Shown here: piece by piece, positions 1 to 64,000 of the stretch
How the letters are laid out: the number at the start of each line of letters is the position of its first letter
Position numbering within the stretch: the stretch's first letter is position 1
Origin: a virus
Lineage: Duplodnaviria > Caudoviricetes
IMG/VR virus record: IMGVR_UViG_3300000203_000003
Span: 64,001 to 128,000 of that record
Length of the DNA stretch: 64,000 nt
Strand: one strand, 5' to 3'
The notes under the pieces: model-generated
Databases searched by the model: none
What the model saw: the letters and a program-made list of their open reading frames with translations, nothing else
What the model was told of the DNA's origin: nothing
Made by a program: the position numbers and the translations under genes

Positions 1-69
1 CATTCTGAGAGTTTATGCTGTAACCCACAGCGTAGGACTAGAACTCCACACAACCTAAAGGAAAAACAA

Positions 70-1251
70 ATGGGACGCCCTCTTAAAATCGCCAAATCAC
101 AATTCGTTGGCACAATCACCGGAACAACAACCGGTACAAACATCGTTACTTTCATCCCTGCTATAACTGCTACTGTTAACTTCACTGTAGGCATGCCTGT
201 CGTTGTATCAACTACCGTCAGTAACATCATCGCCGGAACAACATATTGGGTACTAACTATGCCAAGCACATCGTCTATGACGTTAAGCTCGACCCCGTTA
301 GATGCTAATATCAATAGGACACCGCTTGCACTTGGCACAGTCGGCCCGGTCACTGTTGGTTTCACTGTCAATTTAGTTGACTATGGTTTCAACAATCCAA
401 ATGGTGCAGCTAACACATACAGCGTTGTCGGTGGCAACACCGGAAGCTATGGCAAGCAAGTTCTTGCTGATGTTGCTATCGGTCGCGTGGGCGCCGGAAC
501 AGTAACATTGAACGGTACGGCTGGTAAAGAAATGTGGGGCGCTGGTACAGACTTTGCTAACACGTTGTCAGTTGGATCGTCAGTTGAACTGGCAGACGGC
601 ACTATAGCAGGTCATGTCGCAGTGATTCCTGGCTACATCGTAGTCGCAGTTACAGATACAGAAGCAGTCGGTAGTATTGTTGTTGCAGTTAGCACAGCAG
701 CAATGAACGCTCTTCAACCAATCGTGTTCAATGCTGATATCGGTAATTTAACAGCCGGCACAGTGTATTGGGTTCGTGATATTCTGAGTGTGACAGATTT
801 TACTGTCAGTATGCAGCGCAACGGTTCTTTAGTAACGCTTGCTGATGATTCAGCAGTTGTGACTGGTCATCAAGATTATGTCGTGATGGGCGCTATCACT
901 CCGCAACATTATGCACTGTCTGCTTGGACATATGCTGATAACGAATCTGGTTTCATCGTCAGACAAAAAGGTCGTAGCAAGTTCCTTGTAACTGGTCTGA
1001 CTTCAGGTCTAACTGGTGTTTGCTACACAGCAGATTTAGCAGCAGCAGCACTTGTGCCCGGCACAATGCGAGTCTCTGCAACAACAGCGGCACCGGCAAC
1101 TGTATTATTAGAAAGATTAGCTGATCATACAGCCAGAGGATTTGGTAACACTGATACTGCTACAGCATACTACGCATCGTTTAACGCAGCGATTGCAGCA
1201 AATGCAACGCCAAGTCAACCGTACGGAGTGATTACTGTTAATAACTCTTAA
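70..1251 (+). CDS. Putative virion structural protein with two copies of a beta-rich module (TGTN.VT...G.PVV...I.AGT.YWV)
   Basis: SD-like AAGG upstream; T/V/G/A-rich; module shared with ORFs at 36356 and 38836. Confidence 0.6.
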   Translation: MGRPLKIAKSQFVGTITGTTTGTNIVTFIPAITATVNFTVGMPVVVSTTVSNIIAGTTYWVLTMPSTSSMTLSSTPLDANINRTPLALGTVGPVTVGFTVNLVDYGFNNPNGAANTYSVVGGNTGSYGKQVLADVAIGRVGAGTVTLNGTAGKEMWGAGTDFANTLSVGSSVELADGTIAGHVAVIPGYIVVAVTDTEAVGSIVVAVSTAAMNALQPIVFNADIGNLTAGTVYWVRDILSVTDFTVSMQRNGSLVTLADDSAVVTGHQDYVVMGAITPQHYALSAWTYADNESGFIVRQKGRSKFLVTGLTSGLTGVCYTADLAAAALVPGTMRVSATTAAPATVLLERLADHTARGFGNTDTATAYYASFNAAIAANATPSQPYGVITVNNS

Positions 1252-1260
1252 GGATGATGT

Positions 1261-1725
1261 ATGGCAACTGGTTTTTCAGATACACAAATGGGGAGCATGG
1301 GCTGGCGTGGGCGTGACGGGCCCGGCACTCTCGACATTTCGCAGATGATTGCGAATGAGGATGATCCCAAACAACGGGCATTCCTTATTGTTCTCCATAG
1401 CATTAACCAAGCTCTGGAAGCAAATACAAGTACCGTAAGGGAAATTAGTGATAAGTTAGAAATTCACCTCGAAGCATTTAACGAACATACTGCTGAAGGA
1501 GAGAAAATGATGAATCAAGGGCGCGGTGCCTGGAAGATAGTAGCATGGGTTATTGGATTCGCACAAATATTAGCAACTGGTGCTTGGGTCACACAACGAA
1601 GTGAGATGACTCAACTTTCAGCAACAATTAATACTGAGGTATTACAAGGGGCTGAAATGAAGGGCAGGATTGATGTAATAGAAAGAACTATTCAAACTCA
1701 TATATCGGACTCGTCAAAGAAATAA
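1261..1725 (+). CDS. Hypothetical membrane protein (coiled coil + one TM helix)
   Basis: SD AAGGA; hydrophobic stretch AWKIVAWVIGFAQILATGAWV. Confidence 0.55.
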   Translation: MATGFSDTQMGSMGWRGRDGPGTLDISQMIANEDDPKQRAFLIVLHSINQALEANTSTVREISDKLEIHLEAFNEHTAEGEKMMNQGRGAWKIVAWVIGFAQILATGAWVTQRSEMTQLSATINTEVLQGAEMKGRIDVIERTIQTHISDSSKK

Positions 1726-1749
1726 AAAGAGCACTTCGGTGCTCTTTTT
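1724..1749. terminator. Bidirectional intrinsic terminator
   Basis: AAAAAGAGCAC-TTCG-GTGCTCTTTTT between convergent genes. Confidence 0.85.
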
Positions 1750-2156
1750 CATTTACTGGTTAGTGCTTTAAGCTTGTCGATCACAACATCAAAGTTGACG
1801 GTGTTGAACAGTCCCGGATGTAATGGTTTAGGGTATTGATTATCGCCTACCCAAGCATATCCGCAATGCTCATCGTTCAACACCGGGGTAAACTCATCTT
1901 CAATCTGGCAGAAGAAAGTATGATAGGTGAACGAGCGATTGATAAACTTCTGAATAGGAATCAGCTTCGCATCTTTAGGGAAGTGACTTATTTCTTCTTG
2001 ACACTCACGCACAACACCCTCTAATAGAGTTTCGCCCTTCTCAACCTTGCCGCCGGGTATGCCCCAGTTGCCAGGGTTCTTGGCGTCTGTGCGAAGTAGA
2101 TATAGATAGCGTTTAGTTTTCGTGGCGTAAAAGAACACGCCGGCAGATTGATTCAT
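1749..2156 (-). CDS. NUDIX hydrolase
   Basis: Nudix box GGKVEKGETLLEGVVRECQEEI. Confidence 0.9.
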   Translation of the reverse strand: MNQSAGVFFYATKTKRYLYLLRTDAKNPGNWGIPGGKVEKGETLLEGVVRECQEEISHFPKDAKLIPIQKFINRSFTYHTFFCQIEDEFTPVLNDEHCGYAWVGDNQYPKPLHPGLFNTVNFDVVIDKLKALTSK

Positions 2157-2163
2157 ATACTAT

Positions 2164-2763
2164 TTAGACTATGCCATGATGTGCCCTACATTTATCAAAG
2201 TGCCATCTACCCATGGCACTTGCGCCCCCTGATGTGCCGCAATGAGGACATTCTACAATCGGTTTAGGTATACCGGATAACGCCTCGCTGATTTTAGGAT
2301 TCTTTCGACCAGTAAGGGTGGCGCTCACCCAGGGCTGTTTCTTTCCGCGCTGTCTTTCACTCTTTGCGGTATTCTGGTCAGCAGTGTGTTTTCCACCAAC
2401 TAATTTTTGTCTAATCTTTTCTTTAACACATTCAGTTACTTTTTTGCCCAAGTTAGCTTTTCTAATTTTATCAGTATGTGATTTAGATTGTTTATAACCA
2501 CTAGTGCCTTCTCCACCATCTGTTAGGTTACGAAGTACCCCGGTCCCTAAATCTTTTCTACCGTACCACTTAATTAGTTGTCGTTCTAGTGCGAAAGCAC
2601 CTATCTCGGTTAAGTTCCGTTCTATTATAATAATTCTAGATTTTTCAGGTACTTTAATACGGTGGTTAATAGAGTCATATGCTCTACTGCCTTTTCCCTT
2701 GCCTATATAATACACGGTGTTGTTGGTTTTACGCAAATATGCATAAACATAATAAATAGTCAT
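2164..2763 (-). CDS. Free-standing GIY-YIG homing endonuclease (NUMOD3-like repeats, C-terminal CPHC zinc knuckle)
   Basis: YVYAY..YYIGKG..R, GRKDLGTGVLRNLTDGGEG; start reassigned to MTIYY (2763) after SD AAAGGA. Confidence 0.85.
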   Translation of the reverse strand: MTIYYVYAYLRKTNNTVYYIGKGKGSRAYDSINHRIKVPEKSRIIIIERNLTEIGAFALERQLIKWYGRKDLGTGVLRNLTDGGEGTSGYKQSKSHTDKIRKANLGKKVTECVKEKIRQKLVGGKHTADQNTAKSERQRGKKQPWVSATLTGRKNPKISEALSGIPKPIVECPHCGTSGGASAMGRWHFDKCRAHHGIV

Positions 2764-2830
2764 GCTGTGATTCCTTTCAATCATAGAGTAGTTGGGGAGT
2801 GGACGCCCGCGAACTACACTTTTATTTATC
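2752..2830. ncRNA. Conserved two-hairpin endonuclease-associated element, copy A
   Basis: Matches four other copies with compensatory changes. Confidence 0.7.
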
Positions 2831-4199
2831 AAATAACAATAGAATAGTCCCCGGCCGCATAAAAGCCTTCCCAAGACTTCATCCAAGTATCATCAGTGAA
2901 GCGATACTGAACCGCAGTGGTGAGATTAGTGACATACTGAACATCAGCAAGCAATGAACTGTCAAAACTGACGAACCATTTGCCCAGTGCGCTGCTGTAT
3001 TCAATAATATCATTAGCTTGAGCGATTAGATCACCCCAGCCGATTGTTGTGTCGCCCACATGACCGATACTCTCAACGATCAGATAGCGTCTGCCATTGA
3101 CTGGTGCAGGTAGTCCGGCGTTAGGACCAGAGACTAGCGGATTGATTACACTGTCAACAGGAGCAAGTGTATTCTGCGGCAGAGTATCAGGGTCGATACT
3201 GTAAATCAACAGACGATCATCATTTGGATCAGGAACAATCGTGCCAACAATCTCTGTTGTCATATAGGGATTCTGTAACCAGATTTGCGAGATGCCTGGA
3301 CGAATCGTGCCGTATACATTCAGCACACTGGCCCAATAGACTGAGGTGTCTGGGTTAGGTGGCAAGTTCAGATCATCGTTCTCAGGATAGAAGTCCCGAT
3401 TAGCAGGAAGTATTTGCAGAGCATTGCTGATCAACAATAACTTATAACCGTAAGGCGTAATCTTTTGTCTGGTCCCTAACAACAGATCATCATCTTGAAT
3501 GTCAGTAAGCGCATGACCTTTGAAGATAGACGCAATGATTTTCTCAATGACGCCGTACTTTTTAAGTTTCGCTGCGGTGCTCAACCATATAGGCATGTAG
3601 AACTTCCAAGTCAGCACATCGATAGGATTGCCTGAACCTTGTGGAATAGTTCGTGATGACCAGTTCAGTGACTCTTGATAGACAACGCTCAATGAAGTCC
3701 AGTCAATGAAGTTATCAGTTGATTGTATTTCAAGCGCAGGGTTAAACAGGGTACCCAGCTGCTCAACTAATTCAAGCTTTTGATTGTAGTTTGTTGTCCA
3801 GAAGTCTACTGTTATTTTAAGTGTATACGGCACTGGCATTAGTCGTTCAACTGTAAATGCTTGCCCCTGTGTAGTTTCATAAGTCTGAGTGTCACTATTG
3901 TATGCACGTTGTCTGATGCTGATTCTGTCAGTATATGTAGGATCCTGAGTTCGTTTCTGATCATACTCAAGCCCGCTGATGTAATATGAAATCATCGGAG
4001 CACTTGGCAGGTTGCTTGCGGTGTTGTTAGAGATGATGTTTGCTGCTTGTCTGCTGCTGTCACCATACATCACCGGTACTCTGACCATGATATCATTGCC
4101 TGCAGGGTCTTTGCCCCTGGTGACTTGCCAGTTAGAAAATATCTTCGCAAACTGTAGTAGAAAACGGCGAATCTGATTATCGTAGAAGAATGCGGCCAA
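2829..4199 (-). CDS. Tail sheath stabilizer/completion protein (T4 gp15-like)
   Basis: FFYDNQIRRFLLQF..VPVMYG..PVPY motifs; adjacent to neck gene; TTG start after AGGA. Confidence 0.7.
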   Translation of the reverse strand: MAAFFYDNQIRRFLLQFAKIFSNWQVTRGKDPAGNDIMVRVPVMYGDSSRQAANIISNNTASNLPSAPMISYYISGLEYDQKRTQDPTYTDRISIRQRAYNSDTQTYETTQGQAFTVERLMPVPYTLKITVDFWTTNYNQKLELVEQLGTLFNPALEIQSTDNFIDWTSLSVVYQESLNWSSRTIPQGSGNPIDVLTWKFYMPIWLSTAAKLKKYGVIEKIIASIFKGHALTDIQDDDLLLGTRQKITPYGYKLLLISNALQILPANRDFYPENDDLNLPPNPDTSVYWASVLNVYGTIRPGISQIWLQNPYMTTEIVGTIVPDPNDDRLLIYSIDPDTLPQNTLAPVDSVINPLVSGPNAGLPAPVNGRRYLIVESIGHVGDTTIGWGDLIAQANDIIEYSSALGKWFVSFDSSLLADVQYVTNLTTAVQYRFTDDTWMKSWEGFYAAGDYSIVI

Positions 4200-4209
4200 A
4201 ATAAATCCT

Positions 4210-5856
4210 TTAAAGTATAGGTGGCAACGGATCGGGTGCCAGTTTTAAAATAGTTGACAGTGCTTGCTTCTGCGGAACGAATGTCCCATCTGTAAGTTCT
4301 GTCTCATTTGAGTTATTGATGTATCCAGATAGCAATGAAGTATCAGCTGGGGTGAAGCCAGTATATGTTCGCACATCAGTTGAGATTCTGACCCACAATT
4401 GGCCGTCCCATCTGAATAGCATCTGCGGCAGATAGTCAGTGCGAAGAAAGTAGTCACCAAGCTGAGGTGCCAGTGGGAAGGTGATACCAGCGCCAGTTGG
4501 GAAACCATTTGGTGCTTCACTTGATCCTGACAGATATCCTGCTGTGTAGCTAAACGACAGCGGACTGTATCTGGCAATGTAAGTGAATGCAGGGTCTGCG
4601 TCAGCCGTGAAGTCCATCGCTCCTGTGATTGTTCCGTCAAACCCTGGTGACATGAGGTCAGAGTCAGCAGTCACATCGATTGAATCTACTGTGCCGTAAG
4701 GACCGACTCCGGAACCCAATGAGTATACTGACAGAACTTTCTCACCCGTGACCGGACCCGATCCGCTGCCTATCTTCTTGGCAGGTAGCGTCACTGACTG
4801 TAAGATCATCTGCAGGAATGCAGTGATATCCGTGTTCTTCGGCAGACGAATAGCTGGGCTGGCGTTTCTGTATTTAGGTGACTTCATCAGCACCACAGTG
4901 CCGACTACAATAGGTGGTCCACTACTTGTTATCGTCAAGTCATAAGGCGGAGCAGGTTGTCCAACTTTGTCGGACTCTGGACCGTATTTAGGAACGATGT
5001 ATAACTTGGTGTTATCATATCCCGATTTAGGTAGTTGTCGCGCTGCCTCAGCTAATACAGCATCATTGATGGCGATGTTCTTATTGTACGTTGACAGAAT
5101 ATCTTTAAGATTCTGTTGTGTATCCAGCGCCCAGTAAGTAGCGTTAGGTGGCATGGTGCCAGCTGGAACTTCTTGAGTTGAGGTGTAGTTAGTGTCGCCA
5201 AATGTGACGACATAACCTGCCGGATATGTTTGTGTAGCATTCCACTGACCAACATAGTTGTCAGTGTTTGCGGGTTGAGCAAGAATTTGACTGAACTCTT
5301 GACTGTTAACTAACGGTTCGCACTTGACACGCCACAGATGCGGATACCAAGTAGGAGAGAAACCTTCGCTGGCATAGTTTCCGTCAGTGACTTGATAGAA
5401 TCGTCTTAGCGACACCGGGATCACTTCGTTCAGCGGGTTGTAGTCAAGTAAATGAGGAAGTTCCAGTACATCACCGACCATCAGCTTCCGACCGACCAAT
5501 TCAATCATCGTGTTATAATGAATGGTGATGAATAAAATATCGTTGTTTAGGAACAGACCGAATTGACTTAGGTCGAAGTCCAGATTCTGTACTCCATATT
5601 GACCGCGCAGCCTGATGATGTCCGGTTCGTATGTCCTATCGCGGTTTTCCTGAAATAACAGGTCCTGGATATTCATTGGATTCAGTGAATCATATTGTGG
5701 TTGAGTAGCATCAATCGATGTACCCTGATTTGTCGGTCCGAGATATTTATGAATATACAGATCAGTTCCGCCTGCGGTCAATTGTTCGGCAACGGCCCGA
5801 TCAAAGTATCGATAATCATTGCTTTTGGTGGGATGGTACAGACTCAATCGTGGCAT
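4210..5856 (-). CDS. Neck/head-closure protein (T4 gp14-like) with inserted carbohydrate-binding-like module
   Basis: DLYIHKY..DLLFQENRDR..SQFGLF..GDVLELP; WNATQTYPAG..VTFG CBM-like insert. Confidence 0.65.
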   Translation of the reverse strand: MPRLSLYHPTKSNDYRYFDRAVAEQLTAGGTDLYIHKYLGPTNQGTSIDATQPQYDSLNPMNIQDLLFQENRDRTYEPDIIRLRGQYGVQNLDFDLSQFGLFLNNDILFITIHYNTMIELVGRKLMVGDVLELPHLLDYNPLNEVIPVSLRRFYQVTDGNYASEGFSPTWYPHLWRVKCEPLVNSQEFSQILAQPANTDNYVGQWNATQTYPAGYVVTFGDTNYTSTQEVPAGTMPPNATYWALDTQQNLKDILSTYNKNIAINDAVLAEAARQLPKSGYDNTKLYIVPKYGPESDKVGQPAPPYDLTITSSGPPIVVGTVVLMKSPKYRNASPAIRLPKNTDITAFLQMILQSVTLPAKKIGSGSGPVTGEKVLSVYSLGSGVGPYGTVDSIDVTADSDLMSPGFDGTITGAMDFTADADPAFTYIARYSPLSFSYTAGYLSGSSEAPNGFPTGAGITFPLAPQLGDYFLRTDYLPQMLFRWDGQLWVRISTDVRTYTGFTPADTSLLSGYINNSNETELTDGTFVPQKQALSTILKLAPDPLPPIL

Positions 5857-5860
5857 ATAT

Positions 5861-6523
5861 TTATGTATTTGTTAGTAAACACCATCCTCCGACGCGAAGT
5901 TGTTTATGGTTGACGACACTGCTCATACTTGTAATGTTGAGGTTATATTTTTTAGTGAGTTCGGATTGGGTGCAACTTTCCTTTTCACCATTTTGGTGAA
6001 CGAAAGAATAGATAGTTAGATCGAAATTGGGATTGTTCCCGCCAAACCTGGTAATATTCCATTTTTGTTTTTCTGGAGTTAGTCTCCATCCGCGATGTGT
6101 CTTTGCTTTATTAGTAACCAATCCCGTAACACCAGAAATATTCAATGAATGTTTTTTGACCATGTCATATCTCGTACAATGCTCAACTCTTCCATCAGAG
6201 TGAAAAAATGTATATAAGGTTGTATCCCAAGGACACCCTGCTTTACCTTCTCCACCATCAGTTCTATTGTGCAGAATCCCAGTGAGATTATCTTTTCTAC
6301 CATACCATCTTATCAATCTTCGCTCCAGAGCATATGCCCATAACTCAGTTAGTCCGGTTGCGATGACTATTATCCTGTTTCTATCGGCTGGCAGCGGAAT
6401 GCTGTGCTTTTCGGTTGCTCGTTTGCCAATGCCCTTTCCGATATAGTATGGCGTGCCGGATTCTCGCAAATAGGCGTATACATAAAATCCTTCTTTGGTG
6501 TGTTGTCGGCCAAATATGTGCAT
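5861..6523 (-). CDS. Free-standing GIY-YIG endonuclease with two C-terminal (Y.F.H...GW) DNA-binding-like repeats
   Basis: [19 protein letters not shown]; [19 protein letters not shown]; start MHIF 4 nt after TAAATA. Confidence 0.85.
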
Positions 6524-6537
6524 AGAGTATTTATCAC

Positions 6538-6566
6538 TTGACAATAAACCCGTAATCTGTTACACT
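6538..6566 (+). promoter_or_regulatory. Sigma70-type early promoter
   Basis: TTGACA-N17-TACACT. Confidence 0.7.
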
Positions 6567-6592
6567 GAAAGTGTAGAAAGAAGGAGTAGGAA

Positions 6593-6781
6593 ATGTCTGA
6601 AGTTAAACTAAACGGTCCCCTGTTCAAAGTGACGATGACTGAACACGAACGTGGTTATGGTCAGCGCCCGATGGGTGAGAAATTTTTTGACAACGAGGAA
6701 GAGGCCAAAAAGTTCTGCGAGGAATACTTCGGCGGCGACTCAGAGTGCTATTTCAGGGCAGAGTATCGCAAAGTGGCGTAG
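6593..6781 (+). CDS. Small early hypothetical protein
   Basis: SD AAGGAG, promoter upstream. Confidence 0.7.
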   Translation: MSEVKLNGPLFKVTMTEHERGYGQRPMGEKFFDNEEEAKKFCEEYFGGDSECYFRAEYRKVA

Positions 6782-6782
6782 G

Positions 6783-6811
6783 TTGACAATAAATCAGTTT
6801 GGGTATATAAT
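6783..6811 (+). promoter_or_regulatory. Consensus sigma70 early promoter
   Basis: TTGACA-N17-TATAAT. Confidence 0.85.
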
Positions 6812-6840
6812 ACACTCATACACTGAAAACGGAGAAACAA

Positions 6841-7194
6841 ATGGCTTACACTTTTGACGAAAACATCGTTTCTGATCTTCACAAAGACGCTTTCGGCTTC
6901 CGCCCGAGTCAGTCTTGGTGGTACGGTTGGACTCATGCTTCCGACGAAGGCAAGCAACATGAGTGGGACTATATGCTCAAGATTCTGGATAACACCATGG
7001 CAGAAGATGCCCGCCGGGAACAAGACGCTATCGTGGCGTTCGAGGTGCTCGTCACCAAGACGATCAACTCAGGTGCCAAGACCCGCGAAGTTGCCCTGCG
7101 CTGGATCATGGAAGCAAGCACCTGTGACGGTGATTGGGAATATCTCTGCTACACTCACGGTCTCCCCTACTCTTACTTTCGCAAGGTGGCATAA
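6841..7194 (+). CDS. Early hypothetical protein
   Basis: SD GGAG; SDLHKDAFGFRP motif seen in phage early proteins. Confidence 0.75.
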   Translation: MAYTFDENIVSDLHKDAFGFRPSQSWWYGWTHASDEGKQHEWDYMLKILDNTMAEDARREQDAIVAFEVLVTKTINSGAKTREVALRWIMEASTCDGDWEYLCYTHGLPYSYFRKVA

Positions 7195-7283
7195 TGGCGT
7201 GGATTGCTGTAATCATCCTAGTTCTTACAGGTAATCCAGGACTAGCATTTATCGTTGCAATGCTGTTGATCTTGTTCGGTTGA
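7194..7283 (+). CDS. 29-aa hydrophobic membrane peptide (MAWIAVIILVLTGNPGLAFIVAMLLILFG)
   Basis: TAATG overlap with upstream stop; helix-GNPG-helix; below ORF-track cutoff. Confidence 0.55.
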   Translation: MAWIAVIILVLTGNPGLAFIVAMLLILFG

Positions 7284-7308
7284 CACTTCATCTAAATAGT
7301 GCTACAAT
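7280..7308 (+). promoter_or_regulatory. Sigma70-type promoter
   Basis: TTGACA-N17-TACAAT. Confidence 0.75.
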
Positions 7309-7325
7309 ATCACAAAGGAAAACTA

Positions 7326-8531
7326 ATGGCAACTCGTAAACACAAAAAGACAGAAGACCACAGTCAAGTCAAGGCGCTGAACCCGCGTGATGTTGATCAA
7401 AAATATCTCGGCGACGAACCTCTGTTCGCCGAACAACCTGCAGCCGAGAATCGCAACTCAGCGATTGCCCGCGGTCTCGCATGGTATCATCGTTTCTACA
7501 CTCGCAAAGATGCCCGCGATATGCTGGCAACTTATCTTGACATTCATGAACGGACAGCAGATGCCAAAGTCATGCGTAAAGTCGATGAGGGCGAGTTCCG
7601 ACTGCCCACATTCGCATGGCTGTCTCGCATGGTCCTACGTGGTCTTGAACTGACAGAGCATGAAATGCTGTCATTGGAAAACGAAATCTCCAGGCTGCTG
7701 TTGACTATCAACAAGCCCGAAGTTAAGGTGACAAGCAAATTCACAACTGCGGCAAAGACTCCTGAACAGGCTGCAACTGCTAAGACAAACATCCAGGAGA
7801 CAATGCGTGAAAAGGCGCGTGAGGCTGCAGGTGAATTGGAGGGACTGTTTGATGACTACCTCACAGCAGGACAACCCACAAAACATTCGCTGCGTCCAAT
7901 GGATGAAGTGGCTAAGAAGAATGTCATGGTTCAACACATATCCATGCTCCGTGAAGTCTGGAACAAGAAACTTGCTGAAATGAATGAACTGCTCGAAGGC
8001 AAGGACGCTCAATTGGTTCAAGCGTACAGTCATTACAGCAAGCAACAAGTCAAGAATACGATCAAATTCATTGAGTTAATCATCAATGACCTCAATAGTT
8101 ATGTCAGTCTCAAAAAGACAACGAAAGCACCGCGCGCTCGTAAGGCGAGCCCGGTGGAAAAAACGGTCTCAAAAATGAAATATATGAAGGCGTTCAATGA
8201 CCCGGCAACAAAAGTAGATTTGATCAGTATCAGTCCTATTAAGGTACATAACGCCGAAGAAGTGTATCTGTATGATACCCAACTACGGAAGTTAACATAC
8301 CTAGTAGCCGATGAATATAGCAAAACTATGACTGTCAAAGGCACAACTATTTTGGGCTTCGACACAGCAAAAAGCCAGACAAAGACACTGCGTAAACCGG
8401 CAGAACAACTAAAGGAATTTCTGAAGTTGGGCAAACCGGCCGGACGAAAGTTTTTCGAGGCTATTCGGGCAGTAGCAACTATTCCCAAAGGTCGAACAAG
8501 CGACCGGACTATTATTTTGAAGGCGTCGTAA
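7326..8531 (+). CDS. Hypothetical phage protein (basic, helical)
   Basis: Long ORF; SD AAGGA before ATG 7326. Confidence 0.75.
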   Translation: MATRKHKKTEDHSQVKALNPRDVDQKYLGDEPLFAEQPAAENRNSAIARGLAWYHRFYTRKDARDMLATYLDIHERTADAKVMRKVDEGEFRLPTFAWLSRMVLRGLELTEHEMLSLENEISRLLLTINKPEVKVTSKFTTAAKTPEQAATAKTNIQETMREKAREAAGELEGLFDDYLTAGQPTKHSLRPMDEVAKKNVMVQHISMLREVWNKKLAEMNELLEGKDAQLVQAYSHYSKQQVKNTIKFIELIINDLNSYVSLKKTTKAPRARKASPVEKTVSKMKYMKAFNDPATKVDLISISPIKVHNAEEVYLYDTQLRKLTYLVADEYSKTMTVKGTTILGFDTAKSQTKTLRKPAEQLKEFLKLGKPAGRKFFEAIRAVATIPKGRTSDRTIILKAS

Positions 8532-9234
8532 TCAACTGCCAACCCTTCACTGTCCTTACGGCACCGCGCACCATCTTATTGACGTTGCGCGATTCCAATT
8601 TATGACTGGTATAAAAATCGTGACGAGTTGTAAAAACTTCCTCTCCTGTATCTTTATGCCTAAAACCATATATTGTGTGATCATAACTGTGGTGCCTTCG
8701 CCCAGCAAAAGGGGATGTGCCATCCGGTTTGCGTGAAAAAGGATTGACATATCCCGGTATTAATGTTTTGGTTTTACTAACACTAGAACCATCTTCCCTC
8801 TTAAGGAGATTGTGTGTTTTATTCAGTACACGATCAATATTATGATTACTACCGTCCGGTCTAGTTTGCCATGGATGTGTTCCTTTCGTTACACGATCAG
8901 TTTGTACATTTGTTCCATCCGGTCTTGTCTGCCATGGATGTGTACCATTAATCACTTGTTGTAAATTTCTAGCCCGGTTGAGTTCAGATAATATTTCTGC
9001 AGGCATTGTCATTTTGCGCCCTATAAGCAGACATGCTCCGAAGTCTGATTGCCTATAATGAATATCATAATGCTCCTGGATACTTAGGGCTGCTAAATTA
9101 GATGGGCCATTGTTAGTACGATCACCATCTAAATGATGAATGTCATATGTGCGTCCGGTTACATCTTTTGGGATCGGACCGATATGGTTCTCGTATATTT
9201 TACGATACTTAGTTGTTCCACAATAAATACACAT
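8512..9234 (-). CDS. Free-standing HNH endonuclease
   Basis: YDIHHLDGDRTNN..NLAALSIQEHYDIH; GTHPWQTRPDG repeats; C-terminal YDHTIY...KGW module. Confidence 0.85.
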   Translation of the reverse strand: MCIYCGTTKYRKIYENHIGPIPKDVTGRTYDIHHLDGDRTNNGPSNLAALSIQEHYDIHYRQSDFGACLLIGRKMTMPAEILSELNRARNLQQVINGTHPWQTRPDGTNVQTDRVTKGTHPWQTRPDGSNHNIDRVLNKTHNLLKREDGSSVSKTKTLIPGYVNPFSRKPDGTSPFAGRRHHSYDHTIYGFRHKDTGEEVFTTRHDFYTSHKLESRNVNKMVRGAVRTVKGWQLITTPSK

Positions 9235-9300
9235 GCTGATGCCCTTTCACGGCGTTAGAGAGGGTGGGCCTGCCAGCCGCGACTCTCACTTTTATTTATT
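9222..9300. ncRNA. Conserved two-hairpin endonuclease-associated element, copy B
   Basis: See findings. Confidence 0.7.
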
Positions 9301-9309
9301 CCGTTTTGA

Positions 9310-9338
9310 TTGATTTCCTGTAAAAGATTATGTATAAT
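9310..9338 (+). promoter_or_regulatory. Sigma70-type promoter (extended -10)
   Basis: TTGATT-N17-TATAAT. Confidence 0.65.
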
Positions 9339-9355
9339 CAAGTTTTAGGAATAAT

Positions 9356-9787
9356 ATGATCGATCTGAATAAGTATACCGAATTTGTCGAGGCTATTACA
9401 AGCCAAGCAAGCAATGATCTAACATCATTCACCAACTCAATATCCAGGGTTGATGCGAATTATGATGCCAATCAAGATAAGTATGGTCCCGATGTGAATG
9501 TGCCTTTGCTGATTACTGGTGCTATGGGTTTGTGTGGCGAAGCCGGTGAATTCAGTGAGATTGTCAAGAAGGTTTTATTTCATGGCAAAGAACTGAATGA
9601 AGAGGTCCATGCTCATCTGGTCAAAGAATTGGGTGATGTAATCTGGTACTGGACCAACACTTGTCGGGCACTCGGCGTTAACCCTAACGATGTGATCGCT
9701 CTCAATGTTTCAAAACTACAATCACGCTACCCGGGCGGAACATTCTCCGCTGCTGCCAGCGAGACTCGCAAAGAAGGCGACATCTAA
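9356..9787 (+). CDS. mazG: MazG-like NTP pyrophosphohydrolase
   Basis: GLCGEAGEFSEIVKK...KELGDVIWY...N..KL..RYP. Confidence 0.85.
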   Translation: MIDLNKYTEFVEAITSQASNDLTSFTNSISRVDANYDANQDKYGPDVNVPLLITGAMGLCGEAGEFSEIVKKVLFHGKELNEEVHAHLVKELGDVIWYWTNTCRALGVNPNDVIALNVSKLQSRYPGGTFSAAASETRKEGDI

Positions 9788-10005
9788 TGATTAAATGGGA
9801 TGACGATCTTGTCCTCTTCAATGAGGAAGAATACAACAAACTCCCCGACGGAACTGAATTGACCTGCATTGACAAGTCGACCGTTATTAAGGGTAAGGAT
9901 GTTATCGACATGGATACTCGCGGTGGTCATATCGCTTTCGGTGTGAAGGATCCATGGAATCATCCCCTCAAGGATCTGTTCCTGATCTTTAAGTTAGTGC
10001 AATAG
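9787..10005 (+). CDS. Hypothetical protein
   Basis: TAATG coupling to the MazG-like gene. Confidence 0.65.
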   Translation: MIKWDDDLVLFNEEEYNKLPDGTELTCIDKSTVIKGKDVIDMDTRGGHIAFGVKDPWNHPLKDLFLIFKLVQ

Positions 10006-10019
10006 CAGTAATAACTTGG

Positions 10020-10495
10020 CAATAGGTCGGCACACCTCGAAGTGTCCTACAACCTCGTCCTCAACCCATGGTGTGACGGTAGAAGCGCGCCAACGCTAAA
10101 TTTATAGGACTACCCTTCGGGATGCCTAAACGCCTGCTCACAGCAGTTCACGTTTCCTATACCTTAACGGTTGTGATAGAGTAATCTACGAAAAGTTTGT
10201 CACGCCAGAGTAATTGCGGTAGAGGGCGTGGGCTGGTTGAATCTCCTCGATGAACCACGGTTCAACATAACAGCGAATACAGCAAATCCCAGAAATGGTT
10301 AGTGAGACATAGACAATCCTCCACTATAATATTTGAATTCATCGTCGCACCTTCGGGCCTCAAGAATAGACCTATGGCGTAGTGGATTTATATCTACTCG
10401 CCATGCCTAAGAATAGATGTGAAGTCCCCGTTTAAGATATCATTAAAAAGACCCGAGCGAAAAAGCGAAGGGTTAAAGACCCGTAGGGTCTGTGT
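10020..10495 (+). ncRNA. Putative large structured non-coding RNA
   Basis: ORF-free ~500 nt with many hairpins, including two cUUCGg tetraloops; family unassigned. Confidence 0.5.
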
Positions 10496-10548
10496 TAAGA
10501 TGCGTGAATAAATGAATAGATCCGGGATGAAAAATCAAGGAAAATACT

Positions 10549-10584
10549 ATGGCAACAGGACTCACTTTAAAAGGTGTTATTTAA
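10549..10584 (+). pseudogene. Duplicated 5' stub of neck gene (MATGLTLKGVI*)
   Basis: 10542-10569 is 27/28 identical to 11833-11860. Confidence 0.7.
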
Positions 10585-10612
10585 CTGGACCTTTTTTCGT
10601 AATAAATATGTT

Positions 10613-11200
10613 ATGGCACATAACATATTAATATGCGGAGATAGTTTTGCTGCGGACTGGACAGTAAAGAGAGCAGGCATCGGCTGGCCCAATTTGTTAG
10701 CGAAAGATTTTAGCGTTACCAATCTAGCGCAAGCTGGGTGCAGCGAGTATAAAATCTTTAAACAAATTACGTCAGTTGATATTACCGCCTTCTCCCATGT
10801 GATAATATCACACACAAGCCCCCTTCGATTGGTGGTGAGGGAACATCCGGTGCATAAGACAGATTCGCTTCATCATAGCAGCGACCTAATATATGCTGAT
10901 ATAAAAGAACATAGCAAAAAATTCAAAAATCTACTTCCTATCGTTGATTATTTCGAGAATTATTTCGACATGGAATCTGCTGTGTTTATGCACACCTTAT
11001 TGTGTGAAAAGATATGTTCAATAACCAATGTGATCTATCCGAAAATTATTCACGTGGTTAATTCAGAATGGAGTAACCTTTACCAGTTTAAAGATATGCT
11101 GAATTTTGCTGAGGTGCACCGGGATAACCCAGGATATTTCAACCACTACTCCGCTATAGGTAATCACATAATATATGACATCATCAAACAACACTTATAA
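10613..11200 (+). CDS. SGNH/GDSL-like hydrolase-fold protein
   Basis: ILICGDSF, NLAQAG, C-terminal NHYS..GN. Confidence 0.65.
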   Translation: MAHNILICGDSFAADWTVKRAGIGWPNLLAKDFSVTNLAQAGCSEYKIFKQITSVDITAFSHVIISHTSPLRLVVREHPVHKTDSLHHSSDLIYADIKEHSKKFKNLLPIVDYFENYFDMESAVFMHTLLCEKICSITNVIYPKIIHVVNSEWSNLYQFKDMLNFAEVHRDNPGYFNHYSAIGNHIIYDIIKQHL

Positions 11201-11822
11201 GCGATTAATAGCGTTCGGGGCATCCGTAACATTCGGACACGGTTTAATCGATTGCTATAACTTCGACACCGCTGGCTCAGGCCAGACTCCTAGTAGGTTG
11301 TCATGGCCGGCTTTAGTAGCTGATGCTATGAATATAGAATGTGATAATCGGGCCGAGTGCGGCGCACCGAACTTAAAGATTTTATTAAACGTATTAAGCG
11401 CGGATACCTGCACTGCTGATCTTGTTATTATTTTATGGAATATTTCTGATCTTAGTATTCTATTTGACGATGTGGGGGAAATTATTCGCCTCGGCCCTAA
11501 TGAAAAAAATCAGATGCATCTGTGCAAAGAATTTTATATGGCCCATTCCGAATATGATTTAAGCGTGAGAACTCTACTGGACATTGGTCATTCAACTAAC
11601 TATTTGGAAAATAAAAACGTAACCGTATATAATTTTTATAATGATGAAAATTTACATAATTTTATTGCCGGCGCCGCCCTACCACTGCCACTAACCGGTT
11701 CTATCAGATACCTCGACGCATCAGTTAATCTAGATCAGGGTCTAGACGGTATCCACCCCGGTCCTCTCTCGCATGCAGCTATTGCAGACTTGATACTGAC
11801 ACACATAAGAACTGATAAATAG
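11175..11822 (+). CDS. SGNH/GDSL-like hydrolase-fold protein
   Basis: LIAFGASVTFG, SWP, DGIHPGPLSH (DxxH). Confidence 0.7.
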   Translation: MTSSNNTYKRLIAFGASVTFGHGLIDCYNFDTAGSGQTPSRLSWPALVADAMNIECDNRAECGAPNLKILLNVLSADTCTADLVIILWNISDLSILFDDVGEIIRLGPNEKNQMHLCKEFYMAHSEYDLSVRTLLDIGHSTNYLENKNVTVYNFYNDENLHNFIAGAALPLPLTGSIRYLDASVNLDQGLDGIHPGPLSHAAIADLILTHIRTDK

Positions 11823-11839
11823 AATATCAGGGAAATACT

Positions 11840-12604
11840 ATGGCAACAGGACTTACTTTAGAAGAACGCAAGCAACAACTATTCGATAACCTCAGCAACA
11901 GACTTGGTGCTGGGATTATCGATTTGGAAATCGATCCTGCTCACTATGAGACGGCATTCAATTACGCCGTTCAGGTGTATCGTCAACGGGCGCAGAACGC
12001 CACGGAAGAAACGTATACTCTGTTCACCACTGAAATCAACGTTGATACATACACGCTTCCGGAGCAGTTCATCAACGTCAGATCGTTATTCAGACGCACG
12101 GTTGGTCTTGATACTGGCCCTTCATCATCCTCATTCGATCCTTTCAGCAGTGCTATTCTTAACACATATTTGTTGAACTACAACGCCGCAGGTGGTCTGG
12201 CAACGTATGACTTCTATGCAGGCTACGTTGAGTTAGCGGCAAGAATGTTCGGTGGATATGTTATTTATACCTTCAACCCAGTCAGCAAAGTGCTGCGTAT
12301 CGTGCGTGACCCTAAATCGACTGGTGAGAAGATTCTTATCTGGGCCGACGTTCTGAAAACAGAAGAAACACTGCTACAAGACTTGGGTTCAGGTCCATGG
12401 ATCGGTGACTGGACTCTTGCTGAACTGAAGATCATCATTGGTAGTGCGCGTGAAAAGTTCAGCACAATCGCAGGTCCAGGCGGCGGCACCACTCTCAACG
12501 GTGCAGCAATGAAAGCAGACGGAGAGAAAATGAAAGAAACTCTTTTAGAAGACCTGAAACGCTTCGTTGACTATTCACAACCCCTAACCTGGGTAATCGG
12601 TTAA
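11840..12604 (+). CDS. Neck protein/head-tail adaptor (T4 gp13-like)
   Basis: RLGAGIIDLEI...G.AREKF..IAGPGGGTTLNG..MK. Confidence 0.8.
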   Translation: MATGLTLEERKQQLFDNLSNRLGAGIIDLEIDPAHYETAFNYAVQVYRQRAQNATEETYTLFTTEINVDTYTLPEQFINVRSLFRRTVGLDTGPSSSSFDPFSSAILNTYLLNYNAAGGLATYDFYAGYVELAARMFGGYVIYTFNPVSKVLRIVRDPKSTGEKILIWADVLKTEETLLQDLGSGPWIGDWTLAELKIIIGSAREKFSTIAGPGGGTTLNGAAMKADGEKMKETLLEDLKRFVDYSQPLTWVIG

Positions 12605-12612
12605 TAAAACAC

Positions 12613-12641
12613 TTGCTTTTTCTGTAAGAAGGTTGTATAAT
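12613..12641 (+). promoter_or_regulatory. Sigma70-type promoter
   Basis: TTGCTT-N17-TATAAT. Confidence 0.65.
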
Positions 12642-12661
12642 CAACTCTCTACAGGAGTAGC

Positions 12662-13306
12662 ATGAATAAAATAATCTCAGTAAGCGGTTTCATTGGCAGC
12701 GGGAAAGATTCTGTTGCCGACTATCTAATCGCCAAACATGGCTTCAAAAAAGTAAGCTTTGCAGGAAGTCTCAAAGACGCAGTTGCATCAATCTTTAGTT
12801 GGGACAGAACTTTACTCGACGGTCTTACTGCTGAAAGTCGTGAGTGGCGTGATCAAATTGACCCATGGTGGGCAGAACGTCTTTCTATCCCAAAACTCAC
12901 ACCACGCTGGGTTCTTCAACAATGGGGCACAGAGGTATGTCGCCTGCACTTTCATATGGACATATGGGTAACAAGCGTAGAAAACAAGCTGCGAACCTCT
13001 GATCAAAACATCGTGATCACCGATTCCCGATTCAAGAATGAACTCACTTCAATCAAGAATGTCAACGGCACAACGATCAGGGTTCATCGCGGCGCAGAAC
13101 CTCATTGGTATGATGATGCAGTAGCTTACAACAAAGGGCCTGATGGTAATACCGGTTGGGCAACAGGGAAAGCGGTGCTTGATCGCCATCATGTTCATGC
13201 CAGTGAGTATAGCAGTGTTGGGTTACGATACGACTTCCATCTTGACAACAATGACACTCTGGTTGAACTCTACAAGAATGTAGATCACATTCTTAATCGA
13301 CTATAA
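12662..13306 (+). CDS. Deoxynucleoside monophosphate kinase (T4 gp1-like)
   Basis: GFIGSGKD P-loop, SFAGSLKD, TPRWVLQQWGTE, DSRFKNE, HASE. Confidence 0.9.
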   Translation: MNKIISVSGFIGSGKDSVADYLIAKHGFKKVSFAGSLKDAVASIFSWDRTLLDGLTAESREWRDQIDPWWAERLSIPKLTPRWVLQQWGTEVCRLHFHMDIWVTSVENKLRTSDQNIVITDSRFKNELTSIKNVNGTTIRVHRGAEPHWYDDAVAYNKGPDGNTGWATGKAVLDRHHVHASEYSSVGLRYDFHLDNNDTLVELYKNVDHILNRL

Positions 13307-14159
13307 GATCACCCCGGCGCCAAGTCACCTCTTTGCGCTTGACAACCTCGACACAGCACAGACAAATTGTTCTCAGGTTTGACAGTTCGATATTCTCCAG
13401 ATTCCCATCAGTGTGATAAACTAGAAGTTGACTTGGATAAATGGCGCGAAAACCGCATAGGTCACACACTACTTTCTTTTTATACTTGCTTCGTTGCCAG
13501 TTCGCCTTACGAGGCCGGAGATTGGCCTTCTTTCGGCCACACTCATCACATCTACTTCGATAGTGTGTGACTCCTGCACGGATATAGTTCACCGCACAGA
13601 AGTTCTTATTACATGTAGGGCAGATGGGTCTCAAATACAAAGCACAATCTGTCAGTGGTTCGTTTGCTGACATATGTAATTGATATTTTTTGTTATGTAT
13701 TGCTTTTTCTTTCTCTTTTTGTAGATAGTTACGATCCAATTCTGTGGGTATTCCATTTGCTATTCTGTCATTTCGCTCCTTGTTTATTCTTTCTTTTTCA
13801 ATCTTTCGCCGCTCAAGTAGTTTTTTATTTTTTGGTACCCCAAATCTTCCTCCTGCACCCATACGTCCGCCTTCAGCGATGTTCCATCCTATGTTCGGAC
13901 CAGGCCTCATGTCATTCTCAACCTCATAACAAAATACCTCTTGTCCTGTCATAATTATATCTTTGATGATAGCATTTTTTCCATAGTCCCGGATGGCTTC
14001 GATAAGATTAATATTATGATGTCTATTTTCAGATGCTCTGCGAATATGAGTAGCCATCCTGGATTCTGGATTCTTAGAAACACCAATGTAACCTTCATTC
14101 AATGGATCAGTGTGTTCAATAAGGTGTAACCAATAGACAGATGCTTCAGAATAATTCAT
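13293..14159 (-). CDS. GIY-YIG domain fused to zinc-finger/HNH-like protein
   Basis: N-term VYWL..GYIGVS..R; C-term CxxC x4 with H.DGNLEN..NL..IC. Confidence 0.7.
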   Translation of the reverse strand: MNYSEASVYWLHLIEHTDPLNEGYIGVSKNPESRMATHIRRASENRHHNINLIEAIRDYGKNAIIKDIIMTGQEVFCYEVENDMRPGPNIGWNIAEGGRMGAGGRFGVPKNKKLLERRKIEKERINKERNDRIANGIPTELDRNYLQKEKEKAIHNKKYQLHMSANEPLTDCALYLRPICPTCNKNFCAVNYIRAGVTHYRSRCDECGRKKANLRPRKANWQRSKYKKKVVCDLCGFRAIYPSQLLVYHTDGNLENIELSNLRTICLCCVEVVKRKEVTWRRGDLIVD

Positions 14160-14310
14160 GTCTTTATTTATCATTCTGGAAACAATTAACAATTAAACAT
14201 TAAAGGCACGGTTATCGACAATAACCGAACTTTTTTCAGCAAAAAGATAAATATTAGTATCATGCAAACAGGCCGTAAGCCTCAAAATTTTACTTAAAGG
14301 AAACAATAAA

Positions 14311-17300
14311 ATGGCATTAACATCACCAGGCGTAGAAGTCACAATCATTGACCAAAGCCAATATCTACCAGCACCGGGCGGTTCAGTTCCTCTTGTTATT
14401 TTGGCAACAGCGCAAAATAAGTCTGATGCTTCTGGTACTGCTGTTGCTGCTGCAACAACTGCAACAAACGCAGGCAAGCTGTTCCAAGTTACAAGTCAAC
14501 GCGACCTGGTCAACTTGTACGGTTCACCGTTCTTCTATTCTACAACGAATGGTACTCCTATTCAGGGTTACGAGTTGAACGAATACGGTCTACTTGCTGC
14601 TTACTCGTTACTCGGAGTTACTAATCGTTGCTACGTTTTACGTGCAGACATTGATCTGGCCAGCTTAGTTGGTCAAACAGGTCGTCCTACTGGTTTTGTT
14701 GATAACGGAACATACTGGTTAGACACAACTGATTCTACTTGGGGCATCTATCAGTTCAATGCGGGTACAGGCAAGTTCACACTTCAAAGCCCGATCGTTA
14801 TCACTAATCCCGATGATTTAACTGGCGGTGTTCCTCTGAACAGCATCGGTAATATTGGTGACTATGCAGTAAATACACTGCACACTTCGTCTTATCCTAG
14901 TGACCCTACATCAAGACAGTATTTTTACAAAACTACTCAAAATATTTGGACAACACTGGGTGGCGGATTATGGCGCGGCGACATTCCTACGGTTATCGGG
15001 AACAATGCGGTACCTTCCAATACTTTAGTCGCCGGTCAGTCATTCAATATCCATTGCAATGGTCTATATACTGCAACAATTACTGTGCCAGATGATGGCG
15101 GCGGCTTCGGTTCAGTGGGGAGCGTGGCCGGTGTTATCCAGACTCTGGGTTGGTCAACTTTAACTGCTTCAGTTCGAAGCGGTAAATTATGTGTATTTTC
15201 AAAACAGCCAAAAACAGGCGCGCCCGTATATTTAAATTTTAGTTCCAGTTCTGGTTCAGTACTGGCTGATATCGGAATTGCTGCAAACACAAATTTATAT
15301 CAACCTAGTCTAATTTACGGCACTTCTGCGGAAATGCCGCTGTGGTCGAGCAGTCAGACGTACCCAAGACCAACCGGGTCTGTATGGATTAAAGTCGGGG
15401 CAGCGGGTAACGGACTGCAACCAGTCGTATCTAAATTTAATTCTACCACTCAACTATGGGTGAACAAGAATGTTTCTTTATACACATCAGACTGGGCTGC
15501 TAATGCAGAATTAGATGGATCAGGCGGTGCCGGCATTGCTGCTGGTACGGTGTATGCTCAATACAACTTTGATCTTCAATACCCTTTAGGACCAGTTTAT
15601 CTATACGAAAGATTGGCGACCGGCCCGACAGTAGTTACAGGAACAACAATTCCTACAACGTTCAGTGCAGGCACTATTACAGTACAAGTTAGCACCCCTA
15701 GCGGCCCTAACTTAACAACCGCGCAAACAGTAACTATTACAGCACCGCTAGGCGCACAAGGCGCTGTCGGCTTCGTTACAGCATGGTCCGCTGCTAATAT
15801 TCTTTATACGACAGCAAGCGTTACTACAGACGGCGCAATTCAACTAACTCACACTGAAGGCGGAGCAATTGTTCTAGATGACTCGATCGGCGGGGTTAGT
15901 AACGGAATAATCGCTGCAGCAGGATTTGTAGTTAATTCTACTACTGGATGCAAATATGGGCCTAGTGTTACCGCTGTCTTCAGTAATGCACCGTTAGTCG
16001 GCGGCCCCGGTACAAATGGTGAAGCAAGTGTCACCTCAGTCACAGGATCATATATTTTAAACGGTGCTGGTGTCGGTGGAAATGCGGGCACCGGTTACAC
16101 AGTGGGAGATGTGCTTACTGTGCTAGGTTCTTCGCTAGGCGGAATTACTGGAGTAAACGATCTAGTAGTTGAGGTTGCCGCAGTCGGCGGATCGACTAAT
16201 ATCACAGCATTGGCATATGTGTCAGGTGCACCTTCTGCAATGTATACTACTCAATTGAGTAATTGGGTTGATTTTGACTATATCTCGAACGAGGGCCCGC
16301 CTGTCGCTGACCCTGTTAACAACAAGAACTGGTTCTACAGCGTCACTGACGAAGTTGATATCATGGTTCAAAAGGGCGGCGCATGGGTTGGTTATGGCCA
16401 GACTAACTACGATAGTTCGGGTTTCCCGACGACAGGTGTTAACGCAACTGACCCGATGGGCCCGATCATTTCTGCATCTTCCCCGACTGTTCAGAATGAT
16501 GGATCAGTATTAGTTTATGGTGATCTTTGGATCGATACAAGTGATCTTGAAAACTATCCAGTTATCTCTCGTTGGGAAGCAGTAGGTGATGTTGGTAGTC
16601 AAGTTGATCAATGGGTTCTGTTAGATAACTCTGACCAGACTAGTTCAACTGGTGTTCTATTTGCAGATGCTCGTTGGGCAACGGCTGATACAGTAAGTCC
16701 TACTCAGGATCCGATGGCAACTATCCCAGCATTGCTACAAAGCAGATATCTTGATCTGGATGCTCCTCAGGCAACTCTGTATCCACAAGGCATGTTATTA
16801 TTCAACACACGCCGCTCAGGTTACAACGTCAAGCAATATCGTTCAGCATACTTCAACATGACTGACTTCCCAGGAGAAACACTTCCTACAGAGAAGGCAG
16901 CATGGGTTACAGTAAGCGGTAATCAATCAAATGGTTCACCGTACATGGGTCGCAAGGCACAACGTGCTATGGTTGTTGAAGCAATGAACGCAATAGTGTC
17001 TACTAACACAGACATCCGTGATGACGATAACTTCTTCAATCTGATGGCAGCACCTAACTACCCAGAACTACAACCTGGTATGGTTACGCTGAACAATGAT
17101 CGTGGTATGACTGGCTACATCATCGGTGACACACCGCTAAGATTAGCAGCAAGCGCAACTGACATTCAAGCTTGGGCTACTAATGCAGCTGGTGCTACTG
17201 GAACAGGCGAAGCAGGTTGCGTAACACGCGACACTTACTTAGGTCTGTTCTATCCAAGTGGTATTACATCTGACTTGTCAGGTAACTTGGTTGCAGTGCC

Positions 17301-17886
17301 ATCGTCACACATGATGCTCCGTACATTCTTGCGTAACGACAGTATCGCTTATCCTTGGTTAGCTGCTGCTGGTACTCGTCGTGGTATCATCGACAATGCT
17401 TCTAACATTGGTTATCTTGATGCTGCAACAGGCGAGTTCCAGACTATTAAAACAAGTCTTGGTCTTCGTGATGTGCTGTATACAAACTTCATCAACCCAA
17501 TGGTGTTCTTCACCGGAGTTGGTCTGTTGAACTACGGTAACAAGACAAGTTTCAACTCGTCTAGTGCCCTTGACAGAACTAACGTTGCTCGTTTAGTTGC
17601 GTACATTCGTCGTCAGTTGACATTAGCGGCTCGTCCGTTTGTGTTCGAACCGAACGATGCAGTGACACGTAATCAAATTGGCGGTGTTGTTCAGACATTG
17701 ATGGCTGACTTGGTTGCAAAACGTGGTCTATATGACTATCTGGTTGTGTGTGATGAATCAAACAACACACCTGCTAGAATTGACAGAAATGAACTTTGGA
17801 TTGATGTTGCGGTTGAACCCGTGAAAGCTGCTGAATTCATTTACATCCCGGTTCGTATTCTGAACACGGGTGAATTGAGCGCATAA
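14311..17886 (+). CDS. Contractile tail sheath protein (T4 gp18-like) with large insertions
   Basis: SPGVEVTIID N-terminus; PWLAAAGTRRG, RTNVARL, FEPND, RIDRNEL, PVKAAEFIYI. Confidence 0.95.
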   Translation: MALTSPGVEVTIIDQSQYLPAPGGSVPLVILATAQNKSDASGTAVAAATTATNAGKLFQVTSQRDLVNLYGSPFFYSTTNGTPIQGYELNEYGLLAAYSLLGVTNRCYVLRADIDLASLVGQTGRPTGFVDNGTYWLDTTDSTWGIYQFNAGTGKFTLQSPIVITNPDDLTGGVPLNSIGNIGDYAVNTLHTSSYPSDPTSRQYFYKTTQNIWTTLGGGLWRGDIPTVIGNNAVPSNTLVAGQSFNIHCNGLYTATITVPDDGGGFGSVGSVAGVIQTLGWSTLTASVRSGKLCVFSKQPKTGAPVYLNFSSSSGSVLADIGIAANTNLYQPSLIYGTSAEMPLWSSSQTYPRPTGSVWIKVGAAGNGLQPVVSKFNSTTQLWVNKNVSLYTSDWAANAELDGSGGAGIAAGTVYAQYNFDLQYPLGPVYLYERLATGPTVVTGTTIPTTFSAGTITVQVSTPSGPNLTTAQTVTITAPLGAQGAVGFVTAWSAANILYTTASVTTDGAIQLTHTEGGAIVLDDSIGGVSNGIIAAAGFVVNSTTGCKYGPSVTAVFSNAPLVGGPGTNGEASVTSVTGSYILNGAGVGGNAGTGYTVGDVLTVLGSSLGGITGVNDLVVEVAAVGGSTNITALAYVSGAPSAMYTTQLSNWVDFDYISNEGPPVADPVNNKNWFYSVTDEVDIMVQKGGAWVGYGQTNYDSSGFPTTGVNATDPMGPIISASSPTVQNDGSVLVYGDLWIDTSDLENYPVISRWEAVGDVGSQVDQWVLLDNSDQTSSTGVLFADARWATADTVSPTQDPMATIPALLQSRYLDLDAPQATLYPQGMLLFNTRRSGYNVKQYRSAYFNMTDFPGETLPTEKAAWVTVSGNQSNGSPYMGRKAQRAMVVEAMNAIVSTNTDIRDDDNFFNLMAAPNYPELQPGMVTLNNDRGMTGYIIGDTPLRLAASATDIQAWATNAAGATGTGEAGCVTRDTYLGLFYPSGITSDLSGNLVAVPSSHMMLRTFLRNDSIAYPWLAAAGTRRGIIDNASNIGYLDAATGEFQTIKTSLGLRDVLYTNFINPMVFFTGVGLLNYGNKTSFNSSSALDRTNVARLVAYIRRQLTLAARPFVFEPNDAVTRNQIGGVVQTLMADLVAKRGLYDYLVVCDESNNTPARIDRNELWIDVAVEPVKAAEFIYIPVRILNTGELSA

Positions 17887-17888
17887 GA

Positions 17889-17906
17889 AATGCCCTTCGG
17901 GGCATT
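17889..17906 (+). terminator. Hairpin/terminator after sheath gene
   Basis: AATGCCC-TTCG-GGGCATT. Confidence 0.6.
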
Positions 17907-17935
17907 ATGATAAATAATATTAACAGGAGATTTAT

Positions 17936-18571
17936 ATGGCAACAGGATCAGCATCAATCGCAAACATGACAGTACCAAATGGCGGCGCTGGTGAAACACT
18001 ATTAATGCCTAAGCTACAGTTCCGCTTCAGAGTTCGTTTCAACGGATTCGGCTCAGGCGATGTAGGTACATTAACAAGACAGGTCATTGATTGTTCAAGA
18101 CCCAACGTCACTTTCCAAGAAATTACAATGCCGATTTACAACTCGACAATGTATCTATCTGGAAAACATCAGTGGCAACCAATGACACTCAACCTTAGAG
18201 ATGACGCCAGCGGCAAAATCTCTGCGGCAGTTGGTTCACAACTTCAGAAACAGTTAGACTTCGCTGAACAAGCAAGTGCAACAGCTGGTATCGATTACAA
18301 GTTTGAAACAGTTATTGAAATGCTAGACGGTGGCAATGGCGGAACAGAGCCGACAGTTCTTGAAACTTGGAGTCTTGCTGGTTGTTTTGTACAAGTAGCA
18401 AACTACAATACGTTGAACTACGCAACAAATGATGTGGTTACTATCGCATTGACTATTCGTTTCGACAACGCAGAGCAATATGCAGGCCCATCAAGTTCAG
18501 CTACACTAAGCGGTTCAGTCGGCGCAGCAGTAAGAACAGCATCGACAACAGCAACTGGCAACGGCAAGTAA
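17936..18571 (+). CDS. Tail tube protein (T4 gp19-like)
   Basis: PKLQFRFRV, GKHQWQPMTL.LRDD, ETWSLAGCF; follows sheath. Confidence 0.85.
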   Translation: MATGSASIANMTVPNGGAGETLLMPKLQFRFRVRFNGFGSGDVGTLTRQVIDCSRPNVTFQEITMPIYNSTMYLSGKHQWQPMTLNLRDDASGKISAAVGSQLQKQLDFAEQASATAGIDYKFETVIEMLDGGNGGTEPTVLETWSLAGCFVQVANYNTLNYATNDVVTIALTIRFDNAEQYAGPSSSATLSGSVGAAVRTASTTATGNGK

Positions 18572-18589
18572 TTTCAGTTAGACTGAAAT

Positions 18590-19723
18590 ATGTCAGGTCC
18601 AGTATCAGACTTTCTACAGGGTGTCGCCGGAGGATTCTTCGGCGGCCCTGTTTTACGGGATTACACCCACGCCTCTAAAACATTCCGAGTAAACAACTTT
18701 GAGAATGCGCCGAAGCTAAAATTTCTGTTCCATGTGAACTTTGAAGTCAACACCGAAGCTCTTCCTAACTGTCCTAGTGCTAACTGGGGGCTGGCGGTGA
18801 AGTCGATTAAGCTACCATCGTTCACTATGACTACTCATGAGATGAACCAGTACAATCGTAAGCGAATCGTTCAGTCAAAGATCAAATATGATCCAGTGGA
18901 TATCACGTTCCATGATGATGCTGGTACTGCCCAGAACGGCGGAATGATCAGAAATCTATGGAAGCTTTACTATCAGTATTACTATTCAGATTCAAAGAAC
19001 CCTAAGATAATGATAGCGTCTAAAGCAGTCAACAGCGATAGTTCTAAGGGCTCGGGGTACAACAACAGAACGCAATATGACAAGTCAATCACCGGCGATG
19101 AAAACTGGGGATATTCGGGAGAAGCATCTCCGTCAATGCCCGGATTAGTTAAAGTTCCGTTCTTTAAATCAATCCGTATATTCGGATTCAATCAGCATAA
19201 CTACGTCACATACGTTCTTGTTAATCCGATGATTACACGCTTTGGTCACGACACATATAACTATGCTGAAGGCAACGGCACCATGGAGAACACCATGACG
19301 CTTGATTACGAAACAGTAGTGTATGACTCTGGTGCAATATCAGGTGCTAACCCAGGTAACATGGTTCCGGGCTTCGGTGATGTTGCTAACTATGACAAAA
19401 CCCTGAGCCCTATATCTCGCCCTGGATCAAATTCTACTATATTAGGCCCCGGCGGGTTAGTAGAAGGTGTAGAAGGGTTCTCTCAGGCAATATCAGAAGG
19501 CAACTATCTAGGTGCCCTTGGCATCGCAGGACAATCATACAATACATTTAAGAACGCAAACCTAGGTCAGGTTCTAAAGAGTGATGTGACTTCACAGATA
19601 CTTGGCGCGATGAATAGTACACCTAATGCGAACAATCCATTCAAGATTCCATCTGGTTCTGATATAGGTGCAGCAGCAGCGAACCTTATAAATAAGCCAC
19701 CCGCTATTCCACCTGATAAATAA
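18590..19723 (+). CDS. Tube-fold baseplate/tail-tube initiator protein (gp48/gp54-like)
   Basis: VKSIKLP..NQYNRKRIVQ.KIKYDPVDITFHDD tube-like fold. Confidence 0.6.
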   Translation: MSGPVSDFLQGVAGGFFGGPVLRDYTHASKTFRVNNFENAPKLKFLFHVNFEVNTEALPNCPSANWGLAVKSIKLPSFTMTTHEMNQYNRKRIVQSKIKYDPVDITFHDDAGTAQNGGMIRNLWKLYYQYYYSDSKNPKIMIASKAVNSDSSKGSGYNNRTQYDKSITGDENWGYSGEASPSMPGLVKVPFFKSIRIFGFNQHNYVTYVLVNPMITRFGHDTYNYAEGNGTMENTMTLDYETVVYDSGAISGANPGNMVPGFGDVANYDKTLSPISRPGSNSTILGPGGLVEGVEGFSQAISEGNYLGALGIAGQSYNTFKNANLGQVLKSDVTSQILGAMNSTPNANNPFKIPSGSDIGAAAANLINKPPAIPPDK

Positions 19724-19727
19724 TATT

Positions 19728-20087
19728 ATGGCACGAATATTAGACACTCGCACAGCACTTGATAAAACAATCAGAATCTTTGATTCCTTTTACGCCTTCG
19801 ATGCGGTAGTTAACGGCGATGAGTTTGATGTTGTCAGAGGCTACTTCAGATCAGTCTGTGGTAGTTTCAACATCGCTGACAACATGACTGCGGTGCTATT
19901 CAGAATCGCGCAAGAGACTCACATTCCTGTGTTAGACTTGCTCGGATACATCAAGGGAACAACTAAGCTGGAGATGAATCAGGTCATCTGCTACTATCTT
20001 AACAGCTTCAAATCAAAGACTTCTCTATACGGAGTAAGTGTGGTCCCGCTGGCAAATCAGCCGGCGTCACGAAACATCGTTCAGTAA
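19728..20087 (+). CDS. Hypothetical protein
   Basis: ORF after TAAATA box. Confidence 0.7.
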   Translation: MARILDTRTALDKTIRIFDSFYAFDAVVNGDEFDVVRGYFRSVCGSFNIADNMTAVLFRIAQETHIPVLDLLGYIKGTTKLEMNQVICYYLNSFKSKTSLYGVSVVPLANQPASRNIVQ

Positions 20088-20088
20088 C

Positions 20089-20526
20089 ATGGCTAAGTAT
20101 GCCCAAGGTATCTTCACTCCTAAATTTCCTGAGAAGTATATAGGAAAGAAGGCACCGAAGTATCGTAGTTCGTGGGAGATGGCCATTATGACCTTCTTCG
20201 ATAACAACAAAAACATATTGAAGTGGGCCAGCGAGTCAATCGCTATTCAATATATTCACCCATACACCGGACGACCCACCAACTATATACCTGACTTCTT
20301 TGTTGTGTATGTGAACAACACTGGTAAGCAATACGCTGAAGTTATCGAAGTCAAACCAAGATCACAAACTATAATGTCTGAAGCCAAGAGTAAAGGCGAT
20401 CAGCAGCAAGTCGTTATCAACACGGCTAAATGGCAAGCAGCAAAAGCATACTGTAATCAGCACGGCTTTGCCTTCAGAATAATCACGGAGCATGATATTT
20501 TTAGTAACGGCAGACCCAAACGATAA
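20089..20526 (+). CDS. Head completion nuclease (T4 gp4-like, TnsA-type PD-(D/E)xK)
   Basis: YRSSWE, WASE, YIPDF, EVKP, KWQAA, F.IITE. Confidence 0.85.
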   Translation: MAKYAQGIFTPKFPEKYIGKKAPKYRSSWEMAIMTFFDNNKNILKWASESIAIQYIHPYTGRPTNYIPDFFVVYVNNTGKQYAEVIEVKPRSQTIMSEAKSKGDQQQVVINTAKWQAAKAYCNQHGFAFRIITEHDIFSNGRPKR

Positions 20527-20533
20527 ATATCAT

Positions 20534-21007
20534 ATGACTAAAAAACTATCAGAACTTTTCCAGTTGCCAATTGACGATGAAGAAACTATCGTTCCAGAAC
20601 GAGCACAGGAAATAACAACAGCAGCCTATTCAAATCTTGAGAAGATTGAAGCAGCACTGCCCCAGGTCAGAGGGCTTGATTCTGCTGACAACGAGATGGA
20701 CGACCTTGCGCTACTTGCTCAAGAAAGCTACAAGGATCTAATGGATCTGGGCCTACAAGTGGAAGCACGATTCTCTGCTGAAATCTTCAACTCGGCCAGC
20801 ACATTCCTGGGACATGCTATCACTGCTAAGACTGCGAAGATCAACAAGAAACTGAAGATGATAGATTTACAGCTTAAAAAGTTGAGTCTGGATCAAAAAA
20901 CAGCATCAAACAATGAAGAAATCGAAGCAACACCAGTCGGTGAAGCCAGATTACTTGATCGTAATGAGATGCTAAAGGCGTTGACCGGCAAAACAACTCA
21001 ACAATGA
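20534..21007 (+). CDS. Possible terminase small subunit (gp16-like)
   Basis: Helical, ARFSAEIF...K.KMIDLQLKK resembles gp16 core; position after gp4-like gene. Confidence 0.4.
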   Translation: MTKKLSELFQLPIDDEETIVPERAQEITTAAYSNLEKIEAALPQVRGLDSADNEMDDLALLAQESYKDLMDLGLQVEARFSAEIFNSASTFLGHAITAKTAKINKKLKMIDLQLKKLSLDQKTASNNEEIEATPVGEARLLDRNEMLKALTGKTTQQ

Positions 21008-21032
21008 TAAATATATAATACAGGAATATTCC

Positions 21033-21647
21033 ATGATTAGCTTAAAAACATACATCGCAGAAAGCGTCAGATCGTATAACTATACGATTAAGATCGCCGG
21101 AGAGGTCGATAAAAACTTTATCGATTTGTTCAAGTACAACCTTAATAAGTTCGACCCGATCAAGATCAGTGACCCGACCACTACGCCAGTTCAAAAGGAC
21201 CCGTACGGTTTCCCGGGATTATCTAACCAGCCAGTAACGATCATCAAAGCTGAGTTTAGATACCCAGCAACTGAGCCGATGATTCAACAGATTGCTATGC
21301 TACTTGGTCACAACATCAACATGGTCAGAGCAACGACTACTGACTTCAATGACAGCATCAACGCAGAGAATGACCAGTTTGCTAATCAAGCTGATCACAA
21401 TCCGTTGCTACTTCACGGTGAGTTGGAAGACAACGGCAAAGAAGCTGCAAAAGAATATGGTGAATCATATCTGAGTTCTATCAAGAAACAATCAGAAGGA
21501 TCGAAGATCGACATTCCGTATGAAGGTAAAAAGACCCCGGATTCGTTTGATCCGTTCAAGCAACCAGTCATTGATAAGAAGGGCACTGAAAGCCCTATGA
21601 GTAAGATTACTCGTCCCGCTAAGCCTGCGACAGGCGCTCGAAAATAA
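21033..21647 (+). CDS. Hypothetical head-associated protein
   Basis: N-terminus MISLKTYIAE resembles T4 capsid-targeting sequence. Confidence 0.55.
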   Translation: MISLKTYIAESVRSYNYTIKIAGEVDKNFIDLFKYNLNKFDPIKISDPTTTPVQKDPYGFPGLSNQPVTIIKAEFRYPATEPMIQQIAMLLGHNINMVRATTTDFNDSINAENDQFANQADHNPLLLHGELEDNGKEAAKEYGESYLSSIKKQSEGSKIDIPYEGKKTPDSFDPFKQPVIDKKGTESPMSKITRPAKPATGARK

Positions 21648-21660
21648 ATAAGGAAATAAC

Positions 21661-24390
21661 ATGAACATTTTAGACATGATGAATAAGTTGACGGCGCTGT
21701 CACAACCACTTACTGAAGCAAAGAAGCCTTCTGAAGGAAATGCTTTTGATCTGAAAACAAAGACTACCCCTGAAAAAGAAAAAGCAAAGAGCTTTGTTCA
21801 CAAGGGCAAGTATGGTATGGAATACCAAGGTGATCCTGATGATGAAGAACTAGATGACAATGGCAAGAAGAAAAAGAAAGCTGCTCCTGCTGCTGACGAA
21901 AAGCGTGGTCGTGGCCGTCCTAAGAAGGGCGCTGATAATGCAGGTAATGTCACTAAGCCTGACTGGTCTGCATTCGGTGCCAAGAAGGATGTCAAGCTAC
22001 CTAAGTGGGACAAGAAAGCAACTAAGAAGCACTCGCTCAAAGACTGGATAGAAAATCTTGACACAGCACTTAACGAAGATGGTCAATACACTTCGTCGCC
22101 GCTACCAGGCGCGACTGCTATCAAGAACCCACAAGGTCAACAAGTAGCAACAGCAACAACCCCTCAGGCTACTGCTGCTATGACTACTATGATTAACAAG
22201 GGTGATGTTGATCTTACAGATCCTAATAAGGCACTGAAAGAAGTCGGTAAAAATCACATGGGTGAAACAGAATATCATGGCTACTACAAGTGGCGCGTTG
22301 CTTGCCGTAAAGCAGGTGCCGTAGAGTTTGTTGGTGACAAAGACATTGACGAAGGGCACGACGCCAGTGGTCAGGCAGTCGGCGAATGGGACGGCGTAGT
22401 CGGTTCAGTATACGGTGACGCACACAAATCTCGTCCGGTACCAGCTGGAATGAATGAAGCAAAAGCTAAGAAAGATTACGACCAAGATGGTAAAGTCGAA
22501 GATGAAACAGCAGAGTATAAAGGTCTGTCTGGTAAAGTAGCCGCTGCTAAGAAAGCTAAACAAGTTGAAGAAGCTAAGAAAGCTAAGCCAGACTTCCTTG
22601 ATGTAGATAAAGACAAGAATAAGACAGAGCCGTTCAAGAAAGCTGTCAAAGATGCAGCTAAGAAAGTAGAAGAATCTTCCACCGTCAACGGAAAAACCGA
22701 AGATCCTAAGTCATTGAGATGGAAACAGACCAGCATGAGCCCAGACGCTGCAACTGCGAAGTATGGCAAAGCAAACGTCAAGGTAACCAAAGGTGGGTTG
22801 AATAACGGTAAGGACATGGTTGAAGTTAAAGTTCCATTAGGTGAAGGTAAAGATGAAGGCAAACCAGGTAAGAATTTTGCTAAGATCGCTAAGTCAGCTG
22901 GTGAAAAATACGGTTCAAAAGCAGCAGGCGAAAGAGTCGCCGGTGCTGTCAAAGCAAAGCTTGCTAAACAAGGTAAGCTAGAAGAAGGCAAAGTAAAAGA
23001 ACTCTCTATGGATCTTGAAGACCGTACAATGAAGGACGCAGAGTTCAAAAAGAAATATGGAAAGTCGAAGGCCGATATGCAAAAGAGTTTGAAACCCGCT
23101 GACGCTAAGAAGCCAGCAAGCAAGATTAAAGAGAGTATCCTACGTGAATCACACGACACGATGAAACACATCATCAACAAGTTCAAGCACGAAGTCAAGA
23201 AGTTCGTAGCCGGCGGTGACTTGGATGAGGATCTGTATGACGCACTGTATGATTACTATTGTGATCAAGGCGAAATGCCTTACGGCACTATGAAGGCACG
23301 TGATGGTGATCCATATGAATGGGTTACACAACGCTTTGATACTGATGTTCAAGACCATGATGTTCCAGTTGATGAAGGTGCGTATTCACAAGATTACTTC
23401 ACTGCTAATAAGCCAAGTCCAGTGCGTCAAGCTGCTCAAGTACCAGCTAAACCTGCTCAGACTCCATGGAGCAGAGATCCTATCGCTGCTGCTACAGACA
23501 GAGTGTATGACGTATTCAACAGACCTAAGGCAGGGACAGGTGATGTTCAGTTCGAAAGTTGGGCAAAGAGTCTTGACAATCTGTTAAGCGAAGGCATGAA
23601 TGTTGTTGCTAACACTGGATTAGGCGACGGTCCTGATTCAGTTACTATCTCGGCAACTGACGAAGATGCTTTGAAACTTCTGGCAATCGTTAAGTCTGCT
23701 GGTTTAGGTATGTTCGCCAATGATGATCAAGTAGGAGATGAAGGTTCACCTCAAATGTCTATTCAACCACAGAACAACCCTGATGCAGAGATTGGTGTAG
23801 TTGATGATCACGATGATATGCTCGGACTCATTCGTAAGATGACGGGTCAAGGTAATGCAGGTCAACAACCCGGTGCTATGGAAGTCGAAGTAGACGAAGA
23901 ACAAGGAATGAATCCTGGCGAAGCACAAGGATATCAGGATGAAGAAATGGCTGCAGAAAACACTCCTACATTCGGTGAAGTCGAGCCTGATCAAGAAGGA
24001 TCATCAGAGGAAGAAGTTCAACAAGCTACTGACAAACTAGAAAAAGTACATGATGTATGGAGTCAGGCAGATTCTGACGACGGTGAAGAATCTTCTGAAG
24101 ACGAAGGTGAAGAATCAGCCGAGGAAGAAGAATCCGCTGAAGAAGAAGATGAAGAATCCGCTGAAGAAGAATCCGCTGAAGAAGAGGAAGAGGATCTAGA
24201 CGAAGCATACGCAAATGGTGCTGAAGATACTTTTGAATCTGACATCGACTTCATGCAGAACGTCATCTCTGGTGGTGTTAACGGCAGAAAGCGCACACAA
24301 TCAGTTGGCAACCCCGTGACAATCGCATCGACTCCGATGAAAGAATCGACTGATTTACTGTCTGACTGGAAAAAGTTAGCAGGCTTCTAA
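21661..24390 (+). CDS. Large low-complexity prohead core/internal protein candidate
   Basis: K-rich N-half with AT-hook RGRGRPKK, D/E-rich C-half, many [LVM]xE-[AG] sites. Confidence 0.55.
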   Translation: MNILDMMNKLTALSQPLTEAKKPSEGNAFDLKTKTTPEKEKAKSFVHKGKYGMEYQGDPDDEELDDNGKKKKKAAPAADEKRGRGRPKKGADNAGNVTKPDWSAFGAKKDVKLPKWDKKATKKHSLKDWIENLDTALNEDGQYTSSPLPGATAIKNPQGQQVATATTPQATAAMTTMINKGDVDLTDPNKALKEVGKNHMGETEYHGYYKWRVACRKAGAVEFVGDKDIDEGHDASGQAVGEWDGVVGSVYGDAHKSRPVPAGMNEAKAKKDYDQDGKVEDETAEYKGLSGKVAAAKKAKQVEEAKKAKPDFLDVDKDKNKTEPFKKAVKDAAKKVEESSTVNGKTEDPKSLRWKQTSMSPDAATAKYGKANVKVTKGGLNNGKDMVEVKVPLGEGKDEGKPGKNFAKIAKSAGEKYGSKAAGERVAGAVKAKLAKQGKLEEGKVKELSMDLEDRTMKDAEFKKKYGKSKADMQKSLKPADAKKPASKIKESILRESHDTMKHIINKFKHEVKKFVAGGDLDEDLYDALYDYYCDQGEMPYGTMKARDGDPYEWVTQRFDTDVQDHDVPVDEGAYSQDYFTANKPSPVRQAAQVPAKPAQTPWSRDPIAAATDRVYDVFNRPKAGTGDVQFESWAKSLDNLLSEGMNVVANTGLGDGPDSVTISATDEDALKLLAIVKSAGLGMFANDDQVGDEGSPQMSIQPQNNPDAEIGVVDDHDDMLGLIRKMTGQGNAGQQPGAMEVEVDEEQGMNPGEAQGYQDEEMAAENTPTFGEVEPDQEGSSEEEVQQATDKLEKVHDVWSQADSDDGEESSEDEGEESAEEEESAEEEDEESAEEESAEEEEEDLDEAYANGAEDTFESDIDFMQNVISGGVNGRKRTQSVGNPVTIASTPMKESTDLLSDWKKLAGF
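24080..24195 (+). repeat. Imperfect tandem GAAGAAGAATCCGCT repeats (EEESA)
   Basis: Seen directly. Confidence 0.7.
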
Positions 24391-24403
24391 GAAGATAGAA
24401 CAT

Positions 24404-24433
24404 AAAATAGCTCGGTTCGCCGAGCTATTTTTT
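24404..24433 (+). terminator. Intrinsic terminator
   Basis: AAAATAGCTCGG-TTCG-CCGAGCTATTTTTT. Confidence 0.9.
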
Positions 24434-24469
24434 TGGATACAGTGTTTAGAGACAAACGATAAATACTTG

Positions 24470-25030
24470 ATGAGCGAATATTATGTATATGCCTACTTGA
24501 GAGATGACGGAAGTCCGTATTATATAGGCAAGGGTAAAGGAAATCGAGCCTACACTAAAAGTAAGGGCGAGATAAGTAAACCCGTTGACAAAACAAGAAT
24601 CGTTATTTTAGAACAAGGATTAGCGGAAGTTGATGCCTTCACATTAGAGAAACAGATGATTGGCCAGTATGGACGTAAAGATAATAACACCGGAATACTT
24701 CGTAATAAAACGGACGGTGGTGAAGGCCCGGGCGGAATAAAACAATCACCGGAAGTTATTGCCCGACGAGTGGAGTCCTCTAGAGGAAAATCAATGGGTA
24801 TGACAGGAAAGAAACATCGTCCGGAATCAAATGAAAAACGAAGGCTATCGATGCTAGGTAAAAATACCGGGACACATACGATTGAACATTGTATTGCTAG
24901 TGGACTACCCAAACGCGGAATGAAATATAAATCACAATATAAACTCGTATGCCCGCACTGTGATAAATCAGGCGGTAGCGCAAATATGAAAAGATATCAT
25001 ATGGACAATTGTAAACAAATAGAAAGATAA
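24470..25030 (+). CDS. Free-standing GIY-YIG endonuclease (NUMOD3, CPHC knuckle)
   Basis: YYVYAYLRDDGSPYYIGKG; GILRNKTDGGEG; MTGKKH; CPHC. Confidence 0.85.
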   Translation: MSEYYVYAYLRDDGSPYYIGKGKGNRAYTKSKGEISKPVDKTRIVILEQGLAEVDAFTLEKQMIGQYGRKDNNTGILRNKTDGGEGPGGIKQSPEVIARRVESSRGKSMGMTGKKHRPESNEKRRLSMLGKNTGTHTIEHCIASGLPKRGMKYKSQYKLVCPHCDKSGGSANMKRYHMDNCKQIER

Positions 25031-25039
25031 GGTTATCCC

Positions 25040-28000
25040 ATGCAGCAAAACATAGACTTCGGTACGTTCCCAGATGATCCTGATGCGGATGCGATACGAA
25101 CAGCCTTTCAGAAGGTACAGACAAACTTTGATGAGTTGTTTGACGTAACTGCAGGTGCGGCGGTTAACTCTGTTAATAGAACCCCGGGTATAGGTATACA
25201 AGTTAACTCACCTACAGGCAACGTAGTTGTCAGTGCTAACATCGCCACTATCCCGATGGACACAAGTACATTGAGATTACGTCTGGAGAACGGTCTCCCG
25301 GGAGCTAACGGAGTTATCATTACCGGGCCCGGTAGAACAGTTTTTGTCGATCTTCCAAATAGCATCACCACCAATAACTTCACTGCATCAGGCTGGGCGA
25401 ATGTAACAGGTAATGTTATCGGTGGAAATATCAATACCATTGGACAGGTCGTTGCATCAGGTAATGTCACTGGTAGTAACCTAAACACCACTGGCATCGC
25501 CAACGTTATCGGCAACGTCATCGGTGGAAATCTGACTACTAGCGGCAAAGTTGCTGCATCTGGTAATATTATAGGTTCAAATGTCACCGCCAATCTCGGG
25601 TTGTACGGAACCACTGCGAATGTATCCGGTAACGCAAACGTCGGCAACATCGGCTCAACTAATGGTGTATTCACTGGCAATATCACTGCTGGTAACGTGG
25701 GCGGAGCTAATCTAATAACCGCGAATTATCTACAAGGCACGTTGACTACTGCGGCGCAACCGAATGTCACTTCAGTCGGTGCACTATCTGCGCTTACTGT
25801 AACAGGTAATATAGCCGGCGGTAATGTTAATGCTGGAAATCTACTGACAGCTAACTACGTGCAAGGTACACTGACAACAGCAGCACAACCGAACATTACG
25901 TCAACTGGTACATTAACTGGTCTAGGTGTTAATGGAACAGTCACCGCAGTAAACATCACTGCTAACACCGGAGTATTTACTGGCAATGGTTCTGCTCTTA
26001 ATAATCTCACTGGTGCTAATGTAACCGGTACTGTTGCTAATGCGACATATGCCGTCTCATCTGGTACTGCAGGATCAGCTACTACTGCAGGAACAGTCAC
26101 TACTAATGCACAACCAAATATCACCTCAGTTGGCACATTATCTTCTCTGTTGATAACCGGCAATGCTAATGCAGCAAACTTCAACGGAACATTCTACGGA
26201 GCAGGTACAGGACTCACTGCTATCCCGGGTGCTAATGTGACCGGTACTGTTGCTAATGCAACGTATGCAGTGAGCGCCGGCGGTTCAGGAACGGCCAGCA
26301 CAGCAGGTACAGTCACCACAGCAGCCCAACCAAACATCACTTCTACAGGTACATTGACTGGACTGGGAGTAAATGGTACAGTAACCGCAGTTAATATCAC
26401 TGCTAACACCGGTGTATTCGCGGGTAACGGTTCAAGTTTAACTACGCTAACAGGTGCTAATGTAACAGGTACCGTTGCTAATGCGACATACGCAGTTTCA
26501 TCTGGTACTGCGGGAACCGCAGGCACAGTCACTACAGCGGCACAGCCAAATATCACATCGACTGGCACGTTATCTGCATTGACAGTAACGGGCAATATTG
26601 GGGCAGGTAATATAAATGCAGGCAACATGTTGACTGCAAACTATTCGACAGCAGTTCTAACAACCGCTGCCCAACCAAACATTACTTCAACTGGTACATT
26701 AACTGGTCTAGGTGTTAATGGAACAGTCACCGCAGTAAACATCACTGCTAATACCGGTGTGTTCTCTGGCAACGGATCAGGACTTACCCAGCTAGCTGGC
26801 GCCAATGTAACCGGCTATGCACCTAATGCAACCCACGCTAACATCGCTGATGCTGCAAACGCAGTAGCAGGCGGAAATGTCAGCGGTGCAGTAGGCCTTG
26901 CTACATTCGCTACAACAGCAAATGCAGTAGCCGGCGGAAATGTCAGCGGCCAAGTAAATTACGCAGCAACGGCAAATGCAGTAGCAGGTGCTAATGTCAG
27001 CGACCAAGTAAATTACGCAGCAACGGCAAACGCTGTGGCGGGTGGCAACGTCAGTGGACAAGTCGCTAATGCTCTGGTAGCAGGAACTGTTTACACTGCC
27101 GCTCAACCAAACATAACCTCAGTCGGTACTTTAACCGCAGTAACAGTATCTGGTAACGCAAACGTCGGCAACATCGGCTCAACTAATGGTGTATTCACTG
27201 GAAACATCTCGGGTGCTAATTATGTATCTGCTAACTACTTTACTGGTACGCTGACAACTAATGATCAGCCTAACATAACCAGCACAGGTACATTGACTGC
27301 GTTAACTGTTAATGGCAATATAGGCGCCGGCAACGTCAATGCTCCTACATTCGGAGCACATAACGGCACGGTTGGAGCAACTACTGCGAACACAGGTAAC
27401 TTCACAACAGTTACGGCATCTCTGACAGTTGCAGCAACTGGAAATGTATCAGGTGGAAATCTCACTACCGTCGGCGCATTAAGTGCAACGGGCAATGCTA
27501 ATGTTGGTAATCTCGGCACCGCTGGGTTAGTAGTAGCAACTGGCAACATAACTGGTGGCAATTTAGTAACTGGCGGAGCATTGAGCGTAACTGGTAATGC
27601 GAATGTAGGCAACATCGGAGCAACGAATTATGTAGGTACTGCTATCAACATAACTGCTAATGCGAACATCGGCACCACGTTAAATGTAACAGGCAATGCT
27701 AATGTTGGTAATCTCGGTACTGCTGGTTTAGTAGTAGCAACAGGTAACATAACTGGTGGCAATTTAGTAACTGGCGGAGCATTGAGCGTAACTGGTAATG
27801 CGAATGTAGGCAACATTGGTGCCACATCAGGTGTTCTTACAGGAACGCTAAGTGTAACCAGTAACGCCAACGTTGGTAACTTAGGTACTGCTGGACTTAT
27901 CATAGCAACAGGTAACATCTCTGGTGCGAACTTAACAGGAACTCATTACGGCGCAGCAACTGGGTTGACCTCTATTCCAGGTGCGAATGTAACCGGTACT

Positions 28001-31000
28001 GTTGCTAATGCAACGTATGCAGTGTCATCTGGTACAGCAGGTACTGCTGGAACCGTGTCTACGAACGCACAACCGAATATCACATCAGTTGGTACATTAA
28101 GTTCATTGGCAGTAACCGGCAATGTAAATGCAGCAAACTTCAACGGAACCTTCTACGGAGCAGGCACAGGTCTTACTGCTATCCCGGGAGCAAATGTAAC
28201 AGGTACTGTTGCTAATGCAACTTATGCAGTATCAGCAGGTAGTGCTGCTACAGCAGGCAGCGCCGGCTCTGCAACAACCGCCGGCTCTGCAACAACCGCC
28301 GGTACAGTTACTACTAATGCTCAACCGAACATCACCTCAGTAGGCACTCTTTCCTCGCTTGCTGTAACTGCAACCATTAACACTTCTAACTTGTTAATAA
28401 CTGGAACGGGCGGCGCTGGATTCATAACTATCCCCGGTCAATCACTCAATCCGCCTAATCCGACTGCTGGTAACTTGCTGATCCATGCTAGAACGATTAA
28501 TGGATTCACACGAATTGAACAAGATAATGAAGCTCCGACTAATTTAGTATACGGACGAGACACCGCTATCATCTGTCGCAATGACACCGGCGCGACTATC
28601 AACAAGGGTCAAGCAGTCTATACAAGCGGAACAGTGTCTAACTCACCGCAGATTGCGAAAGCATTAGCATCAGGAGTCGCAACAATGCCTGCGATTGGTG
28701 TTGCTATGGACGATATTCTTACTGGTAACTTCGGTCAAGTAATGGTATCTGGTATCTTGGTATTCGATACATCAGCATATGCACCGAGCGCCCAAGTATG
28801 GGTGTCACCTACAACAGCAGGAGCTTTCACCGCAACTCGTCCTTCAGGATCAAATGTTGTCCAACGCATGGGAACTATAATGGTTCAAGGCGGACCTGGT
28901 GTCGGACAGATGTTAGTTCTCACAGCACCTGCACTCCTGAACATGGAAACAGGAACAGCCGCAGCTACTTGGACTGCGAACTCGGCCATCGCTAACTACT
29001 TTAGTGGCAATGGGGCAAATCTGACAGCATTGACAGGTGCTAATGTAACAGGTACAGTTGCTAATGCAACCTACGCACTGACTTCAGGCACGGCAGGTAC
29101 TGTCACAACAGCAGCACAACCAAACGTAACTTCAGTTGGTACGTTGTCTGTTCTGGCAGTAACAGGTAATATCTCGGGCGCGAACTTAACAGGAACTCAT
29201 TACGGAGCAGCAACTGGATTGACCGCAATTCCAGGAGCAAATGTAACAGGAACAGTTGCGAATGCCACATACGCTATTTCAGCTGGATCATCAGGTACCG
29301 CTGGTACGGTAACCACTAATGCACAGCCGAATATCACTTCACTCGGATCACTTACTGGATTGATCGTCAACGGTAATATCAATGCAGGTAATACAGCGGC
29401 AGGCAACATTGTCTCGGCAAACTACGTGCAAGGAACATTAACAACTGCTGCCCAACCTAACATCACATCAGTGGGGTTGTTGACCGGGTTGAACGTAAAT
29501 GATGGTATCACGGCCGCAAATATCACTGCGAATACCGGCGTATTCACTGGTAACGGATCAAGTCTTACGGCACTTACAGGGGCGAATGTAACCGGCACAG
29601 TTGCTAATGCAACATATGCAGTAAGTGCAGGTTCTGCTACGACAGCAGGAACCGTCACAACTGCTGCTCAACCGAATATTACATCAGTTGGCTCGCTAGG
29701 TGCGTTAACTATTACTGGCAATCTATCATCAGGAAACGCTAATCTAGGCAATCTTGCTAAGGCAAACTTCTTCCAAGGTGACGGGTATCTAATCAGCAAT
29801 CTCACGGTATCAGTCGGTAATGTTATTGTCAATGGTAACAGCAATGTTAGTATTGATCTTAACGGCAATGTGCTTATTTCGTCAGGAGGCAATGCGAACA
29901 TCTTTGTGGTAACAGATACTGGCGCAAATGTAAATGGTTATCTTAAAGTGTCAGGCAATGTTGCTGCTGCTCGTTTTACAGGATTATTAGCAGGTGCATT
30001 AACAATCGCTGCACAACCTAACGTAACAACACTGGGCACTATGACAGCATTGAATGTGTCCGGTGTATCTAACCTAAGTGTAGTCAGCAATGTTCGTATC
30101 TTCGGTGGTAGTCTAAACTATTATATGACCACTGATGGTAACGGTAATCTTTCATGGACATCAGGTGCGTTCAGCCCGTGTGGCGGAACGAATACCCAAG
30201 TTCAGTTCAACGACAACGGAAACTTCGGTGGCAGCGCAAATCTTACCTTCAATGGTAATCTGTTGACTATTATTGGTAACGTTCAGTCGACAAACGTGTT
30301 AGGTGGAAATGTTGTCTCGGCAAACTTCTTCACCGGCACAATAACTACAAACGCGCAACCTAATATTACATCAGTGGGAACATTAACTGCGCTGATTGTA
30401 AACGGTAACATCAATGCGGGCAACACTGCAGGTGGCAATCTTGTATCCGCTAACTATATTCAAGGTACATTAATTACAGCAGCGCAACCTAATATTACAT
30501 CAGTGGGCTCATTAAGTTCATTGAATGTAACCGGCAACGCAAATGCAGCAAACTTTAACGGAGCCCATTACGGAGCAGCAACTGGGCTGACAGCAATTCC
30601 GGGAGCAAATGTAACCGGTACCGTTGCTAATGCAACTTATGCAGTGTCATCTGGCAGTGCAACAACTGCAGGAACTGTCACAACTGCTGCTCAACCGAAC
30701 ATCACATCAGTCGGAACACTTACTTCACTTATTGTAACAGGTAATATTCAGGGATCTAACGTAGTTGCTGCTAACTATGTAGGTGGTACCATGACTACCG
30801 CTGCACAACCCAATATTACTTCTGTTGGCACTCTATCTGCGCTTGCTGTGACAGGCAACATATCATCTGGTAATGCTAACCTAGGTAATCTGGCATCAGC
30901 GAACTTCATCACAGGTACGCTTACTACGCCGGCGCAGGGTAACATTACATCATTAGGAACACTGGGATTATTATTCGTTACTGGTAATATTCAAGCAGAA

Positions 31001-34000
31001 AGATTAATTGCTAACAACACACTGAACGTAACTGGTAATGCTAATGTCGGTAATCTGGGAACTGCCGGACTACTTGTAGCAACAGGCAACGTCTCCGGTG
31101 GAAATCTTACAACTGCTGGAATGTTAACAGTTACTGGTAACGCAAACGTAGGCAACATAGGTTCTAATATATTTACCGGTAACTCATTGACTATATCAGG
31201 TAACGCAAACGTTGCTAACCTAGGAGCATCGGGTCTTATCATATCCACAGGCAATGTGTCCGGTGGCAACATAACGACAGCCGGCAATGTAGTAGCCACT
31301 GCGAACATAACAGGTGGCAATCTAATAACAGGCGGAGTTCTATCGGTCACCGGCAACGCAAATGTTGGAAACATAGGCACCCTAGGGTTGATCGTGGCCA
31401 CAGGCAATATCAGCGCCGGCAACTTTATAACATCCGGCTCTATGTCAGTCACCGGAAATGCCAACGTTGGTAATCTAGGAACAGTTGGATTGGTAGTCGG
31501 CACCGGCAACATTACATCGAACGCAAACGTCATAACAAATAGTATTCTTGGCAGAACATCAGGTGTTACTATCACCGCAGTTGGTTCAGATCAAAATATA
31601 TCTCTGGTGCCAACTGGCAACGGCACAGTTGATGTGGGTGGAAAACGCATATCATCATTGAATGACCCGTTTAATGCGACTGACGCGGCGACCAAAGCAT
31701 ATGTTGATGCAACTACTTCATCATTGAAGGTTCTGGCGTCTGTTGTTGCTGCAACCACTGTAACTCTTACTGCGACCTATAACAACGGTGCCAGTGGATT
31801 TGGTGCTACTCTTACTGCAACAACAAACGTAGTTCTGCCGACAATAGACGGATACACTGGGTTAGTTGTTACTAATCGTGTACTTGTTAAAAATCAAGCG
31901 GATCCTATTCAAAACGGTATATATGTTGTCTCAAGTCTCGGTGTAGTAGGAGTTTCTCCTTGGATACTAACCAGAGCGACAGACTTTGATGGTGTGCCAC
32001 CCAGCGAAATAACTTCAGGTGCATTCACGTTCATTACATACGGGGTACAAGGGTCAACTGGTTGGGTAGAATCTGCTACTGGCGGTGGTCCTGGTGGCGC
32101 GATCAGACCGGGTATAGATGCTATTTCATTCACACAGTTCTCTGGTGCAGGTACATATGCAGCAGGTACTGGATTACAACTTGACGGAACGATATTCAGC
32201 ATCAGCAGCACAACAGTAACGGCAGCTTCATACGGAGGTTCTACCGCAATACCATCATTCACTGTTAATCAGCAAGGTCAACTCACTGCTGCATCAACTT
32301 CTGCGGTGATAGCTCCGGCAGGAACGTTATCCGGTGCCACACTGAACGCAACGGTAGTAACATCAAGTCTGACAAGCGTAGGAACACTCGGTAATCTAAC
32401 TGTATCCGGTAATATAGGTGCAGGCAACGTAAATGCTCCGACATTCGGTCCGCATAATGGTGCAGTAGGAACGCTTACTGCTAATACAGGTAACTTCACA
32501 TCTGTTACTGCATCGCTGACAGTTGCCGCAACCGGTAATGTATCGGGCGCAAATCTTACAACTACTGGTGTATTGTCAGTAACAGGCAATGCGAACGTTG
32601 GTAACATCGGCGCACTGAATGTAATCGGCACTACAGGTAACTTCACAACAGTTAATACTGGAACGCTGAACGCCAGCACAGTAGTAAATGTCACAGCGAC
32701 TACGGAATCTACCAGCTTAATAACAGGTTCTATTAAGACAGCAGGTGGTATGGCAATTGCCGGTAACGTAGTCATCGGAAACGAATTATATGTCGGCACC
32801 GGCGCAGCAGCAACAACATTCACTAATCCTGTTATAATCGCCAGCGATACTGGTTCAGATTTTATTCAGTTAGCATTGGTAAACACAGCCGATACTGGAT
32901 CAGCAGACGTATTAGTATACGGTGATAATGGTACAAACGATCAGGGTTGGAGCGATCTGGGCTTCACTGGTAGCAACTTCACTGACCCTTTATACACGAT
33001 AACAGGAACAAACGACGGATATGTATTTGCTCAAGGCGATACAGCGAATGTAAAGGGCGGCAATTTAGTCTTTGCAACAGGACAGTTCGGCTCTACGAAA
33101 GACTTGATCTGGGCAACAGGTGGATTCTTGGTTGCTAACGAGAAGATGCGCTTCATTCATGCAACCGGTCAGTTCTATGTTAAAACATCAACCGTGTCAA
33201 CAAGCACTTCGACCGGTGCATTGCGTGTTGCAGGCGGCGTTGGTATCGGTGGAAATGCTTATATAGGTGGAAATGCAAATGTCACAGGAAACATAAGTGC
33301 AGGTAACGTAAGTGCAACTACATTCACTGGCGCATTATCCGGCGCAGCAACCACAGCAGGTACTGTCACCACAGCAGCACAACCGAATATTACATCAGTT
33401 GGCACATTATCTTCTCTGTTGATAACCGGCAATGCTAATGCAGCAAACTTCAACGGAACGTTCTACGGAGCAGCAACTGGTCTGACCGCTATAGTGGGCG
33501 CGAATGTCACTGGTACTGTTGCTAATGCAACTTACGCGATTTCAGCAGGCAGTGCTACTACCGCAGGCACAGTAACAACAAATGCTCAACCTAACATTAC
33601 AAGCACAGGTACATTGACTACATTGACCGTTACGGGTAATATCGGTGCAGGTAACGTTAACTCTAACTTCTTTGGTTCAGGTACCGGTCTTACTTCAGTA
33701 GCCGGAGCGAATGTAACCGGTACAGTTGCCAATGCAACATACGCAGTCAGTGCAGGATCAGCTACTACAGCGGGTTCAGCTACTACAGCGGGTTCAGCTA
33801 CTACAGCGGGCTCAGCTACTACAGCGGGCACAGTCACAACTGCTGCTCAACCTAACATTACAAGCACCGGCACTCTTGCTGCGCTTATCGTAACAGGTAA
33901 TGTCACAGTTGGTAATCTTGTCACAGCGGGTTCTGGAGGCAACATAACCGGTGCTAATGTAATAACTTCGACAACAATGTCGGCAACGACAATATCTGCA

Positions 34001-35737
34001 ACAGGTAATCTATCAGGTGCTAACGTAACAGGAACGCATTATGGCGCGGCAACTGGTTTAACTTCTATTCCTGGTGGAAACGTAACCGGAGTAGTTGCAA
34101 ATGCAACCTATGCAGTAACAGCAGGAACTGCAAATGCAGTAGCAGGTGCTAATGTCAGCGGTGTAGTTGCAAATGCAACCTATGCAGTAACAGCAGGAAC
34201 TGCAAATGCAGTAGCAGGTGCTAATGTCTCGGGACAAGTAGCAAATGCTAACGTAACATTCTACACCAGTATATCTTCTGTTTCAGCAGGCACACTTTAC
34301 CCTCAGTTTGTAAATGCTACCTCAGGCAATCTTGCTACTCTTGCAAACTCTGTTTATGTTGCTAACGCTGCTAACGGATCTTTTGCTGCAACTACTTTCG
34401 TCGGTGCTTTAAGTGGACTTGCTTCAAGCGCAACAATAGCAGCAAGCGCGAACGCAGTGGCCGGAGCTAATGTATCCGGTGCGGTAGCATTTGCAACAAC
34501 AGCAAACGCAGTGGCCGGAGCTAATGTATCCGGTGCAGTAGCATTTGCAACAACAGCAAACGCAGTGGCCGGAGCTAATGTATCCGGTGCAGTAGGACTT
34601 GCAACATACGCAACTACAGCAAATGCAATAGCCGGGGCAAATGTCAGCGGTGCAGTAGGACTTGCAACATACGCAACTACAGCAAACGCAGTAGCAGGTG
34701 GCAACGTCAGTGGACAAGTCGCTAATGCTCTGGTAGCAGGAACTGTTTACACTGCCGCTCAACCAAACATCACATCAGTTGGTACATTGGCTTCATTGTT
34801 AATAACAGGCAACGCAAATGCTGCAAATTTCAACGGTACATACTATGGAGCGGCAACTGGATTGACAGCAATACCCGGTGCGAATGTCTCGGGTACTGTT
34901 GCAAATGCAACATACGCCGTAAGTGCAGGCAGTGCAGGAACAGCAACAACAGCAGGTACTGTAACTACAGCCGCGCAAGCCAATATCACCTCAGTGGGTA
35001 CTCTGACAACATTAGGAGTTAATGGTACGGTAACGGCAGTTGCGTTTACTGCTAACACCGGAGTATTTTCAGGTAATGGATCCAGTCTTACATCACTTAC
35101 GGGCGCTAATGTTACGGGTGCAGTCTCATTCGCAACTACGGCAAATGCTGTAGCAGGTGGAAATGTCAGCGGAACAGTTGCTAATGCAACATACGCAGTG
35201 TCGGCAGGTAGTGCAGGTAGTGCAACGACGGCAGGGTCAACAACTACAGTGACAACAGGCGGATCAGTAACTACAACAACGATTACAACTGGCGCAACAG
35301 CAACAGCAGGTACTATTATTGGTAACTGGTCATTGGGAGCAGGTTCTAAACTGAATGCAACTTATGCTGACTTGGCTGAATACTATGCAGCGTCACACCA
35401 GATTGAAGCTGGTACTGTTGTGGAATTAGGCGGTGATCACGAAGTTCAAGTATGTAATTCACTGATGAGTACATTGGTTGCAGGTATAGTTACAACCGAT
35501 CCAGCATATCTGATGAACGCCGGAATGGATTGTCTATTCCCTGTTGCGATAGCCTTGCAAGGACGCGTTCCGGCGAAGGTAATAGGCCCTGTCAAACGAG
35601 GTGACATGATGGTCAGCGCTGGTAACGGTCTCGCCATGGCATGTGCTTCACCTGCTATGGGAACAGTGTTGGGCAAAGCATTAACAGACTTCACTGGTGT
35701 TTCAGGCGTGATAGAAATCATGGTCGGAAGAACTTAA
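25040..35737 (+). CDS. Giant (3565 aa) repetitive tail fibre/adhesin-like virion protein
   Basis: gp9/gp10-like N-terminus (DAIRTAFQKVQTNFDEL); dozens of AQPNITSVGTL and GANVTGTVANATYA repeats; DAATKAYVD; C-terminal ADLAEYY chaperone/peptidase-like domain. Confidence 0.8.
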   Translation: MQQNIDFGTFPDDPDADAIRTAFQKVQTNFDELFDVTAGAAVNSVNRTPGIGIQVNSPTGNVVVSANIATIPMDTSTLRLRLENGLPGANGVIITGPGRTVFVDLPNSITTNNFTASGWANVTGNVIGGNINTIGQVVASGNVTGSNLNTTGIANVIGNVIGGNLTTSGKVAASGNIIGSNVTANLGLYGTTANVSGNANVGNIGSTNGVFTGNITAGNVGGANLITANYLQGTLTTAAQPNVTSVGALSALTVTGNIAGGNVNAGNLLTANYVQGTLTTAAQPNITSTGTLTGLGVNGTVTAVNITANTGVFTGNGSALNNLTGANVTGTVANATYAVSSGTAGSATTAGTVTTNAQPNITSVGTLSSLLITGNANAANFNGTFYGAGTGLTAIPGANVTGTVANATYAVSAGGSGTASTAGTVTTAAQPNITSTGTLTGLGVNGTVTAVNITANTGVFAGNGSSLTTLTGANVTGTVANATYAVSSGTAGTAGTVTTAAQPNITSTGTLSALTVTGNIGAGNINAGNMLTANYSTAVLTTAAQPNITSTGTLTGLGVNGTVTAVNITANTGVFSGNGSGLTQLAGANVTGYAPNATHANIADAANAVAGGNVSGAVGLATFATTANAVAGGNVSGQVNYAATANAVAGANVSDQVNYAATANAVAGGNVSGQVANALVAGTVYTAAQPNITSVGTLTAVTVSGNANVGNIGSTNGVFTGNISGANYVSANYFTGTLTTNDQPNITSTGTLTALTVNGNIGAGNVNAPTFGAHNGTVGATTANTGNFTTVTASLTVAATGNVSGGNLTTVGALSATGNANVGNLGTAGLVVATGNITGGNLVTGGALSVTGNANVGNIGATNYVGTAINITANANIGTTLNVTGNANVGNLGTAGLVVATGNITGGNLVTGGALSVTGNANVGNIGATSGVLTGTLSVTSNANVGNLGTAGLIIATGNISGANLTGTHYGAATGLTSIPGANVTGTVANATYAVSSGTAGTAGTVSTNAQPNITSVGTLSSLAVTGNVNAANFNGTFYGAGTGLTAIPGANVTGTVANATYAVSAGSAATAGSAGSATTAGSATTAGTVTTNAQPNITSVGTLSSLAVTATINTSNLLITGTGGAGFITIPGQSLNPPNPTAGNLLIHARTINGFTRIEQDNEAPTNLVYGRDTAIICRNDTGATINKGQAVYTSGTVSNSPQIAKALASGVATMPAIGVAMDDILTGNFGQVMVSGILVFDTSAYAPSAQVWVSPTTAGAFTATRPSGSNVVQRMGTIMVQGGPGVGQMLVLTAPALLNMETGTAAATWTANSAIANYFSGNGANLTALTGANVTGTVANATYALTSGTAGTVTTAAQPNVTSVGTLSVLAVTGNISGANLTGTHYGAATGLTAIPGANVTGTVANATYAISAGSSGTAGTVTTNAQPNITSLGSLTGLIVNGNINAGNTAAGNIVSANYVQGTLTTAAQPNITSVGLLTGLNVNDGITAANITANTGVFTGNGSSLTALTGANVTGTVANATYAVSAGSATTAGTVTTAAQPNITSVGSLGALTITGNLSSGNANLGNLAKANFFQGDGYLISNLTVSVGNVIVNGNSNVSIDLNGNVLISSGGNANIFVVTDTGANVNGYLKVSGNVAAARFTGLLAGALTIAAQPNVTTLGTMTALNVSGVSNLSVVSNVRIFGGSLNYYMTTDGNGNLSWTSGAFSPCGGTNTQVQFNDNGNFGGSANLTFNGNLLTIIGNVQSTNVLGGNVVSANFFTGTITTNAQPNITSVGTLTALIVNGNINAGNTAGGNLVSANYIQGTLITAAQPNITSVGSLSSLNVTGNANAANFNGAHYGAATGLTAIPGANVTGTVANATYAVSSGSATTAGTVTTAAQPNITSVGTLTSLIVTGNIQGSNVVAANYVGGTMTTAAQPNITSVGTLSALAVTGNISSGNANLGNLASANFITGTLTTPAQGNITSLGTLGLLFVTGNIQAERLIANNTLNVTGNANVGNLGTAGLLVATGNVSGGNLTTAGMLTVTGNANVGNIGSNIFTGNSLTISGNANVANLGASGLIISTGNVSGGNITTAGNVVATANITGGNLITGGVLSVTGNANVGNIGTLGLIVATGNISAGNFITSGSMSVTGNANVGNLGTVGLVVGTGNITSNANVITNSILGRTSGVTITAVGSDQNISLVPTGNGTVDVGGKRISSLNDPFNATDAATKAYVDATTSSLKVLASVVAATTVTLTATYNNGASGFGATLTATTNVVLPTIDGYTGLVVTNRVLVKNQADPIQNGIYVVSSLGVVGVSPWILTRATDFDGVPPSEITSGAFTFITYGVQGSTGWVESATGGGPGGAIRPGIDAISFTQFSGAGTYAAGTGLQLDGTIFSISSTTVTAASYGGSTAIPSFTVNQQGQLTAASTSAVIAPAGTLSGATLNATVVTSSLTSVGTLGNLTVSGNIGAGNVNAPTFGPHNGAVGTLTANTGNFTSVTASLTVAATGNVSGANLTTTGVLSVTGNANVGNIGALNVIGTTGNFTTVNTGTLNASTVVNVTATTESTSLITGSIKTAGGMAIAGNVVIGNELYVGTGAAATTFTNPVIIASDTGSDFIQLALVNTADTGSADVLVYGDNGTNDQGWSDLGFTGSNFTDPLYTITGTNDGYVFAQGDTANVKGGNLVFATGQFGSTKDLIWATGGFLVANEKMRFIHATGQFYVKTSTVSTSTSTGALRVAGGVGIGGNAYIGGNANVTGNISAGNVSATTFTGALSGAATTAGTVTTAAQPNITSVGTLSSLLITGNANAANFNGTFYGAATGLTAIVGANVTGTVANATYAISAGSATTAGTVTTNAQPNITSTGTLTTLTVTGNIGAGNVNSNFFGSGTGLTSVAGANVTGTVANATYAVSAGSATTAGSATTAGSATTAGSATTAGTVTTAAQPNITSTGTLAALIVTGNVTVGNLVTAGSGGNITGANVITSTTMSATTISATGNLSGANVTGTHYGAATGLTSIPGGNVTGVVANATYAVTAGTANAVAGANVSGVVANATYAVTAGTANAVAGANVSGQVANANVTFYTSISSVSAGTLYPQFVNATSGNLATLANSVYVANAANGSFAATTFVGALSGLASSATIAASANAVAGANVSGAVAFATTANAVAGANVSGAVAFATTANAVAGANVSGAVGLATYATTANAIAGANVSGAVGLATYATTANAVAGGNVSGQVANALVAGTVYTAAQPNITSVGTLASLLITGNANAANFNGTYYGAATGLTAIPGANVSGTVANATYAVSAGSAGTATTAGTVTTAAQANITSVGTLTTLGVNGTVTAVAFTANTGVFSGNGSSLTSLTGANVTGAVSFATTANAVAGGNVSGTVANATYAVSAGSAGSATTAGSTTTVTTGGSVTTTTITTGATATAGTIIGNWSLGAGSKLNATYADLAEYYAASHQIEAGTVVELGGDHEVQVCNSLMSTLVAGIVTTDPAYLMNAGMDCLFPVAIALQGRVPAKVIGPVKRGDMMVSAGNGLAMACASPAMGTVLGKALTDFTGVSGVIEIMVGRT
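33752..33830 (+). repeat. Tandem 18-nt repeat (AGSATT) x4
   Basis: TCAGCTACTACAGCGGGy units. Confidence 0.8.
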
Positions 35738-35738
35738 C

Positions 35739-36359
35739 ATGGTAAATCTACCAATGTTGCAATCGCTCTGCCCCGGTACTAAAATAACTGTTCTGGGCCA
35801 GTATGCTCCGGCACTCAATGAAGTAATGGACTACTATGAAATAGGTAGTCAGCATAGAATAGCAGGATTTCTTGCTCAGGTCATCCACGAAAGCGGTGGA
35901 TTTAACTTGGTGAAAGAAAATCTGAACTACAGCGCAGATGGTCTCCGAAAAACATTCGGTAAATACTTTCCAACAATAGAACTTGCTACCCAGTATGCCA
36001 GACAACCTGAGAAGATTGCTAGTCGCGTGTATGCTAACAGGATGCATAACGGAGATGAAGCATCAGGTGACGGGTATCGTTTCTGTGGCCGCGGCCTGAT
36101 TCAGATAACAGGCAGAGAGAACTACACTAAACTTGCCGAAGCACTTGATATGAGCCTGGAAAATTGTGTCAACTATATGGAGACACCAGAAGGAGCATGT
36201 TCATCAGCGGGATGGTTTTGGGACACTAATCAATTAAATGACTATTGTGATTCAGGTGACTTTATCACTCTTACTAAACGCATTAACGGTGGCACCAACG
36301 GGCTTGAAGACCGTCGGCACTATTATGACCTGGCTATCGCCCTGCTAAATACACTATGA
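35739..36359 (+). CDS. GH19 chitinase-like endolysin
   Basis: FLAQVIHESGG, ENLNYS, GRGLIQITGRENY, TKRINGG.NGL.DR. Confidence 0.92.
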   Translation: MVNLPMLQSLCPGTKITVLGQYAPALNEVMDYYEIGSQHRIAGFLAQVIHESGGFNLVKENLNYSADGLRKTFGKYFPTIELATQYARQPEKIASRVYANRMHNGDEASGDGYRFCGRGLIQITGRENYTKLAEALDMSLENCVNYMETPEGACSSAGWFWDTNQLNDYCDSGDFITLTKRINGGTNGLEDRRHYYDLAIALLNTL

Positions 36360-38827
36360 CACAACCTATTTGGAACACGACTGCAGGATCACTGGGATCC
36401 TTTCCGGCTCTGATATTACTTGATGTTCAATTATCAGCATCGGCACAGCTACCGGCTACTAGCATACAATACTCTTTGTTGAGTGGAACATTGCCGACAG
36501 GGTTATCACTGACTGTTGATGGATTGATTTATGGATTACCGGCACTAGTTATTACAGATACAACAAACACCTTTACTGTTCGTGTAACAGATAATCTAAA
36601 TAGTATCCGAGACAGAACATTCTCAATGAAAGTATCCGGTGCAGTTCTTCCGCAGTTTACAACTCCGGAAGGAAGTTTATTAAGCACTCAGGACAGTATC
36701 TGGACTGAACTTCCGTTAATGTATTCTAATCCATATACTGCTAATGAAGTGATCATAGAGTTGAAGGAAGGGGTTTTGCCACCGGGACTAGAAATTAATG
36801 CGGCAGGGGTTATTCGTGGTTATCCTAATCCGCCTATAGTTAATAATACATTGAATGCCACCGCGACCAATGCCACAATTACTACCTCAGGAACTAACTT
36901 GATTACATGTGCAACAACTACACATTTTAGCACAGGTCGACCAGTTGTATTTACGGGAACAATTGTGTTTGGTGGGATAACGGCCGGCAGAACATATTAT
37001 ATCAAAACAGTGAATAACACAACAACGTTTACTATATCCACCACTCCCGGCGGTGATGTATTCCCCCTGGGCAGTGATACTGGCTCAATGACAGTTACGT
37101 TACCAGCAACATCTGTGGGCGCTCCAGCAATACGAACGTATTCCTTTACGTTAAAGTTAATAAGTGGTCTAGGTGGTGATACTGCTGCATATTCTATTAC
37201 AGTAATTAATCAAAATACTCCTGTCAGCGAAGGTGGTCCGGGCAAGACAGCTAATACAAGAGTCCCCACTATTCTCAATACTCGGCCACTAACATTTAAC
37301 ATCACTGATGCTGATCCGTATTACGGGTATTATGTTTTACCGCCGATAGCGCCGTCCCAACCAGCGAATATAGGAACTATTCAAAGTGGTGATTATTTTG
37401 CCTTCAAGATACATGGTGATGACTTCGACAACAATGAACTTGTATATTCATACTCGGGGTTACCTCTTGGGCTAGTTGGTGATCCTGTAACAGGCTGGAT
37501 CACTGGAACACCGATTATATCGTCGGGCATAAGTAATTATAACTTTAGTGCAGCCGTCAGTAAAAAATTAAACCCAGGCATCAGCAGTGTATATTTTAAC
37601 TTCGGTCTGAAAGTGAGTAACGGTGTTAATGATACTATAACATGGACCACTCCTGCGGATCTAGGAACAATATTCAACGGTACTATTAGCACGTTGAGCG
37701 TAGAGGCAGCATCGGGTGTTTCTCTGATGTATCGCGTAGTAGGTGGTAGTCTACCACCGAATCTAACTTTATTGGAAAATGGTGAAATAACAGGTTATGT
37801 ATCCGATCAACCTACCGAAGATTTTCTCCTTAAAGGTAACAGCACTATATTTACCGTTACGGTACAGGCATACTCTCTGCAATATTCTATTATCCACTCT
37901 AGCAAAACATTCAGCATAAATGTTCTGCAGGAATATAGTCAACCTACAGATATTTTATATATCAAAGCTGCTCCGAGCGTAAATGATCGTCAAACCATCG
38001 ATTCATTATTGACAAACGAAACATTGATACCAACAACAGATTTGTACAGACCGGACGACGGCTATTTTGGTAAAGCAACAAGCGTGATTTATGCACATGC
38101 GTATGGGATATACGCAAGTGATATCAGCGAGTACATTGCTTCGGTCACTACTAATCATTACTGGAGAAGTATCACTCTCGGCGAATTAAAAACTGCCGAG
38201 GCAAAGAACGACGCCGGAGAGGTTGTGTATGAAGTAGTGTATAGTGAAGTCATTGACAATCTTGTTAATCCTTCTGGAACAAGTATAAGTAGTAGCATAT
38301 ATTGGCCTCGACCAATTGACTTGGGTTTGGGACCATGGTATACAAGTGTGACTGACATTTATACCAGTTATGATTTCTCCGGAACTTATTACACCAGTTT
38401 GACTTCAGGATTCGCCCGAATATTATATCCAAATAGTCTGATCAATATGCGTAACAAAGTAGCCGCATCATTGGGTCAAGAATTCGACAGCAGATTGCTT
38501 CCGCTCTGGATGACTAGTCAGCAAGCAAATGGCAGCACACTAGGATACACTCAAGCGTGGGTGATATGTTACACTCTGCCGGGTAAAGCCAACACAATAA
38601 AGAATAATATACAGTCATTATGGCCGCATACGCTGAACGAAATCAATTTCAGCCTTGATAGATTCACGGTTGATAAAAGTTCTACCTATAATTACAATAA
38701 GAACGTGAATCCGGCTGCGTGGACAGGATTGCCAAGCGCAACACCGGTGCCCGATCCACTGAACAGCAAGGACTTTACCATACTTTTCCCGCGTAAAACT
38801 ATTTTACCCGATCAAACTCAATACTAA
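36356..38827 (+). CDS. Baseplate/virion protein with Ig-like (He_PIG-type) repeats
   Basis: Repeated SG.LP.GL.L...G.I.G.P motifs. Confidence 0.65.
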   Translation: MTQPIWNTTAGSLGSFPALILLDVQLSASAQLPATSIQYSLLSGTLPTGLSLTVDGLIYGLPALVITDTTNTFTVRVTDNLNSIRDRTFSMKVSGAVLPQFTTPEGSLLSTQDSIWTELPLMYSNPYTANEVIIELKEGVLPPGLEINAAGVIRGYPNPPIVNNTLNATATNATITTSGTNLITCATTTHFSTGRPVVFTGTIVFGGITAGRTYYIKTVNNTTTFTISTTPGGDVFPLGSDTGSMTVTLPATSVGAPAIRTYSFTLKLISGLGGDTAAYSITVINQNTPVSEGGPGKTANTRVPTILNTRPLTFNITDADPYYGYYVLPPIAPSQPANIGTIQSGDYFAFKIHGDDFDNNELVYSYSGLPLGLVGDPVTGWITGTPIISSGISNYNFSAAVSKKLNPGISSVYFNFGLKVSNGVNDTITWTTPADLGTIFNGTISTLSVEAASGVSLMYRVVGGSLPPNLTLLENGEITGYVSDQPTEDFLLKGNSTIFTVTVQAYSLQYSIIHSSKTFSINVLQEYSQPTDILYIKAAPSVNDRQTIDSLLTNETLIPTTDLYRPDDGYFGKATSVIYAHAYGIYASDISEYIASVTTNHYWRSITLGELKTAEAKNDAGEVVYEVVYSEVIDNLVNPSGTSISSSIYWPRPIDLGLGPWYTSVTDIYTSYDFSGTYYTSLTSGFARILYPNSLINMRNKVAASLGQEFDSRLLPLWMTSQQANGSTLGYTQAWVICYTLPGKANTIKNNIQSLWPHTLNEINFSLDRFTVDKSSTYNYNKNVNPAAWTGLPSATPVPDPLNSKDFTILFPRKTILPDQTQY

Positions 38828-38835
38828 ATAGATAT

Positions 38836-39858
38836 ATGAGCAATATAAACACCAATGGAATCAACGTAAATTATCCTACCCCAGGCGTTAACAACAACAG
38901 TCAGGGGTTTCGTGACAACTTTGCCTCGATCAAAACAAACATTACCACAGCAGGTGTGGAGATAACCGATCTTCAGAATAAAGTAGTTGTTAAGTCTGCT
39001 TTGGCTAACACCGCAGTAAACAATGACATGGCCGGAACGATGATCAGCAACACGCTGACCAGAGGGTTCCGCGCTTCTACTTATAATTTGGGCAATGCTC
39101 TCTCCGGAACTGTTCTTGTTGATGTGTCTCTCGGTGATGTCCAGTACGGCACCATTGCAGGTAATACGTCATTGACATTCACTGGTTGGACTACGGACGG
39201 ACGAAATAGCGTAGACTTAGAACTTGCTGTATCAAACGCTTCAGCGTTTCTGTCGTTCCCGTCAGCTATCTCAAGTGATCAGTGTCTGGGTGTTACTACT
39301 CTGGAAAACTATGACAGCGCAAACAACGCAGTGAGCATCCCTTCTGGCGTATGCCAGCTAGATTATACATTGAGTTCAGTTGATTGCGGTGCTAACATTA
39401 CAATCGAACCATTCAATCGCCCGAGACGGTCCACACAGATTCGCAGGCGAGCGCCTGCTCCAACTGGATTACTAGGTGATATAGCAGGAACAGTGTCAGT
39501 TGATGCTAACTATGCGTATGTCTGCACCGGAACATTTGATTCGGGCGGCGCAAATACAGTGATTAAGTTAGGAGTAGCTGCCACTACAACAGGCACCAAT
39601 CTTGTCACTCTTCCCAACGTTACCAGTCTTGTTGTTAATGCTCCTATTATATTTTCGGGCACGACATTCGGAAATATAGTTGCTGACACTGTTTATTACA
39701 TTAAGTCGATTGCTACTCCCAATATTACGGTCAGTGATACTCGCACCGCAGGAACAGCAGGAACAGTATTTGCTCTGGACACCGCATCAGGCACAATGAC
39801 TGCTACAAGTTATAACGGTACGGACATCTGGAAAAGAATCGCACTCACTTCTTGGTGA
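38836..39858 (+). CDS. Virion structural (baseplate/fibre) protein
   Basis: NNSQGFRDNF N-terminus, IWKRIALTSW C-terminus. Confidence 0.6.
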   Translation: MSNINTNGINVNYPTPGVNNNSQGFRDNFASIKTNITTAGVEITDLQNKVVVKSALANTAVNNDMAGTMISNTLTRGFRASTYNLGNALSGTVLVDVSLGDVQYGTIAGNTSLTFTGWTTDGRNSVDLELAVSNASAFLSFPSAISSDQCLGVTTLENYDSANNAVSIPSGVCQLDYTLSSVDCGANITIEPFNRPRRSTQIRRRAPAPTGLLGDIAGTVSVDANYAYVCTGTFDSGGANTVIKLGVAATTTGTNLVTLPNVTSLVVNAPIIFSGTTFGNIVADTVYYIKSIATPNITVSDTRTAGTAGTVFALDTASGTMTATSYNGTDIWKRIALTSW

Positions 39859-39880
39859 TAAGTAATGATAGGAGACTATC

Positions 39881-40123
39881 ATCGAACATCCTTTCATTAA
39901 CCCAACTGAGTTGGCAGATAAGTCAATGGACGATCTGCAAACGACCATATCTGCGCTGACCAATAAGCTTAACTATGCGTATCGTCATGGGCACGGACCA
40001 TTGATTAATCAACTGAATATGGCTCTGGATAGCTATCGTCAGGCGTACAGTCGCAAAATGGACGACATATTTAAAAAGCAAAAGATTCATCCAAAAATCT
40101 CAATACAGAAAGACGGCGAATGA
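39881..40123 (+). CDS. Small hypothetical protein (start uncertain: ATC 39881 or TTG 39911)
   Basis: SD GGAG 6 nt before in-frame ATC. Confidence 0.55.
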   Translation: MEHPFINPTELADKSMDDLQTTISALTNKLNYAYRHGHGPLINQLNMALDSYRQAYSRKMDDIFKKQKIHPKISIQKDGE

Positions 40124-40731
40124 CCACCCGAATCCAACGCGACTTCTCTTTTCTCTCAGGAGTCTACTGTGACGAACTTTTCTCAATGTGTATGTATGAA
40201 ACCTGTCTATACATTGATGTTGAAACGGATTCGATCCGTGAGCAAAACATCGCTATGGAACGCCTCAGTTACTTCATGTCAGAATATCTGGAAGATGCGA
40301 TCTTCATCAAAGAAACTAACAAGAAGATGATTGATCTGTACACCGCTGCAGGCCTTAAAGTTTGTACGCTACCTGAAGAACCGCATGAGCAAATGATTGC
40401 TGTGATGTTGATGCTGAAACTGAACGCTATTGCCGAAGGGAGATTTGTGATCACTGATCTGTCAGTGACTTCAAGCATAAGTGCAGGTGTCAGTTATATG
40501 TGTGAAATCGACAGCCCAATTGGCCCGTTCGCCGAAACAGGCTGGTGGGACAAAAGCGATGCGTCAATGTCAGCACCCAATAAGCAAAACAAGAAAGACA
40601 AGATCGTCCAATTGTTCCGCACACATAACACAGACTGGACAGAGTTTGGTTTGGGCTGGAAAGAAAAAGAGATTACTCTCGTTGTGGAAAAGCCCGAAAT
40701 TTCCTTCGATAAATTACCAGAACAGTTGTAA
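40120..40731 (+). CDS. Hypothetical protein
   Basis: ATGA overlap with upstream gene. Confidence 0.7.
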   Translation: MTTRIQRDFSFLSGVYCDELFSMCMYETCLYIDVETDSIREQNIAMERLSYFMSEYLEDAIFIKETNKKMIDLYTAAGLKVCTLPEEPHEQMIAVMLMLKLNAIAEGRFVITDLSVTSSISAGVSYMCEIDSPIGPFAETGWWDKSDASMSAPNKQNKKDKIVQLFRTHNTDWTEFGLGWKEKEITLVVEKPEISFDKLPEQL

Positions 40732-40754
40732 TCAACGCCTCTCTGTGCTATAAT
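40726..40754 (+). promoter_or_regulatory. Sigma70-type promoter
   Basis: TTGTAA-N17-TATAAT with TG extension. Confidence 0.55.
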
Positions 40755-40760
40755 AGCACA

Positions 40761-41264
40761 ATGAAAACTGATATTTACGGCCAACAAATTTACAACGAAG
40801 TAGATTTGTGTGGGTTCTTCATGCAAGACCCAGATCGTATGATAAAAGATGCTCTGGTTGAGTCCAAAATCTCGTTTGACTCGCTTGAACTAGAAAATGT
40901 GCCTAAGTTGAAGTTGTATCAAGATCCGAAACTAACCGTAGACGAATTTGATCAACAAAAACAATCTGATTGGTTCATGCCCGAAGAGTATCGACAGCTA
41001 GATATTGCTAAATGGGTTCTGGATCAGTGTAAAGATGAGAATGAACTTCAACGAGCAGGGGACGAGCTCCTGAAATACAATGACAGAAAAATGCTGGTGC
41101 TGCTACAATATCTTAAATATCTTGTAGACACCATGCGTCAGCATAAAATTGTATGGGGCGTGGGTCGGGGAAGTAGTGTTGCGAGTTTTGTGTTATACCT
41201 AATCGGTGTTCATCACATCAACTCACTCTATTACGACCTCGATATAAATGAGTTTTTAAAATAA
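40761..41264 (+). CDS. DNA polymerase III alpha-like fragment (split family C polymerase)
   Basis: WGVGRGSSVASFVLYLIGV matches DnaE GPGRGSAAGSLVAY.LGI. Confidence 0.75.
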   Translation: MKTDIYGQQIYNEVDLCGFFMQDPDRMIKDALVESKISFDSLELENVPKLKLYQDPKLTVDEFDQQKQSDWFMPEEYRQLDIAKWVLDQCKDENELQRAGDELLKYNDRKMLVLLQYLKYLVDTMRQHKIVWGVGRGSSVASFVLYLIGVHHINSLYYDLDINEFLK

Positions 41265-41274
41265 AGGAAATATT

Positions 41275-41670
41275 ATGGCAACACATCGATCAGCAATGGG
41301 CAAGTCAGTAGACATGGCTACACTTGCCGCTAAAAATGAAACAGTACGCGCAGTAGGTAACATGAAGGTTAATGCCCGCGGAGACTCTATCGATTCAATG
41401 GGTCGAGTAACACGCCCAGTCACTGAAAAAGTGAACAGCGCATACGCAAAGACTGTAGGTAATCGATCTGCTCAGGTAAAACCAGCAGCACCCCAAGTAG
41501 ATGCCGCGCGCCCAACACCGACTGCACCGGTAACAGTAGCTCCTATTGTAGCGACACCGGCAGCAGACCCATTCCAACTCAACGAGATTGAACTTGAACT
41601 TGAGAACAATCTTGAGGAAGAACTGGAAGTGGAACAGATCAAAGCAGCAGAAAAGAAAAGTAAGAAATAA
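41275..41670 (+). CDS. Hypothetical protein
   Basis: SD AAGGA. Confidence 0.7.
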   Translation: MATHRSAMGKSVDMATLAAKNETVRAVGNMKVNARGDSIDSMGRVTRPVTEKVNSAYAKTVGNRSAQVKPAAPQVDAARPTPTAPVTVAPIVATPAADPFQLNEIELELENNLEEELEVEQIKAAEKKSKK

Positions 41671-41671
41671 C

Positions 41672-42028
41672 ATGGCAGCAGCATACGCACCAACTGATAT
41701 CAAAGCACTTCACCCTCTACGCGACACTATTCTGGTAACAGAAATGTCGTTTGATGAGCGTGTCACCTCAACCGGCATCGTTCTTATCAACGATGATATG
41801 AAAAGTTCGGGCATTCGTCCTCGTTGGGGACGAGTGTATGCTGTCGGACCAGATCAGACTGATGTTAAAGTGGGTCAATACATCTGTATCGCTCACGGAC
41901 GTTGGACCCGCGGTGTTAAGATCAATGATGGAACGGGAAAATTGACCGTTAGAAAAGTTGACAACAACGACATCCTCCTGGTGAGTGATGAGCCAGTAGC
42001 CGATTACACAATGAGTGATAAAGTCTAA
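41672..42028 (+). CDS. groES: Co-chaperonin GroES-like
   Basis: LHPLRDTILV, TSTGIVL mobile loop, GRVYAVGP, VKVGQ, DIL. Confidence 0.8.
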   Translation: MAAAYAPTDIKALHPLRDTILVTEMSFDERVTSTGIVLINDDMKSSGIRPRWGRVYAVGPDQTDVKVGQYICIAHGRWTRGVKINDGTGKLTVRKVDNNDILLVSDEPVADYTMSDKV

Positions 42029-42034
42029 CCAATG

Positions 42035-42113
42035 ATAAATAGTAGTGTAGTTCGCGGGAGTGGAATCCCCAACTACTCTAACGCTTTAGAGGAGCATCAG
42101 CATGACTATTTAT
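42035..42113. ncRNA. Conserved two-hairpin endonuclease-associated element, copy C
   Basis: See findings. Confidence 0.7.
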
Positions 42114-42824
42114 TACCTCATGGTTAAGACCCATAATATCACTGGGTTAAAATACCTATGTCAAACCAAACGAAAAGATCCATTAAAATATTTGGGCTCA
42201 GGTTTACATTGGGGACGGCATCTTGCCATCCATGGTAAAGCAATCACAACCCTAATCCTCAAGGAATGTAGTTCAATTGAAGAAATAAAAGAATATGGAT
42301 TATATTATAGTGAATTGTGGAATATAGTTGATAGCGATGAGTGGGCAAATCTAAAACCTGAGGATGGTCAGGGCTGGGGTGAAGGTGAACATCACCCGAT
42401 GCGTGACCCAACGATTCGCGCAAAAATACAAGGTGACAACAATTACCAACGAAAACCGGATTATAGTTGCAGCCAAACTACAATAGACAAGATATCAGGT
42501 CAAAATCATTACAAAAGTCGGTCGGGGTATATTCCTATTGAGGTAAGTCGGGCTACTAAGAGTAAAATGTCAGCGTCACACTGGACAAAACAACCAAATG
42601 CAGGTGAAGTTAAATCCAAGATATCCGGTAAAAATAACTATCAATATAATCCTACCATCTATTGTTTCCATAATACTATTAATGGAGAGATAATAAGGAT
42701 GACGCGGTCTGAATTTAAAAATTATACAAATATGCCTAACAATCGGTTAGGAGCATTGATCAATAACAAAAAATATAAAGGGTGGAAGATATTAGATATC
42801 CCACCAAATGATGTTGACATATGA
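42102..42824 (+). CDS. Free-standing Seg-like GIY-YIG endonuclease
   Basis: IYYLMVKTHNITGLKYLCQT..YLGSG; WANL; C-terminal Y.F...KGW module. Confidence 0.75.
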   Translation: MTIYYLMVKTHNITGLKYLCQTKRKDPLKYLGSGLHWGRHLAIHGKAITTLILKECSSIEEIKEYGLYYSELWNIVDSDEWANLKPEDGQGWGEGEHHPMRDPTIRAKIQGDNNYQRKPDYSCSQTTIDKISGQNHYKSRSGYIPIEVSRATKSKMSASHWTKQPNAGEVKSKISGKNNYQYNPTIYCFHNTINGEIIRMTRSEFKNYTNMPNNRLGALINNKKYKGWKILDIPPNDVDI

Positions 42825-42842
42825 TATTGTTTCTGTTAAAAT
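42814..42842 (+). promoter_or_regulatory. Sigma70-type promoter
   Basis: TTGACA-N17-TAAAAT. Confidence 0.7.
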
Positions 42843-42866
42843 AAACTAACTTTTAAGGAAAATGAA

Positions 42867-43196
42867 ATGCAATGGTTAGACAAGTGGATCAGCAAAAAAG
42901 TTAAACAAGCATGGGACGAGGCGAATAAGCCGGCACGTGATGTTGAGGCAGAGGCATACAACAGTATGAAGATGTCAACAATCGGTGGAGGACTAAAGAA
43001 TACTATCAGCGGTTCCCCCAGGGCAATCGGAATGCAGTTCACGGTGTATCAGGCAAACGGCGGGCATGTACTGGAGTATCAATATTACGATCCCAAAACA
43101 GACAGACACGCTAACAGCCTGCATCTTATCACTGTCGATCAAAACATGGGCGAAGTGATCGGTCACGCAATAACTCTTGAAATGTTGAAACGATGA
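42867..43196 (+). CDS. Hypothetical protein
   Basis: SD AAGGA. Confidence 0.7.
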   Translation: MQWLDKWISKKVKQAWDEANKPARDVEAEAYNSMKMSTIGGGLKNTISGSPRAIGMQFTVYQANGGHVLEYQYYDPKTDRHANSLHLITVDQNMGEVIGHAITLEMLKR

Positions 43197-44125
43197 GTAT
43201 GATTTCACAACTTTGGGTAGAGCGTTACCGACCGAAGGTCATTGCTGATTATGTTTTTGTCGATGAACGACTGAAACAACAAGTAGAGGGTTGGGTTAAA
43301 GCAGGTAGCATCCCTCACTTACTATTGTCAGGTGATCCTGGCACAGGTAAGACTACACTGGCAAAAGTTCTGATCAATGAACTGGGTGTGTCTGACTATG
43401 ATGTGATGGAAATCAATGCGTCCAGAGAGCGCGGTATTGATATTGTTAAGACGAAGATCAATGGTTTCGCTCAAACTATGCCTTTCGGTAAGTTCAAGAT
43501 CATTCTACTTGACGAAGCAGATTACACAACGCCTGACTTTCAAGCTGCGTTACGATCTGACATGGAAGCGTATGCCGATACAGTCAGGTTCATTCTGACA
43601 TGTAACTACGAGGCAAAGATCATTCCGGCGCTGCGTGAAAGTCGCTGTCACAAGGTTCACATCGCCAAGCCAGATCGTGTTGAATTTACTGCACGGGCAG
43701 CAACAGTTCTTGTCACAGAAGGCGTCGAGTTTGACCTTGACACTCTTGACAGTTATATTCGTGTGACTTATCCCGATCTGCGTAAGACGCTGAATCAACT
43801 TCAAGTCAACAGCAGCACCGGTAAGTTGTTGCCACCGCAGGTGTCAGGTTCCAGTGAAAATGAACTGCTTATTGAAGCAACGACTTTGATCAAAGCAGGG
43901 AAGATTCTTGAAGGACGACAACAACTGATGCAGTATATTGCGCTGTATCCTACCCGGATCGAGGACACCTACAAGTGGATGTACGAAAATCTTGATCTGT
44001 GGGGCAAGTCGAATGAAAAACGTGACGCCAGCATCATCATAATCAGAAATGGTCTGGCAACGCTGCCTCTGGTGGGCATCCCTGAGATATCGCTGGCAGC
44101 TTCGCTGGTTGAACTTACTACTTAG
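43193..44125 (+). CDS. Clamp loader ATPase subunit (RFC / T4 gp44-like)
   Basis: LWVERYRP, GDPGTGKT, EINAS, LDEAD, FILTCNY, SRC motif. Confidence 0.92.
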   Translation: MSMISQLWVERYRPKVIADYVFVDERLKQQVEGWVKAGSIPHLLLSGDPGTGKTTLAKVLINELGVSDYDVMEINASRERGIDIVKTKINGFAQTMPFGKFKIILLDEADYTTPDFQAALRSDMEAYADTVRFILTCNYEAKIIPALRESRCHKVHIAKPDRVEFTARAATVLVTEGVEFDLDTLDSYIRVTYPDLRKTLNQLQVNSSTGKLLPPQVSGSSENELLIEATTLIKAGKILEGRQQLMQYIALYPTRIEDTYKWMYENLDLWGKSNEKRDASIIIIRNGLATLPLVGIPEISLAASLVELTT

Positions 44126-44133
44126 GAACAAAC

Positions 44134-44403
44134 ATGAGATACTTACTTATTACATTCGTCCGTAAACCGGGCGGTCAGATTGACGAAATGGTCACTGTGT
44201 CGAAGCGAGTAAAGACTTCTGATCTGCAAACTTGTAATGTGATTATGGATTACGGCAAGAAGAAAGTCGATAAGTGCGTTATCGAAGGCAAGGTCCTGGA
44301 GCGAGACTGGGAAAATATGAATGGGTACTACAAAAAGATTTACCCTAAATTGATCGATCAGCTTGAGAAAGAAGCACCGATCACAACTAAAGCAAAGAAA
44401 TAA
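44134..44403 (+). CDS. Hypothetical protein
   Basis: SD AGGA. Confidence 0.7.
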   Translation: MRYLLITFVRKPGGQIDEMVTVSKRVKTSDLQTCNVIMDYGKKKVDKCVIEGKVLERDWENMNGYYKKIYPKLIDQLEKEAPITTKAKK

Positions 44404-44431
44404 AAAACGGGGCCATGAGCCCCGTTTAGTT
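44402..44431. terminator. Bidirectional terminator
   Basis: AAAAAACGGGGC-CATGA-GCCCCGTTT. Confidence 0.75.
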
Positions 44432-45213
44432 TATGAGTACAATCTAAGTACCTGTTCAATGATTCTGTGTCGCTGAACATCTTTAACTTCAAACTCACAC
44501 GCAGTAATCCCTGCTACCGGCCGCTTATCTAATCTGTTAACTAAATCTAACAAACCATTATCTGCTTTCTTCTGGTCTGTCTGATCGGTATCACCTGTCA
44601 GGATAATCTTGGAGTTCTGTCCAATACGTGTCATCAACATCTTTAACTGTCCTGGTTTGGCATTCTGGCCTTCATCAAGAATGATGATAGAGTCTTTGAA
44701 CGTGCGACCACGCATGAATCCAAGAGGGGAGAACTCAATGGTCTGTTCGGCCATCATCTCTGTAAGTTCTTTGACAGTGTAATACTCATGCAGAATATCA
44801 ACCATTGGACGAACCCAAGGGGCAAGTTTTTCGTTCAGATCACCTGGCAAGAAACCGTGATCTTCATCTTCAACAGCAACCGCAGGGCGTGTTAACACAA
44901 TGCGTTTACACTCACCGGCGCGTAGTGCTTTGACTGCTGCAAGAATAGCAAGATACGTTTTACCGGTACCGGCTGGTCCAGATACGACTACGATATCTGT
45001 GTCTTGGTCAAGTAAAGCAATGATGTATTTTTCTTGGTTGAGAGACTTGGGGACGAGAACGACTGGCCTTTTGTTGACTTTTGGCGCTTTTTGAGTTTGA
45101 GCAAAGTCTATTGTTTTGGAGTCGTTTAGATAAAATGATTTTTGGTTCTTTCTTTTGTCTTGTAAAAATGGGATATCCTGATCGCGTACAGCACTTGTGC
45201 GTTTTCTTGACAT
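44431..45213 (-). CDS. phoH: PhoH-family ATPase
   Basis: GPAGTGKT, LTRPAV, GFLPG, MRGRT, DEGQN, TRIG, GD..Q.D, RH. Confidence 0.95.
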   Translation of the reverse strand: MSRKRTSAVRDQDIPFLQDKRKNQKSFYLNDSKTIDFAQTQKAPKVNKRPVVLVPKSLNQEKYIIALLDQDTDIVVVSGPAGTGKTYLAILAAVKALRAGECKRIVLTRPAVAVEDEDHGFLPGDLNEKLAPWVRPMVDILHEYYTVKELTEMMAEQTIEFSPLGFMRGRTFKDSIIILDEGQNAKPGQLKMLMTRIGQNSKIILTGDTDQTDQKKADNGLLDLVNRLDKRPVAGITACEFEVKDVQRHRIIEQVLRLYS

Positions 45214-45324
45214 GTATAGATCCTTTAAGGAGTGTGAAATGAGAAGACCATCTTCTCAATAGTATTTAAGTTGTGTTCATCCTTAAGATAGTGCTAGTTA
45301 TTGCTTAATGCGGTTTACTAAATA

Positions 45325-46017
45325 TTAAGCTAGATGCATACTCCATCCGCTTACTGATTTGCGATTGCCTAAAACCAGTTCATTAATATTACCGGGGTGC
45401 AAATTATATGCTATTACCAGTGCTTTCTTAGTAGAATTAACTATCGTATTGGTCGCTGAGTGAAGGAATGAATATCTAGTAGCCGGGATGTCAGACAATC
45501 TCCATCCCTTTAAGAATTGTAACTTGCCACTAGTCAGTTCCCCGACTCCGCTCTTATACATACCGAATTCCCTACAAAATTCCGACCGAACCATTCTGAC
45601 ATGTCGGTCAGTCTCATTGTGATAAAAATCATAGATGGTGTGGTCATAATTATACGCATTTTTACCTTTAATATGATTTTTTGCAATTATTTTGATATGC
45701 TCGTATGAGCGTGATGTTACTCTCCCGTTGTACCTGCTCATTCTACACATCGTCATAAATGCATAACACATTCTTGCCTTATGTTCACTGGTTGTTATCT
45801 TAGTAAGTAACCAATGGGCGATAAAATGTTCTCGTATGGTAAGTGCAACGGTGTGAGTACCGCCCATTGACTTAGGAATAAAATGGTGCCGTTCAACATT
45901 TGTTTTAAGTCGCGCCCTTTGTTGAGCGTTAATAATAAGTTGCACATACCATGCGCTGTACTTGTTATTTAAGAATACGTTTGTATTAAGGTGCTCGGCG
46001 AGTGAATAAATAGTCAT
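45325..46017 (-). CDS. Free-standing HNH endonuclease
   Basis: ERHHFIPKSMGG...LTIREHFIAHWLL; two C-terminal Y.F.H...GW modules; start MTIYS. Confidence 0.85.
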   Translation of the reverse strand: MTIYSLAEHLNTNVFLNNKYSAWYVQLIINAQQRARLKTNVERHHFIPKSMGGTHTVALTIREHFIAHWLLTKITTSEHKARMCYAFMTMCRMSRYNGRVTSRSYEHIKIIAKNHIKGKNAYNYDHTIYDFYHNETDRHVRMVRSEFCREFGMYKSGVGELTSGKLQFLKGWRLSDIPATRYSFLHSATNTIVNSTKKALVIAYNLHPGNINELVLGNRKSVSGWSMHLA

Positions 46018-46084
46018 GCTGATGATCCTCCAGATCGTTAGAGAGGGCGGGAATCTCACCTCCGTGGCTCTCACTTTTATTTAT
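46005..46084. ncRNA. Conserved two-hairpin endonuclease-associated element, copy D
   Basis: See findings. Confidence 0.7.
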
Positions 46085-46116
46085 GCCAAAACTACAAATA
46101 AAGATAAATACTTAAT

Positions 46117-46725
46117 ATGAAAACAGCCGACGAATTTTTCGATAACATTGACTACCCCAGCATCATTGACACTATCAAAGGTATCTATACCTCAGATGGA
46201 TCTATGTCAACCCTACTCGACTTTGAGCGATGCTTGGACGAAGCCAATCTTTACGCATTTAAGAACTGGGAACTTGGCGAGTTGGTAGACGGACCGCGAG
46301 TGAAGAAATACACGGTGTCATGCGTATTCATGTGGCCGCACAAGCTGATGCCCGATCCACGCGGCGCCAAGAGATTACTGTCTGTTGGGTGCAAGATCAA
46401 GTTCAAGAAAACAAAAATCAAAGTCCCGGTTCAAGTAGAAACACCCGATGATTATCTACCCGGCGGCCGATATCCGAAGTCAGTTATGAAACCAATCTGG
46501 TTGATTCTTATTCAGATCCCAACAGAGTTGATGGATGATGTTAAAGAAGGTTCTATTGATCTTGCTGATCAAACTATTGATCTGGAGGAACTTGACGATT
46601 CGTATGACGAGGATCTGGATCAAGATGACGGCACTGAGGACGAGGAGCCAGGTGGTCAGCCCGGTCCTGAAGATCAAGGTGCTCCGGGACAAGCAGGCGG
46701 AATGCCACCCCCACCACAGATGTAA
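46117..46725 (+). CDS. Hypothetical protein with acidic tail
   Basis: TAAATA-N6-ATG. Confidence 0.75.
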   Translation: MKTADEFFDNIDYPSIIDTIKGIYTSDGSMSTLLDFERCLDEANLYAFKNWELGELVDGPRVKKYTVSCVFMWPHKLMPDPRGAKRLLSVGCKIKFKKTKIKVPVQVETPDDYLPGGRYPKSVMKPIWLILIQIPTELMDDVKEGSIDLADQTIDLEELDDSYDEDLDQDDGTEDEEPGGQPGPEDQGAPGQAGGMPPPPQM

Positions 46726-46726
46726 T

Positions 46727-47287
46727 ATGAACAAAATACTATCAGAAGGTTTAGATTGGCATGACCTCGAAGGTCAGCTTGAAAAAATAGTCAGTGTTGA
46801 TGACTATAGCGCACACATGGGCGAAGATTGCGATATCGTGACTCTGGCTTTCATCATCAGATCAGAACGAGCAGGCAACGATCTTGTTGACTGGTTCGAG
46901 CGCGGATATGATTGGGTGCTTGATGCTCAAGTAAGCGAAGGTGAACTACGTCCCGGTCGTTATGTTGTGTTCGTTGAGCTAAGTCGCCGCACAACTGTTC
47001 CTGAAAGAATCATTGAGTTGCTTGCAGACATGGAAACACTTACTGATATTCCATTGAAAGACTGGACTATCAAAGTTGACGATGAAGAATATCCCGCTGA
47101 AGAAGATGTGCTAAGTCAGGTCATCGTTCTTTCTCCGCATGAGTATCGTGAAGAAGAAGAAACCAACGACAACGAAACTGAAGAAGGACTTAATGAAGTT
47201 CGCAAGGCGGCAGGCATTCCAGTTAAGCAGATTTATAATGCTGCTGATACTGAGATGAAAAACTACAAGGCGTTAGCAGGCCTGTAA
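46727..47287 (+). CDS. Hypothetical protein (acidic)
   Basis: Start MNKILSE just after upstream stop. Confidence 0.7.
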   Translation: MNKILSEGLDWHDLEGQLEKIVSVDDYSAHMGEDCDIVTLAFIIRSERAGNDLVDWFERGYDWVLDAQVSEGELRPGRYVVFVELSRRTTVPERIIELLADMETLTDIPLKDWTIKVDDEEYPAEEDVLSQVIVLSPHEYREEEETNDNETEEGLNEVRKAAGIPVKQIYNAADTEMKNYKALAGL

Positions 47288-47776
47288 ATGGCAACTATAC
47301 TGGCAAGAAAAGTCCAGGACGAGATTCCAATTGCGACTGACGATGAGGCTGAAAGTCTACTTGTCGCAGATCCTACAGTAACCCAATTCTCGTCAAACTA
47401 CGGTTCCAATCAAGGAACCTCTTTCGGTTCTACATATAACAACAACCAATCAAATAGTTCGACCCCAGTGTTAACTGGTGCTGCACCGTCGAACGCCGCA
47501 TCAGGTGCTGACATTTTGGTAAAAGCAGACGAACACTGGATTAACAGACGCTGGCGCCCTGCAATGGGTTGGTTGTATATGGCAACTTGTCTGTTCGACT
47601 TCATCCTCTTTCCGATTCTATGGAGCATATTACAAGCACTGACAAAAGGATCGGTAACTATGCAATGGCAACCACTGACCTTGCAAGGTGCCGGTCTGTA
47701 TCACATCGCTATGGGCGCGGTGCTTGGCATCGCAGCATATGGCAGAACTCAAGAAAAGATTTCCGGATCCAATTGA
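47288..47776 (+). CDS. Holin (3TM/GTA-holin-like)
   Basis: WRPAMGWLY, TM helices, LGIAAYGRTQEK. Confidence 0.7.
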   Translation: MATILARKVQDEIPIATDDEAESLLVADPTVTQFSSNYGSNQGTSFGSTYNNNQSNSSTPVLTGAAPSNAASGADILVKADEHWINRRWRPAMGWLYMATCLFDFILFPILWSILQALTKGSVTMQWQPLTLQGAGLYHIAMGAVLGIAAYGRTQEKISGSN

Positions 47777-47801
47777 CATTTATTCAAATATAGTGTATAA
47801 T
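47773..47801 (+). promoter_or_regulatory. Consensus sigma70 promoter for dnaJ-clpA
   Basis: TTGACA-N17-TATAAT, ATG 5 nt downstream. Confidence 0.85.
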
Positions 47802-47806
47802 ACGCT

Positions 47807-48595
47807 ATGGACCATTATAAAACGCTCGGCGTCACGAAGACTGCCACGCAAGACGAAATCAAATCTGCTTACCGAAAACTAGCAAGCAAGCACCACCCTG
47901 ATAAAGGTGGCAACACAGGTGAGTTTCAGAAGATTCAGACAGCATACGACATACTTGGTGACGCAGATAAGCGACAAGAATATGATAACCCTCGCCCTCA
48001 AATGGGCAGCGGCTTCCCAGGTGGATTCAACTTCGGTCACGGTGGCAATCCGTTTGAAGATATGATGAGCCAGATTCTCAGACAGCGGCACTCGCAGCCA
48101 CAACAGCAAGTATATCGAACGACTATCTGGATCTCATTGGAACAGGTGTATAGCGGCGCCGAGCAAATACTTCAACTACAAACACCAACTGGTACACAGA
48201 CTGCAAAAGTAGCAGTGCCAAAAGGGATTCAAGATGGTGGACAGGTCCGTTTAGAAAACATCATCGAAGGTGCCTCTCTGATAGCAGAGTTCCGAACTCA
48301 CCAGCATCTCAAGTATACACGACACGGGCAAGACCTGGTGTGTAATCAGCAGATATCAGTTCTGGATCTGATTGTGGGCACATCATTTGAGTTCCAGACT
48401 ATATCCGGTAAAACACTTGAGGTAACTATCCCACCCAAAACACAACCATATAACCAGATGAAGATAGCCGGTCATGGATTGCCGATTCCAAATAGTCCGG
48501 CGTTTGGTGACCAAATAATCTTGCTTAAACCATTCATACCTGTTACAATAGACGAATCGATAACTAACGCTATTTTGCAGGCCAAAGCAAAGTAA
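47807..48595 (+). CDS. dnaJ: DnaJ-class chaperone (J domain + C-terminal domain, no zinc finger)
   Basis: HPD motif, G/F-rich linker, VPKGI..G, GHGLP...GD. Confidence 0.9.
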   Translation: MDHYKTLGVTKTATQDEIKSAYRKLASKHHPDKGGNTGEFQKIQTAYDILGDADKRQEYDNPRPQMGSGFPGGFNFGHGGNPFEDMMSQILRQRHSQPQQQVYRTTIWISLEQVYSGAEQILQLQTPTGTQTAKVAVPKGIQDGGQVRLENIIEGASLIAEFRTHQHLKYTRHGQDLVCNQQISVLDLIVGTSFEFQTISGKTLEVTIPPKTQPYNQMKIAGHGLPIPNSPAFGDQIILLKPFIPVTIDESITNAILQAKAK

Positions 48596-48613
48596 ATATT
48601 TAAAAGGAAATAC

Positions 48614-50890
48614 ATGACCAACTCACCTGAAACAGAAGCAATCATTGAATCGGCGATTGCCTTCGCAAAAGAGCGCAAACATCAGTATTGCACCATTGAA
48701 CATCTTTTACTTGCGTTGGTAAGTCACCCGCCATTCAAGAAATGTCTGACAAGCTTCGGCGCTGACACTGATGCACTAATCAATGAACTTAGTGCGTATC
48801 TGGGCAGTCTTCATGCTATCGTTGCAAATGTCGCCCCTGAAGAGGAAGTTAATCCTCGCAGGACAAACTCACTGGAGCGCGTGATGAATCGATCAGTGAC
48901 ACAGGTTCTGTTCACCGGACGCAAACAAGTCACCACAATTGATCTGTATCTGAGCATCGCCACAGAAGCTAATAGTCATGCTCACTACTTCCTGTTGAAG
49001 TACGGTGTCATTCGCAACGAGTTTGTTCAACACTGGCAAAAGACTTACAAGGGCGCTGAATACACAACTGCTTTGTCAGATGGTCAAGCTGACGAAATCC
49101 TCGAAGAACACACAACTAATCTTACTCTACTTGCTAAACACGGCAAGCTGGAGCCGATGATTGGTCGTATTCAGGAGCTTGATGACATTGCTAATGTATT
49201 GGCAAAACGCTTTAAATCAAATGTGTTGATGGTGGGCGACCCCGGCGTAGGTAAGACAGCAATCGCAGAAGGTCTTGCCCAGATGATCGTTGATAAGTCA
49301 GCGCCTGAGTTCCTACATGATCACGAAATGTATTCGCTTGAAATCGGATCATTGCTTGCTGGCAGTAAGTATCGCGGTGACTTTGAAGAAAAAGTCAAAG
49401 CAGTTCTGGAAGCACTGAACACCAAGAAGAAAGCTATTCTGTTCATTGACGAAGCTCATACGATGCAGGGCGCCGGCGGCAGCACCTCAGGTGCAGTTGA
49501 CTTTGCGAACATGATTAAGCCAGCTATCACCAAAGGCACTCTGAAAGTTATCGCCTCGACAACTTGGGAAGAGTATTACGAATCGTTTGAAAAGGACAGG
49601 GCGTTGATGCGTCGATTCTATCGTGTGTCTATTGACGAGCCAAGTCACGATTCTACGATTCGCATCCTGTCTGGTCTCAGTACACGACTAAGCGACTTTC
49701 ACGATGTTCAAATCACTGACGAAGCAATCACCGCAGCAGTTGATTCAGCAGCGCGATACATTCACGACCGCAAGAATCCTGACAAGTCTATCGATGTGCT
49801 TGACGGCGCCTGCGCTAAACAACGTGTGCTTGGCAACAAGCAAGCAGTGATCACTAAAGAGTTGATTCACGAACAAGTTGAACGCATGACCGGTGTACCT
49901 GCTGAAAAGTTGTCAGGTGACAACTATGATCGTATTGCATCGCTTGAGTTGAACATCAAGGGCAAGCTGTACGGGCAAGATGAAACTGTCAGTCAAGTGT
50001 TGGAACGCATCTATGTCAGCTTTGCAGGTATCGGAAACGACACCAAGCCTACAGCATCGTTTATCTTCACTGGACCAACTGGTACTGGTAAGACAGAACT
50101 GGCACGACTGTTAAGCAAAAATCTTGATATGCCGCTGCTCAAATATGATATGAGTGAATACAGCGAGAAACATTCCGTGTCAGCATTGATCGGTCCGCCC
50201 CCGGGCTATGTAGGCTTCGGTGACAGTCAAGTTGGCGGCGGCCGATTGATCAATGATCTGAGCAAGAACCCGCACAGCATCATGCTATTTGATGAAGTTG
50301 AAAAAGCTCATCCTGATATCTTCAACATCTTTCTTCAAATGCTTGACGAAGGACGCATCACTGGTTCGAATGGTAAAGAAGTCAGTTGCAAAAACTCTAT
50401 CATCATCATGACCAGTAATCTCGGTTCTGCTGATGGCGAGAAGAATAACATCGGCTTCGGCACACAAGAAAAGCACGGTGAAGATGACAAAGCACTCAAG
50501 GAATTCTTCAAGCCTGAATTCAGGAATCGCATCGATCTGATCTGTAAGTTCGGCAAGCTGGACACCCTGGCGATCAAGAAAATCGTTATCAAGTTCACTG
50601 AGGAACTGAAAAAATCTCTTATTGAGAAACATCAGATTACATTCTCGTTATCTGAGCCGGTTGTCGAGTTCCTGGCAAATCAAGGTTACGATCCTAAGAT
50701 GGGCGCCAGGCCCCTTGGTCGTAAGATTGACGAACTGGTCAGAATTCCGCTGAGTAAGAAGATTCTGTTTGAGCGTGTGAAGAATGCAACTGTCACGGCG
50801 GTGATGGTTGACGGTGCAATCGGGTTCAATGTAGTTCAGAAAGTCAATGCTCACATCGGTGAAGATGGAGTGATTCAGCTTGAAAGTTGA
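48614..50890 (+). CDS. clpA: ATP-dependent Clp ATPase (ClpA-like)
   Basis: Clp-N domain, two AAA modules (GDPGVGKT, GPTGTGKT), KYRGDFEE, IGF loop, no ClpB middle domain. Confidence 0.9.
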   Translation: MTNSPETEAIIESAIAFAKERKHQYCTIEHLLLALVSHPPFKKCLTSFGADTDALINELSAYLGSLHAIVANVAPEEEVNPRRTNSLERVMNRSVTQVLFTGRKQVTTIDLYLSIATEANSHAHYFLLKYGVIRNEFVQHWQKTYKGAEYTTALSDGQADEILEEHTTNLTLLAKHGKLEPMIGRIQELDDIANVLAKRFKSNVLMVGDPGVGKTAIAEGLAQMIVDKSAPEFLHDHEMYSLEIGSLLAGSKYRGDFEEKVKAVLEALNTKKKAILFIDEAHTMQGAGGSTSGAVDFANMIKPAITKGTLKVIASTTWEEYYESFEKDRALMRRFYRVSIDEPSHDSTIRILSGLSTRLSDFHDVQITDEAITAAVDSAARYIHDRKNPDKSIDVLDGACAKQRVLGNKQAVITKELIHEQVERMTGVPAEKLSGDNYDRIASLELNIKGKLYGQDETVSQVLERIYVSFAGIGNDTKPTASFIFTGPTGTGKTELARLLSKNLDMPLLKYDMSEYSEKHSVSALIGPPPGYVGFGDSQVGGGRLINDLSKNPHSIMLFDEVEKAHPDIFNIFLQMLDEGRITGSNGKEVSCKNSIIIMTSNLGSADGEKNNIGFGTQEKHGEDDKALKEFFKPEFRNRIDLICKFGKLDTLAIKKIVIKFTEELKKSLIEKHQITFSLSEPVVEFLANQGYDPKMGARPLGRKIDELVRIPLSKKILFERVKNATVTAVMVDGAIGFNVVQKVNAHIGEDGVIQLES

Positions 50891-51590
50891 GAGCAGAAAT
50901 AAACTATGGTACGGTAAATACACTTACCGTGCCAAGTTTACTTTAGTTGGAATCAATCGCACATACGCCTGTAAGACTTTCCTTCAGTTTTTAAAGAAAC
51001 TAGAACAAAATCTCAGCGATAAGCCAAACGCGCCTTGGGCATCGGAATGGCAAAGTAGACTTCAAAGAGAAATCAAAGAGGTTGAGTTAGATTCGATTGA
51101 GAACTATATCAACTGGCGCGCCAAGTTCACGGGGAAAGGTGGTCCTGCTCTGATTCGCTCAGAGAGTAATTCTGCCGCAGTGTTCAGTAATGATCTGGCT
51201 CTATTACAGACATTACAAAACATCGATCCTGATCTAATTATCATCTTTACCAGAGTTGATAACAATATCCCTGAGGGGCACAAGTATTACGCTAAAGAGC
51301 CACCTCACAAGTTTCGCGTATATTTACGATCAATGGATCTGAAAGAACTGCCGTCATTCAGACAAGACTTAAAAGAGTTTTTTGAGCGATACCTGAACAC
51401 AAAAACTGTAGTTGTTCCAAGCAGGGCCCTAACTCAATGGTTAAGACAGACTACCAGTTCTTGGCGTATGCGATATTGCTACGAACACTTCTATATAGAT
51501 TATGACAATCCAAGCACATATACGCTGATATCACTGATGTTTGGTGATATGCTCTCTGCAATGTATAAATTAGAAAAGCGCCCACAGTGA
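50880..51590 (+). CDS. Hypothetical protein
   Basis: TTG start after GGAG. Confidence 0.65.
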   Translation: MKVESRNKLWYGKYTYRAKFTLVGINRTYACKTFLQFLKKLEQNLSDKPNAPWASEWQSRLQREIKEVELDSIENYINWRAKFTGKGGPALIRSESNSAAVFSNDLALLQTLQNIDPDLIIIFTRVDNNIPEGHKYYAKEPPHKFRVYLRSMDLKELPSFRQDLKEFFERYLNTKTVVVPSRALTQWLRQTTSSWRMRYCYEHFYIDYDNPSTYTLISLMFGDMLSAMYKLEKRPQ

Positions 51591-51613
51591 TAAATACTTG
51601 AAGGAGTATTTAT
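51590..51613 (+). promoter_or_regulatory. Late promoter within SD-sequestering hairpin
   Basis: ATAAATACT-TGAAGG-AGTATTTAT. Confidence 0.6.
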
Positions 51614-51617
51614 TACC

Positions 51618-51782
51618 ATGGCTCAGATACAATCAGAAACAATCGTTATCACGTTTTCCAAGTTAGTCAAATCAGACGTAGGTGCTGACGCAATCACCAG
51701 CGAGGAAACAATTCTGGCACTTGAACAAGTCGCACAAGAGTTAGTCGCCGCTGGCGTAGTAGTTGAAGTGACAAAAGCATAA
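51618..51782 (+). CDS. 54-aa hypothetical protein (MAQIQSETIVITFSKLVK...)
   Basis: SD AAGGAG; TAATG overlap with next gene; below ORF-track cutoff. Confidence 0.7.
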   Translation: MAQIQSETIVITFSKLVKSDVGADAITSEETILALEQVAQELVAAGVVVEVTKA

Positions 51783-52150
51783 TGTCTCAATCTACGACAC
51801 TGATCCTGTTGCCACAGACGGTATACGACGGTGGCGCAAACTATGAAGCATATACTGTCACTGGAAATGCTCAACACGCCGCTGGTTATTATCTTGGCAA
51901 CCGTGATCTACAAACAGTAAGTCTGAGCCTGACTAATGTGACAGGTAACATCGTCATTGAAGCAAGTTTAGCAACGACACCCGGCGCTCTGGACTGGTTC
52001 AAAGTATACGAACTTGAAGCAAATAACACTTCAAACGTAAACGCCAATGCGTCTACTTACTCTAACATTGAAGGCAACTTTGTCCACATGAGAGCAAAGG
52101 TAGAAGGATTCTACAACGGCATCGTGAACTTCGTAAAACTTAGCTATTAA
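51782..52150 (+). CDS. Beta-rich hypothetical (likely virion) protein
   Basis: GNIVIEASL...DWF...GNFVHMRA. Confidence 0.6.
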   Translation: MSQSTTLILLPQTVYDGGANYEAYTVTGNAQHAAGYYLGNRDLQTVSLSLTNVTGNIVIEASLATTPGALDWFKVYELEANNTSNVNANASTYSNIEGNFVHMRAKVEGFYNGIVNFVKLSY

Positions 52151-52151
52151 A

Positions 52152-54569
52152 ATGAAAACAATCGTCGTAATGCCAGGAGGCTTTCATCCGTTTCACGCAG
52201 GACATTATGCTCTGTATAAATCAGCAGTGGAGGCCTTTCCCGGCGCTGATGTGTATGTCGCTGCAACAAACGATCAAAAAGCACGACCTTTCCCGTTTGC
52301 GATTAAAGAGAAACTTGCTAAGATAGCCGGCGTTGCTCCAGGACATTTCGTTCAGGTGTCAAGTCCATTCAAAGCAGCAGAGATAACTCAGCACTACAAC
52401 CCTGATCAGGATGTGCTGATCTTCGTCCGTTCAGAGAAGGACCGAAACGAACAACCTAAGCCCGGTGGCATGAAGAAGGACGGCACCCCATCTTACTTTC
52501 AGCCATATACAGGAAAAGGTATGCAGCCGTTCAGTAAACACGCTTACTTCGCCTATCTGCCTACGGTAGAGTTTGGTCCTGGCATCACCGGCGCAACAGA
52601 GATTCGCAATGCCTGGCCGACATTGAATCCTACTCGCAAGACAGCAATGGTTATGAGCCTGTATCCAGCAACGAAACAGAATCCTCAGCTGGCTGCGAAT
52701 GTAGTCAAGATGATGGATCTTGGCATGGGCGGCCAGCCCGAAGTGGATGAGAGTAAAGAGGAGGCACTTCAGTATGCTACTCAGGCTCATGCCGGACAAA
52801 CGAGAGCAGGTGGTGCTCCTTATATTTCACATCCGATAAGTGTAGCAGATTCAATCAAGCAATACAAGAAATCACACAACCTCGATGCGTTAATCAGTGC
52901 TGCACTATTACATGATACCGTAGAAGATACTGACACCACTCATGAAGCCCTACACGATTTATTCGGTGGTTTAGTTGCCTCACTAGTTCAAGAACTAACT
53001 AGCGACAAAGAGAAGATTCAACAAATGGGCAAAGCTGATTATCTGGCACAGAAAATGGCTGCTATGAGCAGTTATGCTCTGGTGATAAAACTTGCCGATC
53101 GACTCGACAATGTTCAAGATATTGCTACTGCTAAAACTCCAGAGTGGAGGGCGAAGTATAGGGCAGAAACTGAAAAGATTTTAGACTATATTGAAAAGCA
53201 TCGCGCCTTATCAGGAACGCACCAGAAGTTAATAGAACTTATCCGTAACAAGTTAGGCGAGATTGATAGTCATCAAGGTGTAACAGAAGACACCTCATCC
53301 TCAAGTCTTCCGGATGTTCTGTATCACGGTGGTGAACACCAGATAAGCAAGTTCAGAATTCCACCCTACGGTGTATTTTTCAGTCCCCATAAAGAATGGG
53401 CAGAGGAATACGGTGACGCGCTAACTACCGCAAAAGTCAACGCCACGAAAGTGTATGTCGCCGATTCTGATAACTGGAACGATCCAAACTCGTTTGACGC
53501 TAAAGTGCTTGACGCACTGTTTGACCGTGACTATAAAACTTTGGCAGTATGTGTCAAAGTATTACAGGCTCGAGGCTATCAGGCACTTCAAACGCAGACT
53601 GACAGCGAAATGGTTGTGGTGTTCCCGGGAACTGAGATTCAAGTATTACCGCCGGATGAAGGAGTTGAGTTAAAATTCAACTCAAATTCACTCAACGAAA
53701 GTCAAATCTATTCGTATTTTAAGAAGAAATATTCTCTCTACGAAAGTGAAAAATTCCCACAGAGAATGGTATCAAGTATTAAAAAGATAAATGAAACAGA
53801 CAACCATAATGAAATTAAACAATTTATCCATCGGGTTGAAACCTTTGACTATCCTGGTCGGATCAAAGTAGGAGATTCCTTGGCAGTTTTAGATTTTGAG
53901 ATAAACTTCGCCTGGAAAGAAATTGAAGGTCGTGGATTTACACAGGCAAAAAGAATAACAAAAATATCGGCTGATAGCGCCGGAATAAATTATATAGAAT
54001 TTGAAGACGGTGACCGATATCCTAGACTTGCAAAAGCAACGTTCGGAGATAAACAACGACCCATGGAATTTGCCGCGTATTTTAAAAAATCAAATGATGC
54101 GGAACACGCCATTACGGTATTAGGGTTGATCGTGCCCGATACATGGGAATACAATACCAGTGAAATTCAACGTGGCAACACTTCTGAAGTTGACGAACAA
54201 TTCACCACTAATCTGACAACCGAGGGTGACCTAAATGAACTCCATTCGGACACCTTACATAGTTATGCAGGAAAGGCATGTGACCGTAATACCAAGAGTA
54301 TTAGGCAAGCAGATTGGAAACGAACTACCCCGGATGAGAGAGAGAAGATTCACCAAAAAGTTCTAAGAAGATGTGACGGTATAGGAAGGGCTTTGGACAA
54401 GGATCATGCCAAGCAGGAGAATGAACTGTTGAAGAATATTCCACCTCATTTACGCAAAAAATTAAGGCTTCCTGAACCATATGTTGATGAAGGCTCGGAC
54501 ATCCAGTTGTCCAAACCAATCAAACCTTTCAATCAGGTTAAACAATATCCTCTGACCGCCCTGCTATAG
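52152..54569 (+). CDS. Multidomain protein: HxGH nucleotidyltransferase + SpoT/Mesh1-like HD hydrolase + ART-like + unknown domains
   Basis: GGFHPFHAGH; AHAGQTR..PYISHP, LHDTVEDT, KLADRLDN; VLYHGG..GVFFS. Confidence 0.8.
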   Translation: MKTIVVMPGGFHPFHAGHYALYKSAVEAFPGADVYVAATNDQKARPFPFAIKEKLAKIAGVAPGHFVQVSSPFKAAEITQHYNPDQDVLIFVRSEKDRNEQPKPGGMKKDGTPSYFQPYTGKGMQPFSKHAYFAYLPTVEFGPGITGATEIRNAWPTLNPTRKTAMVMSLYPATKQNPQLAANVVKMMDLGMGGQPEVDESKEEALQYATQAHAGQTRAGGAPYISHPISVADSIKQYKKSHNLDALISAALLHDTVEDTDTTHEALHDLFGGLVASLVQELTSDKEKIQQMGKADYLAQKMAAMSSYALVIKLADRLDNVQDIATAKTPEWRAKYRAETEKILDYIEKHRALSGTHQKLIELIRNKLGEIDSHQGVTEDTSSSSLPDVLYHGGEHQISKFRIPPYGVFFSPHKEWAEEYGDALTTAKVNATKVYVADSDNWNDPNSFDAKVLDALFDRDYKTLAVCVKVLQARGYQALQTQTDSEMVVVFPGTEIQVLPPDEGVELKFNSNSLNESQIYSYFKKKYSLYESEKFPQRMVSSIKKINETDNHNEIKQFIHRVETFDYPGRIKVGDSLAVLDFEINFAWKEIEGRGFTQAKRITKISADSAGINYIEFEDGDRYPRLAKATFGDKQRPMEFAAYFKKSNDAEHAITVLGLIVPDTWEYNTSEIQRGNTSEVDEQFTTNLTTEGDLNELHSDTLHSYAGKACDRNTKSIRQADWKRTTPDEREKIHQKVLRRCDGIGRALDKDHAKQENELLKNIPPHLRKKLRLPEPYVDEGSDIQLSKPIKPFNQVKQYPLTALL

Positions 54570-54633
54570 GGTAAATAGAAATATTTTGAGCCACTTTGGC
54601 CAGAGTAAATATTTCTATCTTACAGAGGATCTC

Positions 54634-55509
54634 ATGGCAAAGAAAAAAGAAGCAGCAACTATTCCAGTTGAAAAGTTACAAGAAATCGTAGAACAAAACC
54701 CAGCAGCACCGGTATCCGAACCTGCTCCCGGAACAGTACAAGTCAACGTAGACTTTCTGAAAACAACACGGGTTCACATTGGAATGCCATGTTATGGTGG
54801 TATGCTGACTGAATCTACATTCATGTCGTTTATCAAGTGGTCAAACACCGCACGACAGCTTGGCATCGATTGGACATTGGAAACAATGGTCAACGAATCG
54901 CTTATCTCTCGCGCACGAAACACACTGACAGCAAAGTTTTTGGACATGCCAGATGCCACTCACTTGTTCTTCGTTGACGCAGACATTGGTTGGGAACCAT
55001 GGCACCTGTTAGTTCTGTTGAATCGTGACGTTGACGTTATCGGTGGACTATATCCAATGAAGACAATGCCAGTCAAGTGGGTTGTTAATGGATTTGATGG
55101 TGCCGAAGAAGGACCTGATCAACTACAAGAAGTCAGCAAAGCGGGCACAGGCTTCCTGTTGATGAAGAAACACGTATTTGAGAAGTTGAAATCTCACCCG
55201 GCAGTAAAGCAATATGTGAACGATATCGGTCTTGATCCGAAATATGACAAACATCTGAAAACATATTTCGACACCGCAGTTCGTCAAAATCGTTACTATA
55301 GCGAAGACTGGTGTTTCTGTGAAAACTTTAGAGATATCGGCGGAAAAATTTGGATGGACAAACGAGTTCTGCTGCGTCACACCGGCACTTATACTTTCTG
55401 TATGGAAAATCAGGAACACTTGTTGAATACGATCGGACCCATGTATTTAGATCAACAGCGACAAAAAGGCTTCAAACTAATAGACCAAGACGGAAACGAG
55501 ATTAAGTAA
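54634..55509 (+). CDS. Glycosyltransferase-like (GT-A) protein
   Basis: IGMPCYGG, ISRARN, FFVDADI (DxD), GTGFLL, SEDW.FC. Confidence 0.75.
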   Translation: MAKKKEAATIPVEKLQEIVEQNPAAPVSEPAPGTVQVNVDFLKTTRVHIGMPCYGGMLTESTFMSFIKWSNTARQLGIDWTLETMVNESLISRARNTLTAKFLDMPDATHLFFVDADIGWEPWHLLVLLNRDVDVIGGLYPMKTMPVKWVVNGFDGAEEGPDQLQEVSKAGTGFLLMKKHVFEKLKSHPAVKQYVNDIGLDPKYDKHLKTYFDTAVRQNRYYSEDWCFCENFRDIGGKIWMDKRVLLRHTGTYTFCMENQEHLLNTIGPMYLDQQRQKGFKLIDQDGNEIK

Positions 55510-55523
55510 AGTCTTTATCAAAT

Positions 55524-55545
55524 AAAAGGCTCTTCGGAGCCTTTT
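55524..55545 (+). terminator. Intrinsic terminator
   Basis: AAAAGGCTC-TTCG-GAGCCTTTT. Confidence 0.85.
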
Positions 55546-55578
55546 CCTATCCTCGCAGTAATAGGACTAAATAATAGT

Positions 55579-56244
55579 ATGATTGCTTATTCTAAACTAA
55601 ATCCACCAACTGGCTTCTATGTATATATGTGGCTTCGGGAAGACCAGAGTCCATATTATGTAGGAAAAGGTATGACTCGCAGAGCTTGGCGATCAGGATC
55701 TCCAATTGATCAAACCCGCATTGTTATAGTTGAGCATATGCTCACTGAGGAGGAAGCGTTTAGTAAGGAACGACAACTCATTAAAGAGTACGGTCGTAAA
55801 GACCTCGGAACAGGCATATTAAGAAATATGACTGATGGCGGAGAAGGAGCATCAGGGCAGGTACAGACAATTGATACTATTGAAAAGCGACATAAAACAC
55901 GCAAAGAAAATGGAAATTGGGGCAACGCATCACTGATAGGTAGTAAACAAGCGGCGGAAGAAATATCCAGAAAAAGCGAAAGACAACGCGGTCAAAAACA
56001 TTCTCCTGAGCGTAATGCGAAGCGCAGTGCAGCATTGAAGGGTAGAAAGTTATCCCCTGAACATATAGCCAAGCGAACTGCTACGGTAACTGGCAGAAAA
56101 CAACGACCTGAAGTTATTGAAAACCGATCAGCGCAACTAAGAGGGCGAAAGCAAGAGGTGATAACTTGTCCACATTGTGGCAAATCCGGCGGGTGCGTAG
56201 TTATGAAGAGGCACCACTTTGACCATTGTAAATCTATCCGATAA
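55579..56244 (+). CDS. Free-standing GIY-YIG endonuclease (NUMOD3 repeats, CPHC knuckle)
   Basis: FYVYMWLRE..PYYVGKG; GRKDLGTGILRNMTDGGEG. Confidence 0.85.
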   Translation: MIAYSKLNPPTGFYVYMWLREDQSPYYVGKGMTRRAWRSGSPIDQTRIVIVEHMLTEEEAFSKERQLIKEYGRKDLGTGILRNMTDGGEGASGQVQTIDTIEKRHKTRKENGNWGNASLIGSKQAAEEISRKSERQRGQKHSPERNAKRSAALKGRKLSPEHIAKRTATVTGRKQRPEVIENRSAQLRGRKQEVITCPHCGKSGGCVVMKRHHFDHCKSIR

Positions 56245-56251
56245 ATACTTG

Positions 56252-57511
56252 ATGGATCTCAAAGAACTCGACTCATTTAAACTGGCAGACGCAGTGACTT
56301 TTCACACGGAACTGAACCCTAAACTTTTCAGAGGTCGTCACCTACATCCTGAAGTTGAAAAGCAACTGAAAATCATCGCTGAAGATTTCATTGAAGAAAT
56401 GGGTCTGTCTGATATTAACGTGGTTGATATCACAATCTCCGGTTCAAACGCAGCATACAGTTATACGAAACACTCTGATCTAGATTTACATCTACTTGTG
56501 GATATGTCGAAGTTAAATAATGACGCAATGTATCTGGAGTTGTTTGATGCGAAAAAGACAATCTATAACGACACACACGACATAACAATCAGACACATTC
56601 CAGTTGAGTTGTACATTCAGGATTCAAATCATCAGGTTACAAGCGTCGGTGAGTATAGTATTCTGCGTGATGAGTGGATCAGAATCCCAAGTAAGCGTAG
56701 AGCAAACTTCGATCAAACAGCAACGGCTGCGAAGTATGAAAAACTGTCGAAGTTGATAGACAGAGCGTTGAAAACATCTGACCTGAATAAGATAAATCAT
56801 CTGATCAAAACAATACATCGCTACAGACAAGCAGGGCTTGACCAAGGCGGCGAGTTCGGACCAGAGAATCTTGCATACAAAGCAATACGAACAACTGGCC
56901 AGATCACTAAGCTGTATGCTCTGCGAGATAAACTTCATTCCAGAAGATTGAGTATCGAGGGACAGTATTCTCAATTGGAAGAATCAACGTCTACTCTTCC
57001 TAAAGTATTGTATCATGTGACTCCGGCGAAGAATCTGCCTGGCATAATGAGTAAAGGGTTGATACCGAAAGTAGGAAGTAGATCAGCACAAATATACAAC
57101 GAACAATCTGGTATATTCTGTTTCCCCGATAAGGTATCAGTCGAAGATGCGCTGATGAATTGGTTAGGTGATCAGTTCGATGAGAATGAAACTCTGGCAC
57201 TACTGGCTATAGATTCGACAGGACTACAAGGTAAATATACTCCTGGTGCAGAATATGAAGTTGTGATTACTTCTCCGGTCCCAGTCAGTAATATAAGTGT
57301 CGCATCAAAAGATGTAGACGCGATGTTTGAATCAGCATCAGGTTACATCCCAAGCAACGCTCAAAAGAATGATCCAAGATACAAAACAGCGTTAACTGTA
57401 GATATCAAGCCGGATACGATCCAAGTAAATGCTAAAAAATTAGGGTTAGGTGGAATAAAAAGATCAGGAATTCCTCAGTTTGCCCGGGCCGATGGCAAAA
57501 CAAAAAGATAA
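56252..57511 (+). CDS. Pol-beta-type nucleotidyltransferase fused to ART/Tpt1-like domain
   Basis: GSNAAYSYTKHSDLDLH..VELY; LYHVTPAKNLPGIMSKGL.P. Confidence 0.75.
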   Translation: MDLKELDSFKLADAVTFHTELNPKLFRGRHLHPEVEKQLKIIAEDFIEEMGLSDINVVDITISGSNAAYSYTKHSDLDLHLLVDMSKLNNDAMYLELFDAKKTIYNDTHDITIRHIPVELYIQDSNHQVTSVGEYSILRDEWIRIPSKRRANFDQTATAAKYEKLSKLIDRALKTSDLNKINHLIKTIHRYRQAGLDQGGEFGPENLAYKAIRTTGQITKLYALRDKLHSRRLSIEGQYSQLEESTSTLPKVLYHVTPAKNLPGIMSKGLIPKVGSRSAQIYNEQSGIFCFPDKVSVEDALMNWLGDQFDENETLALLAIDSTGLQGKYTPGAEYEVVITSPVPVSNISVASKDVDAMFESASGYIPSNAQKNDPRYKTALTVDIKPDTIQVNAKKLGLGGIKRSGIPQFARADGKTKR

Positions 57512-57585
57512 ATAGTAGTGTAGTTCGCGGAAGTGGAATTCCCAACTACTCTAATGCCCAAGGAGCAATCAGCATGACTATTTAT
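57508..57585. ncRNA. Conserved two-hairpin endonuclease-associated element, copy E
   Basis: See findings. Confidence 0.7.
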
Positions 57586-58245
57586 TATCTTATGGTTAAG
57601 ACCCATAATATTACCGGTTTAAAATATCTTTGTCAGACAAAACGCAAAGACCCACACAAATATCTCGGATCCGGTAAAGATTGGTTGATCCATCTCATGC
57701 GTCACGGAAAAGAACATTCAACTGAAATTATTATTGCCTGTCAGAGCAGACAGGAACTGTACTATTGGGGAATGTATTATAGTAGCCTATGGAGGGTAGT
57801 AACCGGCCAGGATGATTTCGGCAATAAAATATGGGCTAACCGGATTAAAGAAAACGGCGGGGGCGAAGGTATGACTTCGGCGCTAGCCACTGAAATTCAA
57901 AATAGGCCGGCTACAAAACTTAAAAATTCAGATTCCCACAAAATGTTATGGAAAAATAAAGAATATATTAAAAAGCAAATAGATGCCCACCAATCCATAG
58001 ATTATCGCACTCGGAATAGCGTACTTCAAAAAGAAGTACAAAATAGACCCGAAGTTAAAGAAAAGTTGAGTGGCAAAAATAGTTACAAATACGATCATAC
58101 AATTTACACCTTCATCCACACTACAGGGATTATAGAAACGTTAACTCAATACGACCTAATTAGGAAATATGATCTATGTCAGCCAAATTTAAATTCAGTT
58201 GTCCGTAATAAAAGACGAATACACAAAGGCTGGACGATAGCATAA
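57574..58245 (+). CDS. Free-standing Seg-like GIY-YIG endonuclease (paralog of 42102)
   Basis: First 27 aa identical to ORF 42102; YDHTIYTF..KGW module. Confidence 0.75.
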   Translation: MTIYYLMVKTHNITGLKYLCQTKRKDPHKYLGSGKDWLIHLMRHGKEHSTEIIIACQSRQELYYWGMYYSSLWRVVTGQDDFGNKIWANRIKENGGGEGMTSALATEIQNRPATKLKNSDSHKMLWKNKEYIKKQIDAHQSIDYRTRNSVLQKEVQNRPEVKEKLSGKNSYKYDHTIYTFIHTTGIIETLTQYDLIRKYDLCQPNLNSVVRNKRRIHKGWTIA

Positions 58246-58322
58246 CCATAATCCGCCCTTGCTTCGAAAATAAACTCTCTTTAAACCAATTTTGATAAAT
58301 AGTATATAAGTGGAAATATACT

Positions 58323-60425
58323 ATGCAAATCAAACACCTCGAAGAATGTTCAACAACTGCAGGCGCTGTAGCAACATTCGCTCAACCATTTGAAACCGTT
58401 CAAAAGCGCACTCCGGAGAAGAAACTTAAAGGTAGCAATCTACTCAAAGGTATCAAAACTTCAGCGAAGTATGCTAACAGCCTACACGAAGGCGAGGGTT
58501 TCCCGCATGATGTAGATCACATGCCCGGTCAAACTATCAAACACCAGAATACAAACTGCACTGCTTGTCATGGTCGCAAGGTGCAGTATAAACTCGGTGG
58601 CAAACTATACCCAGACAATAAGAAAGGTGCCACTAAAGTTATATGCCCAACTTGCAACGGTACCGGTGATAAGGAGCATACCGACACAGAAGATGGCCGC
58701 AATTATGCTAATGCGTTTGGTACATACCAGTATGAGTCAGTCGAAGAAGGCGCCAAGGTAGATCGCATGGTCGGTCATGTCAAATCAAGCGAGAAGAAAC
58801 TTGGCAAGTCCTCGAAAGAAGCAGAAAATATCGCCTGGGCAACCGCCAACAAGCGTGGTATGCTTGATAACAAGAATAAGAAGGTGGCGGAAGGCTTCTC
58901 TAATGATATGTCTACAGAAGATATGATTGCGTATCTAAGACAGCACCACGATGAGAATCTACACCCCGATTATCTAAATCATCTTACTAATACGAACAGC
59001 AAGTTTGTGCTAAAAAATATCCCACTAAATTCCATCAGAACTGAATTGTCAGGATTAGATAGAACAAAAGTAGAGCAATACAAAAAGATGGACTTTAGCA
59101 AGGCTCCCCCTATAGTAGTTGGTAGTGATGGTAATATATTAGATGGCTATCACAGAGCCAATGTAGCAAAAGCATTAGGGATCTCTACTATTAAAGCCTA
59201 TGTTGGCATTAAAGGTCAGCAAGGTGTGGCGGAAGCAGACGATAAAAAAGAATGGCAAAAACAAAATGCTAAACCAAAACAGTTAGGAAAAACTGAAAAG
59301 TATTTCTCTACGAGACATACTACTAAAGATACTGGCGCAGCCGACAAAGAGCAAGGTGTGGCGGAAGGCTCCATATCTGATTTGTTGAACAAGGATCCTA
59401 CATCTCCAAAATTTAACGACCATTCAGCACCACGCAAAACAAAACATTCTGGTAGCACCCCGACCCCATATGAGCAAGGCAGATTAGATGCCCACAGAAA
59501 AAAGTCATATAACAATATCCACAACAGCGAACAGGATGCAGAAGATTATAAAACTGGATATAGACACGTTAAATCTAGGCAAGGTGTGGCGGAAGCAAAT
59601 ACACTACCAGCAGGACAGGCTGTTGCAGCACAACCTCAAGCAGGTAAGAAGTCTGGCCCGATAAACATGGTGGGCCCTGATAAGAACAAGCACGTAGATG
59701 TTAGTGCTAATCCTTCTGTGGCACAATCTAATGACCCGGAATTAAGACGCAAATCTGAGTGGGCGCAGCGACACTACGGTGCTACTCTAAGCCCTGATGA
59801 AGCCATGAACAAGTGGATGCAGCGAGGACTAGACATTACTGAAAAGAACGATAAGCGCCACGACGCAGAGATTGCCAAACTGATGAAAGAAATAGCCGGC
59901 CTTAAACGTATCATTAATAACCTGCACCCGGCGGCAACCGGAGCATCTAACGTTGCTGAAGGTGAAATCACAGAAGATGATGTAGTTCTATCTGCTGACC
60001 GTCGTCGCCCTAAATCAGGACTGCTATCTAAACCAGAGCAGGCGATGAACCCCGCTGATGTGGTGAAGCTTGACGTTCCATTGCTGATCAGACTGCTTGA
60101 GTTTGCCAAGGAAGATGCGGCTGACGATATGGCTCTACATGATCTTGCTGAAAAGCTAGTAGCAGGTTGCCAACGTGGCAGAACTCTGACAATGAAAGAC
60201 TATGATAGTCTTGTCCCTTCAACACCAGAAGCACCTGGCCCAGATGAACAGGAGGACTTCGAAGGCAAGTTCAATCAAGAGATGGATGAAATCAGTGATC
60301 CCGCAGTAAAGAGTTATCTTGGCAAAGCAATGACTGATACACTCACAGGTAAGAAAGATCGTAATTCTGGTATGAAACGTGCGATTAGCAGGTTAGCTGG
60401 GACAAATAAACCACTGACTAAATAA
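58323..60425 (+). CDS. Modular protein: Zn-finger, ParB/Srx-like domain and small modules joined by (QG)VAE linkers
   Basis: CTACHG..CPTCNG; PPIVV..ILDGYHRA; repeated GVAE[AG]. Confidence 0.7.
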   Translation: MQIKHLEECSTTAGAVATFAQPFETVQKRTPEKKLKGSNLLKGIKTSAKYANSLHEGEGFPHDVDHMPGQTIKHQNTNCTACHGRKVQYKLGGKLYPDNKKGATKVICPTCNGTGDKEHTDTEDGRNYANAFGTYQYESVEEGAKVDRMVGHVKSSEKKLGKSSKEAENIAWATANKRGMLDNKNKKVAEGFSNDMSTEDMIAYLRQHHDENLHPDYLNHLTNTNSKFVLKNIPLNSIRTELSGLDRTKVEQYKKMDFSKAPPIVVGSDGNILDGYHRANVAKALGISTIKAYVGIKGQQGVAEADDKKEWQKQNAKPKQLGKTEKYFSTRHTTKDTGAADKEQGVAEGSISDLLNKDPTSPKFNDHSAPRKTKHSGSTPTPYEQGRLDAHRKKSYNNIHNSEQDAEDYKTGYRHVKSRQGVAEANTLPAGQAVAAQPQAGKKSGPINMVGPDKNKHVDVSANPSVAQSNDPELRRKSEWAQRHYGATLSPDEAMNKWMQRGLDITEKNDKRHDAEIAKLMKEIAGLKRIINNLHPAATGASNVAEGEITEDDVVLSADRRRPKSGLLSKPEQAMNPADVVKLDVPLLIRLLEFAKEDAADDMALHDLAEKLVAGCQRGRTLTMKDYDSLVPSTPEAPGPDEQEDFEGKFNQEMDEISDPAVKSYLGKAMTDTLTGKKDRNSGMKRAISRLAGTNKPLTK
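59219..59595 (+). repeat. Three identical 17-nt dispersed repeats GCAAGGTGTGGCGGAAG (59219, 59351, 59579)
   Basis: Seen directly; partial copy AAGGTGGCGGAAGG at 58881. Confidence 0.9.
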
Positions 60426-60429
60426 TCGT

Positions 60430-62253
60430 ATGAGAGCATTAGAGTTTTTAAACGAAATAGCAATGAATCCGAACTCCCTGAGAAGGGACGCCGAGAAGAT
60501 CAACGCCATGGCAGGCATGGAGTTTGAGATGTATGTCCCGAACGCAGGTGGGCCAGACAATGACTACGAATCTGTGCCTGACTATAGTATGGATGAGCAG
60601 GCCAATGATATAGACTATATCATCCGCTTCTTTAACGGCGGCGATGGCTACAATGATCGTAGAGATTTAGCAATGCTGCGTGACGAACTTGAAGATGCTT
60701 ACTCTGAATGGGGCATGGAGCAACAATCTGAACAGTGGCACCAAGAAGGTAAAGAACTGCTGAAAACATACATGGAAGAAAATGATTGGGACGCCGACGA
60801 AGCAATCGATCAAGCAATGAATGATCTTGGATTCACCGCAGAAGAAAAAGACGAAGCCAAAGACGGTGGAGACTCTGCAAAAGGCATACAGACAAGTAAA
60901 GAGTTACCTGATACGCCGGCGTATCATAACTGGGTCCGAGCCGTTACCGTTGCTGAAGAAGCATTTGATGAAAAAGTAGAAGAAGAATGGGACTCTCAAG
61001 GCAGGTTATATGACAAGGCCCGTGAAGAATGGGAAAATGATTGGGAATGTCCTGATCAACGTGACTTCCTACGTGATAACAACCTCCGTCGCATGAGTGA
61101 TGTGGAAAATAACTACACTATTACATGGCCGTATCGCACCGCGCCTGAAGCCGGTGAGCTTGACATGGATTCAGTCGGTGAGATGTTCAGCAAAGCAATG
61201 GGTAAGAAAGTCATAACCGGTGGATATCATCGTGCCGGTCGTTCTCCAACTGCATACTCACTTGAACCGGACGGAAGTCTTGACTCACCGAATGAACCTG
61301 AAGATGGTGGTCTGGAATTCATCAGTCCGCCGATGTCTATCCCTGATATCATCGCTGATCTGAAGAAAGTTAAAGCATGGGCAGATGAGACCGGTTGCTA
61401 CACAAACGAATCAACCGGTCTTCACATCAATGTCAGCGTGCCTCAAGGTGCCGACAGAGACTATGTTAAACTTGCTCTGTTGCTCGGAGATGATTACATA
61501 CTTGAACAATTCGGGCGTGAAGCAAACACATTCTGTAAGTCAGCACTGGCCAAAGTAAAGCAATACGCAATGACACGTGATGCAGATGCCAAAGCAGTTC
61601 TGGAAAAGATGCGTTCAGGTCTTGACAAGTTTGCGTCAAAAGCAATTCACAGTGGCAACACAGACAAATACATCAGCATCAACAACAAAGGTGACTACAT
61701 TGAGTTCAGATCGCCCGGCGGCGATTGGTTAGATGATAACTTCGACAAGATTGAAAATACGTTGTTGAGAACTGTAGTTGCGCTTGACGCCGCAAGTGAT
61801 CCACAGAAGTATCGCAAAGAATATCTGAAGAAGCTGTACAAGATCCTGGCCCCAAAGGGTGAAGGCGATCCGATTGGTATCTTCGCCAAGTATGTCGCCG
61901 GTGATATGCCAGCAGCCGCCCTAAAAAGCTTCATCAAGCAGGTACAGCTACAAAGAAATATTAAGAAACAGGGCCCCGAAGTAGCAGCGCCGGCTGCTAG
62001 CATCAGAACACGCTCCGGTTATCTGACTCCTAATCAAGATTGGGAACCTGAAACAACTCAACCCGGCACTACGCCTGGTATGGTCCCGTGGGCGCTTGTT
62101 AATCGTAATACCGGTGAACACATTGGCGAACCATTTATGGCGCCACCGGGCGCCGTAAACGCCGGCGCATATGACCGAGCGATTGAGATAGTAAATCAAA
62201 TGGGACTAACACCGGAGCAACGACGGGAACTCATCGTTCAACCGGCAGACTAA
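60430..62253 (+). CDS. Putative amidoligase (COOH-NH2 ligase family)
   Basis: GMEFE, EPDGSL, GLEFISP, TNESTGLHINV, KY.SIN, IEFRSPGG. Confidence 0.8.
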   Translation: MRALEFLNEIAMNPNSLRRDAEKINAMAGMEFEMYVPNAGGPDNDYESVPDYSMDEQANDIDYIIRFFNGGDGYNDRRDLAMLRDELEDAYSEWGMEQQSEQWHQEGKELLKTYMEENDWDADEAIDQAMNDLGFTAEEKDEAKDGGDSAKGIQTSKELPDTPAYHNWVRAVTVAEEAFDEKVEEEWDSQGRLYDKAREEWENDWECPDQRDFLRDNNLRRMSDVENNYTITWPYRTAPEAGELDMDSVGEMFSKAMGKKVITGGYHRAGRSPTAYSLEPDGSLDSPNEPEDGGLEFISPPMSIPDIIADLKKVKAWADETGCYTNESTGLHINVSVPQGADRDYVKLALLLGDDYILEQFGREANTFCKSALAKVKQYAMTRDADAKAVLEKMRSGLDKFASKAIHSGNTDKYISINNKGDYIEFRSPGGDWLDDNFDKIENTLLRTVVALDAASDPQKYRKEYLKKLYKILAPKGEGDPIGIFAKYVAGDMPAAALKSFIKQVQLQRNIKKQGPEVAAPAASIRTRSGYLTPNQDWEPETTQPGTTPGMVPWALVNRNTGEHIGEPFMAPPGAVNAGAYDRAIEIVNQMGLTPEQRRELIVQPAD

Positions 62254-62254
62254 T

Positions 62255-62641
62255 ATGAGAGCCACAGAGTTTCTATCCGAGAGTCAGCAAACAACGCTGA
62301 ATGATTTATACGACAGTGATCTTCCGGGGCGCGATGAATCTCTATGGGATGAGATAGGAACAATGGATCTTGACACGCCGTTGATGATTCATACGATGCC
62401 CCGATACAAAATAGAAATCATGTTGCTTGGTCAATACCGGGTCGAGCACCTTGATGAAATTGTTGACATGATGGCCCCGGATCAGAAAGAAATTCTTGAA
62501 CGCTACATGAATGATCCAACATTAGCTGACAAAGTTATTGTGATATCTGAGCATAGGATCATCGACGGCAATCATCGTGCGTTGGCAGCAGCATATAAAG
62601 GCACTTCGATTAAATACATTGATCTATCAGAACTACAATGA
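62255..62641 (+). CDS. ParB/Srx-like domain protein
   Basis: IIDGNHRALAA; N-terminus MRATEFLSE. Confidence 0.7.
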   Translation: MRATEFLSESQQTTLNDLYDSDLPGRDESLWDEIGTMDLDTPLMIHTMPRYKIEIMLLGQYRVEHLDEIVDMMAPDQKEILERYMNDPTLADKVIVISEHRIIDGNHRALAAAYKGTSIKYIDLSELQ

Positions 62642-64000
62642 GAGCCCATATATTTCTATACGAAACAATAGATCCTACAAGAGAGGATCTGGTCAGCGTG
62701 GCTCAATGGCTACACGCCGAACCTGATCAGATTGAAGTTCATATCAAGCATGAACCTATTGACAAGTTCCTGGGTCAGATCAAAGAGATGCACGGAACCT
62801 TCAATGAGTTTCCCAAAGACGAACGGCGAACAAACAAGATTCTTCGTCTGTTGAAACAAGGTGCCACTCCGATGCCAATGTATGTGGAGCAGGGCGATCC
62901 TGATCTATTCGTCATGGAAGGTCGCCATCGTATGGTTGCGTTCTGGCTCGCCGGAATGAAGACAGTTCCCGTGGCGTATGCGTCAAAGAAGTTAGACGAA
63001 ACAATAAATCCTGATATTCTTAATAAAAAATTCAATCATACTCAAGAGATTGGTGATTATACTTACAAAGCGTCAGTTGAGATATTTATGGATGAACCAT
63101 TGTTGAACATTAAAGCATATGATGGTAATAAAGAAATAGGTCAAATATTGTTTCAAATATTTGACTGGGAAGATGATACGAACGATGGATACATGGAAAG
63201 TGGCGGCACTGAAGTTGATCCAAAATATAGAAATAAAGGTGTAGCATCCACTATGTATGCGTATGCGAAGATGTTGGGCAATGATATAAGACCTAGTTTT
63301 CAACGAACTACAGCGGGTAGAGGAATGTGGGACGCATGGCAAAAGTCAGGTGATGATAAACATCTCGTCGCTGAGGATTCCTATAGTCCGCCAACACTAC
63401 ACACCGGTGACAAAATTTTGAAGGGAAAATTTAAGAACAGTCCTGCTGAGATTAAAGGCTTCGGTAAGGACAAACATAACCAGCCAACCTTGCGGACAAA
63501 TAAAGGTGACATACAGTTGTTCAAGCCTCGAGTGGTTAAACTTATGCCGGATAAATTAGATGAATACGAGCGTGATACTCCCAACAGCAGACAAATCTTC
63601 TCCAAGTTAGAAGGGCTCGGATACAAGAAGTTAGGTCACGGTGCTGACGCCACAGTGTGGGCGAAGGATGATAATCATGTCATCAAGATTCTGATGCCCA
63701 GACGCACTTTGCCAAGTGATGTCACCAATGCTGAAAAAGGCTTTATGACCTTTTATGAATTCTGTAAAAAGCATCCGGAGTTACCTAATCTGCCGCGATT
63801 TATTGATATTGGTGGGCAAGGAACTACTGTGTTTGAAATTAACGGGACGCCGTATAGACAAATCGCAATGGAACGACTGTTGCCGATTCCAGACAAAAGC
63901 TTTGAGCAACGCATAGTGTGGTTGCTGAGTGATCTAGCAAAGATCAGAGCGCCCTGGAGCAATGTAGTCAGCATGTTGAAGAAGCCGGGTACTTGGCCTC
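62638..64000 (+). CDS. Multidomain protein (truncated by window end): ParB-like + GNAT acetyltransferase + small domain + protein-kinase-like
   Basis: Manually translated, open to window end: MRAHIFLYE; VMEGRHR; VDPKYRNKGVAS; LGHGADATVW..VIKI..PNLPRF..IAMERL. Confidence 0.8.
   Translation, partial: MRAHIFLYETIDPTREDLVSVAQWLHAEPDQIEVHIKHEPIDKFLGQIKEMHGTFNEFPKDERRTNKILRLLKQGATPMPMYVEQGDPDLFVMEGRHRMVAFWLAGMKTVPVAYASKKLDETINPDILNKKFNHTQEIGDYTYKASVEIFMDEPLLNIKAYDGNKEIGQILFQIFDWEDDTNDGYMESGGTEVDPKYRNKGVASTMYAYAKMLGNDIRPSFQRTTAGRGMWDAWQKSGDDKHLVAEDSYSPPTLHTGDKILKGKFKNSPAEIKGFGKDKHNQPTLRTNKGDIQLFKPRVVKLMPDKLDEYERDTPNSRQIFSKLEGLGYKKLGHGADATVWAKDDNHVIKILMPRRTLPSDVTNAEKGFMTFYEFCKKHPELPNLPRFIDIGGQGTTVFEINGTPYRQIAMERLLPIPDKSFEQRIVWLLSDLAKIRAPWSNVVSMLKKPGTWP

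Follow-up and report, generated by a model that had tools for sequence, protein, structure and literature searches.

Free-standing homing-endonuclease genes (HEGs) are the principal mobile DNA in large lytic phages; to our knowledge the way in which they hold their cost low is understood for only a few genes of phage T4. A mobile gene under antisense control is found in IS10 with its pIN/pOUT arrangement, where a convergent promoter yields RNA-OUT, a stable stem-loop antisense RNA of ~70 nt over the translation start region, and where fold-back pairing silences read-through from outside. Translational control of T4-type HEGs has been described for I-TevI, I-TevII/III, segB and mobE of Aeh1 (PMC2988022). 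In 2009, Dassa et al. described hairpins that are associated with late promoters and contain two complementary conserved motifs; they precede GIY-YIG and Vsr-like HEGs within 'fractured genes' from ocean and lake metagenomes and were read as a structure of the mRNA strand that sequesters the RBS (PMC2677866). T4-like phages furthermore carry PeSLs, composite terminator/promoter cassettes (PMC2839356, PMC4122927), and in cyanophage S-PM2 the antisense RNA CfrI was detected experimentally opposite a HEG (Millard et al. 2010, cited via PMC2984593). The element described here occupies the 5' end of such genes in the window, i.e. the whole stretch of 64,000 nucleotides that was analysed, which belongs to a phage record of 141,978 bp.

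Architecture and distribution of the element

Twelve copies were located in the record with a pattern and a covariance model, weaker extra matches being absent, and five of them lie within the window, at the sites named in the earlier note and within 1 nt of the coordinates given there. Copy C (42035–42113, plus strand; 96.6 bits with the covariance model) displays the order of the parts: sense box, hairpin P1, hairpin P2 with the SD, ATG and inverted box. The ATAAATA late-type box of this copy (42035–42041, plus strand), from which the HEG mRNA is predicted to start at G42047, has its equivalent 59–62 nt upstream of the ATG in 12/12 record copies. P1 (42047–42076, plus strand) and P2 (CTA...CAG; 42078–42100, plus strand) were both assigned by covariation; the former consists of a 6-bp outer stem, a C-R-C/C interior with an extra R-C pair and an inner stem of 3–4 bp, the latter carries the SD in its loop and 3' arm and is weak as mRNA, owing to A.C mismatches, and stable as the opposite strand, where G.U pairs are formed. 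The inverted ATAAATA box (42107–42113, minus strand) coincides with HEG codons 2–4 and is a candidate antisense late promoter or else the fold-back partner of the sense box. Copy A (2752–2829, minus strand) stands in tandem to a sheath-like gene upstream, the TGA stop of which directly adjoins the box, copy B (9223–9299, minus strand) belongs to a HEG inverted within a plus-strand operon, copy D (46006–46084, minus strand) was recovered by both pattern and covariance model, and in copy E (57508–57585, plus strand) the stop codon of the upstream ORF lies inside the box.

The genes behind the element are of different nuclease types, as had been proposed. HEG A (2164–2763, minus strand; MTIYYVYAYLR...YYIGKG) matches GIY-YIG-type homing-endonuclease profiles, HEG B (8512–9234, minus strand) the HNH_3 profile, and HEG D (45325–46017, minus strand; HNH-like, ERHHxxPKSxGG) the phrog_655 homing endonuclease. 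HEG C (42102–42824, plus strand) represents a second GIY-YIG-like class, to which HEG E (57574–58245, plus strand) also belongs; each shares 45% identity with a phrog_314 homing endonuclease, neither is related to A, and for C there was no direct profile match. Five HEG paralogs of the same record are devoid of the element.

Two pattern scans of IMG/VR (at least 113 and at least 116 stretches) returned more than 170 distinct variants, which among the matches listed always form the 5' end of free-standing HEGs from at least six unrelated protein families. The invariance of AGTG, C-R-C, CTCTA and CAGC in these metagenomic sets is partly imposed by the search patterns, in which the covarying positions were left free. 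The carriers are T4-superfamily jumbo phages, that is, giant T4-like phages, and complete relatives with the element encode a gp55-like protein. A search among cultured phages found no carrier, and cyanophage S-PM2 holds no copy. Against the families of Rfam 15, including HEARO and phage sRNAs, the window gave no match at the gathering score (copy C produced noise only, E > 5), so that no described family claimed the element in the comparison proposed by the earlier note. Being abundant, strongly constrained and able to move between nuclease families, the element looks like a general adaptor, by means of which a selfish gene could enter a phage operon whichever way round it lies. As a practical marker, the covariance model can be used to detect HEG cassettes in phage genomes from metagenomes and to delimit them exactly.

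Covariation and strand bias of the hairpins

Covariation of both hairpins, noted in the five copies of the window, is strong: the score amounts to 0.531 as compared to 0.146 in shuffles (0/500 reaching 0.531) and drops to 0.06 or less once the pairing partners are slid. The expected bias of G.U pairs toward the antisense strand holds as well. In 112 sequences, A.C on the gene strand (equivalent to G.U on the opposite strand) outnumbers gene-strand G.U by 227:17, and an independent set of 61 sequences gave 112:6; the proportion of standard pairs is 97.5–98.5% for the antisense versus 87–89% for the sense strand. The asymmetry is found in the P1 core by itself (33:0), in P2 after omission of its invariant A.C pair (72:5), and in an extra pair between columns 27 and 51 (24 A.C vs 2 G.T). 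The antisense MFE is the lower one in 106/112 sequences, by 5.1 kcal/mol on average, and RNAalifold assigns −20.8 to the antisense and −9.0 to the sense strand of the 12 record copies. Tandem copies (−4.8) show this bias just as divergent ones do (−5.1), so it belongs to the cassette itself. Selection of the structure on the strand opposite the HEG is thus supported, and hairpins that fold opposite the gene point to an antisense RNA or a terminator rather than to an ordinary mRNA leader.

Such a leader would work in T4 style: P0, the pairing of the two boxes, would close a three-way junction around the SD/AUG in mRNA that reads through from genes upstream, late transcripts would begin inside the structure and be translated, and P1 would serve as a 5' stabiliser. 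It has its paradigm in T4 I-TevI, segB and Aeh1 mobE (PMC2988022), and Dassa et al. interpreted similar hairpins along these lines (PMC2677866). RNAalifold predicts P0 on both strands, a 2-bp extension of P0 is enriched in tandem copies (10/39 vs 3/80, p = 0.0007), and P1 is ~95% Watson–Crick on the sense strand, too. However, P1 and P2 begin at or after the predicted mRNA +1 and would not be bypassed by the late promoter, unlike the RBS hairpin of T4 type; only the non-covarying P0 would fit, and this comprises 7 A-U pairs around a junction of ~65 nt, where covariation is unavailable. Most copies, moreover, have no same-strand upstream gene. Pairing maintained on the mRNA strand, as in T4, is contradicted by the percentages and the 227:17 ratio given above, since selection acting through the mRNA should have favoured G.U over A.C. 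We regard the T4-style leader as distinctly unlikely.

The strand bias by itself does not separate RNA from DNA, and the opposite DNA strand might fold, G.T being tolerated, during replication or recombination to aid mobilisation, priming or nicking. The position of the element at the cassette edge would suit such a role, and the TACTTA variants of the inverted box retain a G.T in the box–box pairing on the opposite strand. Yet homing requires no such site, HUH or recombinase genes are not associated with the element, the promoter-like boxes at correct spacing and the U-rich tail are features of RNA, and G.U, one such pair being invariant, is far better tolerated in RNA; a function as single-stranded DNA is accordingly very improbable.

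Box positions, cassette edge and the opposite strand

ATAAATA appears to be a general promoter motif of this phage: it occurs 75 times versus 39 expected, mostly directly upstream of genes, those for sheath and tube included, and most of the antisense occurrences within genes, 12, are the HEG boxes. The inverted box matches this motif. That codons 2–4 carry an inverted TAAATA box, as first read from the window, was confirmed on the large set, in which the box keeps a fixed distance from the second hairpin, an inverted TATTTA lying 5–7 nt past P2 in 160/168 copies. Its offset from the ATG is 3, 4 or 5, and a position that stays constant across three reading frames identifies a nucleotide signal, not a protein motif. 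Among copies recruited by their 5' half only, the inverted box is exact in 43/51 and has one mismatch in 6/51; TACTTA accounts for 4/6 variant boxes. With the T4 rule, by which the box covers −13 to −6, the putative antisense RNA would begin 1 nt before P2' and span the entire 5' UTR including the SD, stopping 1 nt short of the AUG, with a mean predicted fold of −17.4 kcal/mol.

It can be rationalized on these grounds that the element may be a portable, strand-asymmetric control module that borders free-standing HEG cassettes on their 5' side and whose structure works as opposite-strand RNA, either an anti-leader of ~65 nt initiated at the inverted late box, a terminated 3' end of host-strand transcripts, or both; we give this proposal an even chance. 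On the gene strand, transcription from the ATAAATA box would begin with the first P1 base and yield the HEG mRNA, and the SD-bearing P2, kept weak by A.C mismatches, would permit ribosome loading. On the opposite strand, G.U at those positions would allow two stable hairpins, P2' and then P1', to form ahead of a U-rich tract. The RNA could arise as a transcript of ~65–70 nt from the second late box within codons 2–4 or, where the cassette is inverted, as the 3' terminus of host-strand transcripts that have read through the HEG in reverse. It would be complementary, base for base, to the leader of the HEG between the mRNA start and a point 1 nt ahead of the AUG, and would therefore be expected to cover the SD and hold down translation of the HEG in the manner of RNA-OUT of IS10, with P1' and the U-tract ending opposite-strand transcription directly ahead of the promoter of the neighbour. 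Counting against the antisense part is that both promoters are late-type, which leaves no obvious temporal logic. The inverted box is equally explicable as the partner of the sense box in P0, and the TACTTA variants would weaken a promoter and nevertheless preserve G.U pairing in the antisense strand.

The element is the outer, 5' edge of the inserted HEG cassette, the site of copy A being empty in 79/80 relatives. About 60–70% of the cassettes are inverted relative to their neighbours. An outward sigma70-like promoter was found in 47/170 flanks (28%), its −35 in most cases beginning 6–12 nt from the box, and 21/22 classifiable copies with this promoter have the HEG inverted in a host operon. 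Inversion within host operons and outward promoters had not been foreseen in the earlier note. In copy B, TTGATT-N17-TATAAT (9310–9338, plus strand), 10 nt beyond the element, is predicted to drive the gene at 9356–9787; since it is unlike the promoter of the empty sites, it is considered part of the inserted DNA. The empty sites hold a canonical terminator ~20 nt ahead of a sigma70 promoter, both of which were replaced by the cassette, so that in the window the element stands in the terminator position and gene X has no other terminator. With most cassettes inverted and many of them followed by an outward sigma70 promoter, the antisense-strand hairpins sit where a host-strand terminator would be placed.

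One may ask whether the element, similar to PeSLs as known composite terminator/promoter cassettes of T4-like phages (PMC4122927), acts as a host-strand terminator or insulator only, which would end neighbour transcripts that cross the inverted HEG and would not use the inverted box as a promoter. The replaced terminator of copy B and the outward promoters speak for this, as does the AA after the box, i.e. the intact U-run, which is commoner in divergent copies (59% vs 36%, p = 0.015). On the other hand, P2' is left unexplained, as P1' parts it from the U-tract, and so is the conserved inverted box at its fixed spacing; the antisense bias is equally strong in tandem copies, where host transcripts should not cross. 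The P1' stem contains a bulge, its base is often AU-rich, and it continues into AC plus TTTTATTTAT; the commonest outer stem, AU-rich and bulged, is two bases away from the T-run, and in copies A and D a simple consensus scan did not call P1' plus T-run as an intrinsic terminator. Termination as the sole function is therefore judged unlikely.

The earlier note had proposed an antisense RNA or a strand-specific DNA hairpin; selection opposite the HEG and the inverted box at fixed spacing bear out the structural side of that proposal, and the suggested nuclease partner and mobilisation hairpin found no specific support. Returning to the opposite-strand RNA, a more far-reaching version would comprise a widespread phage family of cis-antisense sRNAs with a late promoter in the first HEG codons, carried along by HEGs of many unrelated families, which could combine dosage-dependent, possibly cross-family repression with an operon-repairing terminator; owing to the G.U/A.C asymmetry, one DNA segment would give a stable RNA when read in one direction and a leader open to ribosomes when read in the other. 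We advance this version tentatively, at less than even chance.

Comparison with described systems

The claim that such an element was without precedent was too strong, in light of the late-promoter HEG hairpins of Dassa et al. (PMC2677866). These hairpins likewise lie in the HEG 5' UTR with a TATAAATA-type box, are common to unrelated HEG families and stem from metagenomic T4-like phages; the text of that article mentions neither a bias toward the antisense strand nor an inverted box, nor promoters that point outward. Compared by text description only, the two are probably one family. With the T4-type HEGs, the element shares a late promoter, here predicted, directly upstream of the HEG and RNA structure around the RBS. 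In T4, however, the late promoter is located inside the inhibitory hairpin, such that late mRNA escapes (PMC2988022), whereas here both covarying hairpins are downstream of the predicted start, and it is the opposite strand on which pairing is under selection.

The likeness to PeSLs, one of arrangement and drawn from their description rather than sequence, lies in a small repeated stem-loop and early promoter module that bounds inserted DNA: in 28% of the copies, the opposite strand reads as stem-loops, U-run and sigma70 promoter, so that stem-loop, close promoter and indel boundary come together in a subset only. Here the module is fused back-to-back with a late promoter, leader and HEG start, and there are two hairpins and an inverted late box. 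CfrI resembles the RNA predicted here in lying opposite a HEG of a T4-like phage, but it is ~225 nt long and connects the HEG with psbA, in a phage that lacks the present element (PMC2984593).

With IS10, finally, there is no homology in sequence or structure; the present element resides in a phage host with a late sigma factor, has two hairpins, and would serve many nuclease families instead of one transposase, its activity being deduced from the arrangement. The parallels concern a mobile-element gene with a convergent promoter, here a candidate, in its first codons, a predicted stable antisense RNA over the translation initiation region, a box/box fold-back that may act against outside read-through, and a copy number at which inhibition could operate in trans. 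Should the antisense RNA exist, the element would be a clean natural case of a sequence structured on one strand only, and a phage counterpart of antisense control in transposons.

Copies of the element and the genes behind it

All five copies of the element claimed for the window were located, namely A (2752-2829, minus strand), B (9223-9299, minus), C (42035-42113, plus), D (46006-46084, minus) and E (57508-57585, plus). The whole record (141,978 bp, 44% G+C, 41% complete by CheckV) contains 12 copies, and a covariance model recovers the same 12 with no weaker match; at the 3' end of each, a free-standing homing-endonuclease ORF begins. By its proteins, the record belongs among the T4-superfamily jumbo myoviruses, with a sheath-associated protein 31-35% identical to its closest homologues in Agrobacterium phage Atu_ph07, Sinorhizobium phage Phosso and Pseudomonas phage PA5oct. 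On the strand of the homing-endonuclease gene (HEG), the element consists of ATAAATA (the sense box), two variable bases, AGTG, hairpin P1, one base, hairpin P2, C, ATG and TATTTA(T), an inverted box within the first codons that reads TAAATA on the opposite strand. P1 is composed of an outer stem of 6 bp, an interior C-R-C/C and an inner stem of 3-4 bp, and in P2 (CTA...CAG) the loop and 3' arm contain the Shine-Dalgarno sequence.

The different nuclease types noted earlier behind the element are confirmed as four HEG classes, i.e., GIY-YIG (PPxGFYxYAYLR...YYIGKG), a second class with MTIYYLxVKTHxITGLKYL...KYLGSG, HNH_3, and the HNH-like phrog_655, with no detectable protein similarity between them past the first residues. 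Three copies in record parts outside the window (L010 and L011; record positions 36820-36897, 41076-41161 and 49252-49332) remain whole and score 74-86 bits, even though frameshifts or truncation have reduced the HEGs behind them to 39, 83 and 124 aa. Five other HEG paralogs of the record have no element and start with a plain box-N4-ATG; those of GIY-YIG type in the window, at 5867-6523 (minus), 24470-25015 (plus) and 55579-56241 (plus), are 40-45% identical to element-bearing ones. A deletion derivative occurs in two of the compared DNA stretches (L184:2497-2604 and L131:693-800); it retains the box, P1 and, of P2, only the 5' arm, joined directly to the C-terminal zinc-finger part of an HEG, with loss of the P2 3' arm, ATG and inverted box. 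The window further holds a single ORF of 3565 aa in the tail-gene region (25040-35737, plus), a ClpB-like double AAA+ protein (48614-50890, plus), and a polyvalent protein with cytidylyltransferase-like, HD and ART-PolyVal domains (52152-54569, plus).

Two pattern scans of IMG/VR, one needing both ends of the element and the other only its 5' half, matched at least 113 and at least 116 stretches; among the matches listed there are more than 170 distinct variants, followed by proteins of six or more N-terminal families. Relatives with complete genomes (264-525 kb) have one to nine copies each. None of the cultured phages examined carries the element: megablast and blastn against INPHARED phages returned no match to it (an 18-nt match inside a cyanophage helicase gene is due to chance), and the covariance model found zero copies in Atu_ph07, Phosso, PA5oct, SCTP-2 and S-PM2. 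Rfam 15, searched at gathering score and at E <= 10, holds no matching family.

Covariation, strand bias and the two boxes

The covariation described for the stems in the earlier note was borne out in an alignment of 61 distinct sequences retrieved by the 5' half only, with a score of 0.531 versus 0.146 when shuffled (none of 500 shuffles reached it) and <=0.06 with slid partners; double changes occur at 13 of the 18 pairs. Likewise, the A.C mismatches of the gene strand that become G-U pairs on the opposite strand recur well beyond the five copies: across 112 sequences, A.C or C.A on the gene strand accounts for 227 cells versus 17 for gene-strand G.U, and in a second set for 112 versus 6. 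The ratio is 33:0 in the P1 core only and 72:5 in P2 without its invariant A.C pair, and an extra pair in the 'internal loop' (col27-col51) is G-C in 75 cases, A-U in 11, A.C in 24 and G.U in 2. Since single transitions in a Watson-Crick pair give G.U and A.C equally often, this asymmetry means that selection maintains pairing on the antisense strand of the HEG. In 106 of the 112 sequences this strand has the lower folding energy, by 5.1 kcal/mol in the mean; for P2 the mean energy is -2.3 on the mRNA strand versus -5.5 on the opposite one, and RNAalifold gives -20.8 kcal/mol antisense versus -9.0 sense for the 12 copies of the record. That the element acts as a structure of single-stranded DNA is very improbable.

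ATAAATA occurs 75 times in the record versus 39 expected, mostly directly 5' of genes, sheath and tube genes among them, and the majority (12) of its antisense occurrences within genes are HEG boxes. Among copies retrieved without any 3'-half requirement, TATTTA lies 5-7 nt past the end of P2 in 43 of 51, with six more one mismatch off; TACTTA makes up four of six variant boxes. Over all copies it stands 3, 4 or 5 nt from the start-codon A, hence in three frames (MTIY, MIFI, MYL...), while its distance to P2 is 6 nt in 140 of 168. As the frame varies and the distance is largely constant, the inverted TATTTA serves as a signal at the nucleotide level that goes with the hairpin, rather than as a protein motif. 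The opposite strand's own TAAATA box, described in the earlier note, is borne out.

The T4 late box covers -13 to -6 (PMC2988020). A gp55-like protein is encoded by complete relatives, and T4 gp55 found its matches only there, with none in the incomplete record. By the T4 spacing rule, the HEG mRNA would start at the first base of P1 and the opposite-strand RNA one base before P2', the antisense form of P2; the latter would run through P2' and P1', finish with ACU(UU)UAUUUAU, which is complementary to the sense box, and be exactly complementary to the HEG 5' UTR. It is quite unlikely that the element is an mRNA leader only, given that the strand bias excludes this as the main target of selection and that both covarying hairpins lie 3' of the predicted mRNA start, a position for which the promoter-bypass logic of T4 is inapplicable to P1 and P2. 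A conserved antisense mini-ORF (ATG CTG ATG...) was ruled out, its length and stop differing among copies, and a GUG/CAU pairing between the two linkers is lost when the ATG shifts. Elsewhere, ATAAATA followed by exactly 4 nt and ATG without a Shine-Dalgarno sequence (window 6528 minus, 10602 plus, 24459 plus, 56241 plus, and many more in the record) suggests leaderless late mRNAs starting at the start-codon A.

Insertion sites and outward promoters

The element marks the outer boundary of the insertion. Of 80 relatives, 79, one of these 99% identical, lack an insertion at the site of copy A, which follows a sheath-like gene, and the single other occupied site holds a GIY-YIG HEG of a different class with its own element variant (L203:3800-4000, from a 93%-identical relative, versus window 2752-2835). 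In both occupied sites the upstream stop codon directly adjoins the box. The upstream gene's final codons differ synonymously between occupied and empty alleles.

Among the matches listed, divergent 5' neighbours outnumber tandem ones roughly two to one over all copies, and 47 of 170 distinct flanks contain a sigma70-like promoter facing away from the HEG, its -35 beginning 6-12 nt from the box in most; a strict promoter pattern gave 24 outward versus 0 inward among these distinct flanks. The HEG is inverted within an operon of the other strand in 21 of 22 classifiable outward-promoter copies. In empty relatives of copy B, the stop of gene X is followed by a canonical terminator, about 20 nt, a sigma70 promoter and gene Y. 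The window has the reversed HEG, the element and a different promoter (TTGATT-N17-TATAAT) in place of this native terminator and promoter, and homology returns only from the ribosome-binding site of gene Y. Transcripts of gene X must therefore traverse the HEG in reverse, and P2'/P1' with its U-run is the first structure resembling a terminator that they meet. A terminator for the host strand only would explain the position beside outward promoters, and divergent copies indeed more often have the U-run intact, with AA after the box (59% versus 36%, p = 0.015); this is nevertheless unlikely to be the whole function, because P2' and the inverted box go unexplained and tandem copies, which no host transcript should cross, show an antisense advantage of equal size.

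These same three points favour an RNA made by the cassette itself from the inverted box. The chances that such a putative antisense RNA, including a terminator role, is the correct reading stand about level. A simple terminator scan did not call P1' with its T-run, and in read-through RNA the sense box could instead pair with the inverted one (P0). A 2-bp extension of P0 is found in 10 of 39 tandem copies versus 3 of 80 others (p = 0.0007, kinship of copies ignored); extended through the two variable bases, the pairing gains 0 extra pairs in most copies overall. The uncalled P1', the P0 extension in tandem copies and the TACTTA variants weigh against the antisense RNA or at least complicate it.

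Comparison with known systems

The most economical view is that of a multi-purpose module, which on the gene strand would provide a late promoter and an open leader for the HEG, on the other strand an anti-leader RNA and a terminator, and, when read from upstream, a fold-back. IS10 employs pIN, pOUT/RNA-OUT and fold-back inhibition, and this combination resembles the proposed module. The opposite-strand face of the element is reminiscent of PeSLs, the terminator/promoter cassettes found in T4-like phages (PMC4122927). The antisense RNA CfrI, which PMC2984593 places opposite a HEG in cyanophage S-PM2, is unrelated, S-PM2 having no copy of the element by the covariance model. Closest are the late-promoter hairpins with two complementary conserved motifs that Dassa et al. 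2009 (PMC2677866) describe 5' of GIY-YIG and Vsr-like HEGs in metagenomes and read as T4-like translational control; compared by description only, they and the element are probably the same family. The claim that the element lacks precedent is too strong. Late-promoter HEG hairpins were already known, whereas antisense-strand selection at HEG leaders, an inverted box that keeps its place at the hairpin whatever the reading frame, and back-to-back fusion with outward promoters are, by the literature searched, the new features of the element.

What the first reader, a model, noticed from the sequence alone, without database searches (positions are those of the whole stretch)
52152..64000. Cluster of putative capsid-packaged, protease-processed effector polyproteins
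Seen: consecutive late genes string together unrelated enzyme domains, and the recognisable domain junctions carry [LVI]-x-E. In 52152: NTase-EVDE|HD hydrolase-GVTE|ART-like-SLNE|. In 56252: NTase-QLEE|ART-like. In 58323: HLEE|, SLHE|, SVEE|, VAE| x5. In 62638: FLYE|ParB-KLDE|GNAT-LVAE|small domain-KLDE|kinase. N-termini MRALEFLNE, MRATEFLSE, MRAHIFLYE and MQIKHLEE resemble the T4 internal-protein capsid-targeting sequence (MKTYQEFIAE). Established: T4 gp21 protease cleaves after E in [IL]-x-E and removes that leader; 'polyvalent' phage proteins with ART/GNAT/ParB/NTase domains are known. Inference: the phage loads polyproteins into the head, cuts them into individual enzymes during maturation, and injects a host-takeover/anti-defence cocktail.
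Basis: partly seen in the sequence, partly recalled or inferred. Interest (0 to 1): 0.85.

Follow-up and report, generated by a model that had tools for sequence, protein, structure and literature searches.

The report
Protease-jointed phage capsid cargo polyproteins
An uncultured giant T4-like phage puts a T4-style "load me into the head" tag on many unrelated enzymes and strings enzyme modules into long chains. The chains are joined at the cutting motif of its head protease, so they are probably packed into the capsid, cut apart and delivered with the DNA, though nobody has measured this.

Summary
The window is part of a 142-kb fragment of a ~350-kb T4-superfamily jumbo myovirus. Genes at 52152, 56252, 58323, 60430, 62255 and 62638, plus two just past the window, encode mosaics of NTase, HD, ART/Tpt1-like, amidoligase, GNAT, kinase-like, ParB-like and zincin modules. 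A 9-residue leader, M-[RK]-x-x-x-[FIL]-[ILV]-x-E, occurs almost only at ORF N-termini (61 of 65 six-frame matches) and heads at least 17 unrelated protein families.

[LVIM]-x-E is not denser in these proteins than elsewhere. It does sit exactly where homology between related phages breaks. Complete relatives carry a T4-type prohead protease and a capsid protein with four [LI]-x-E sites in its first 43 residues.

Published data add support. In cyanophage S-CREM2, the only four ORFs with a T4-like leader were all found in virions by mass spectrometry, as was a homologue of the 56252 NTase module.

The commonest joint, QGVAEG, is also fixed as DNA. An exact 17-mer built from rare codons lies in over 100 unrelated contexts, which suggests it also serves as a recombination joint.

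Packaging, cleavage and injection remain inferred. This scan reached the same reading on at least eight other genomes.

The parts
51589..51596 (+). Late-promoter-like box GATAAATA ahead of the 51618-51782-52152 gene string
   Evidence: [GCT]ATAAATA lies within 45 nt upstream of this string, of 56252, 58323 and 64325, and also of tail tube and other tail genes
52152..54569 (+). 805-aa mosaic protein with no N-terminal leader: cytidylyltransferase-like NTase (1-200), HD_4 phosphohydrolase (205-343), ART-PolyVal-like domain (387-493), unassigned C-terminal modules
   Evidence: Pfam. The NTase module alone is shared with 14 related contigs, and homology ends at residues 195-206
52740..52751 (+). 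Joint EVDE200, between NTase and HD
   Evidence: Homology blocks end at 192-206. The G001 orthologue has QQGLAE at the same place and differs after it
53277..53288 (+). Joint (Q)GVTE379, between HD and the ART-like domain
   Evidence: Lies between the Pfam envelopes HD_4 205-343 and ART-PolyVal 387-493. Matches QG[VLIM]xE
53688..53699 (+). Joint SLNE516, after the ART-like domain
   Evidence: Supported by position only: no homology breakpoint falls here
56252..57511 (+). 419-aa protein: Pol-beta-type NTase (18-236), Tpt1/KptA-like ART-fold domain (about 247-356), conserved C-terminal ASGYIPS module. GATAAATA lies just upstream
   Evidence: The NTase module is 30% identical (E 7e-33) to S-CREM2 gp156, a protein detected in virions
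56972..56983 (+). Joint QLEE, residues 241-244 counted from ATG 56252
   Evidence: Six homology blocks end exactly here. AlphaFold pLDDT is below 50 over 234-246. Stand-alone S-CREM2 gp156 ends 8 residues earlier, at the aligned LSIE
57320..57331 (+). Joint AMFE, before the C-terminal ASGYIPS module
   Evidence: Eleven homology blocks start one residue after it. pLDDT is below 50 over 357-368
58294..58301 (+). Late-promoter-like box GATAAATA ahead of 58323
58323..60425 (+). 700-aa chain of small modules: 8-aa leader MQIKHLEE, conserved head module, CxxCxGxG zinc ribbon, 45-aa basic module, ParB-like module, then four more modules
   Evidence: The Atlas model has mean pLDDT 0.49, as expected for beads on a string
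58749..58883 (+). Very highly conserved 45-aa basic module (GAKVDRMV...NKNKK)
   Evidence: Found 57 times in the related proteins. All 46 distinct upstream contexts end in Glu, and 35 of them have V/I/M/L at P3. 23 of 25 internal copies are followed by [VLIM]xE within 6-8 residues, while C-terminal copies simply stop
58884..58892 (+). Joint VAE190
   Evidence: 48 homology blocks end at 187-191
59226..59234 (+). Joint (QG)VAE304, encoded GGT GTG GCG GAA
59358..59366 (+). Joint (QG)VAE348, the canonical 17-nt DNA joint
59586..59594 (+). Joint (QG)VAE424
   Evidence: The module between 348 and 424 recurs in G001 between QGVEE and QGVAE
59952..59960 (+). Joint (N)VAE546, written with ordinary codons GTT GCT GAA
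60430..62253 (+). 607-aa protein: leader MRALEFLNE plus an Amidoligase_2 core
   Evidence: Orthologues in G001, Atu_ph07 and RsoM2USA pass Pfam PF12224 (30-40 bits against a cut-off of 22). Atlas score 0.96. The Atu_ph07 homologue lies two genes from the portal gene, on the opposite strand
62255..62641 (+). 128-aa protein: leader MRATEFLSE plus a ParB-like module (DGNHR)
62638..64000 (+). 521-aa protein that runs to 64203, past the window end: leader MRAHIFLYE, ParB-like module, KLDE121, GNAT, LVAE246, small module, KLDE309, kinase-like domain
   Evidence: Homology blocks start or end at 118/120, 247 and 305/309. The small module 248-305 recurs right after the N-terminus of another protein

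Best explanation
These late genes encode cargo for the phage head. A 9-residue N-terminal leader, M-[RK]-x-x-x-[FIL]-[ILV]-x-E, is a variant of the T4 capsid targeting sequence. It recruits each product into the assembling prohead core. When the T4-type prohead protease (Peptidase_S77) is activated, it removes the leader and cuts the chains after Glu at hydrophobic-x-Glu joints between modules; the commonest joint is QG-V-A-E|G.

This frees separate enzymes and small basic peptides inside the capsid: NTases, an HD hydrolase, ART/Tpt1-like domains, an amidoligase, GNATs, a kinase-like domain, ParB-like modules and a zincin. They leave with the DNA at infection and act on the host before any phage gene is expressed.

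The same joints, partly fixed as an exact 17-nt DNA word, let related phages swap, drop and reorder modules in frame.

Shown here: the leader is a portable N-terminal signal; the joints sit at module boundaries; the protease and protease-type sites occur in the head proteins of complete relatives; there is a link to published virion proteomics. Inferred: loading, cutting, ejection and what the enzymes do.
For: 1. The phage belongs to the T4 superfamily. The tail sheath is about 45% identical to those of Atu_ph07 and PA5oct. Complete ~350-kb relatives encode Peptidase_S77 and a Gp23-type capsid protein.
2. Their capsid protein has LLE7, LLE19, ILE34 and LAE43 ahead of the part that aligns with mature T4 gp23. 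Their scaffold protein carries LVAE|G, FVAE|S and KLAE|S.
3. The leader is position-specific and portable: 61 of 65 six-frame matches are at ORF N-termini, covering 53 distinct proteins in at least 17 unrelated families, and its codons vary. The T4 CTS is MKTYQEFIAE (PMC8442874). T4 gp21 cuts after L/I-X-E (PMC9026906).
4. Joints mark module boundaries. Homology-block ends peak on P1 Glu. The logo at breakpoints ending in Glu is G/Q at P4, L/V/M/I at P3 in 58%, and G/A/D/S at P1'.
5. The basic module carries a joint only when something follows it.
6. In the zincin model (pLDDT 81.8), the only segment below 50 is residues 68-72, at the conserved KL[DH]E joint. Both joints of the 56252 protein lie in low-pLDDT segments.
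7. Late-promoter-like boxes are shared with tail genes.
8. Published mass spectrometry on S-CREM2 (PMC10665884, Table 3). A genome-wide six-frame scan finds the T4-like 10-residue leader on only four ORFs, gp6, gp13, gp14 and gp154, and all four are among the 52 virion proteins out of about 219 (hypergeometric p about 0.003; the pattern was defined after seeing them). gp156, a homologue of the 56252 NTase module, is also in the virion.
Against: - This phage has no proteome, and its contig lacks the head genes.
- No cleavage at an internal joint has been observed in any relative. The S-CREM2 paper reports presence, not processing.
- T4 internal proteins are cut once next to the CTS (PMC8442874), not into many pieces.
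- The 52152 protein has no leader, and the 56252 protein has at best a 5-residue one (MDLKE).
- Overall [LVIM]xE density is ordinary.
- The commonest joint is conserved as DNA with rare codons. A DNA-level process therefore contributes to its recurrence.
- A conserved zincin is encoded in the cluster and is fused inside polyproteins of other contigs.
- The 56252 model has low confidence overall (pLDDT 60).
Confidence: 0.6

Rival explanations
1. The joints are mainly recombination joints and flexible linkers, and they are not cleaved. The proteins work as intact polyvalent proteins, whether packaged or not. The fixed DNA word lets modules be exchanged in frame by microhomology.
For: - The exact 17-mer CAAGGTGTGGCGGAAGG occurs in at least 120 IMG/VR stretches. 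In the 80 fetched, 102 of 103 copies are in frame as QGVAEG within long ORFs, in 102 different flanking contexts.
- 20 of 25 QGVAEG sites use GTG GCG, codons with 11% and 8% usage.
- Module content differs between syntenic orthologues exactly at the joints.
Against: - About two thirds of VAE joints are written with ordinary and varied codons, so the peptide itself is also kept.
- P1 Glu is invariant in 46 of 46 contexts before the basic module while P2 and P3 vary.
- A joint is present only when another module follows.
- The motif equals the T4 protease rule and recurs in the capsid propeptide and scaffold of relatives.
- The two roles do not exclude each other.
Confidence: 0.2
2. The chains are cut, but by the zincin metallopeptidase encoded in the cluster (64325-64900, just past the window) or by another peptidase, before packaging or after injection. 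This is what was proposed for MPTase domains of polyvalent proteins.
For: - The 191-aa protein has an invariant HExxH plus a downstream Glu in 15 of 15 homologues.
- Its C-terminal domain resembles minimal zincins (abylysin, selecase, Wss1, SPRTN). The matches are weak: E 0.3-0.7, prob 0.9+.
- It is the most conserved leader-bearing protein and is fused inside polyproteins elsewhere.
- Iyer et al. 2017 proposed embedded peptidases for such release (PMC5512222).
Against: - No zincin of this kind is known to prefer hydrophobic-x-Glu, whereas that is the documented rule of T4-type prohead proteases (PMC9026906).
- The zincin itself carries the leader and an internal joint, so it looks like cargo.
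- The same motif occurs in the capsid propeptide and scaffold.
Confidence: 0.1
3. These are ordinary cytoplasmic late or auxiliary enzymes. The N-terminal motif serves something else, such as translation initiation, a degron for the neighbouring ClpA-like unfoldase, or localisation. The hydrophobic-x-Glu matches at boundaries merely reflect linker composition.
For: A ClpA-like AAA+ protein and a DnaJ-like protein are encoded just upstream. Overall motif density is ordinary. No head genes lie nearby on this contig.
Against: - Leader codons vary while the peptide is kept.
- In S-CREM2, all four ORFs that bear a T4-like leader are virion proteins.
- A homologue of one module is a virion protein.
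- Homology-block ends peak sharply on P1 Glu.
Confidence: 0.08

Closest known systems
Phage T4 internal proteins IPI, IPII, IPIII and Alt, with the capsid targeting sequence and gp21 processing
   Same: A short N-terminal leader ending in hydrophobic-x-Glu (T4: MKTYQEFIAE; here MRAxEF[LI]xE). A T4-type Peptidase_S77 protease in the clade. Late genes. Variable, unrelated cargo behind a shared leader, including an ADP-ribosyltransferase-fold enzyme (PMC8442874, PMC9026906, PMC3012670).
   Different: The leader here is 9 residues with Arg-Ala at positions 2-3. Much of the cargo is long chains of several enzymes and small modules with repeated internal joints, whereas T4 internal proteins are cut once. 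The main joint is also fixed as a 17-nt DNA word. Nothing has been shown experimentally.
Polyvalent proteins of phages and conjugative elements (Iyer, Burroughs, Anand, de Souza, Aravind 2017; PMC5512222)
   Same: Several unrelated conflict-type domains (ART, kinase, ParB, GNAT, NTase, metallopeptidase) in one polypeptide, predicted to travel with the DNA and to be released by proteolysis.
   Different: That work proposes release by embedded MPTase-type peptidases. It describes no targeting leader and no shared joint motif. Here the joints follow the prohead-protease rule, and the matches to the PolyVal Pfam families are sub-threshold.
Ejection and inner-body proteins of phiKZ, 201phi2-1 and SPN3US, processed by a gp21-like protease
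   Same: Many head-internal proteins cut after Glu at short motifs by a diverged T4-type prohead protease, with propeptides acting as targeting signals (PMC5694885, PMC9026906).
   Different: Those phages use [S/A/G]-x-E and long propeptides of 100 residues or more, and removal of the propeptide leaves one mature fragment. Here P3 is hydrophobic as in T4, the leader is 9 residues, and the cuts would separate independent modules.
Virion-associated enzymes of T4-like cyanophage S-CREM2 (PMC10665884)
   Same: SAM hydrolase, an APH-like kinase, a cytidylyltransferase and hypothetical proteins were found in virions by mass spectrometry. Four of them start MK[DNR][FL]xxFL[ET]E, and gp156 is a homologue of the 56252 NTase module.
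   Different: That paper does not mention a leader or processing in the passages read. The leader has 10 residues as in T4, and those proteins are mostly separate genes.
Conserved pre-toxin joints of polymorphic toxins, such as VENN in CdiA (from my own knowledge, not checked here)
   Same: A short, sharply bounded motif, conserved as DNA as well as peptide, marks where variable modules are exchanged by recombination.
   Different: A different system in bacteria, with secretion rather than encapsidation, no relation to a capsid protease, and one joint per protein rather than many.

Membership tests
T4-type capsid-targeted internal proteins (CTS cargo) | Short N-terminal leader ending in a gp21-type site ([L/I]-x-E) on otherwise unrelated proteins | tested here: met
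   M-[RK]-x-x-x-[FIL]-[ILV]-x-E heads 53 distinct proteins in at least 17 families. 61 of 65 matches are N-terminal. The leader has 9 residues against 10 in T4.
T4-type capsid-targeted internal proteins (CTS cargo) | The phage encodes a T4-type prohead protease (Peptidase_S77) and a Gp23-type capsid protein with a cleavable propeptide | tested here: inconclusive
   Absent from the 142-kb contig, which is 41% complete. Present in three complete relatives that share the cluster. The capsid N-terminus carries four [LI]xE sites.
T4-type capsid-targeted internal proteins (CTS cargo) | Late expression together with head genes | tested here: inconclusive
   A [GCT]ATAAATA box lies upstream of the cargo genes and of tail genes. 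Exact TATAAATA is not enriched. No transcript data are available.
T4-type capsid-targeted internal proteins (CTS cargo) | Protein is physically inside the capsid and the leader is removed | not testable with these tools
   Only indirect evidence: S-CREM2 virion mass spectrometry for leader-bearing proteins and for a homologue of the NTase module.
Polyvalent proteins (Iyer et al. 2017) | Two or more unrelated effector-type domains in one polypeptide of a phage or conjugative element | tested here: met
   NTase + HD + ART-like; NTase + Tpt1-like; ParB-like + GNAT + kinase-like.
Polyvalent proteins (Iyer et al. 2017) | Membership of the PolyVal domain families (ART-PolyVal, Kinase-PolyVal, MPTase-PolyVal) | tested here: inconclusive
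   ART-PolyVal scores 27.8 bits against a cut-off of 31.2, and Kinase-PolyVal 13.9 against 27. The zincin did not hit MPTase-PolyVal.
phiKZ-type processed ejection / inner-body proteins | Cleavage motif [S/A/G]-x-E and long N-terminal propeptides | tested here: not met
   P3 at joints is L/V/M/I in 58% of breakpoint sites. The leader has 9 residues.
Amidoligase_2 (PF12224), for the 60430 protein | Pfam model match above the gathering score | tested here: inconclusive
   The window protein itself gives no hit at E 0.1. Its 52%-identical G001 orthologue and the Atu_ph07 and RsoM2USA homologues score 30-40 bits against a cut-off of 22. Atlas score 0.96.
Tpt1/KptA-like ART fold, for 56252 domain 2 | Fold match to solved Tpt1/KptA structures | tested here: met
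   Foldseek E 1e-4 to 1e-3, prob 1.0, about 24% identity over 112 columns. The model has modest confidence (pLDDT 60 overall, 75-87 in this domain). Catalytic residues were not checked.

The most novel reading that the evidence does not exclude
The QGVAEG joint is a dual-coded plug-and-play element. As peptide it is a prohead-protease site. As an exact 17-nt DNA word (CAAGGTGTGGCGGAAGG, written with rare codons) it is kept uniform across many uncultured phages, because it is the microhomology, or recognition site, through which cargo modules are exchanged in frame. That would make it a dedicated cassette-exchange system for capsid-delivered effectors. The alternative is that the RNA word itself has a function, such as pausing ribosomes at module boundaries.
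Probability: 0.35. Interest if true: 0.8.

Novelty: new variant of a known kind. Interest (0 to 1): 0.68.

Why it matters
If true, the T4 capsid targeting sequence is not a peculiarity of T-even phages. It would be the visible tip of a widespread cargo system in T4-superfamily phages, including jumbo phages and cyanophages. In that system a short tag and a protease joint let a phage load, separate and deliver an easily exchangeable set of enzymes that act before any phage gene is transcribed.

This gives a simple sequence rule for finding injected host-takeover and anti-defence proteins in uncultured phages. It explains why enzymes such as kinases, SAM hydrolase and nucleotidyltransferases appear in virion proteomes. 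It also offers natural leader and linker parts for packaging foreign proteins into phage heads. The DNA-level conservation of the joint points to a mechanism of modular evolution that can be tested.

Tried and rejected
- Megablast of the region against the phage collection: no match.
- tblastn of the 700-aa protein against phages: no match.
- Searches of the window's own contig for Peptidase_S77, Gp23 and Portal_T4: none found. The one Gp23 hit is a short mimic outside the region.
- Exact TATAAATA: not enriched in the window. The looser ATAAATA box was used instead.
- Pfam on single modules: nothing for the 45-aa module, the ParB-like modules or four other modules.
- Profile of the three ParB-like modules against PDB sequences: only a non-significant SbnI hit, E 0.6.
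- 62638 protein (carries the kinase-like domain) against the S-CREM2 gp14 kinase: no significant similarity.
- NTase of 52152 against the cyanophage cytidylyltransferases: only the HxGH region aligns, E 0.003-0.004. No orthology is claimed.
- Foldseek on the zincin model: no hit at E 0.001 or better. The top weak hits are all minimal zincins.
- The idea that generic [LVI]xE density marks these proteins: rejected, because density is ordinary.
- S-SCSM2R virion data: say nothing about its mosaic ORF117.
- Complex prediction: not run. The binding partner of the leader is unknown, and a leader of 9 residues is below the tool's chain length.

Full report
**What the DNA is.** The window is bases 64001-128000 of a 141,978-bp IMG/VR contig judged 41% complete. 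Its tail sheath is about 45% identical to those of Agrobacterium phage Atu_ph07 and Pseudomonas phage PA5oct. It also encodes tail tube proteins, a clamp loader and a ClpA-like AAA+ protein. Three complete relatives of about 350 kb (G001, G002, G003) were reached through homologues of the 700-aa protein. The cluster is syntenic with G001 at 183-201 kb. The window's own contig has no prohead protease, capsid or portal gene. All three relatives carry one Peptidase_S77 and one Gp23-type capsid gene. This is a T4-superfamily jumbo myovirus.

**The observation.** The second gene does start at ATG 56252.

Domain calls:
- The cytidylyltransferase-like NTase and the HD_4 domain pass Pfam. ART-PolyVal is just under its cut-off.
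- The 56252 protein has a Pol-beta NTase signature. Its AlphaFold model matches Tpt1/KptA structures in the second domain.
- GNAT is borderline, the kinase call is weak, and ParB rests on a DGxHR-type motif only.
- The 607-aa protein is an amidoligase through its orthologues.
- Two more leader-bearing genes lie just past the window end: a 191-aa zincin and a 283-aa GNAT-like protein.

**The leader.**
- Nine ORFs of the contig start with M-[RK]-x-x-x-[FIL]-[ILV]-x-E, and 58323 carries an 8-residue variant (MQIKHLEE). All but three of these lie in or next to this cluster.
- Over the contig, G001 and 80 related loci (1.65 Mb, six frames) the pattern occurs 65 times, 61 of them within 25 codons of an upstream stop.
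- The 53 distinct proteins fall into at least 17 families once the first 12 residues are removed.
- Codons for the conserved residues vary, so the peptide is what is kept.
- The T4 capsid targeting sequence is MKTYQEFIAE (PMC8442874). It is cut by gp21 after L/I-X-E (PMC9026906).
- Freshwater cyanophage S-SRM01 carries MKNFHQFITE on a cytidylyltransferase, an intermediate form.

**The joints.** Overall [LVIM]xE density in the five proteins is 1.4-2.0 per 100 residues ([LIV]xE across the contig: 1.35), so density alone shows nothing. Position does.
- I ran an all-against-all BLAST of 1,156 proteins from the contig, G001 and the loci. I recorded where a homology block stops although both proteins continue.
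- Right ends pile up on the Glu of [VLIM]xE: 152 at offset 0 and 105 at +1, against about 25 at neighbouring offsets.
- With the very common basic module excluded, 22% of right ends have Glu at the end or one before, against 9.6% expected.
- The logo at these breakpoints ending in Glu is G/Q at P4, L/V/M/I at P3 (58%), D/E/A/K/N at P2 and G/A/D/S at P1'.
- In the window's proteins the blocks end at EVDE200, QLEE, AMFE, SLHE56, SVEE142, VAE190, VAE304, VAE546, KLDE121, LVAE246 and KLDE309.
- The NTase of 52152 is joined to quite different partners in 14 contigs, always breaking at residues 195-206.
- QG[VLIM]xE is nearly confined to these proteins: 8 of the 9 in the whole G001 proteome lie in three adjacent genes.

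**The 45-residue basic module.**
- Residues 143-187 of the 700-aa protein are 73-93% identical in the contigs where the match is confined to this module.
- In all 46 distinct contexts the residue before it is Glu, with V/I/M/L at P3 in 35.
- When the module ends a protein, the chain stops after NKNKK.
- When something follows, 23 of 25 distinct cases have [VLIM]xE within 6-8 residues.
- A site that appears only where a further module has to be released is what a cleavage site predicts.

**Structure.**
- The zincin model (15 sequences, pLDDT 81.8) has one segment below 50: residues 68-72. This is the invariant K-L-x-E followed by a linker of variable length.
- In the weaker model of the 56252 protein (pLDDT 60), both joints fall in segments below 50.

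**The protease side.**
- The capsid protein of G002 has LLE7, LLE19, ILE34 and LAE43 upstream of the stretch that aligns with residue 15 onward of mature T4 gp23.
- The scaffold protein next to the protease carries LVAE|G, FVAE|S and KLAE|S.
- So the clade's head proteins use the same hydrophobic-(Ala)-Glu sites as the cargo joints.

**Timing.** A [GCT]ATAAATA box lies within 45 nt upstream of the 51618-52152 string, 56252, 58323 and 64325. It also precedes the leader-bearing 20188/20718 pair and the mosaic 620-aa protein after the terminase, as well as tail tube and other tail genes. This is motif evidence only.

**A link to experiment.**
- The virion proteome of T4-like cyanophage S-CREM2 lists 52 proteins. 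They include a SAM hydrolase (gp6), an APH-like kinase (gp14), a cytidylyltransferase (gp154) and several hypothetical proteins (PMC10665884, Table 3).
- gp6, gp13, gp14 and gp154 start MK[DNR][FL]xxFL[ET]E.
- A six-frame scan of the whole 174,876-bp genome finds that pattern on these four ORFs only.
- Four of four among 52 of about 219 proteins gives p of about 0.003. The pattern was written after I had seen them.
- gp156 (6 peptides) is 30% identical, E 7e-33, to the NTase module of the 56252 protein. It ends at the residue aligned with LSIE, 8 residues before the QLEE joint.
- S-CREM2 has a T4-type head protease.
- In the passages read, the paper mentions neither a leader nor processing.

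- QGVAEG is written CAA GGT GTG GCG GAA GGN at 20 of 25 distinct sites, although GTG and GCG have 11% and 8% usage.
- GGTGTGGCGGAAGG occurs 44 times on the coding strand and never on the other.
- In the 80 stretches fetched, 102 of 103 copies are in frame inside long ORFs (median 542 codons), in 102 different flanking contexts.
- About two thirds of VAE joints use ordinary, varied codons.
- The simplest reading is two constraints on one site: a peptide site, and a DNA word kept uniform by, and serving, recombination between joints. A role for the RNA word cannot be excluded.

**Rivals.**
- The joints may be linkers and recombination points that are never cut.
- The cluster's zincin may do the cutting, as Iyer et al. 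proposed for polyvalent proteins (PMC5512222).
- The proteins may be cytoplasmic.
- The first two rivals are compatible with packaging.
- The third is weakened by the S-CREM2 data.

**Known and new.**
- The T4 CTS, gp21 specificity, packaged Alt and polyvalent proteins are established.
- In the library searched, I found no paper describing CTS-like leaders outside T-even phages together with multi-module chains jointed at prohead-protease sites.
- This scan reached the same reading on at least eight other genomes. Those are unchecked AI notes, not independent evidence.
- New here are the genome-wide S-CREM2 test, the virion homologue of one module, and the DNA-level joint.
- I class it as a new variant of a known kind. 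I put 0.6 on loading plus prohead-protease cutting, and well above that on the anatomy.

Noticed in passing
window 59349-59365 and 59577-59593; loci L114-L193: The exact 17-mer CAAGGTGTGGCGGAAGG (QGVAEG, written with rare codons GTG GCG) occurs in at least 120 IMG/VR stretches. 102 of 103 fetched copies are in frame in long ORFs, with entirely different flanks.
   Followed up: partly
window 58749-58883: A 45-residue lysine-rich module (GAKVDRMV...AENIAWATANKRGMLDNKNKK) is 73-93% identical in the contigs where the match is confined to it, and the Atlas holds clusters of ~50-residue stand-alone proteins as unverified leads. It has no Pfam family. Its fold weakly resembles Rho_N-type helical hairpins.
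   Followed up: partly
window 47807-50890: A DnaJ-like protein (262 aa) and a ClpA-like double AAA+ unfoldase (758 aa, Clp_N + AAA + AAA_2 + ClpB_D2-small) lie directly upstream of the cargo cluster. A GTA-type 3-TM holin-like protein is at 47288-47776.
   Followed up: no
L097:18995-19858 (G001): A leader-bearing protein (MRATDFIIE) carries a GH19 muramidase. Its twin-arginine-like signal (weak TAT_signal hit, E 0.052, below cut-off) begins right after a KVLE joint, so cleavage there would expose an export signal at the new N-terminus.
   Followed up: no
G000:C1:24230-26092 (L109:4230-6092) and L111:3353-5527: A 620-aa mosaic protein right after the terminase gene carries IAE|G twice, LAE|V, VAE|A and GVAE|D. 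Cultured cyanophage S-SCSM2R has a 724-aa mosaic (ORF117) between its terminase subunits that shares at least three modules with the neighbouring G001 polyproteins (one with the 503-aa protein, two with the 1004-aa protein).
   Followed up: partly
window 55579-56244 and 57574-58245: Two homing-endonuclease-like genes interrupt the cargo cluster. The second is preceded by the ~80-nt cassette reported in other findings on this genome.
   Followed up: no
window 25040-35737: A 3565-aa ORF between tail genes and a lysozyme has no Pfam match at all.
   Followed up: no
G000:C1:20718-21481: Two tandem small paralogues (127 aa each; MRAHEFITE and MRASEFINE) sit between a late-promoter box and the terminase gene. 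They resemble T4 internal-protein genes in size and position. The second was missed by a greedy ORF call.
   Followed up: partly
window 54586-55509: A 307-aa protein (phrog_1574; its likely true start is ATG 54634) is 87% identical in G001. It has no leader and no joints, so it is a conserved non-mosaic gene embedded in the mosaic cluster.
   Followed up: no

Follow-up and report, generated by a model that had tools for sequence, protein, structure and literature searches.

Fixed codons at the junctions of a multi-module phage protein: a putative protease site that may double as microhomology for in-frame module exchange

The window analysed here, 64,000 nucleotides of the 141,978-bp virus record IMGVR_UViG_3300000203_000003 (Caudoviricetes), contains near its end an open reading frame (58323-60425, plus strand) for P0001, a predicted multi-module late protein of 700 aa. 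P0001 appears to consist of a leader and about seven unrelated modules that would be separated by x-[VLIM]-x-Glu junctions, most commonly Q-G-V-A-E. The features of the locus are as follows (window coordinates; a slash marks the putative cut at a junction).

53274-53288, plus strand: decayed linker CAAGGTGTAACAGAA (QGVTE) in ORF 52152-54569, between the HD and ART-like domains
58294-58310, plus strand: late-promoter-like GATAAATA and TATATAAG boxes upstream of the ORF (putative promoter)
58323-60425, plus strand: P0001, multi-module late protein, 700 aa (ORF call)
58323-58346, plus strand: candidate targeting/cleavage leader, MQIKHLEE, whose terminal L-E-E fits the [LIVM]-x-E rule
58347-58748, plus strand: module M1, aa 9-142, two CxxCxGxG zinc-finger motifs, ends in SVEE/G
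58749-58892, plus strand: module M2, aa 143-190, highly conserved 46-48-aa peptide (EGAKVDRMV...NKRGMLDNKNKK)
58881-58895, plus strand: partial linker AAGGTGGCGGAAGGC at the M2/M3 junction, read AAG AAG GTG GCG GAA GGC (KKVAEG)
58893-59234, plus strand: module M3, aa 191-304, ParB-N/sulfiredoxin-like predicted fold, DGYHR motif
59219-59235, plus strand: 17-mer copy 1, QQGVAE/A (exact sequence match)
59235-59366, plus strand: module M4, aa 305-348, 44-codon cassette
59351-59367, plus strand: 17-mer copy 2, EQGVAE/G (exact sequence match)
59367-59594, plus strand: module M5, aa 349-424, 76-codon cassette
59579-59595, plus strand: 17-mer copy 3, RQGVAE/A (exact sequence match)
59595-59960, plus strand: module M6, aa 425-546
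59952-59960, plus strand: SNVAE/G site in the non-consensus spelling GTT GCT GAA, the fifth VAE; ASNVAEG is kept in P0002-P0006
59961-60422, plus strand: module M7, aa 547-700, conserved C-terminal part of the P0001 family
60430-64000, plus strand: downstream genes (60430, 62255, 62638) that start with MRAxEF[LI]xE, T4-like capsid-targeting leaders

The complete P0001 sequence matches no Pfam family and yields one weak match among PHROGs (E 4.5e-4), to a family of unknown function; DNA and protein queries of the GenBank phages gave no match. Relatives of P0001 have the N-terminus (aa 1-56) and the C-terminus (aa 466-700) in common and differ in the middle modules, with the leader conserved as M[QK]I[KS][HN]L.E[CT]. 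Words of the TATAAATA type are enriched upstream of the genes of this phage. The similarity of M1 to DnaJ_CXXCXGXG (E 5.7e-4) is below the cut-off of Pfam. M2 is present in 69 fetched loci, at about 55-93% identity, occupies the C-terminus in 23 of the 69, and follows an [LIVM]-x-E site in almost every locus listed. The label 'ParB-like domain', given to M3 in the initial annotation, found no backing in sequence searches: M3 alone has no Pfam or PDB sequence match, and the precomputed ParBc labels on relatives could not be recovered at E 0.01, so that the ParB assignment rests on the fold. On that side the label holds, given that the top Foldseek matches of the predicted model (pLDDT 82.5, with the QGVAE tail disordered) are almost all ParB-N, Noc or sulfiredoxin chains, with probabilities of 0.93-1.0. 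M6 begins with ANTLPAGQAVAAQ, where relatives carry ...RPVAE/A, a decayed site.

The 17-mer GCAAGGTGTGGCGGAAG occurs exactly three times, at 59219-59235, 59351-59367 and 59579-59595, always on the plus strand and in the frame of P0001, where each copy is read as CAA GGT GTG GCG GAA with one G on either side, and the copies are spaced by 132 nt (44 codons) and 228 nt (76 codons). The entire record has no further copy on either strand, and in 100 shuffles the mean number of matches with up to 3 mismatches was 0.15, with 0/100 reaching 3. The sequence scan thereby reproduces the exact recurrence that the initial annotation had described, along with its two imperfect copies: the partial one at 58881 has 12 nt, GTGGCGGAAGGC, in common with the consensus from 58884 onward, and the QGVTE relic at 53274, read in frame as CAA GGT GTA ACA GAA GAC, departs from the consensus at three positions, each with A in place of G. 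The 13-mer GGTGTGGCGGAAG has one further copy, at genome position 25814, in a different ORF. More broadly, the linker is found in 1-5 copies per genome, clustered and on one strand, with >120 viral contigs among the matches listed. A Chi-like or otherwise strand-neutral DNA signal was considered and rejected, given that the 13-mer core lies on the coding strand only and every examined copy is an in-frame GVAE.

Judging from its sequence, P0001 is likely to be a capsid-cargo or 'polyvalent'-type polyprotein of an uncultured giant T4-like phage. The MRAxEF[LI]xE starts, which we take to resemble the T4 leader MKTYQEFIAE, are found in five consecutive downstream genes (two of these beyond the window) and in two more at genome positions 20718 and 21098. 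Three complete relatives, with UvsX proteins 74-76% identical to that of this phage, encode a Peptidase_S77 (T4 gp21-type) that scores above the cut-off; in the complete relatives, the protease gene adjoins the scaffold and gp23 genes, and the gp23 capsid protein contains ...QLLAE/SS, an L-A-E site. The protease gene was not found in the present, 41%-complete record, and Pfam scans of P0001 and its neighbours detected no peptidase family and no MPTase (zincin-like) domain. ORF 52152-54569 combines HD_4 with sub-threshold matches to ART-PolyVal and a cytidylyltransferase, and relatives of P0001 carry GNAT, NUDIX, NTase and deaminase domains, with up to 13 modules chained in one ORF. The polyprotein pattern extends to several hundred proteins from independent sources and is also seen in complete 350-kb genomes.

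The order of the modules is not fixed among relatives, and the breakpoints of both indels and replacements lie inside the repeat. The ends of DNA alignments (HSPs) pile up at linker edges: where an HSP of 80-98% identity reaches a linker, it terminates in 518 cases and continues across in 22, and at >=98% identity, 68 span the linker and 6 end. Between two loci (L013 and L021), indels of 209 and 1353 nt have the crossover inside GGTGTGGCGGAAG, and at every examined indel junction, one or both of the phages compared have an [LIVM]-x-E site. Single modules of 165-180 nt, 97-98.7% identical, are found between flanks that are unrelated on both sides, and linkage between adjacent modules is already lost at 2-10% DNA divergence. 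The initial annotation had the repeats separating unrelated modules, and this is what is observed: M3, M4 and M5 recur in other contigs with homology that ends in or beside the repeats at most ends, and the 44- and 76-codon units are among those that recur elsewhere bounded by repeats. M5 shows 84.6% nucleotide identity in two loci (L328 and L329), where the homology begins and ends precisely within linkers, is 100% identical from the linker onward in a third (L332), and reappears at 100% aa identity inside the otherwise unrelated protein P0095; in the closest relatives, P0003 and P0004, a 100% identical M4 is followed by the absence of exactly M5 (the comparisons with P0003-P0006 and P0095 are at the protein level only). 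M4 has a counterpart with 93% nucleotide identity in locus L331, where homology is bounded by linkers, and others with 91-100% aa identity in different contexts (P0003, P0004, P0006, P0008, P0010, P0015 and P0016). The DNA homology of M3 starts at GTGGCGGAAGGC in two loci (L333 and L334) and a few bases upstream of it in two others (L335 and L336). Some junctions lie at variant sites where the DNA has little in common (GAMSE/RSLNE, DIDE/QVDE), and breakpoints between modules would also be expected from selection for intact modules alone.

Codons were counted in 103 distinct GVAE linkers, with the same ORFs as background; the loci had been selected by the similarity of their proteins. Valine is encoded by GTG in 82/103 linkers (background 0.12, p about 1e-54) and alanine by GCG in 89/103 (background 0.07, p about 5e-85), these being the rarest Val and Ala codons of the linker-bearing ORFs (12% and 7%); glycine is GGT in 95/103 and glutamine CAA in 62/63. 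The codon before the linker is CAA, GAA or AAA in 91/103, with a Q, E or K codon ending in G in just 1/92, and the codon after it begins with G in 96/103; variation in the flanking residues is confined to codons that preserve these bases, and the core conserved across phages is AAGGTGTGGCGGAAG. Outside linker contexts, VAE is spelled with GTG in 7% and with GCG in 0% of the cases. Capsid-targeting leaders also end in a protease-type site, yet their codons vary synonymously, unlike those of the internal linker. The claim of the initial annotation that the DNA itself is conserved at synonymous positions is therefore upheld: the linker codons are fixed, and modules that have diverged by 15-25% in DNA retain 100% identical linkers at both ends. 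The consensus is common to >100 contigs from many samples. In collection-wide scans with the consensus and with synonymous variants, for which the matches listed are lower bounds and the counts are not quantitative, the consensus often occurs in 2-4 copies per stretch among the matches listed, and each synonymous-variant control match listed had one. A comparison of synonymous change between orthologous linkers and their flanks gave no signal in the 5 usable pairs, so few because homology almost never spans a linker. The linker variants resemble simple G-to-A decay (GTA, GCA) and show no significant concordance within loci (p 0.21), that is, no clustering that would be a sign of local homogenisation. 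Constraint that covers every silent position together with the neighbouring codons points to sequence identity, not codon rarity, as the conserved property.

The explanation that we favour, with a probability of roughly 0.6, is that one and the same junction functions both as a protease site and as GC-rich microhomology for in-frame cassette exchange. The QGVAE linker, as its sequence suggests, would be cut by the head protease, the junction being a putative cleavage site of a T4 gp21-type prohead protease, and the modules would then enter the head as a single chain, be separated by cleavage and probably be ejected along with the DNA. At the DNA level, the junction would act as a fixed 15-17-nt GC-rich sequence, AAGGTGTGGCGGAAG, that is in the same phase in each copy, and because of this common phase, a crossover, annealing or template switch between copies would stay in frame, whether within a gene, between genes or between co-infecting phages, and whole modules would be precisely deleted, duplicated, inserted or replaced. 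The likely agent would be the general recombination of the phage itself, with a UvsX-like recombinase, as proposed for PeSL cassettes; a UvsX/RecA-like recombinase gene is present, and no tyrosine integrase (Phage_integrase) was detected in the four genomes G000-G003, in which the controls matched. A length of 15-17 nt is short for homologous recombination. The spelling may remain fixed because consensus copies serve again and again as the source of new junctions and cassettes with an intact consensus spread, countering G-to-A decay. We infer that the DNA identity causes the exchanges and does not merely mark the places where exchanged products survive. The initial annotation had proposed that the putative cleavage-site codons double as recombination hubs, and copy number, module order, codon spelling and breakpoint positions all speak for this proposal.

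The fixed spelling could instead serve the mRNA or its translation, for instance through a pause of the ribosome between domains at the rare GTG GCG pair or a Shine-Dalgarno-like AAGG, with the breakpoints reflecting the survival of whole-module recombinants. The rarity of both codons here, the presence in the linker of AAGG, which is the core of the ribosome-binding sites of this phage, and the junctions with little DNA identity all fit such a role, but it appears unlikely inasmuch as the common codons CAA, GGT and GAA are constrained as well, together with the NAA before and the G after the linker, and neither a common RNA fold around the three copies (z -0.4 to -1.8) nor an Rfam match was found. 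Its Shine-Dalgarno-like form was rejected: the phage uses AAAGGAG, its genome has no instance of AAGGTG as a ribosome-binding site, and the linker is not followed by a start codon. Somewhat less probable again is passive descent, under which the linker is a protease site only and is identical in DNA just because linker and module were recently duplicated together, with no effect on recombination. The G-to-A appearance of the variants and the relic at 53274, evidence that decay does occur, are compatible with this scenario; however, perfectly preserved linkers around diverged modules and a consensus spread over so many contigs and samples speak against it, and joint copying of linkers with their flanking modules is excluded by the fact that these modules are unrelated.

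A dedicated sequence-specific nuclease or recombinase that would recognise the linker DNA and start the exchange, in a homing- or integron-like capture, seems decidedly improbable. The record does contain homing-endonuclease genes between the polyprotein genes (55579-56244, which matches endonuclease PHROGs, and 57574-58245, a candidate by resemblance only), and nuclease genes have been reported at the boundaries of phage genetic exchange (PMC10448857), which counts in favour of such an enzyme. Against it, no tyrosine integrase was found in the four genomes, the linker contains no inverted repeat or attC-like structure and no hairpin common to its copies, no enzyme is known to be linked to the motif, and general T4-type recombination suffices for PeSL cassettes (PMC2839356). 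Finally, all the sequences are metagenome contigs, and some matches of linker plus flank are 20-24 nt long, near the smallest assembly k-mers, so chimeric assemblies joined at a short repeat have to be considered as the source of the mosaics; this is hardly credible, because the modules recur at 75-98%, not 100%, identity, in different contexts and in contigs of different samples, and the same architecture is found in independently obtained proteins and complete genomes.

If dual use of the junction is indeed the case, one address tag would suffice to bring many small effectors into the capsid, the head protease would release them, and effectors could be added, dropped or swapped without breaking the reading frame, which would explain the fast turnover of the ejected-protein repertoire in giant phages. 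This would also be a concrete, rare case of recombination keeping silent codon positions constant. With the 15-mer as a probe, hundreds of unknown capsid-delivered modules could be mined from metagenomes, and the design principle could be reusable for modular cargo in T4-based vectors. A bolder version, which we consider speculative and rather doubtful, is that giant T4-like phages possess a true in-frame cassette system, in which selection has made a 15-nt coding sequence a recombination site, its rare GC-rich codons stabilise annealing, perhaps with the help of a dedicated factor, and the modules circulate as selfish cassettes, possibly via excised circles, so that the capsid-delivered anti-host kit is re-dealt within a few percent divergence. 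Such a system, if true, would be a counterpart of exon shuffling in prokaryotic viruses.

No published description of such a linker was found, although several known systems share some of its properties. Polyvalent proteins combine 2-15 unrelated effector-type domains (ParB-like, ART, HD/RelA-SpoT-like, NTase, GNAT), are delivered with the invading DNA and show extensive mosaicism (Iyer et al. 2017, PMC5512222), and P0001 likewise appears to join several unrelated effector-type domains in one polypeptide, including the M3 fold and the sub-cut-off zinc fingers of M1. Processing of polyvalent proteins has been proposed to involve a built-in zincin-like MPTase domain (PMC5512222, the text of which contains neither 'linker' nor 'shuffling'), whereas no such domain was found here and the junctions fit the prohead protease instead. 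Unlike integron cassettes, the modules come with no integrase match in the four genomes and no attC-type structure at the linker. The internal proteins IPI, IPII and IPIII and Alt of T4 are late proteins that a short N-terminal leader addresses to the prohead core, that are cut by the gp21-family protease after aliphatic-x-Glu and ejected with the DNA, the internal proteins being a highly diverse set in which the leader alone is conserved (PMC3012670, PMC5694885). The MRAxEF[LI]xE starts of the neighbouring genes and the Peptidase_S77 of the relatives are in line with this system, but the T4 internal proteins are single, small and cut once, at the leader, in contrast to the chains of up to 13 modules with putative internal sites and a fixed DNA spelling. 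In the adhesins of T-even phages, in-frame exchange within or near conserved coding motifs (glycine-rich motifs of gp38, His boxes of gp37) yields chimeric proteins (PMC3157838); exchange of variable segments at short conserved coding motifs is the common element, but the adhesin motifs are structural parts of one folded domain, with a fixed order and lethal segment deletion, whereas the modules here are independent and free in number and order. In the PeSL cassettes of T4-type phages, short repeated motifs flank variable cassettes, the breakpoints of indels and replacements coincide with the motif, no dedicated recombinase is known, general recombination is invoked, and mini-circles have been detected by inverse PCR (PMC2839356, PMC4122927). 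The linker resembles PeSL in being a repeated DNA motif, conserved beyond coding need, that flanks variable cassettes and contains the breakpoints; PeSL, however, is intergenic and regulatory and moves whole genes, whereas the linker is intragenic, encodes a peptide within 15-17 nt and moves modules in frame.

The 17-mer GCAAGGTGTGGCGGAAG is present in three exact copies, all on the + strand and all inside the ORF (58323-60425) of P0001, a 700-aa late multi-module protein, where it is read in the frame G CAA GGT GTG GCG GAA G and encodes the linker peptide QGVAE. Neither strand of the whole 141,978-bp viral record contains a further copy (the minus strand has 0), and in 100 shuffles, with up to three mismatches allowed, the mean number of matches was 0.15 and three were never reached. 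The spacing between successive copies is 44 and then 76 codons, matching the repeat-to-repeat units claimed in the initial annotation, which also placed the exact copies, the partial copy and the relic correctly.

Linker copies and related sites in the window
59219, + strand: exact copy 1, at the end of module M3
59351, + strand: exact copy 2, at the end of module M4
59579, + strand: exact copy 3, at the end of module M5
58881, + strand: partial copy, encoding KKVAEG, with GTGGCGGAAGGC in common with the consensus
59952, + strand: SNVAEG, the fifth site in P0001, spelled GTT GCT
53274, in frame in ORF 52152-54569: relic, CAA GGT GTA ACA GAA GAC, between HD and ART-like domains, three G-to-A differences from the consensus

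The relic belongs to an 805-aa protein (52152-54569) whose N-terminus resembles a cytidylyltransferase and which also has an HD_4 domain and a match to ART-PolyVal below threshold, the domains being set apart by EVDE, QGVTE and SLNE sites; a targeting leader is missing from this protein, as the enzyme domain begins at residue 2. The largest ORF in the window is that of a 3565-aa protein (25040-35737).

The successive modules of P0001, M1 to M7, show no relation to one another. M1 contains DnaJ-type CxxCxGxG fingers that fall under the Pfam cut-off. M2 (58749-58892, aa 143-190; EGAKVDRMVKH..SEKKLGKS..EAENIAWATANKRGMLDNKNKK, 46-48 residues) is by far the best conserved module, being kept at about 55-93% identity in 69 of the fetched loci (L016-L080 and others) from many phages. 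An [LIVM]-x-E site stands before M2 in nearly all loci listed; M2 forms the C-terminal end of the gene in 23 loci and is followed by another site elsewhere, and it may have a general role, for example, in the core or in DNA binding. A sequence-level search yielded no family for M3, but when nine homologues were used to model it with AlphaFold (pLDDT 82.5), almost all top structural matches were the ParB-N domain, Noc and sulfiredoxin (probability 0.93-1.0), so that the original 'ParB-like' label holds for the fold and not for a sequence family. The QGVAE tail of this model is disordered, as expected of an exposed linker. At 59595-59636 (aa 425-438), P0001 reads ...AGQAVAAQPQ/AGKKSGP, compared with ...NRPVAE/AGKKSGP in the closest relatives, which carry about 85 extra residues ahead of this point; this looks like a deletion leaving a dead site, VAA instead of VAE.

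A search over 5.8 billion proteins detected 214 relatives of P0001, and the 120 of these that were examined have one or a few modules in common with it, in many combinations (M3 alone; M6+M7; M1+M2+M6+M7; M4+M6+M7; M2+M3+M6+M7), so that module order is not fixed. The closest among them, P0003 and P0004, match P0001 at 100% identity through M4 and the second linker, which is followed straight by ANTQPAGQA..., a stretch that in P0001 comes after the third linker; the difference is, therefore, exactly one repeat-to-repeat unit. This unit, M5, is found with both linkers at 100% amino acid identity within the otherwise unrelated protein P0095, in line with the predicted gain and loss of modules between repeats. 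At the DNA level, M5 (copies 2 to 3) recurs at 84.6% identity in two other phage contigs (L328 and L329), with the homology extending from GAGCAAGGTGTGGCGGAAGGC to AAGCAAGGTGTGGCGGAAG and both linkers 100% identical against 15% divergence of the interior. In another contig (L332), identity is 100% past the start of the linker, with an unrelated upstream flank; M4 is linker-bounded at 93% identity in L331, and M3 is found at 79-88% identity in L333-L336, the homology starting at GTGGCGGAAGGC or a few bases earlier.

The same pattern emerges from an all-against-all blastn comparison of 120 open frames with at least two linkers each. The left ends of HSPs cluster 5-9 nt ahead of the Val codon and the right ends 9-14 nt past it, positions that correspond to the linker's two edges; 29% of all ends lie there, compared with 5-7% by chance. 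Among linker-touching HSPs at 80-98% identity, 518 end at the linker and 22 cross it, whereas at ≥98% identity, 68 cross and 6 end, so that adjacent modules become unlinked at very small divergence. Compared with the locus L013, L021 contains two extra pieces, of 209 nt and 1353 nt, each with a linker at both ends; for both indels, the left flank of the single L013 linker is that of the first L021 copy and the right flank that of the second, which are the junctions that would be expected of recombinants. Single modules of 165-180 nt, 97-98.7% identical among L106, L016 and L209 and between L101 and L180, have unrelated flanks on either side, both breaks being within linkers. Proteins split at VAE yield 492 modules in 288 families that occur in many different orders, tandem duplicates included. 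Breakpoints are, thus, related to the repeat.

The spelling of the linker was analyzed in 80 loci retrieved by protein similarity to P0001 with peptide patterns lacking the linker, 16 loci fetched with M3 and M4-M5, and the window's own record; in this set, 103 different GVAE linkers are in frame.

Codon use in linkers and in the same ORFs with linkers excluded
Val = GTG: 82/103 linkers, background 12%, p about 1e-54
Ala = GCG: 89/103 linkers, background 7%, p about 5e-85
Gly = GGT: 95/103 linkers, background 54%, p about 3e-17
Glu = GAA: 95/103 linkers, background 80%, p about 7e-4
Gln = CAA: 62/63 linkers, background 79%, p about 7e-6

As preceding codon, CAA, GAA or AAA occurs in 91/103 cases, with a final G in just 1/92 of the Q/E/K codons, and the first base of the following codon is G in 96/103 (Gly, Glu, Asp or Ala); the flanking residues differ only within the limits of base-preserving codons. 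Because the codons are fixed and the neighboring residues so restricted, the conserved element is the DNA word AAGGTGTGGCGGAAG and not the peptide alone, which substantiates the claimed conservation of synonymous positions. In controls, VAE in non-linker contexts uses GTG in 7% and GCG in 0% of the cases; the capsid-targeting leaders likewise finish on a protease-type site, yet their silent positions change freely. Across 567 kb of fetched loci there are 57 copies of the 13-mer core, on the coding strand every time, and each complete genome has 1-5 clustered copies; the 16-mer form is found in more than 120 viral contigs among the matches listed. The word is placed at module boundaries exclusively in frame. 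Nearly all variants are G-to-A (GTA, GCA) and look like decay from the consensus. The core is 69% GC, compared with 44% for the genome, and its Val and Ala codons are the two rarest, GC-ending ones; we infer that such codon choice would stabilize a short heteroduplex. Beyond the window, a second, 620-aa protein with many [LIVM]-x-E sites (genome 24230-26092; L082:4230-6092) has a GHGVAED site for which the 13-mer GGTGTGGCGGAAG again provides the spelling; the protein matches no Pfam family, and its gene lies near two targeting-leader genes.

The record, 41% complete, comes from an uncultured phage, whose T4-like character was examined through its recombinase, the prohead protease of its relatives and their capsid protein. 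Its UvsX/RecA-like recombinase (genome 28331-29092) is 74-76% identical to homologues in three complete ~350-kb genomes (via L022, L028 and L012), in which a Peptidase_S77 prohead protease gene of the T4 gp21 type adjoins the scaffold gene and the gp23 capsid gene. The gp21 protease of T4 cuts by the [LI]-x-E rule. The N-terminal part of the capsid protein of the complete relatives contains ...KKQLLAE/SSAG, a predicted aliphatic-Ala-Glu site of the same kind as the gp21 target. Five consecutive genes downstream of P0001 (window 60430, 62255 and 62638; genome 128325 and 128897) and two further genes (genome 20718 and 21098), seven in all, start with MRAxEF[LI]xE, which by its sequence is a leader of the T4-like capsid-targeting type; T4-type protease and such leaders are, accordingly, both present in this clade. 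Most of the seven start within a few bases of the preceding gene, with no ribosome-binding site visible, which suggests coupled translation. P0001 and its relatives have the N-terminus M[QK]I[KS][HN]L.E, likewise ending in an L-x-E site, and the ORF of P0001 is preceded by late-promoter-like boxes.

A dual role of the linker is the most likely explanation of these observations: the prohead protease would cut the linker peptide, setting free in the head modules packed on one chain, and the 15-17-nt identity would steer general recombination of the phage, whether through strand exchange of the UvsX type, through annealing or through template switching, such that the shared linker makes each exchange precise and in frame. 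The main weakness of this dual-role model is that breakpoints between modules would be favored by selection for intact modules alone; some junctions at variant sites with little DNA identity also count against it. A role of the spelling in mRNA or translation is less probable and fits poorly with the fixation of every silent position and the neighboring bases, common codons included; moreover, AAGGTG is never a ribosome-binding site in this genome, and the linker copies have no common RNA fold or Rfam family. Passive descent fails because diverged modules retain identical linkers, and assembly chimeras cannot account for the occurrence of 75-98% identical modules in differing contexts and in separate samples. 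Action of a dedicated enzyme on the linker finds no support beyond the homing-endonuclease genes nearby, and no integrase was found. One gene among the polyprotein genes (55579-56244) matches homing-endonuclease families in PHROGs; another, directly upstream of P0001 (57574-58245), has no PHROGs match, but its N-terminus is near-identical to that of 42102-42824, and it may be a nuclease gene too.

No published description of such a linker was found in the literature searched, the coverage of which was incomplete. P0001-type proteins resemble T4 internal proteins (for background, see PMC5694885) but are chained into polyproteins with predicted cleavage. Their domain make-up is similar to that of polyvalent proteins, for which processing by a metallopeptidase was proposed (PMC5512222), whereas none was found here. 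In-frame exchanges at conserved coding motifs are known for the gp38 adhesin (PMC3157838). In T4-type phages, cassettes are bordered by PeSL promoter/stem-loop repeats, through which they are inserted, deleted or replaced and form mini-circles, with no dedicated recombinase involved (PMC2839356), which provides a precedent for repeat-mediated exchange in this type of phages; the linker junction resembles an in-frame, coding version of PeSL.
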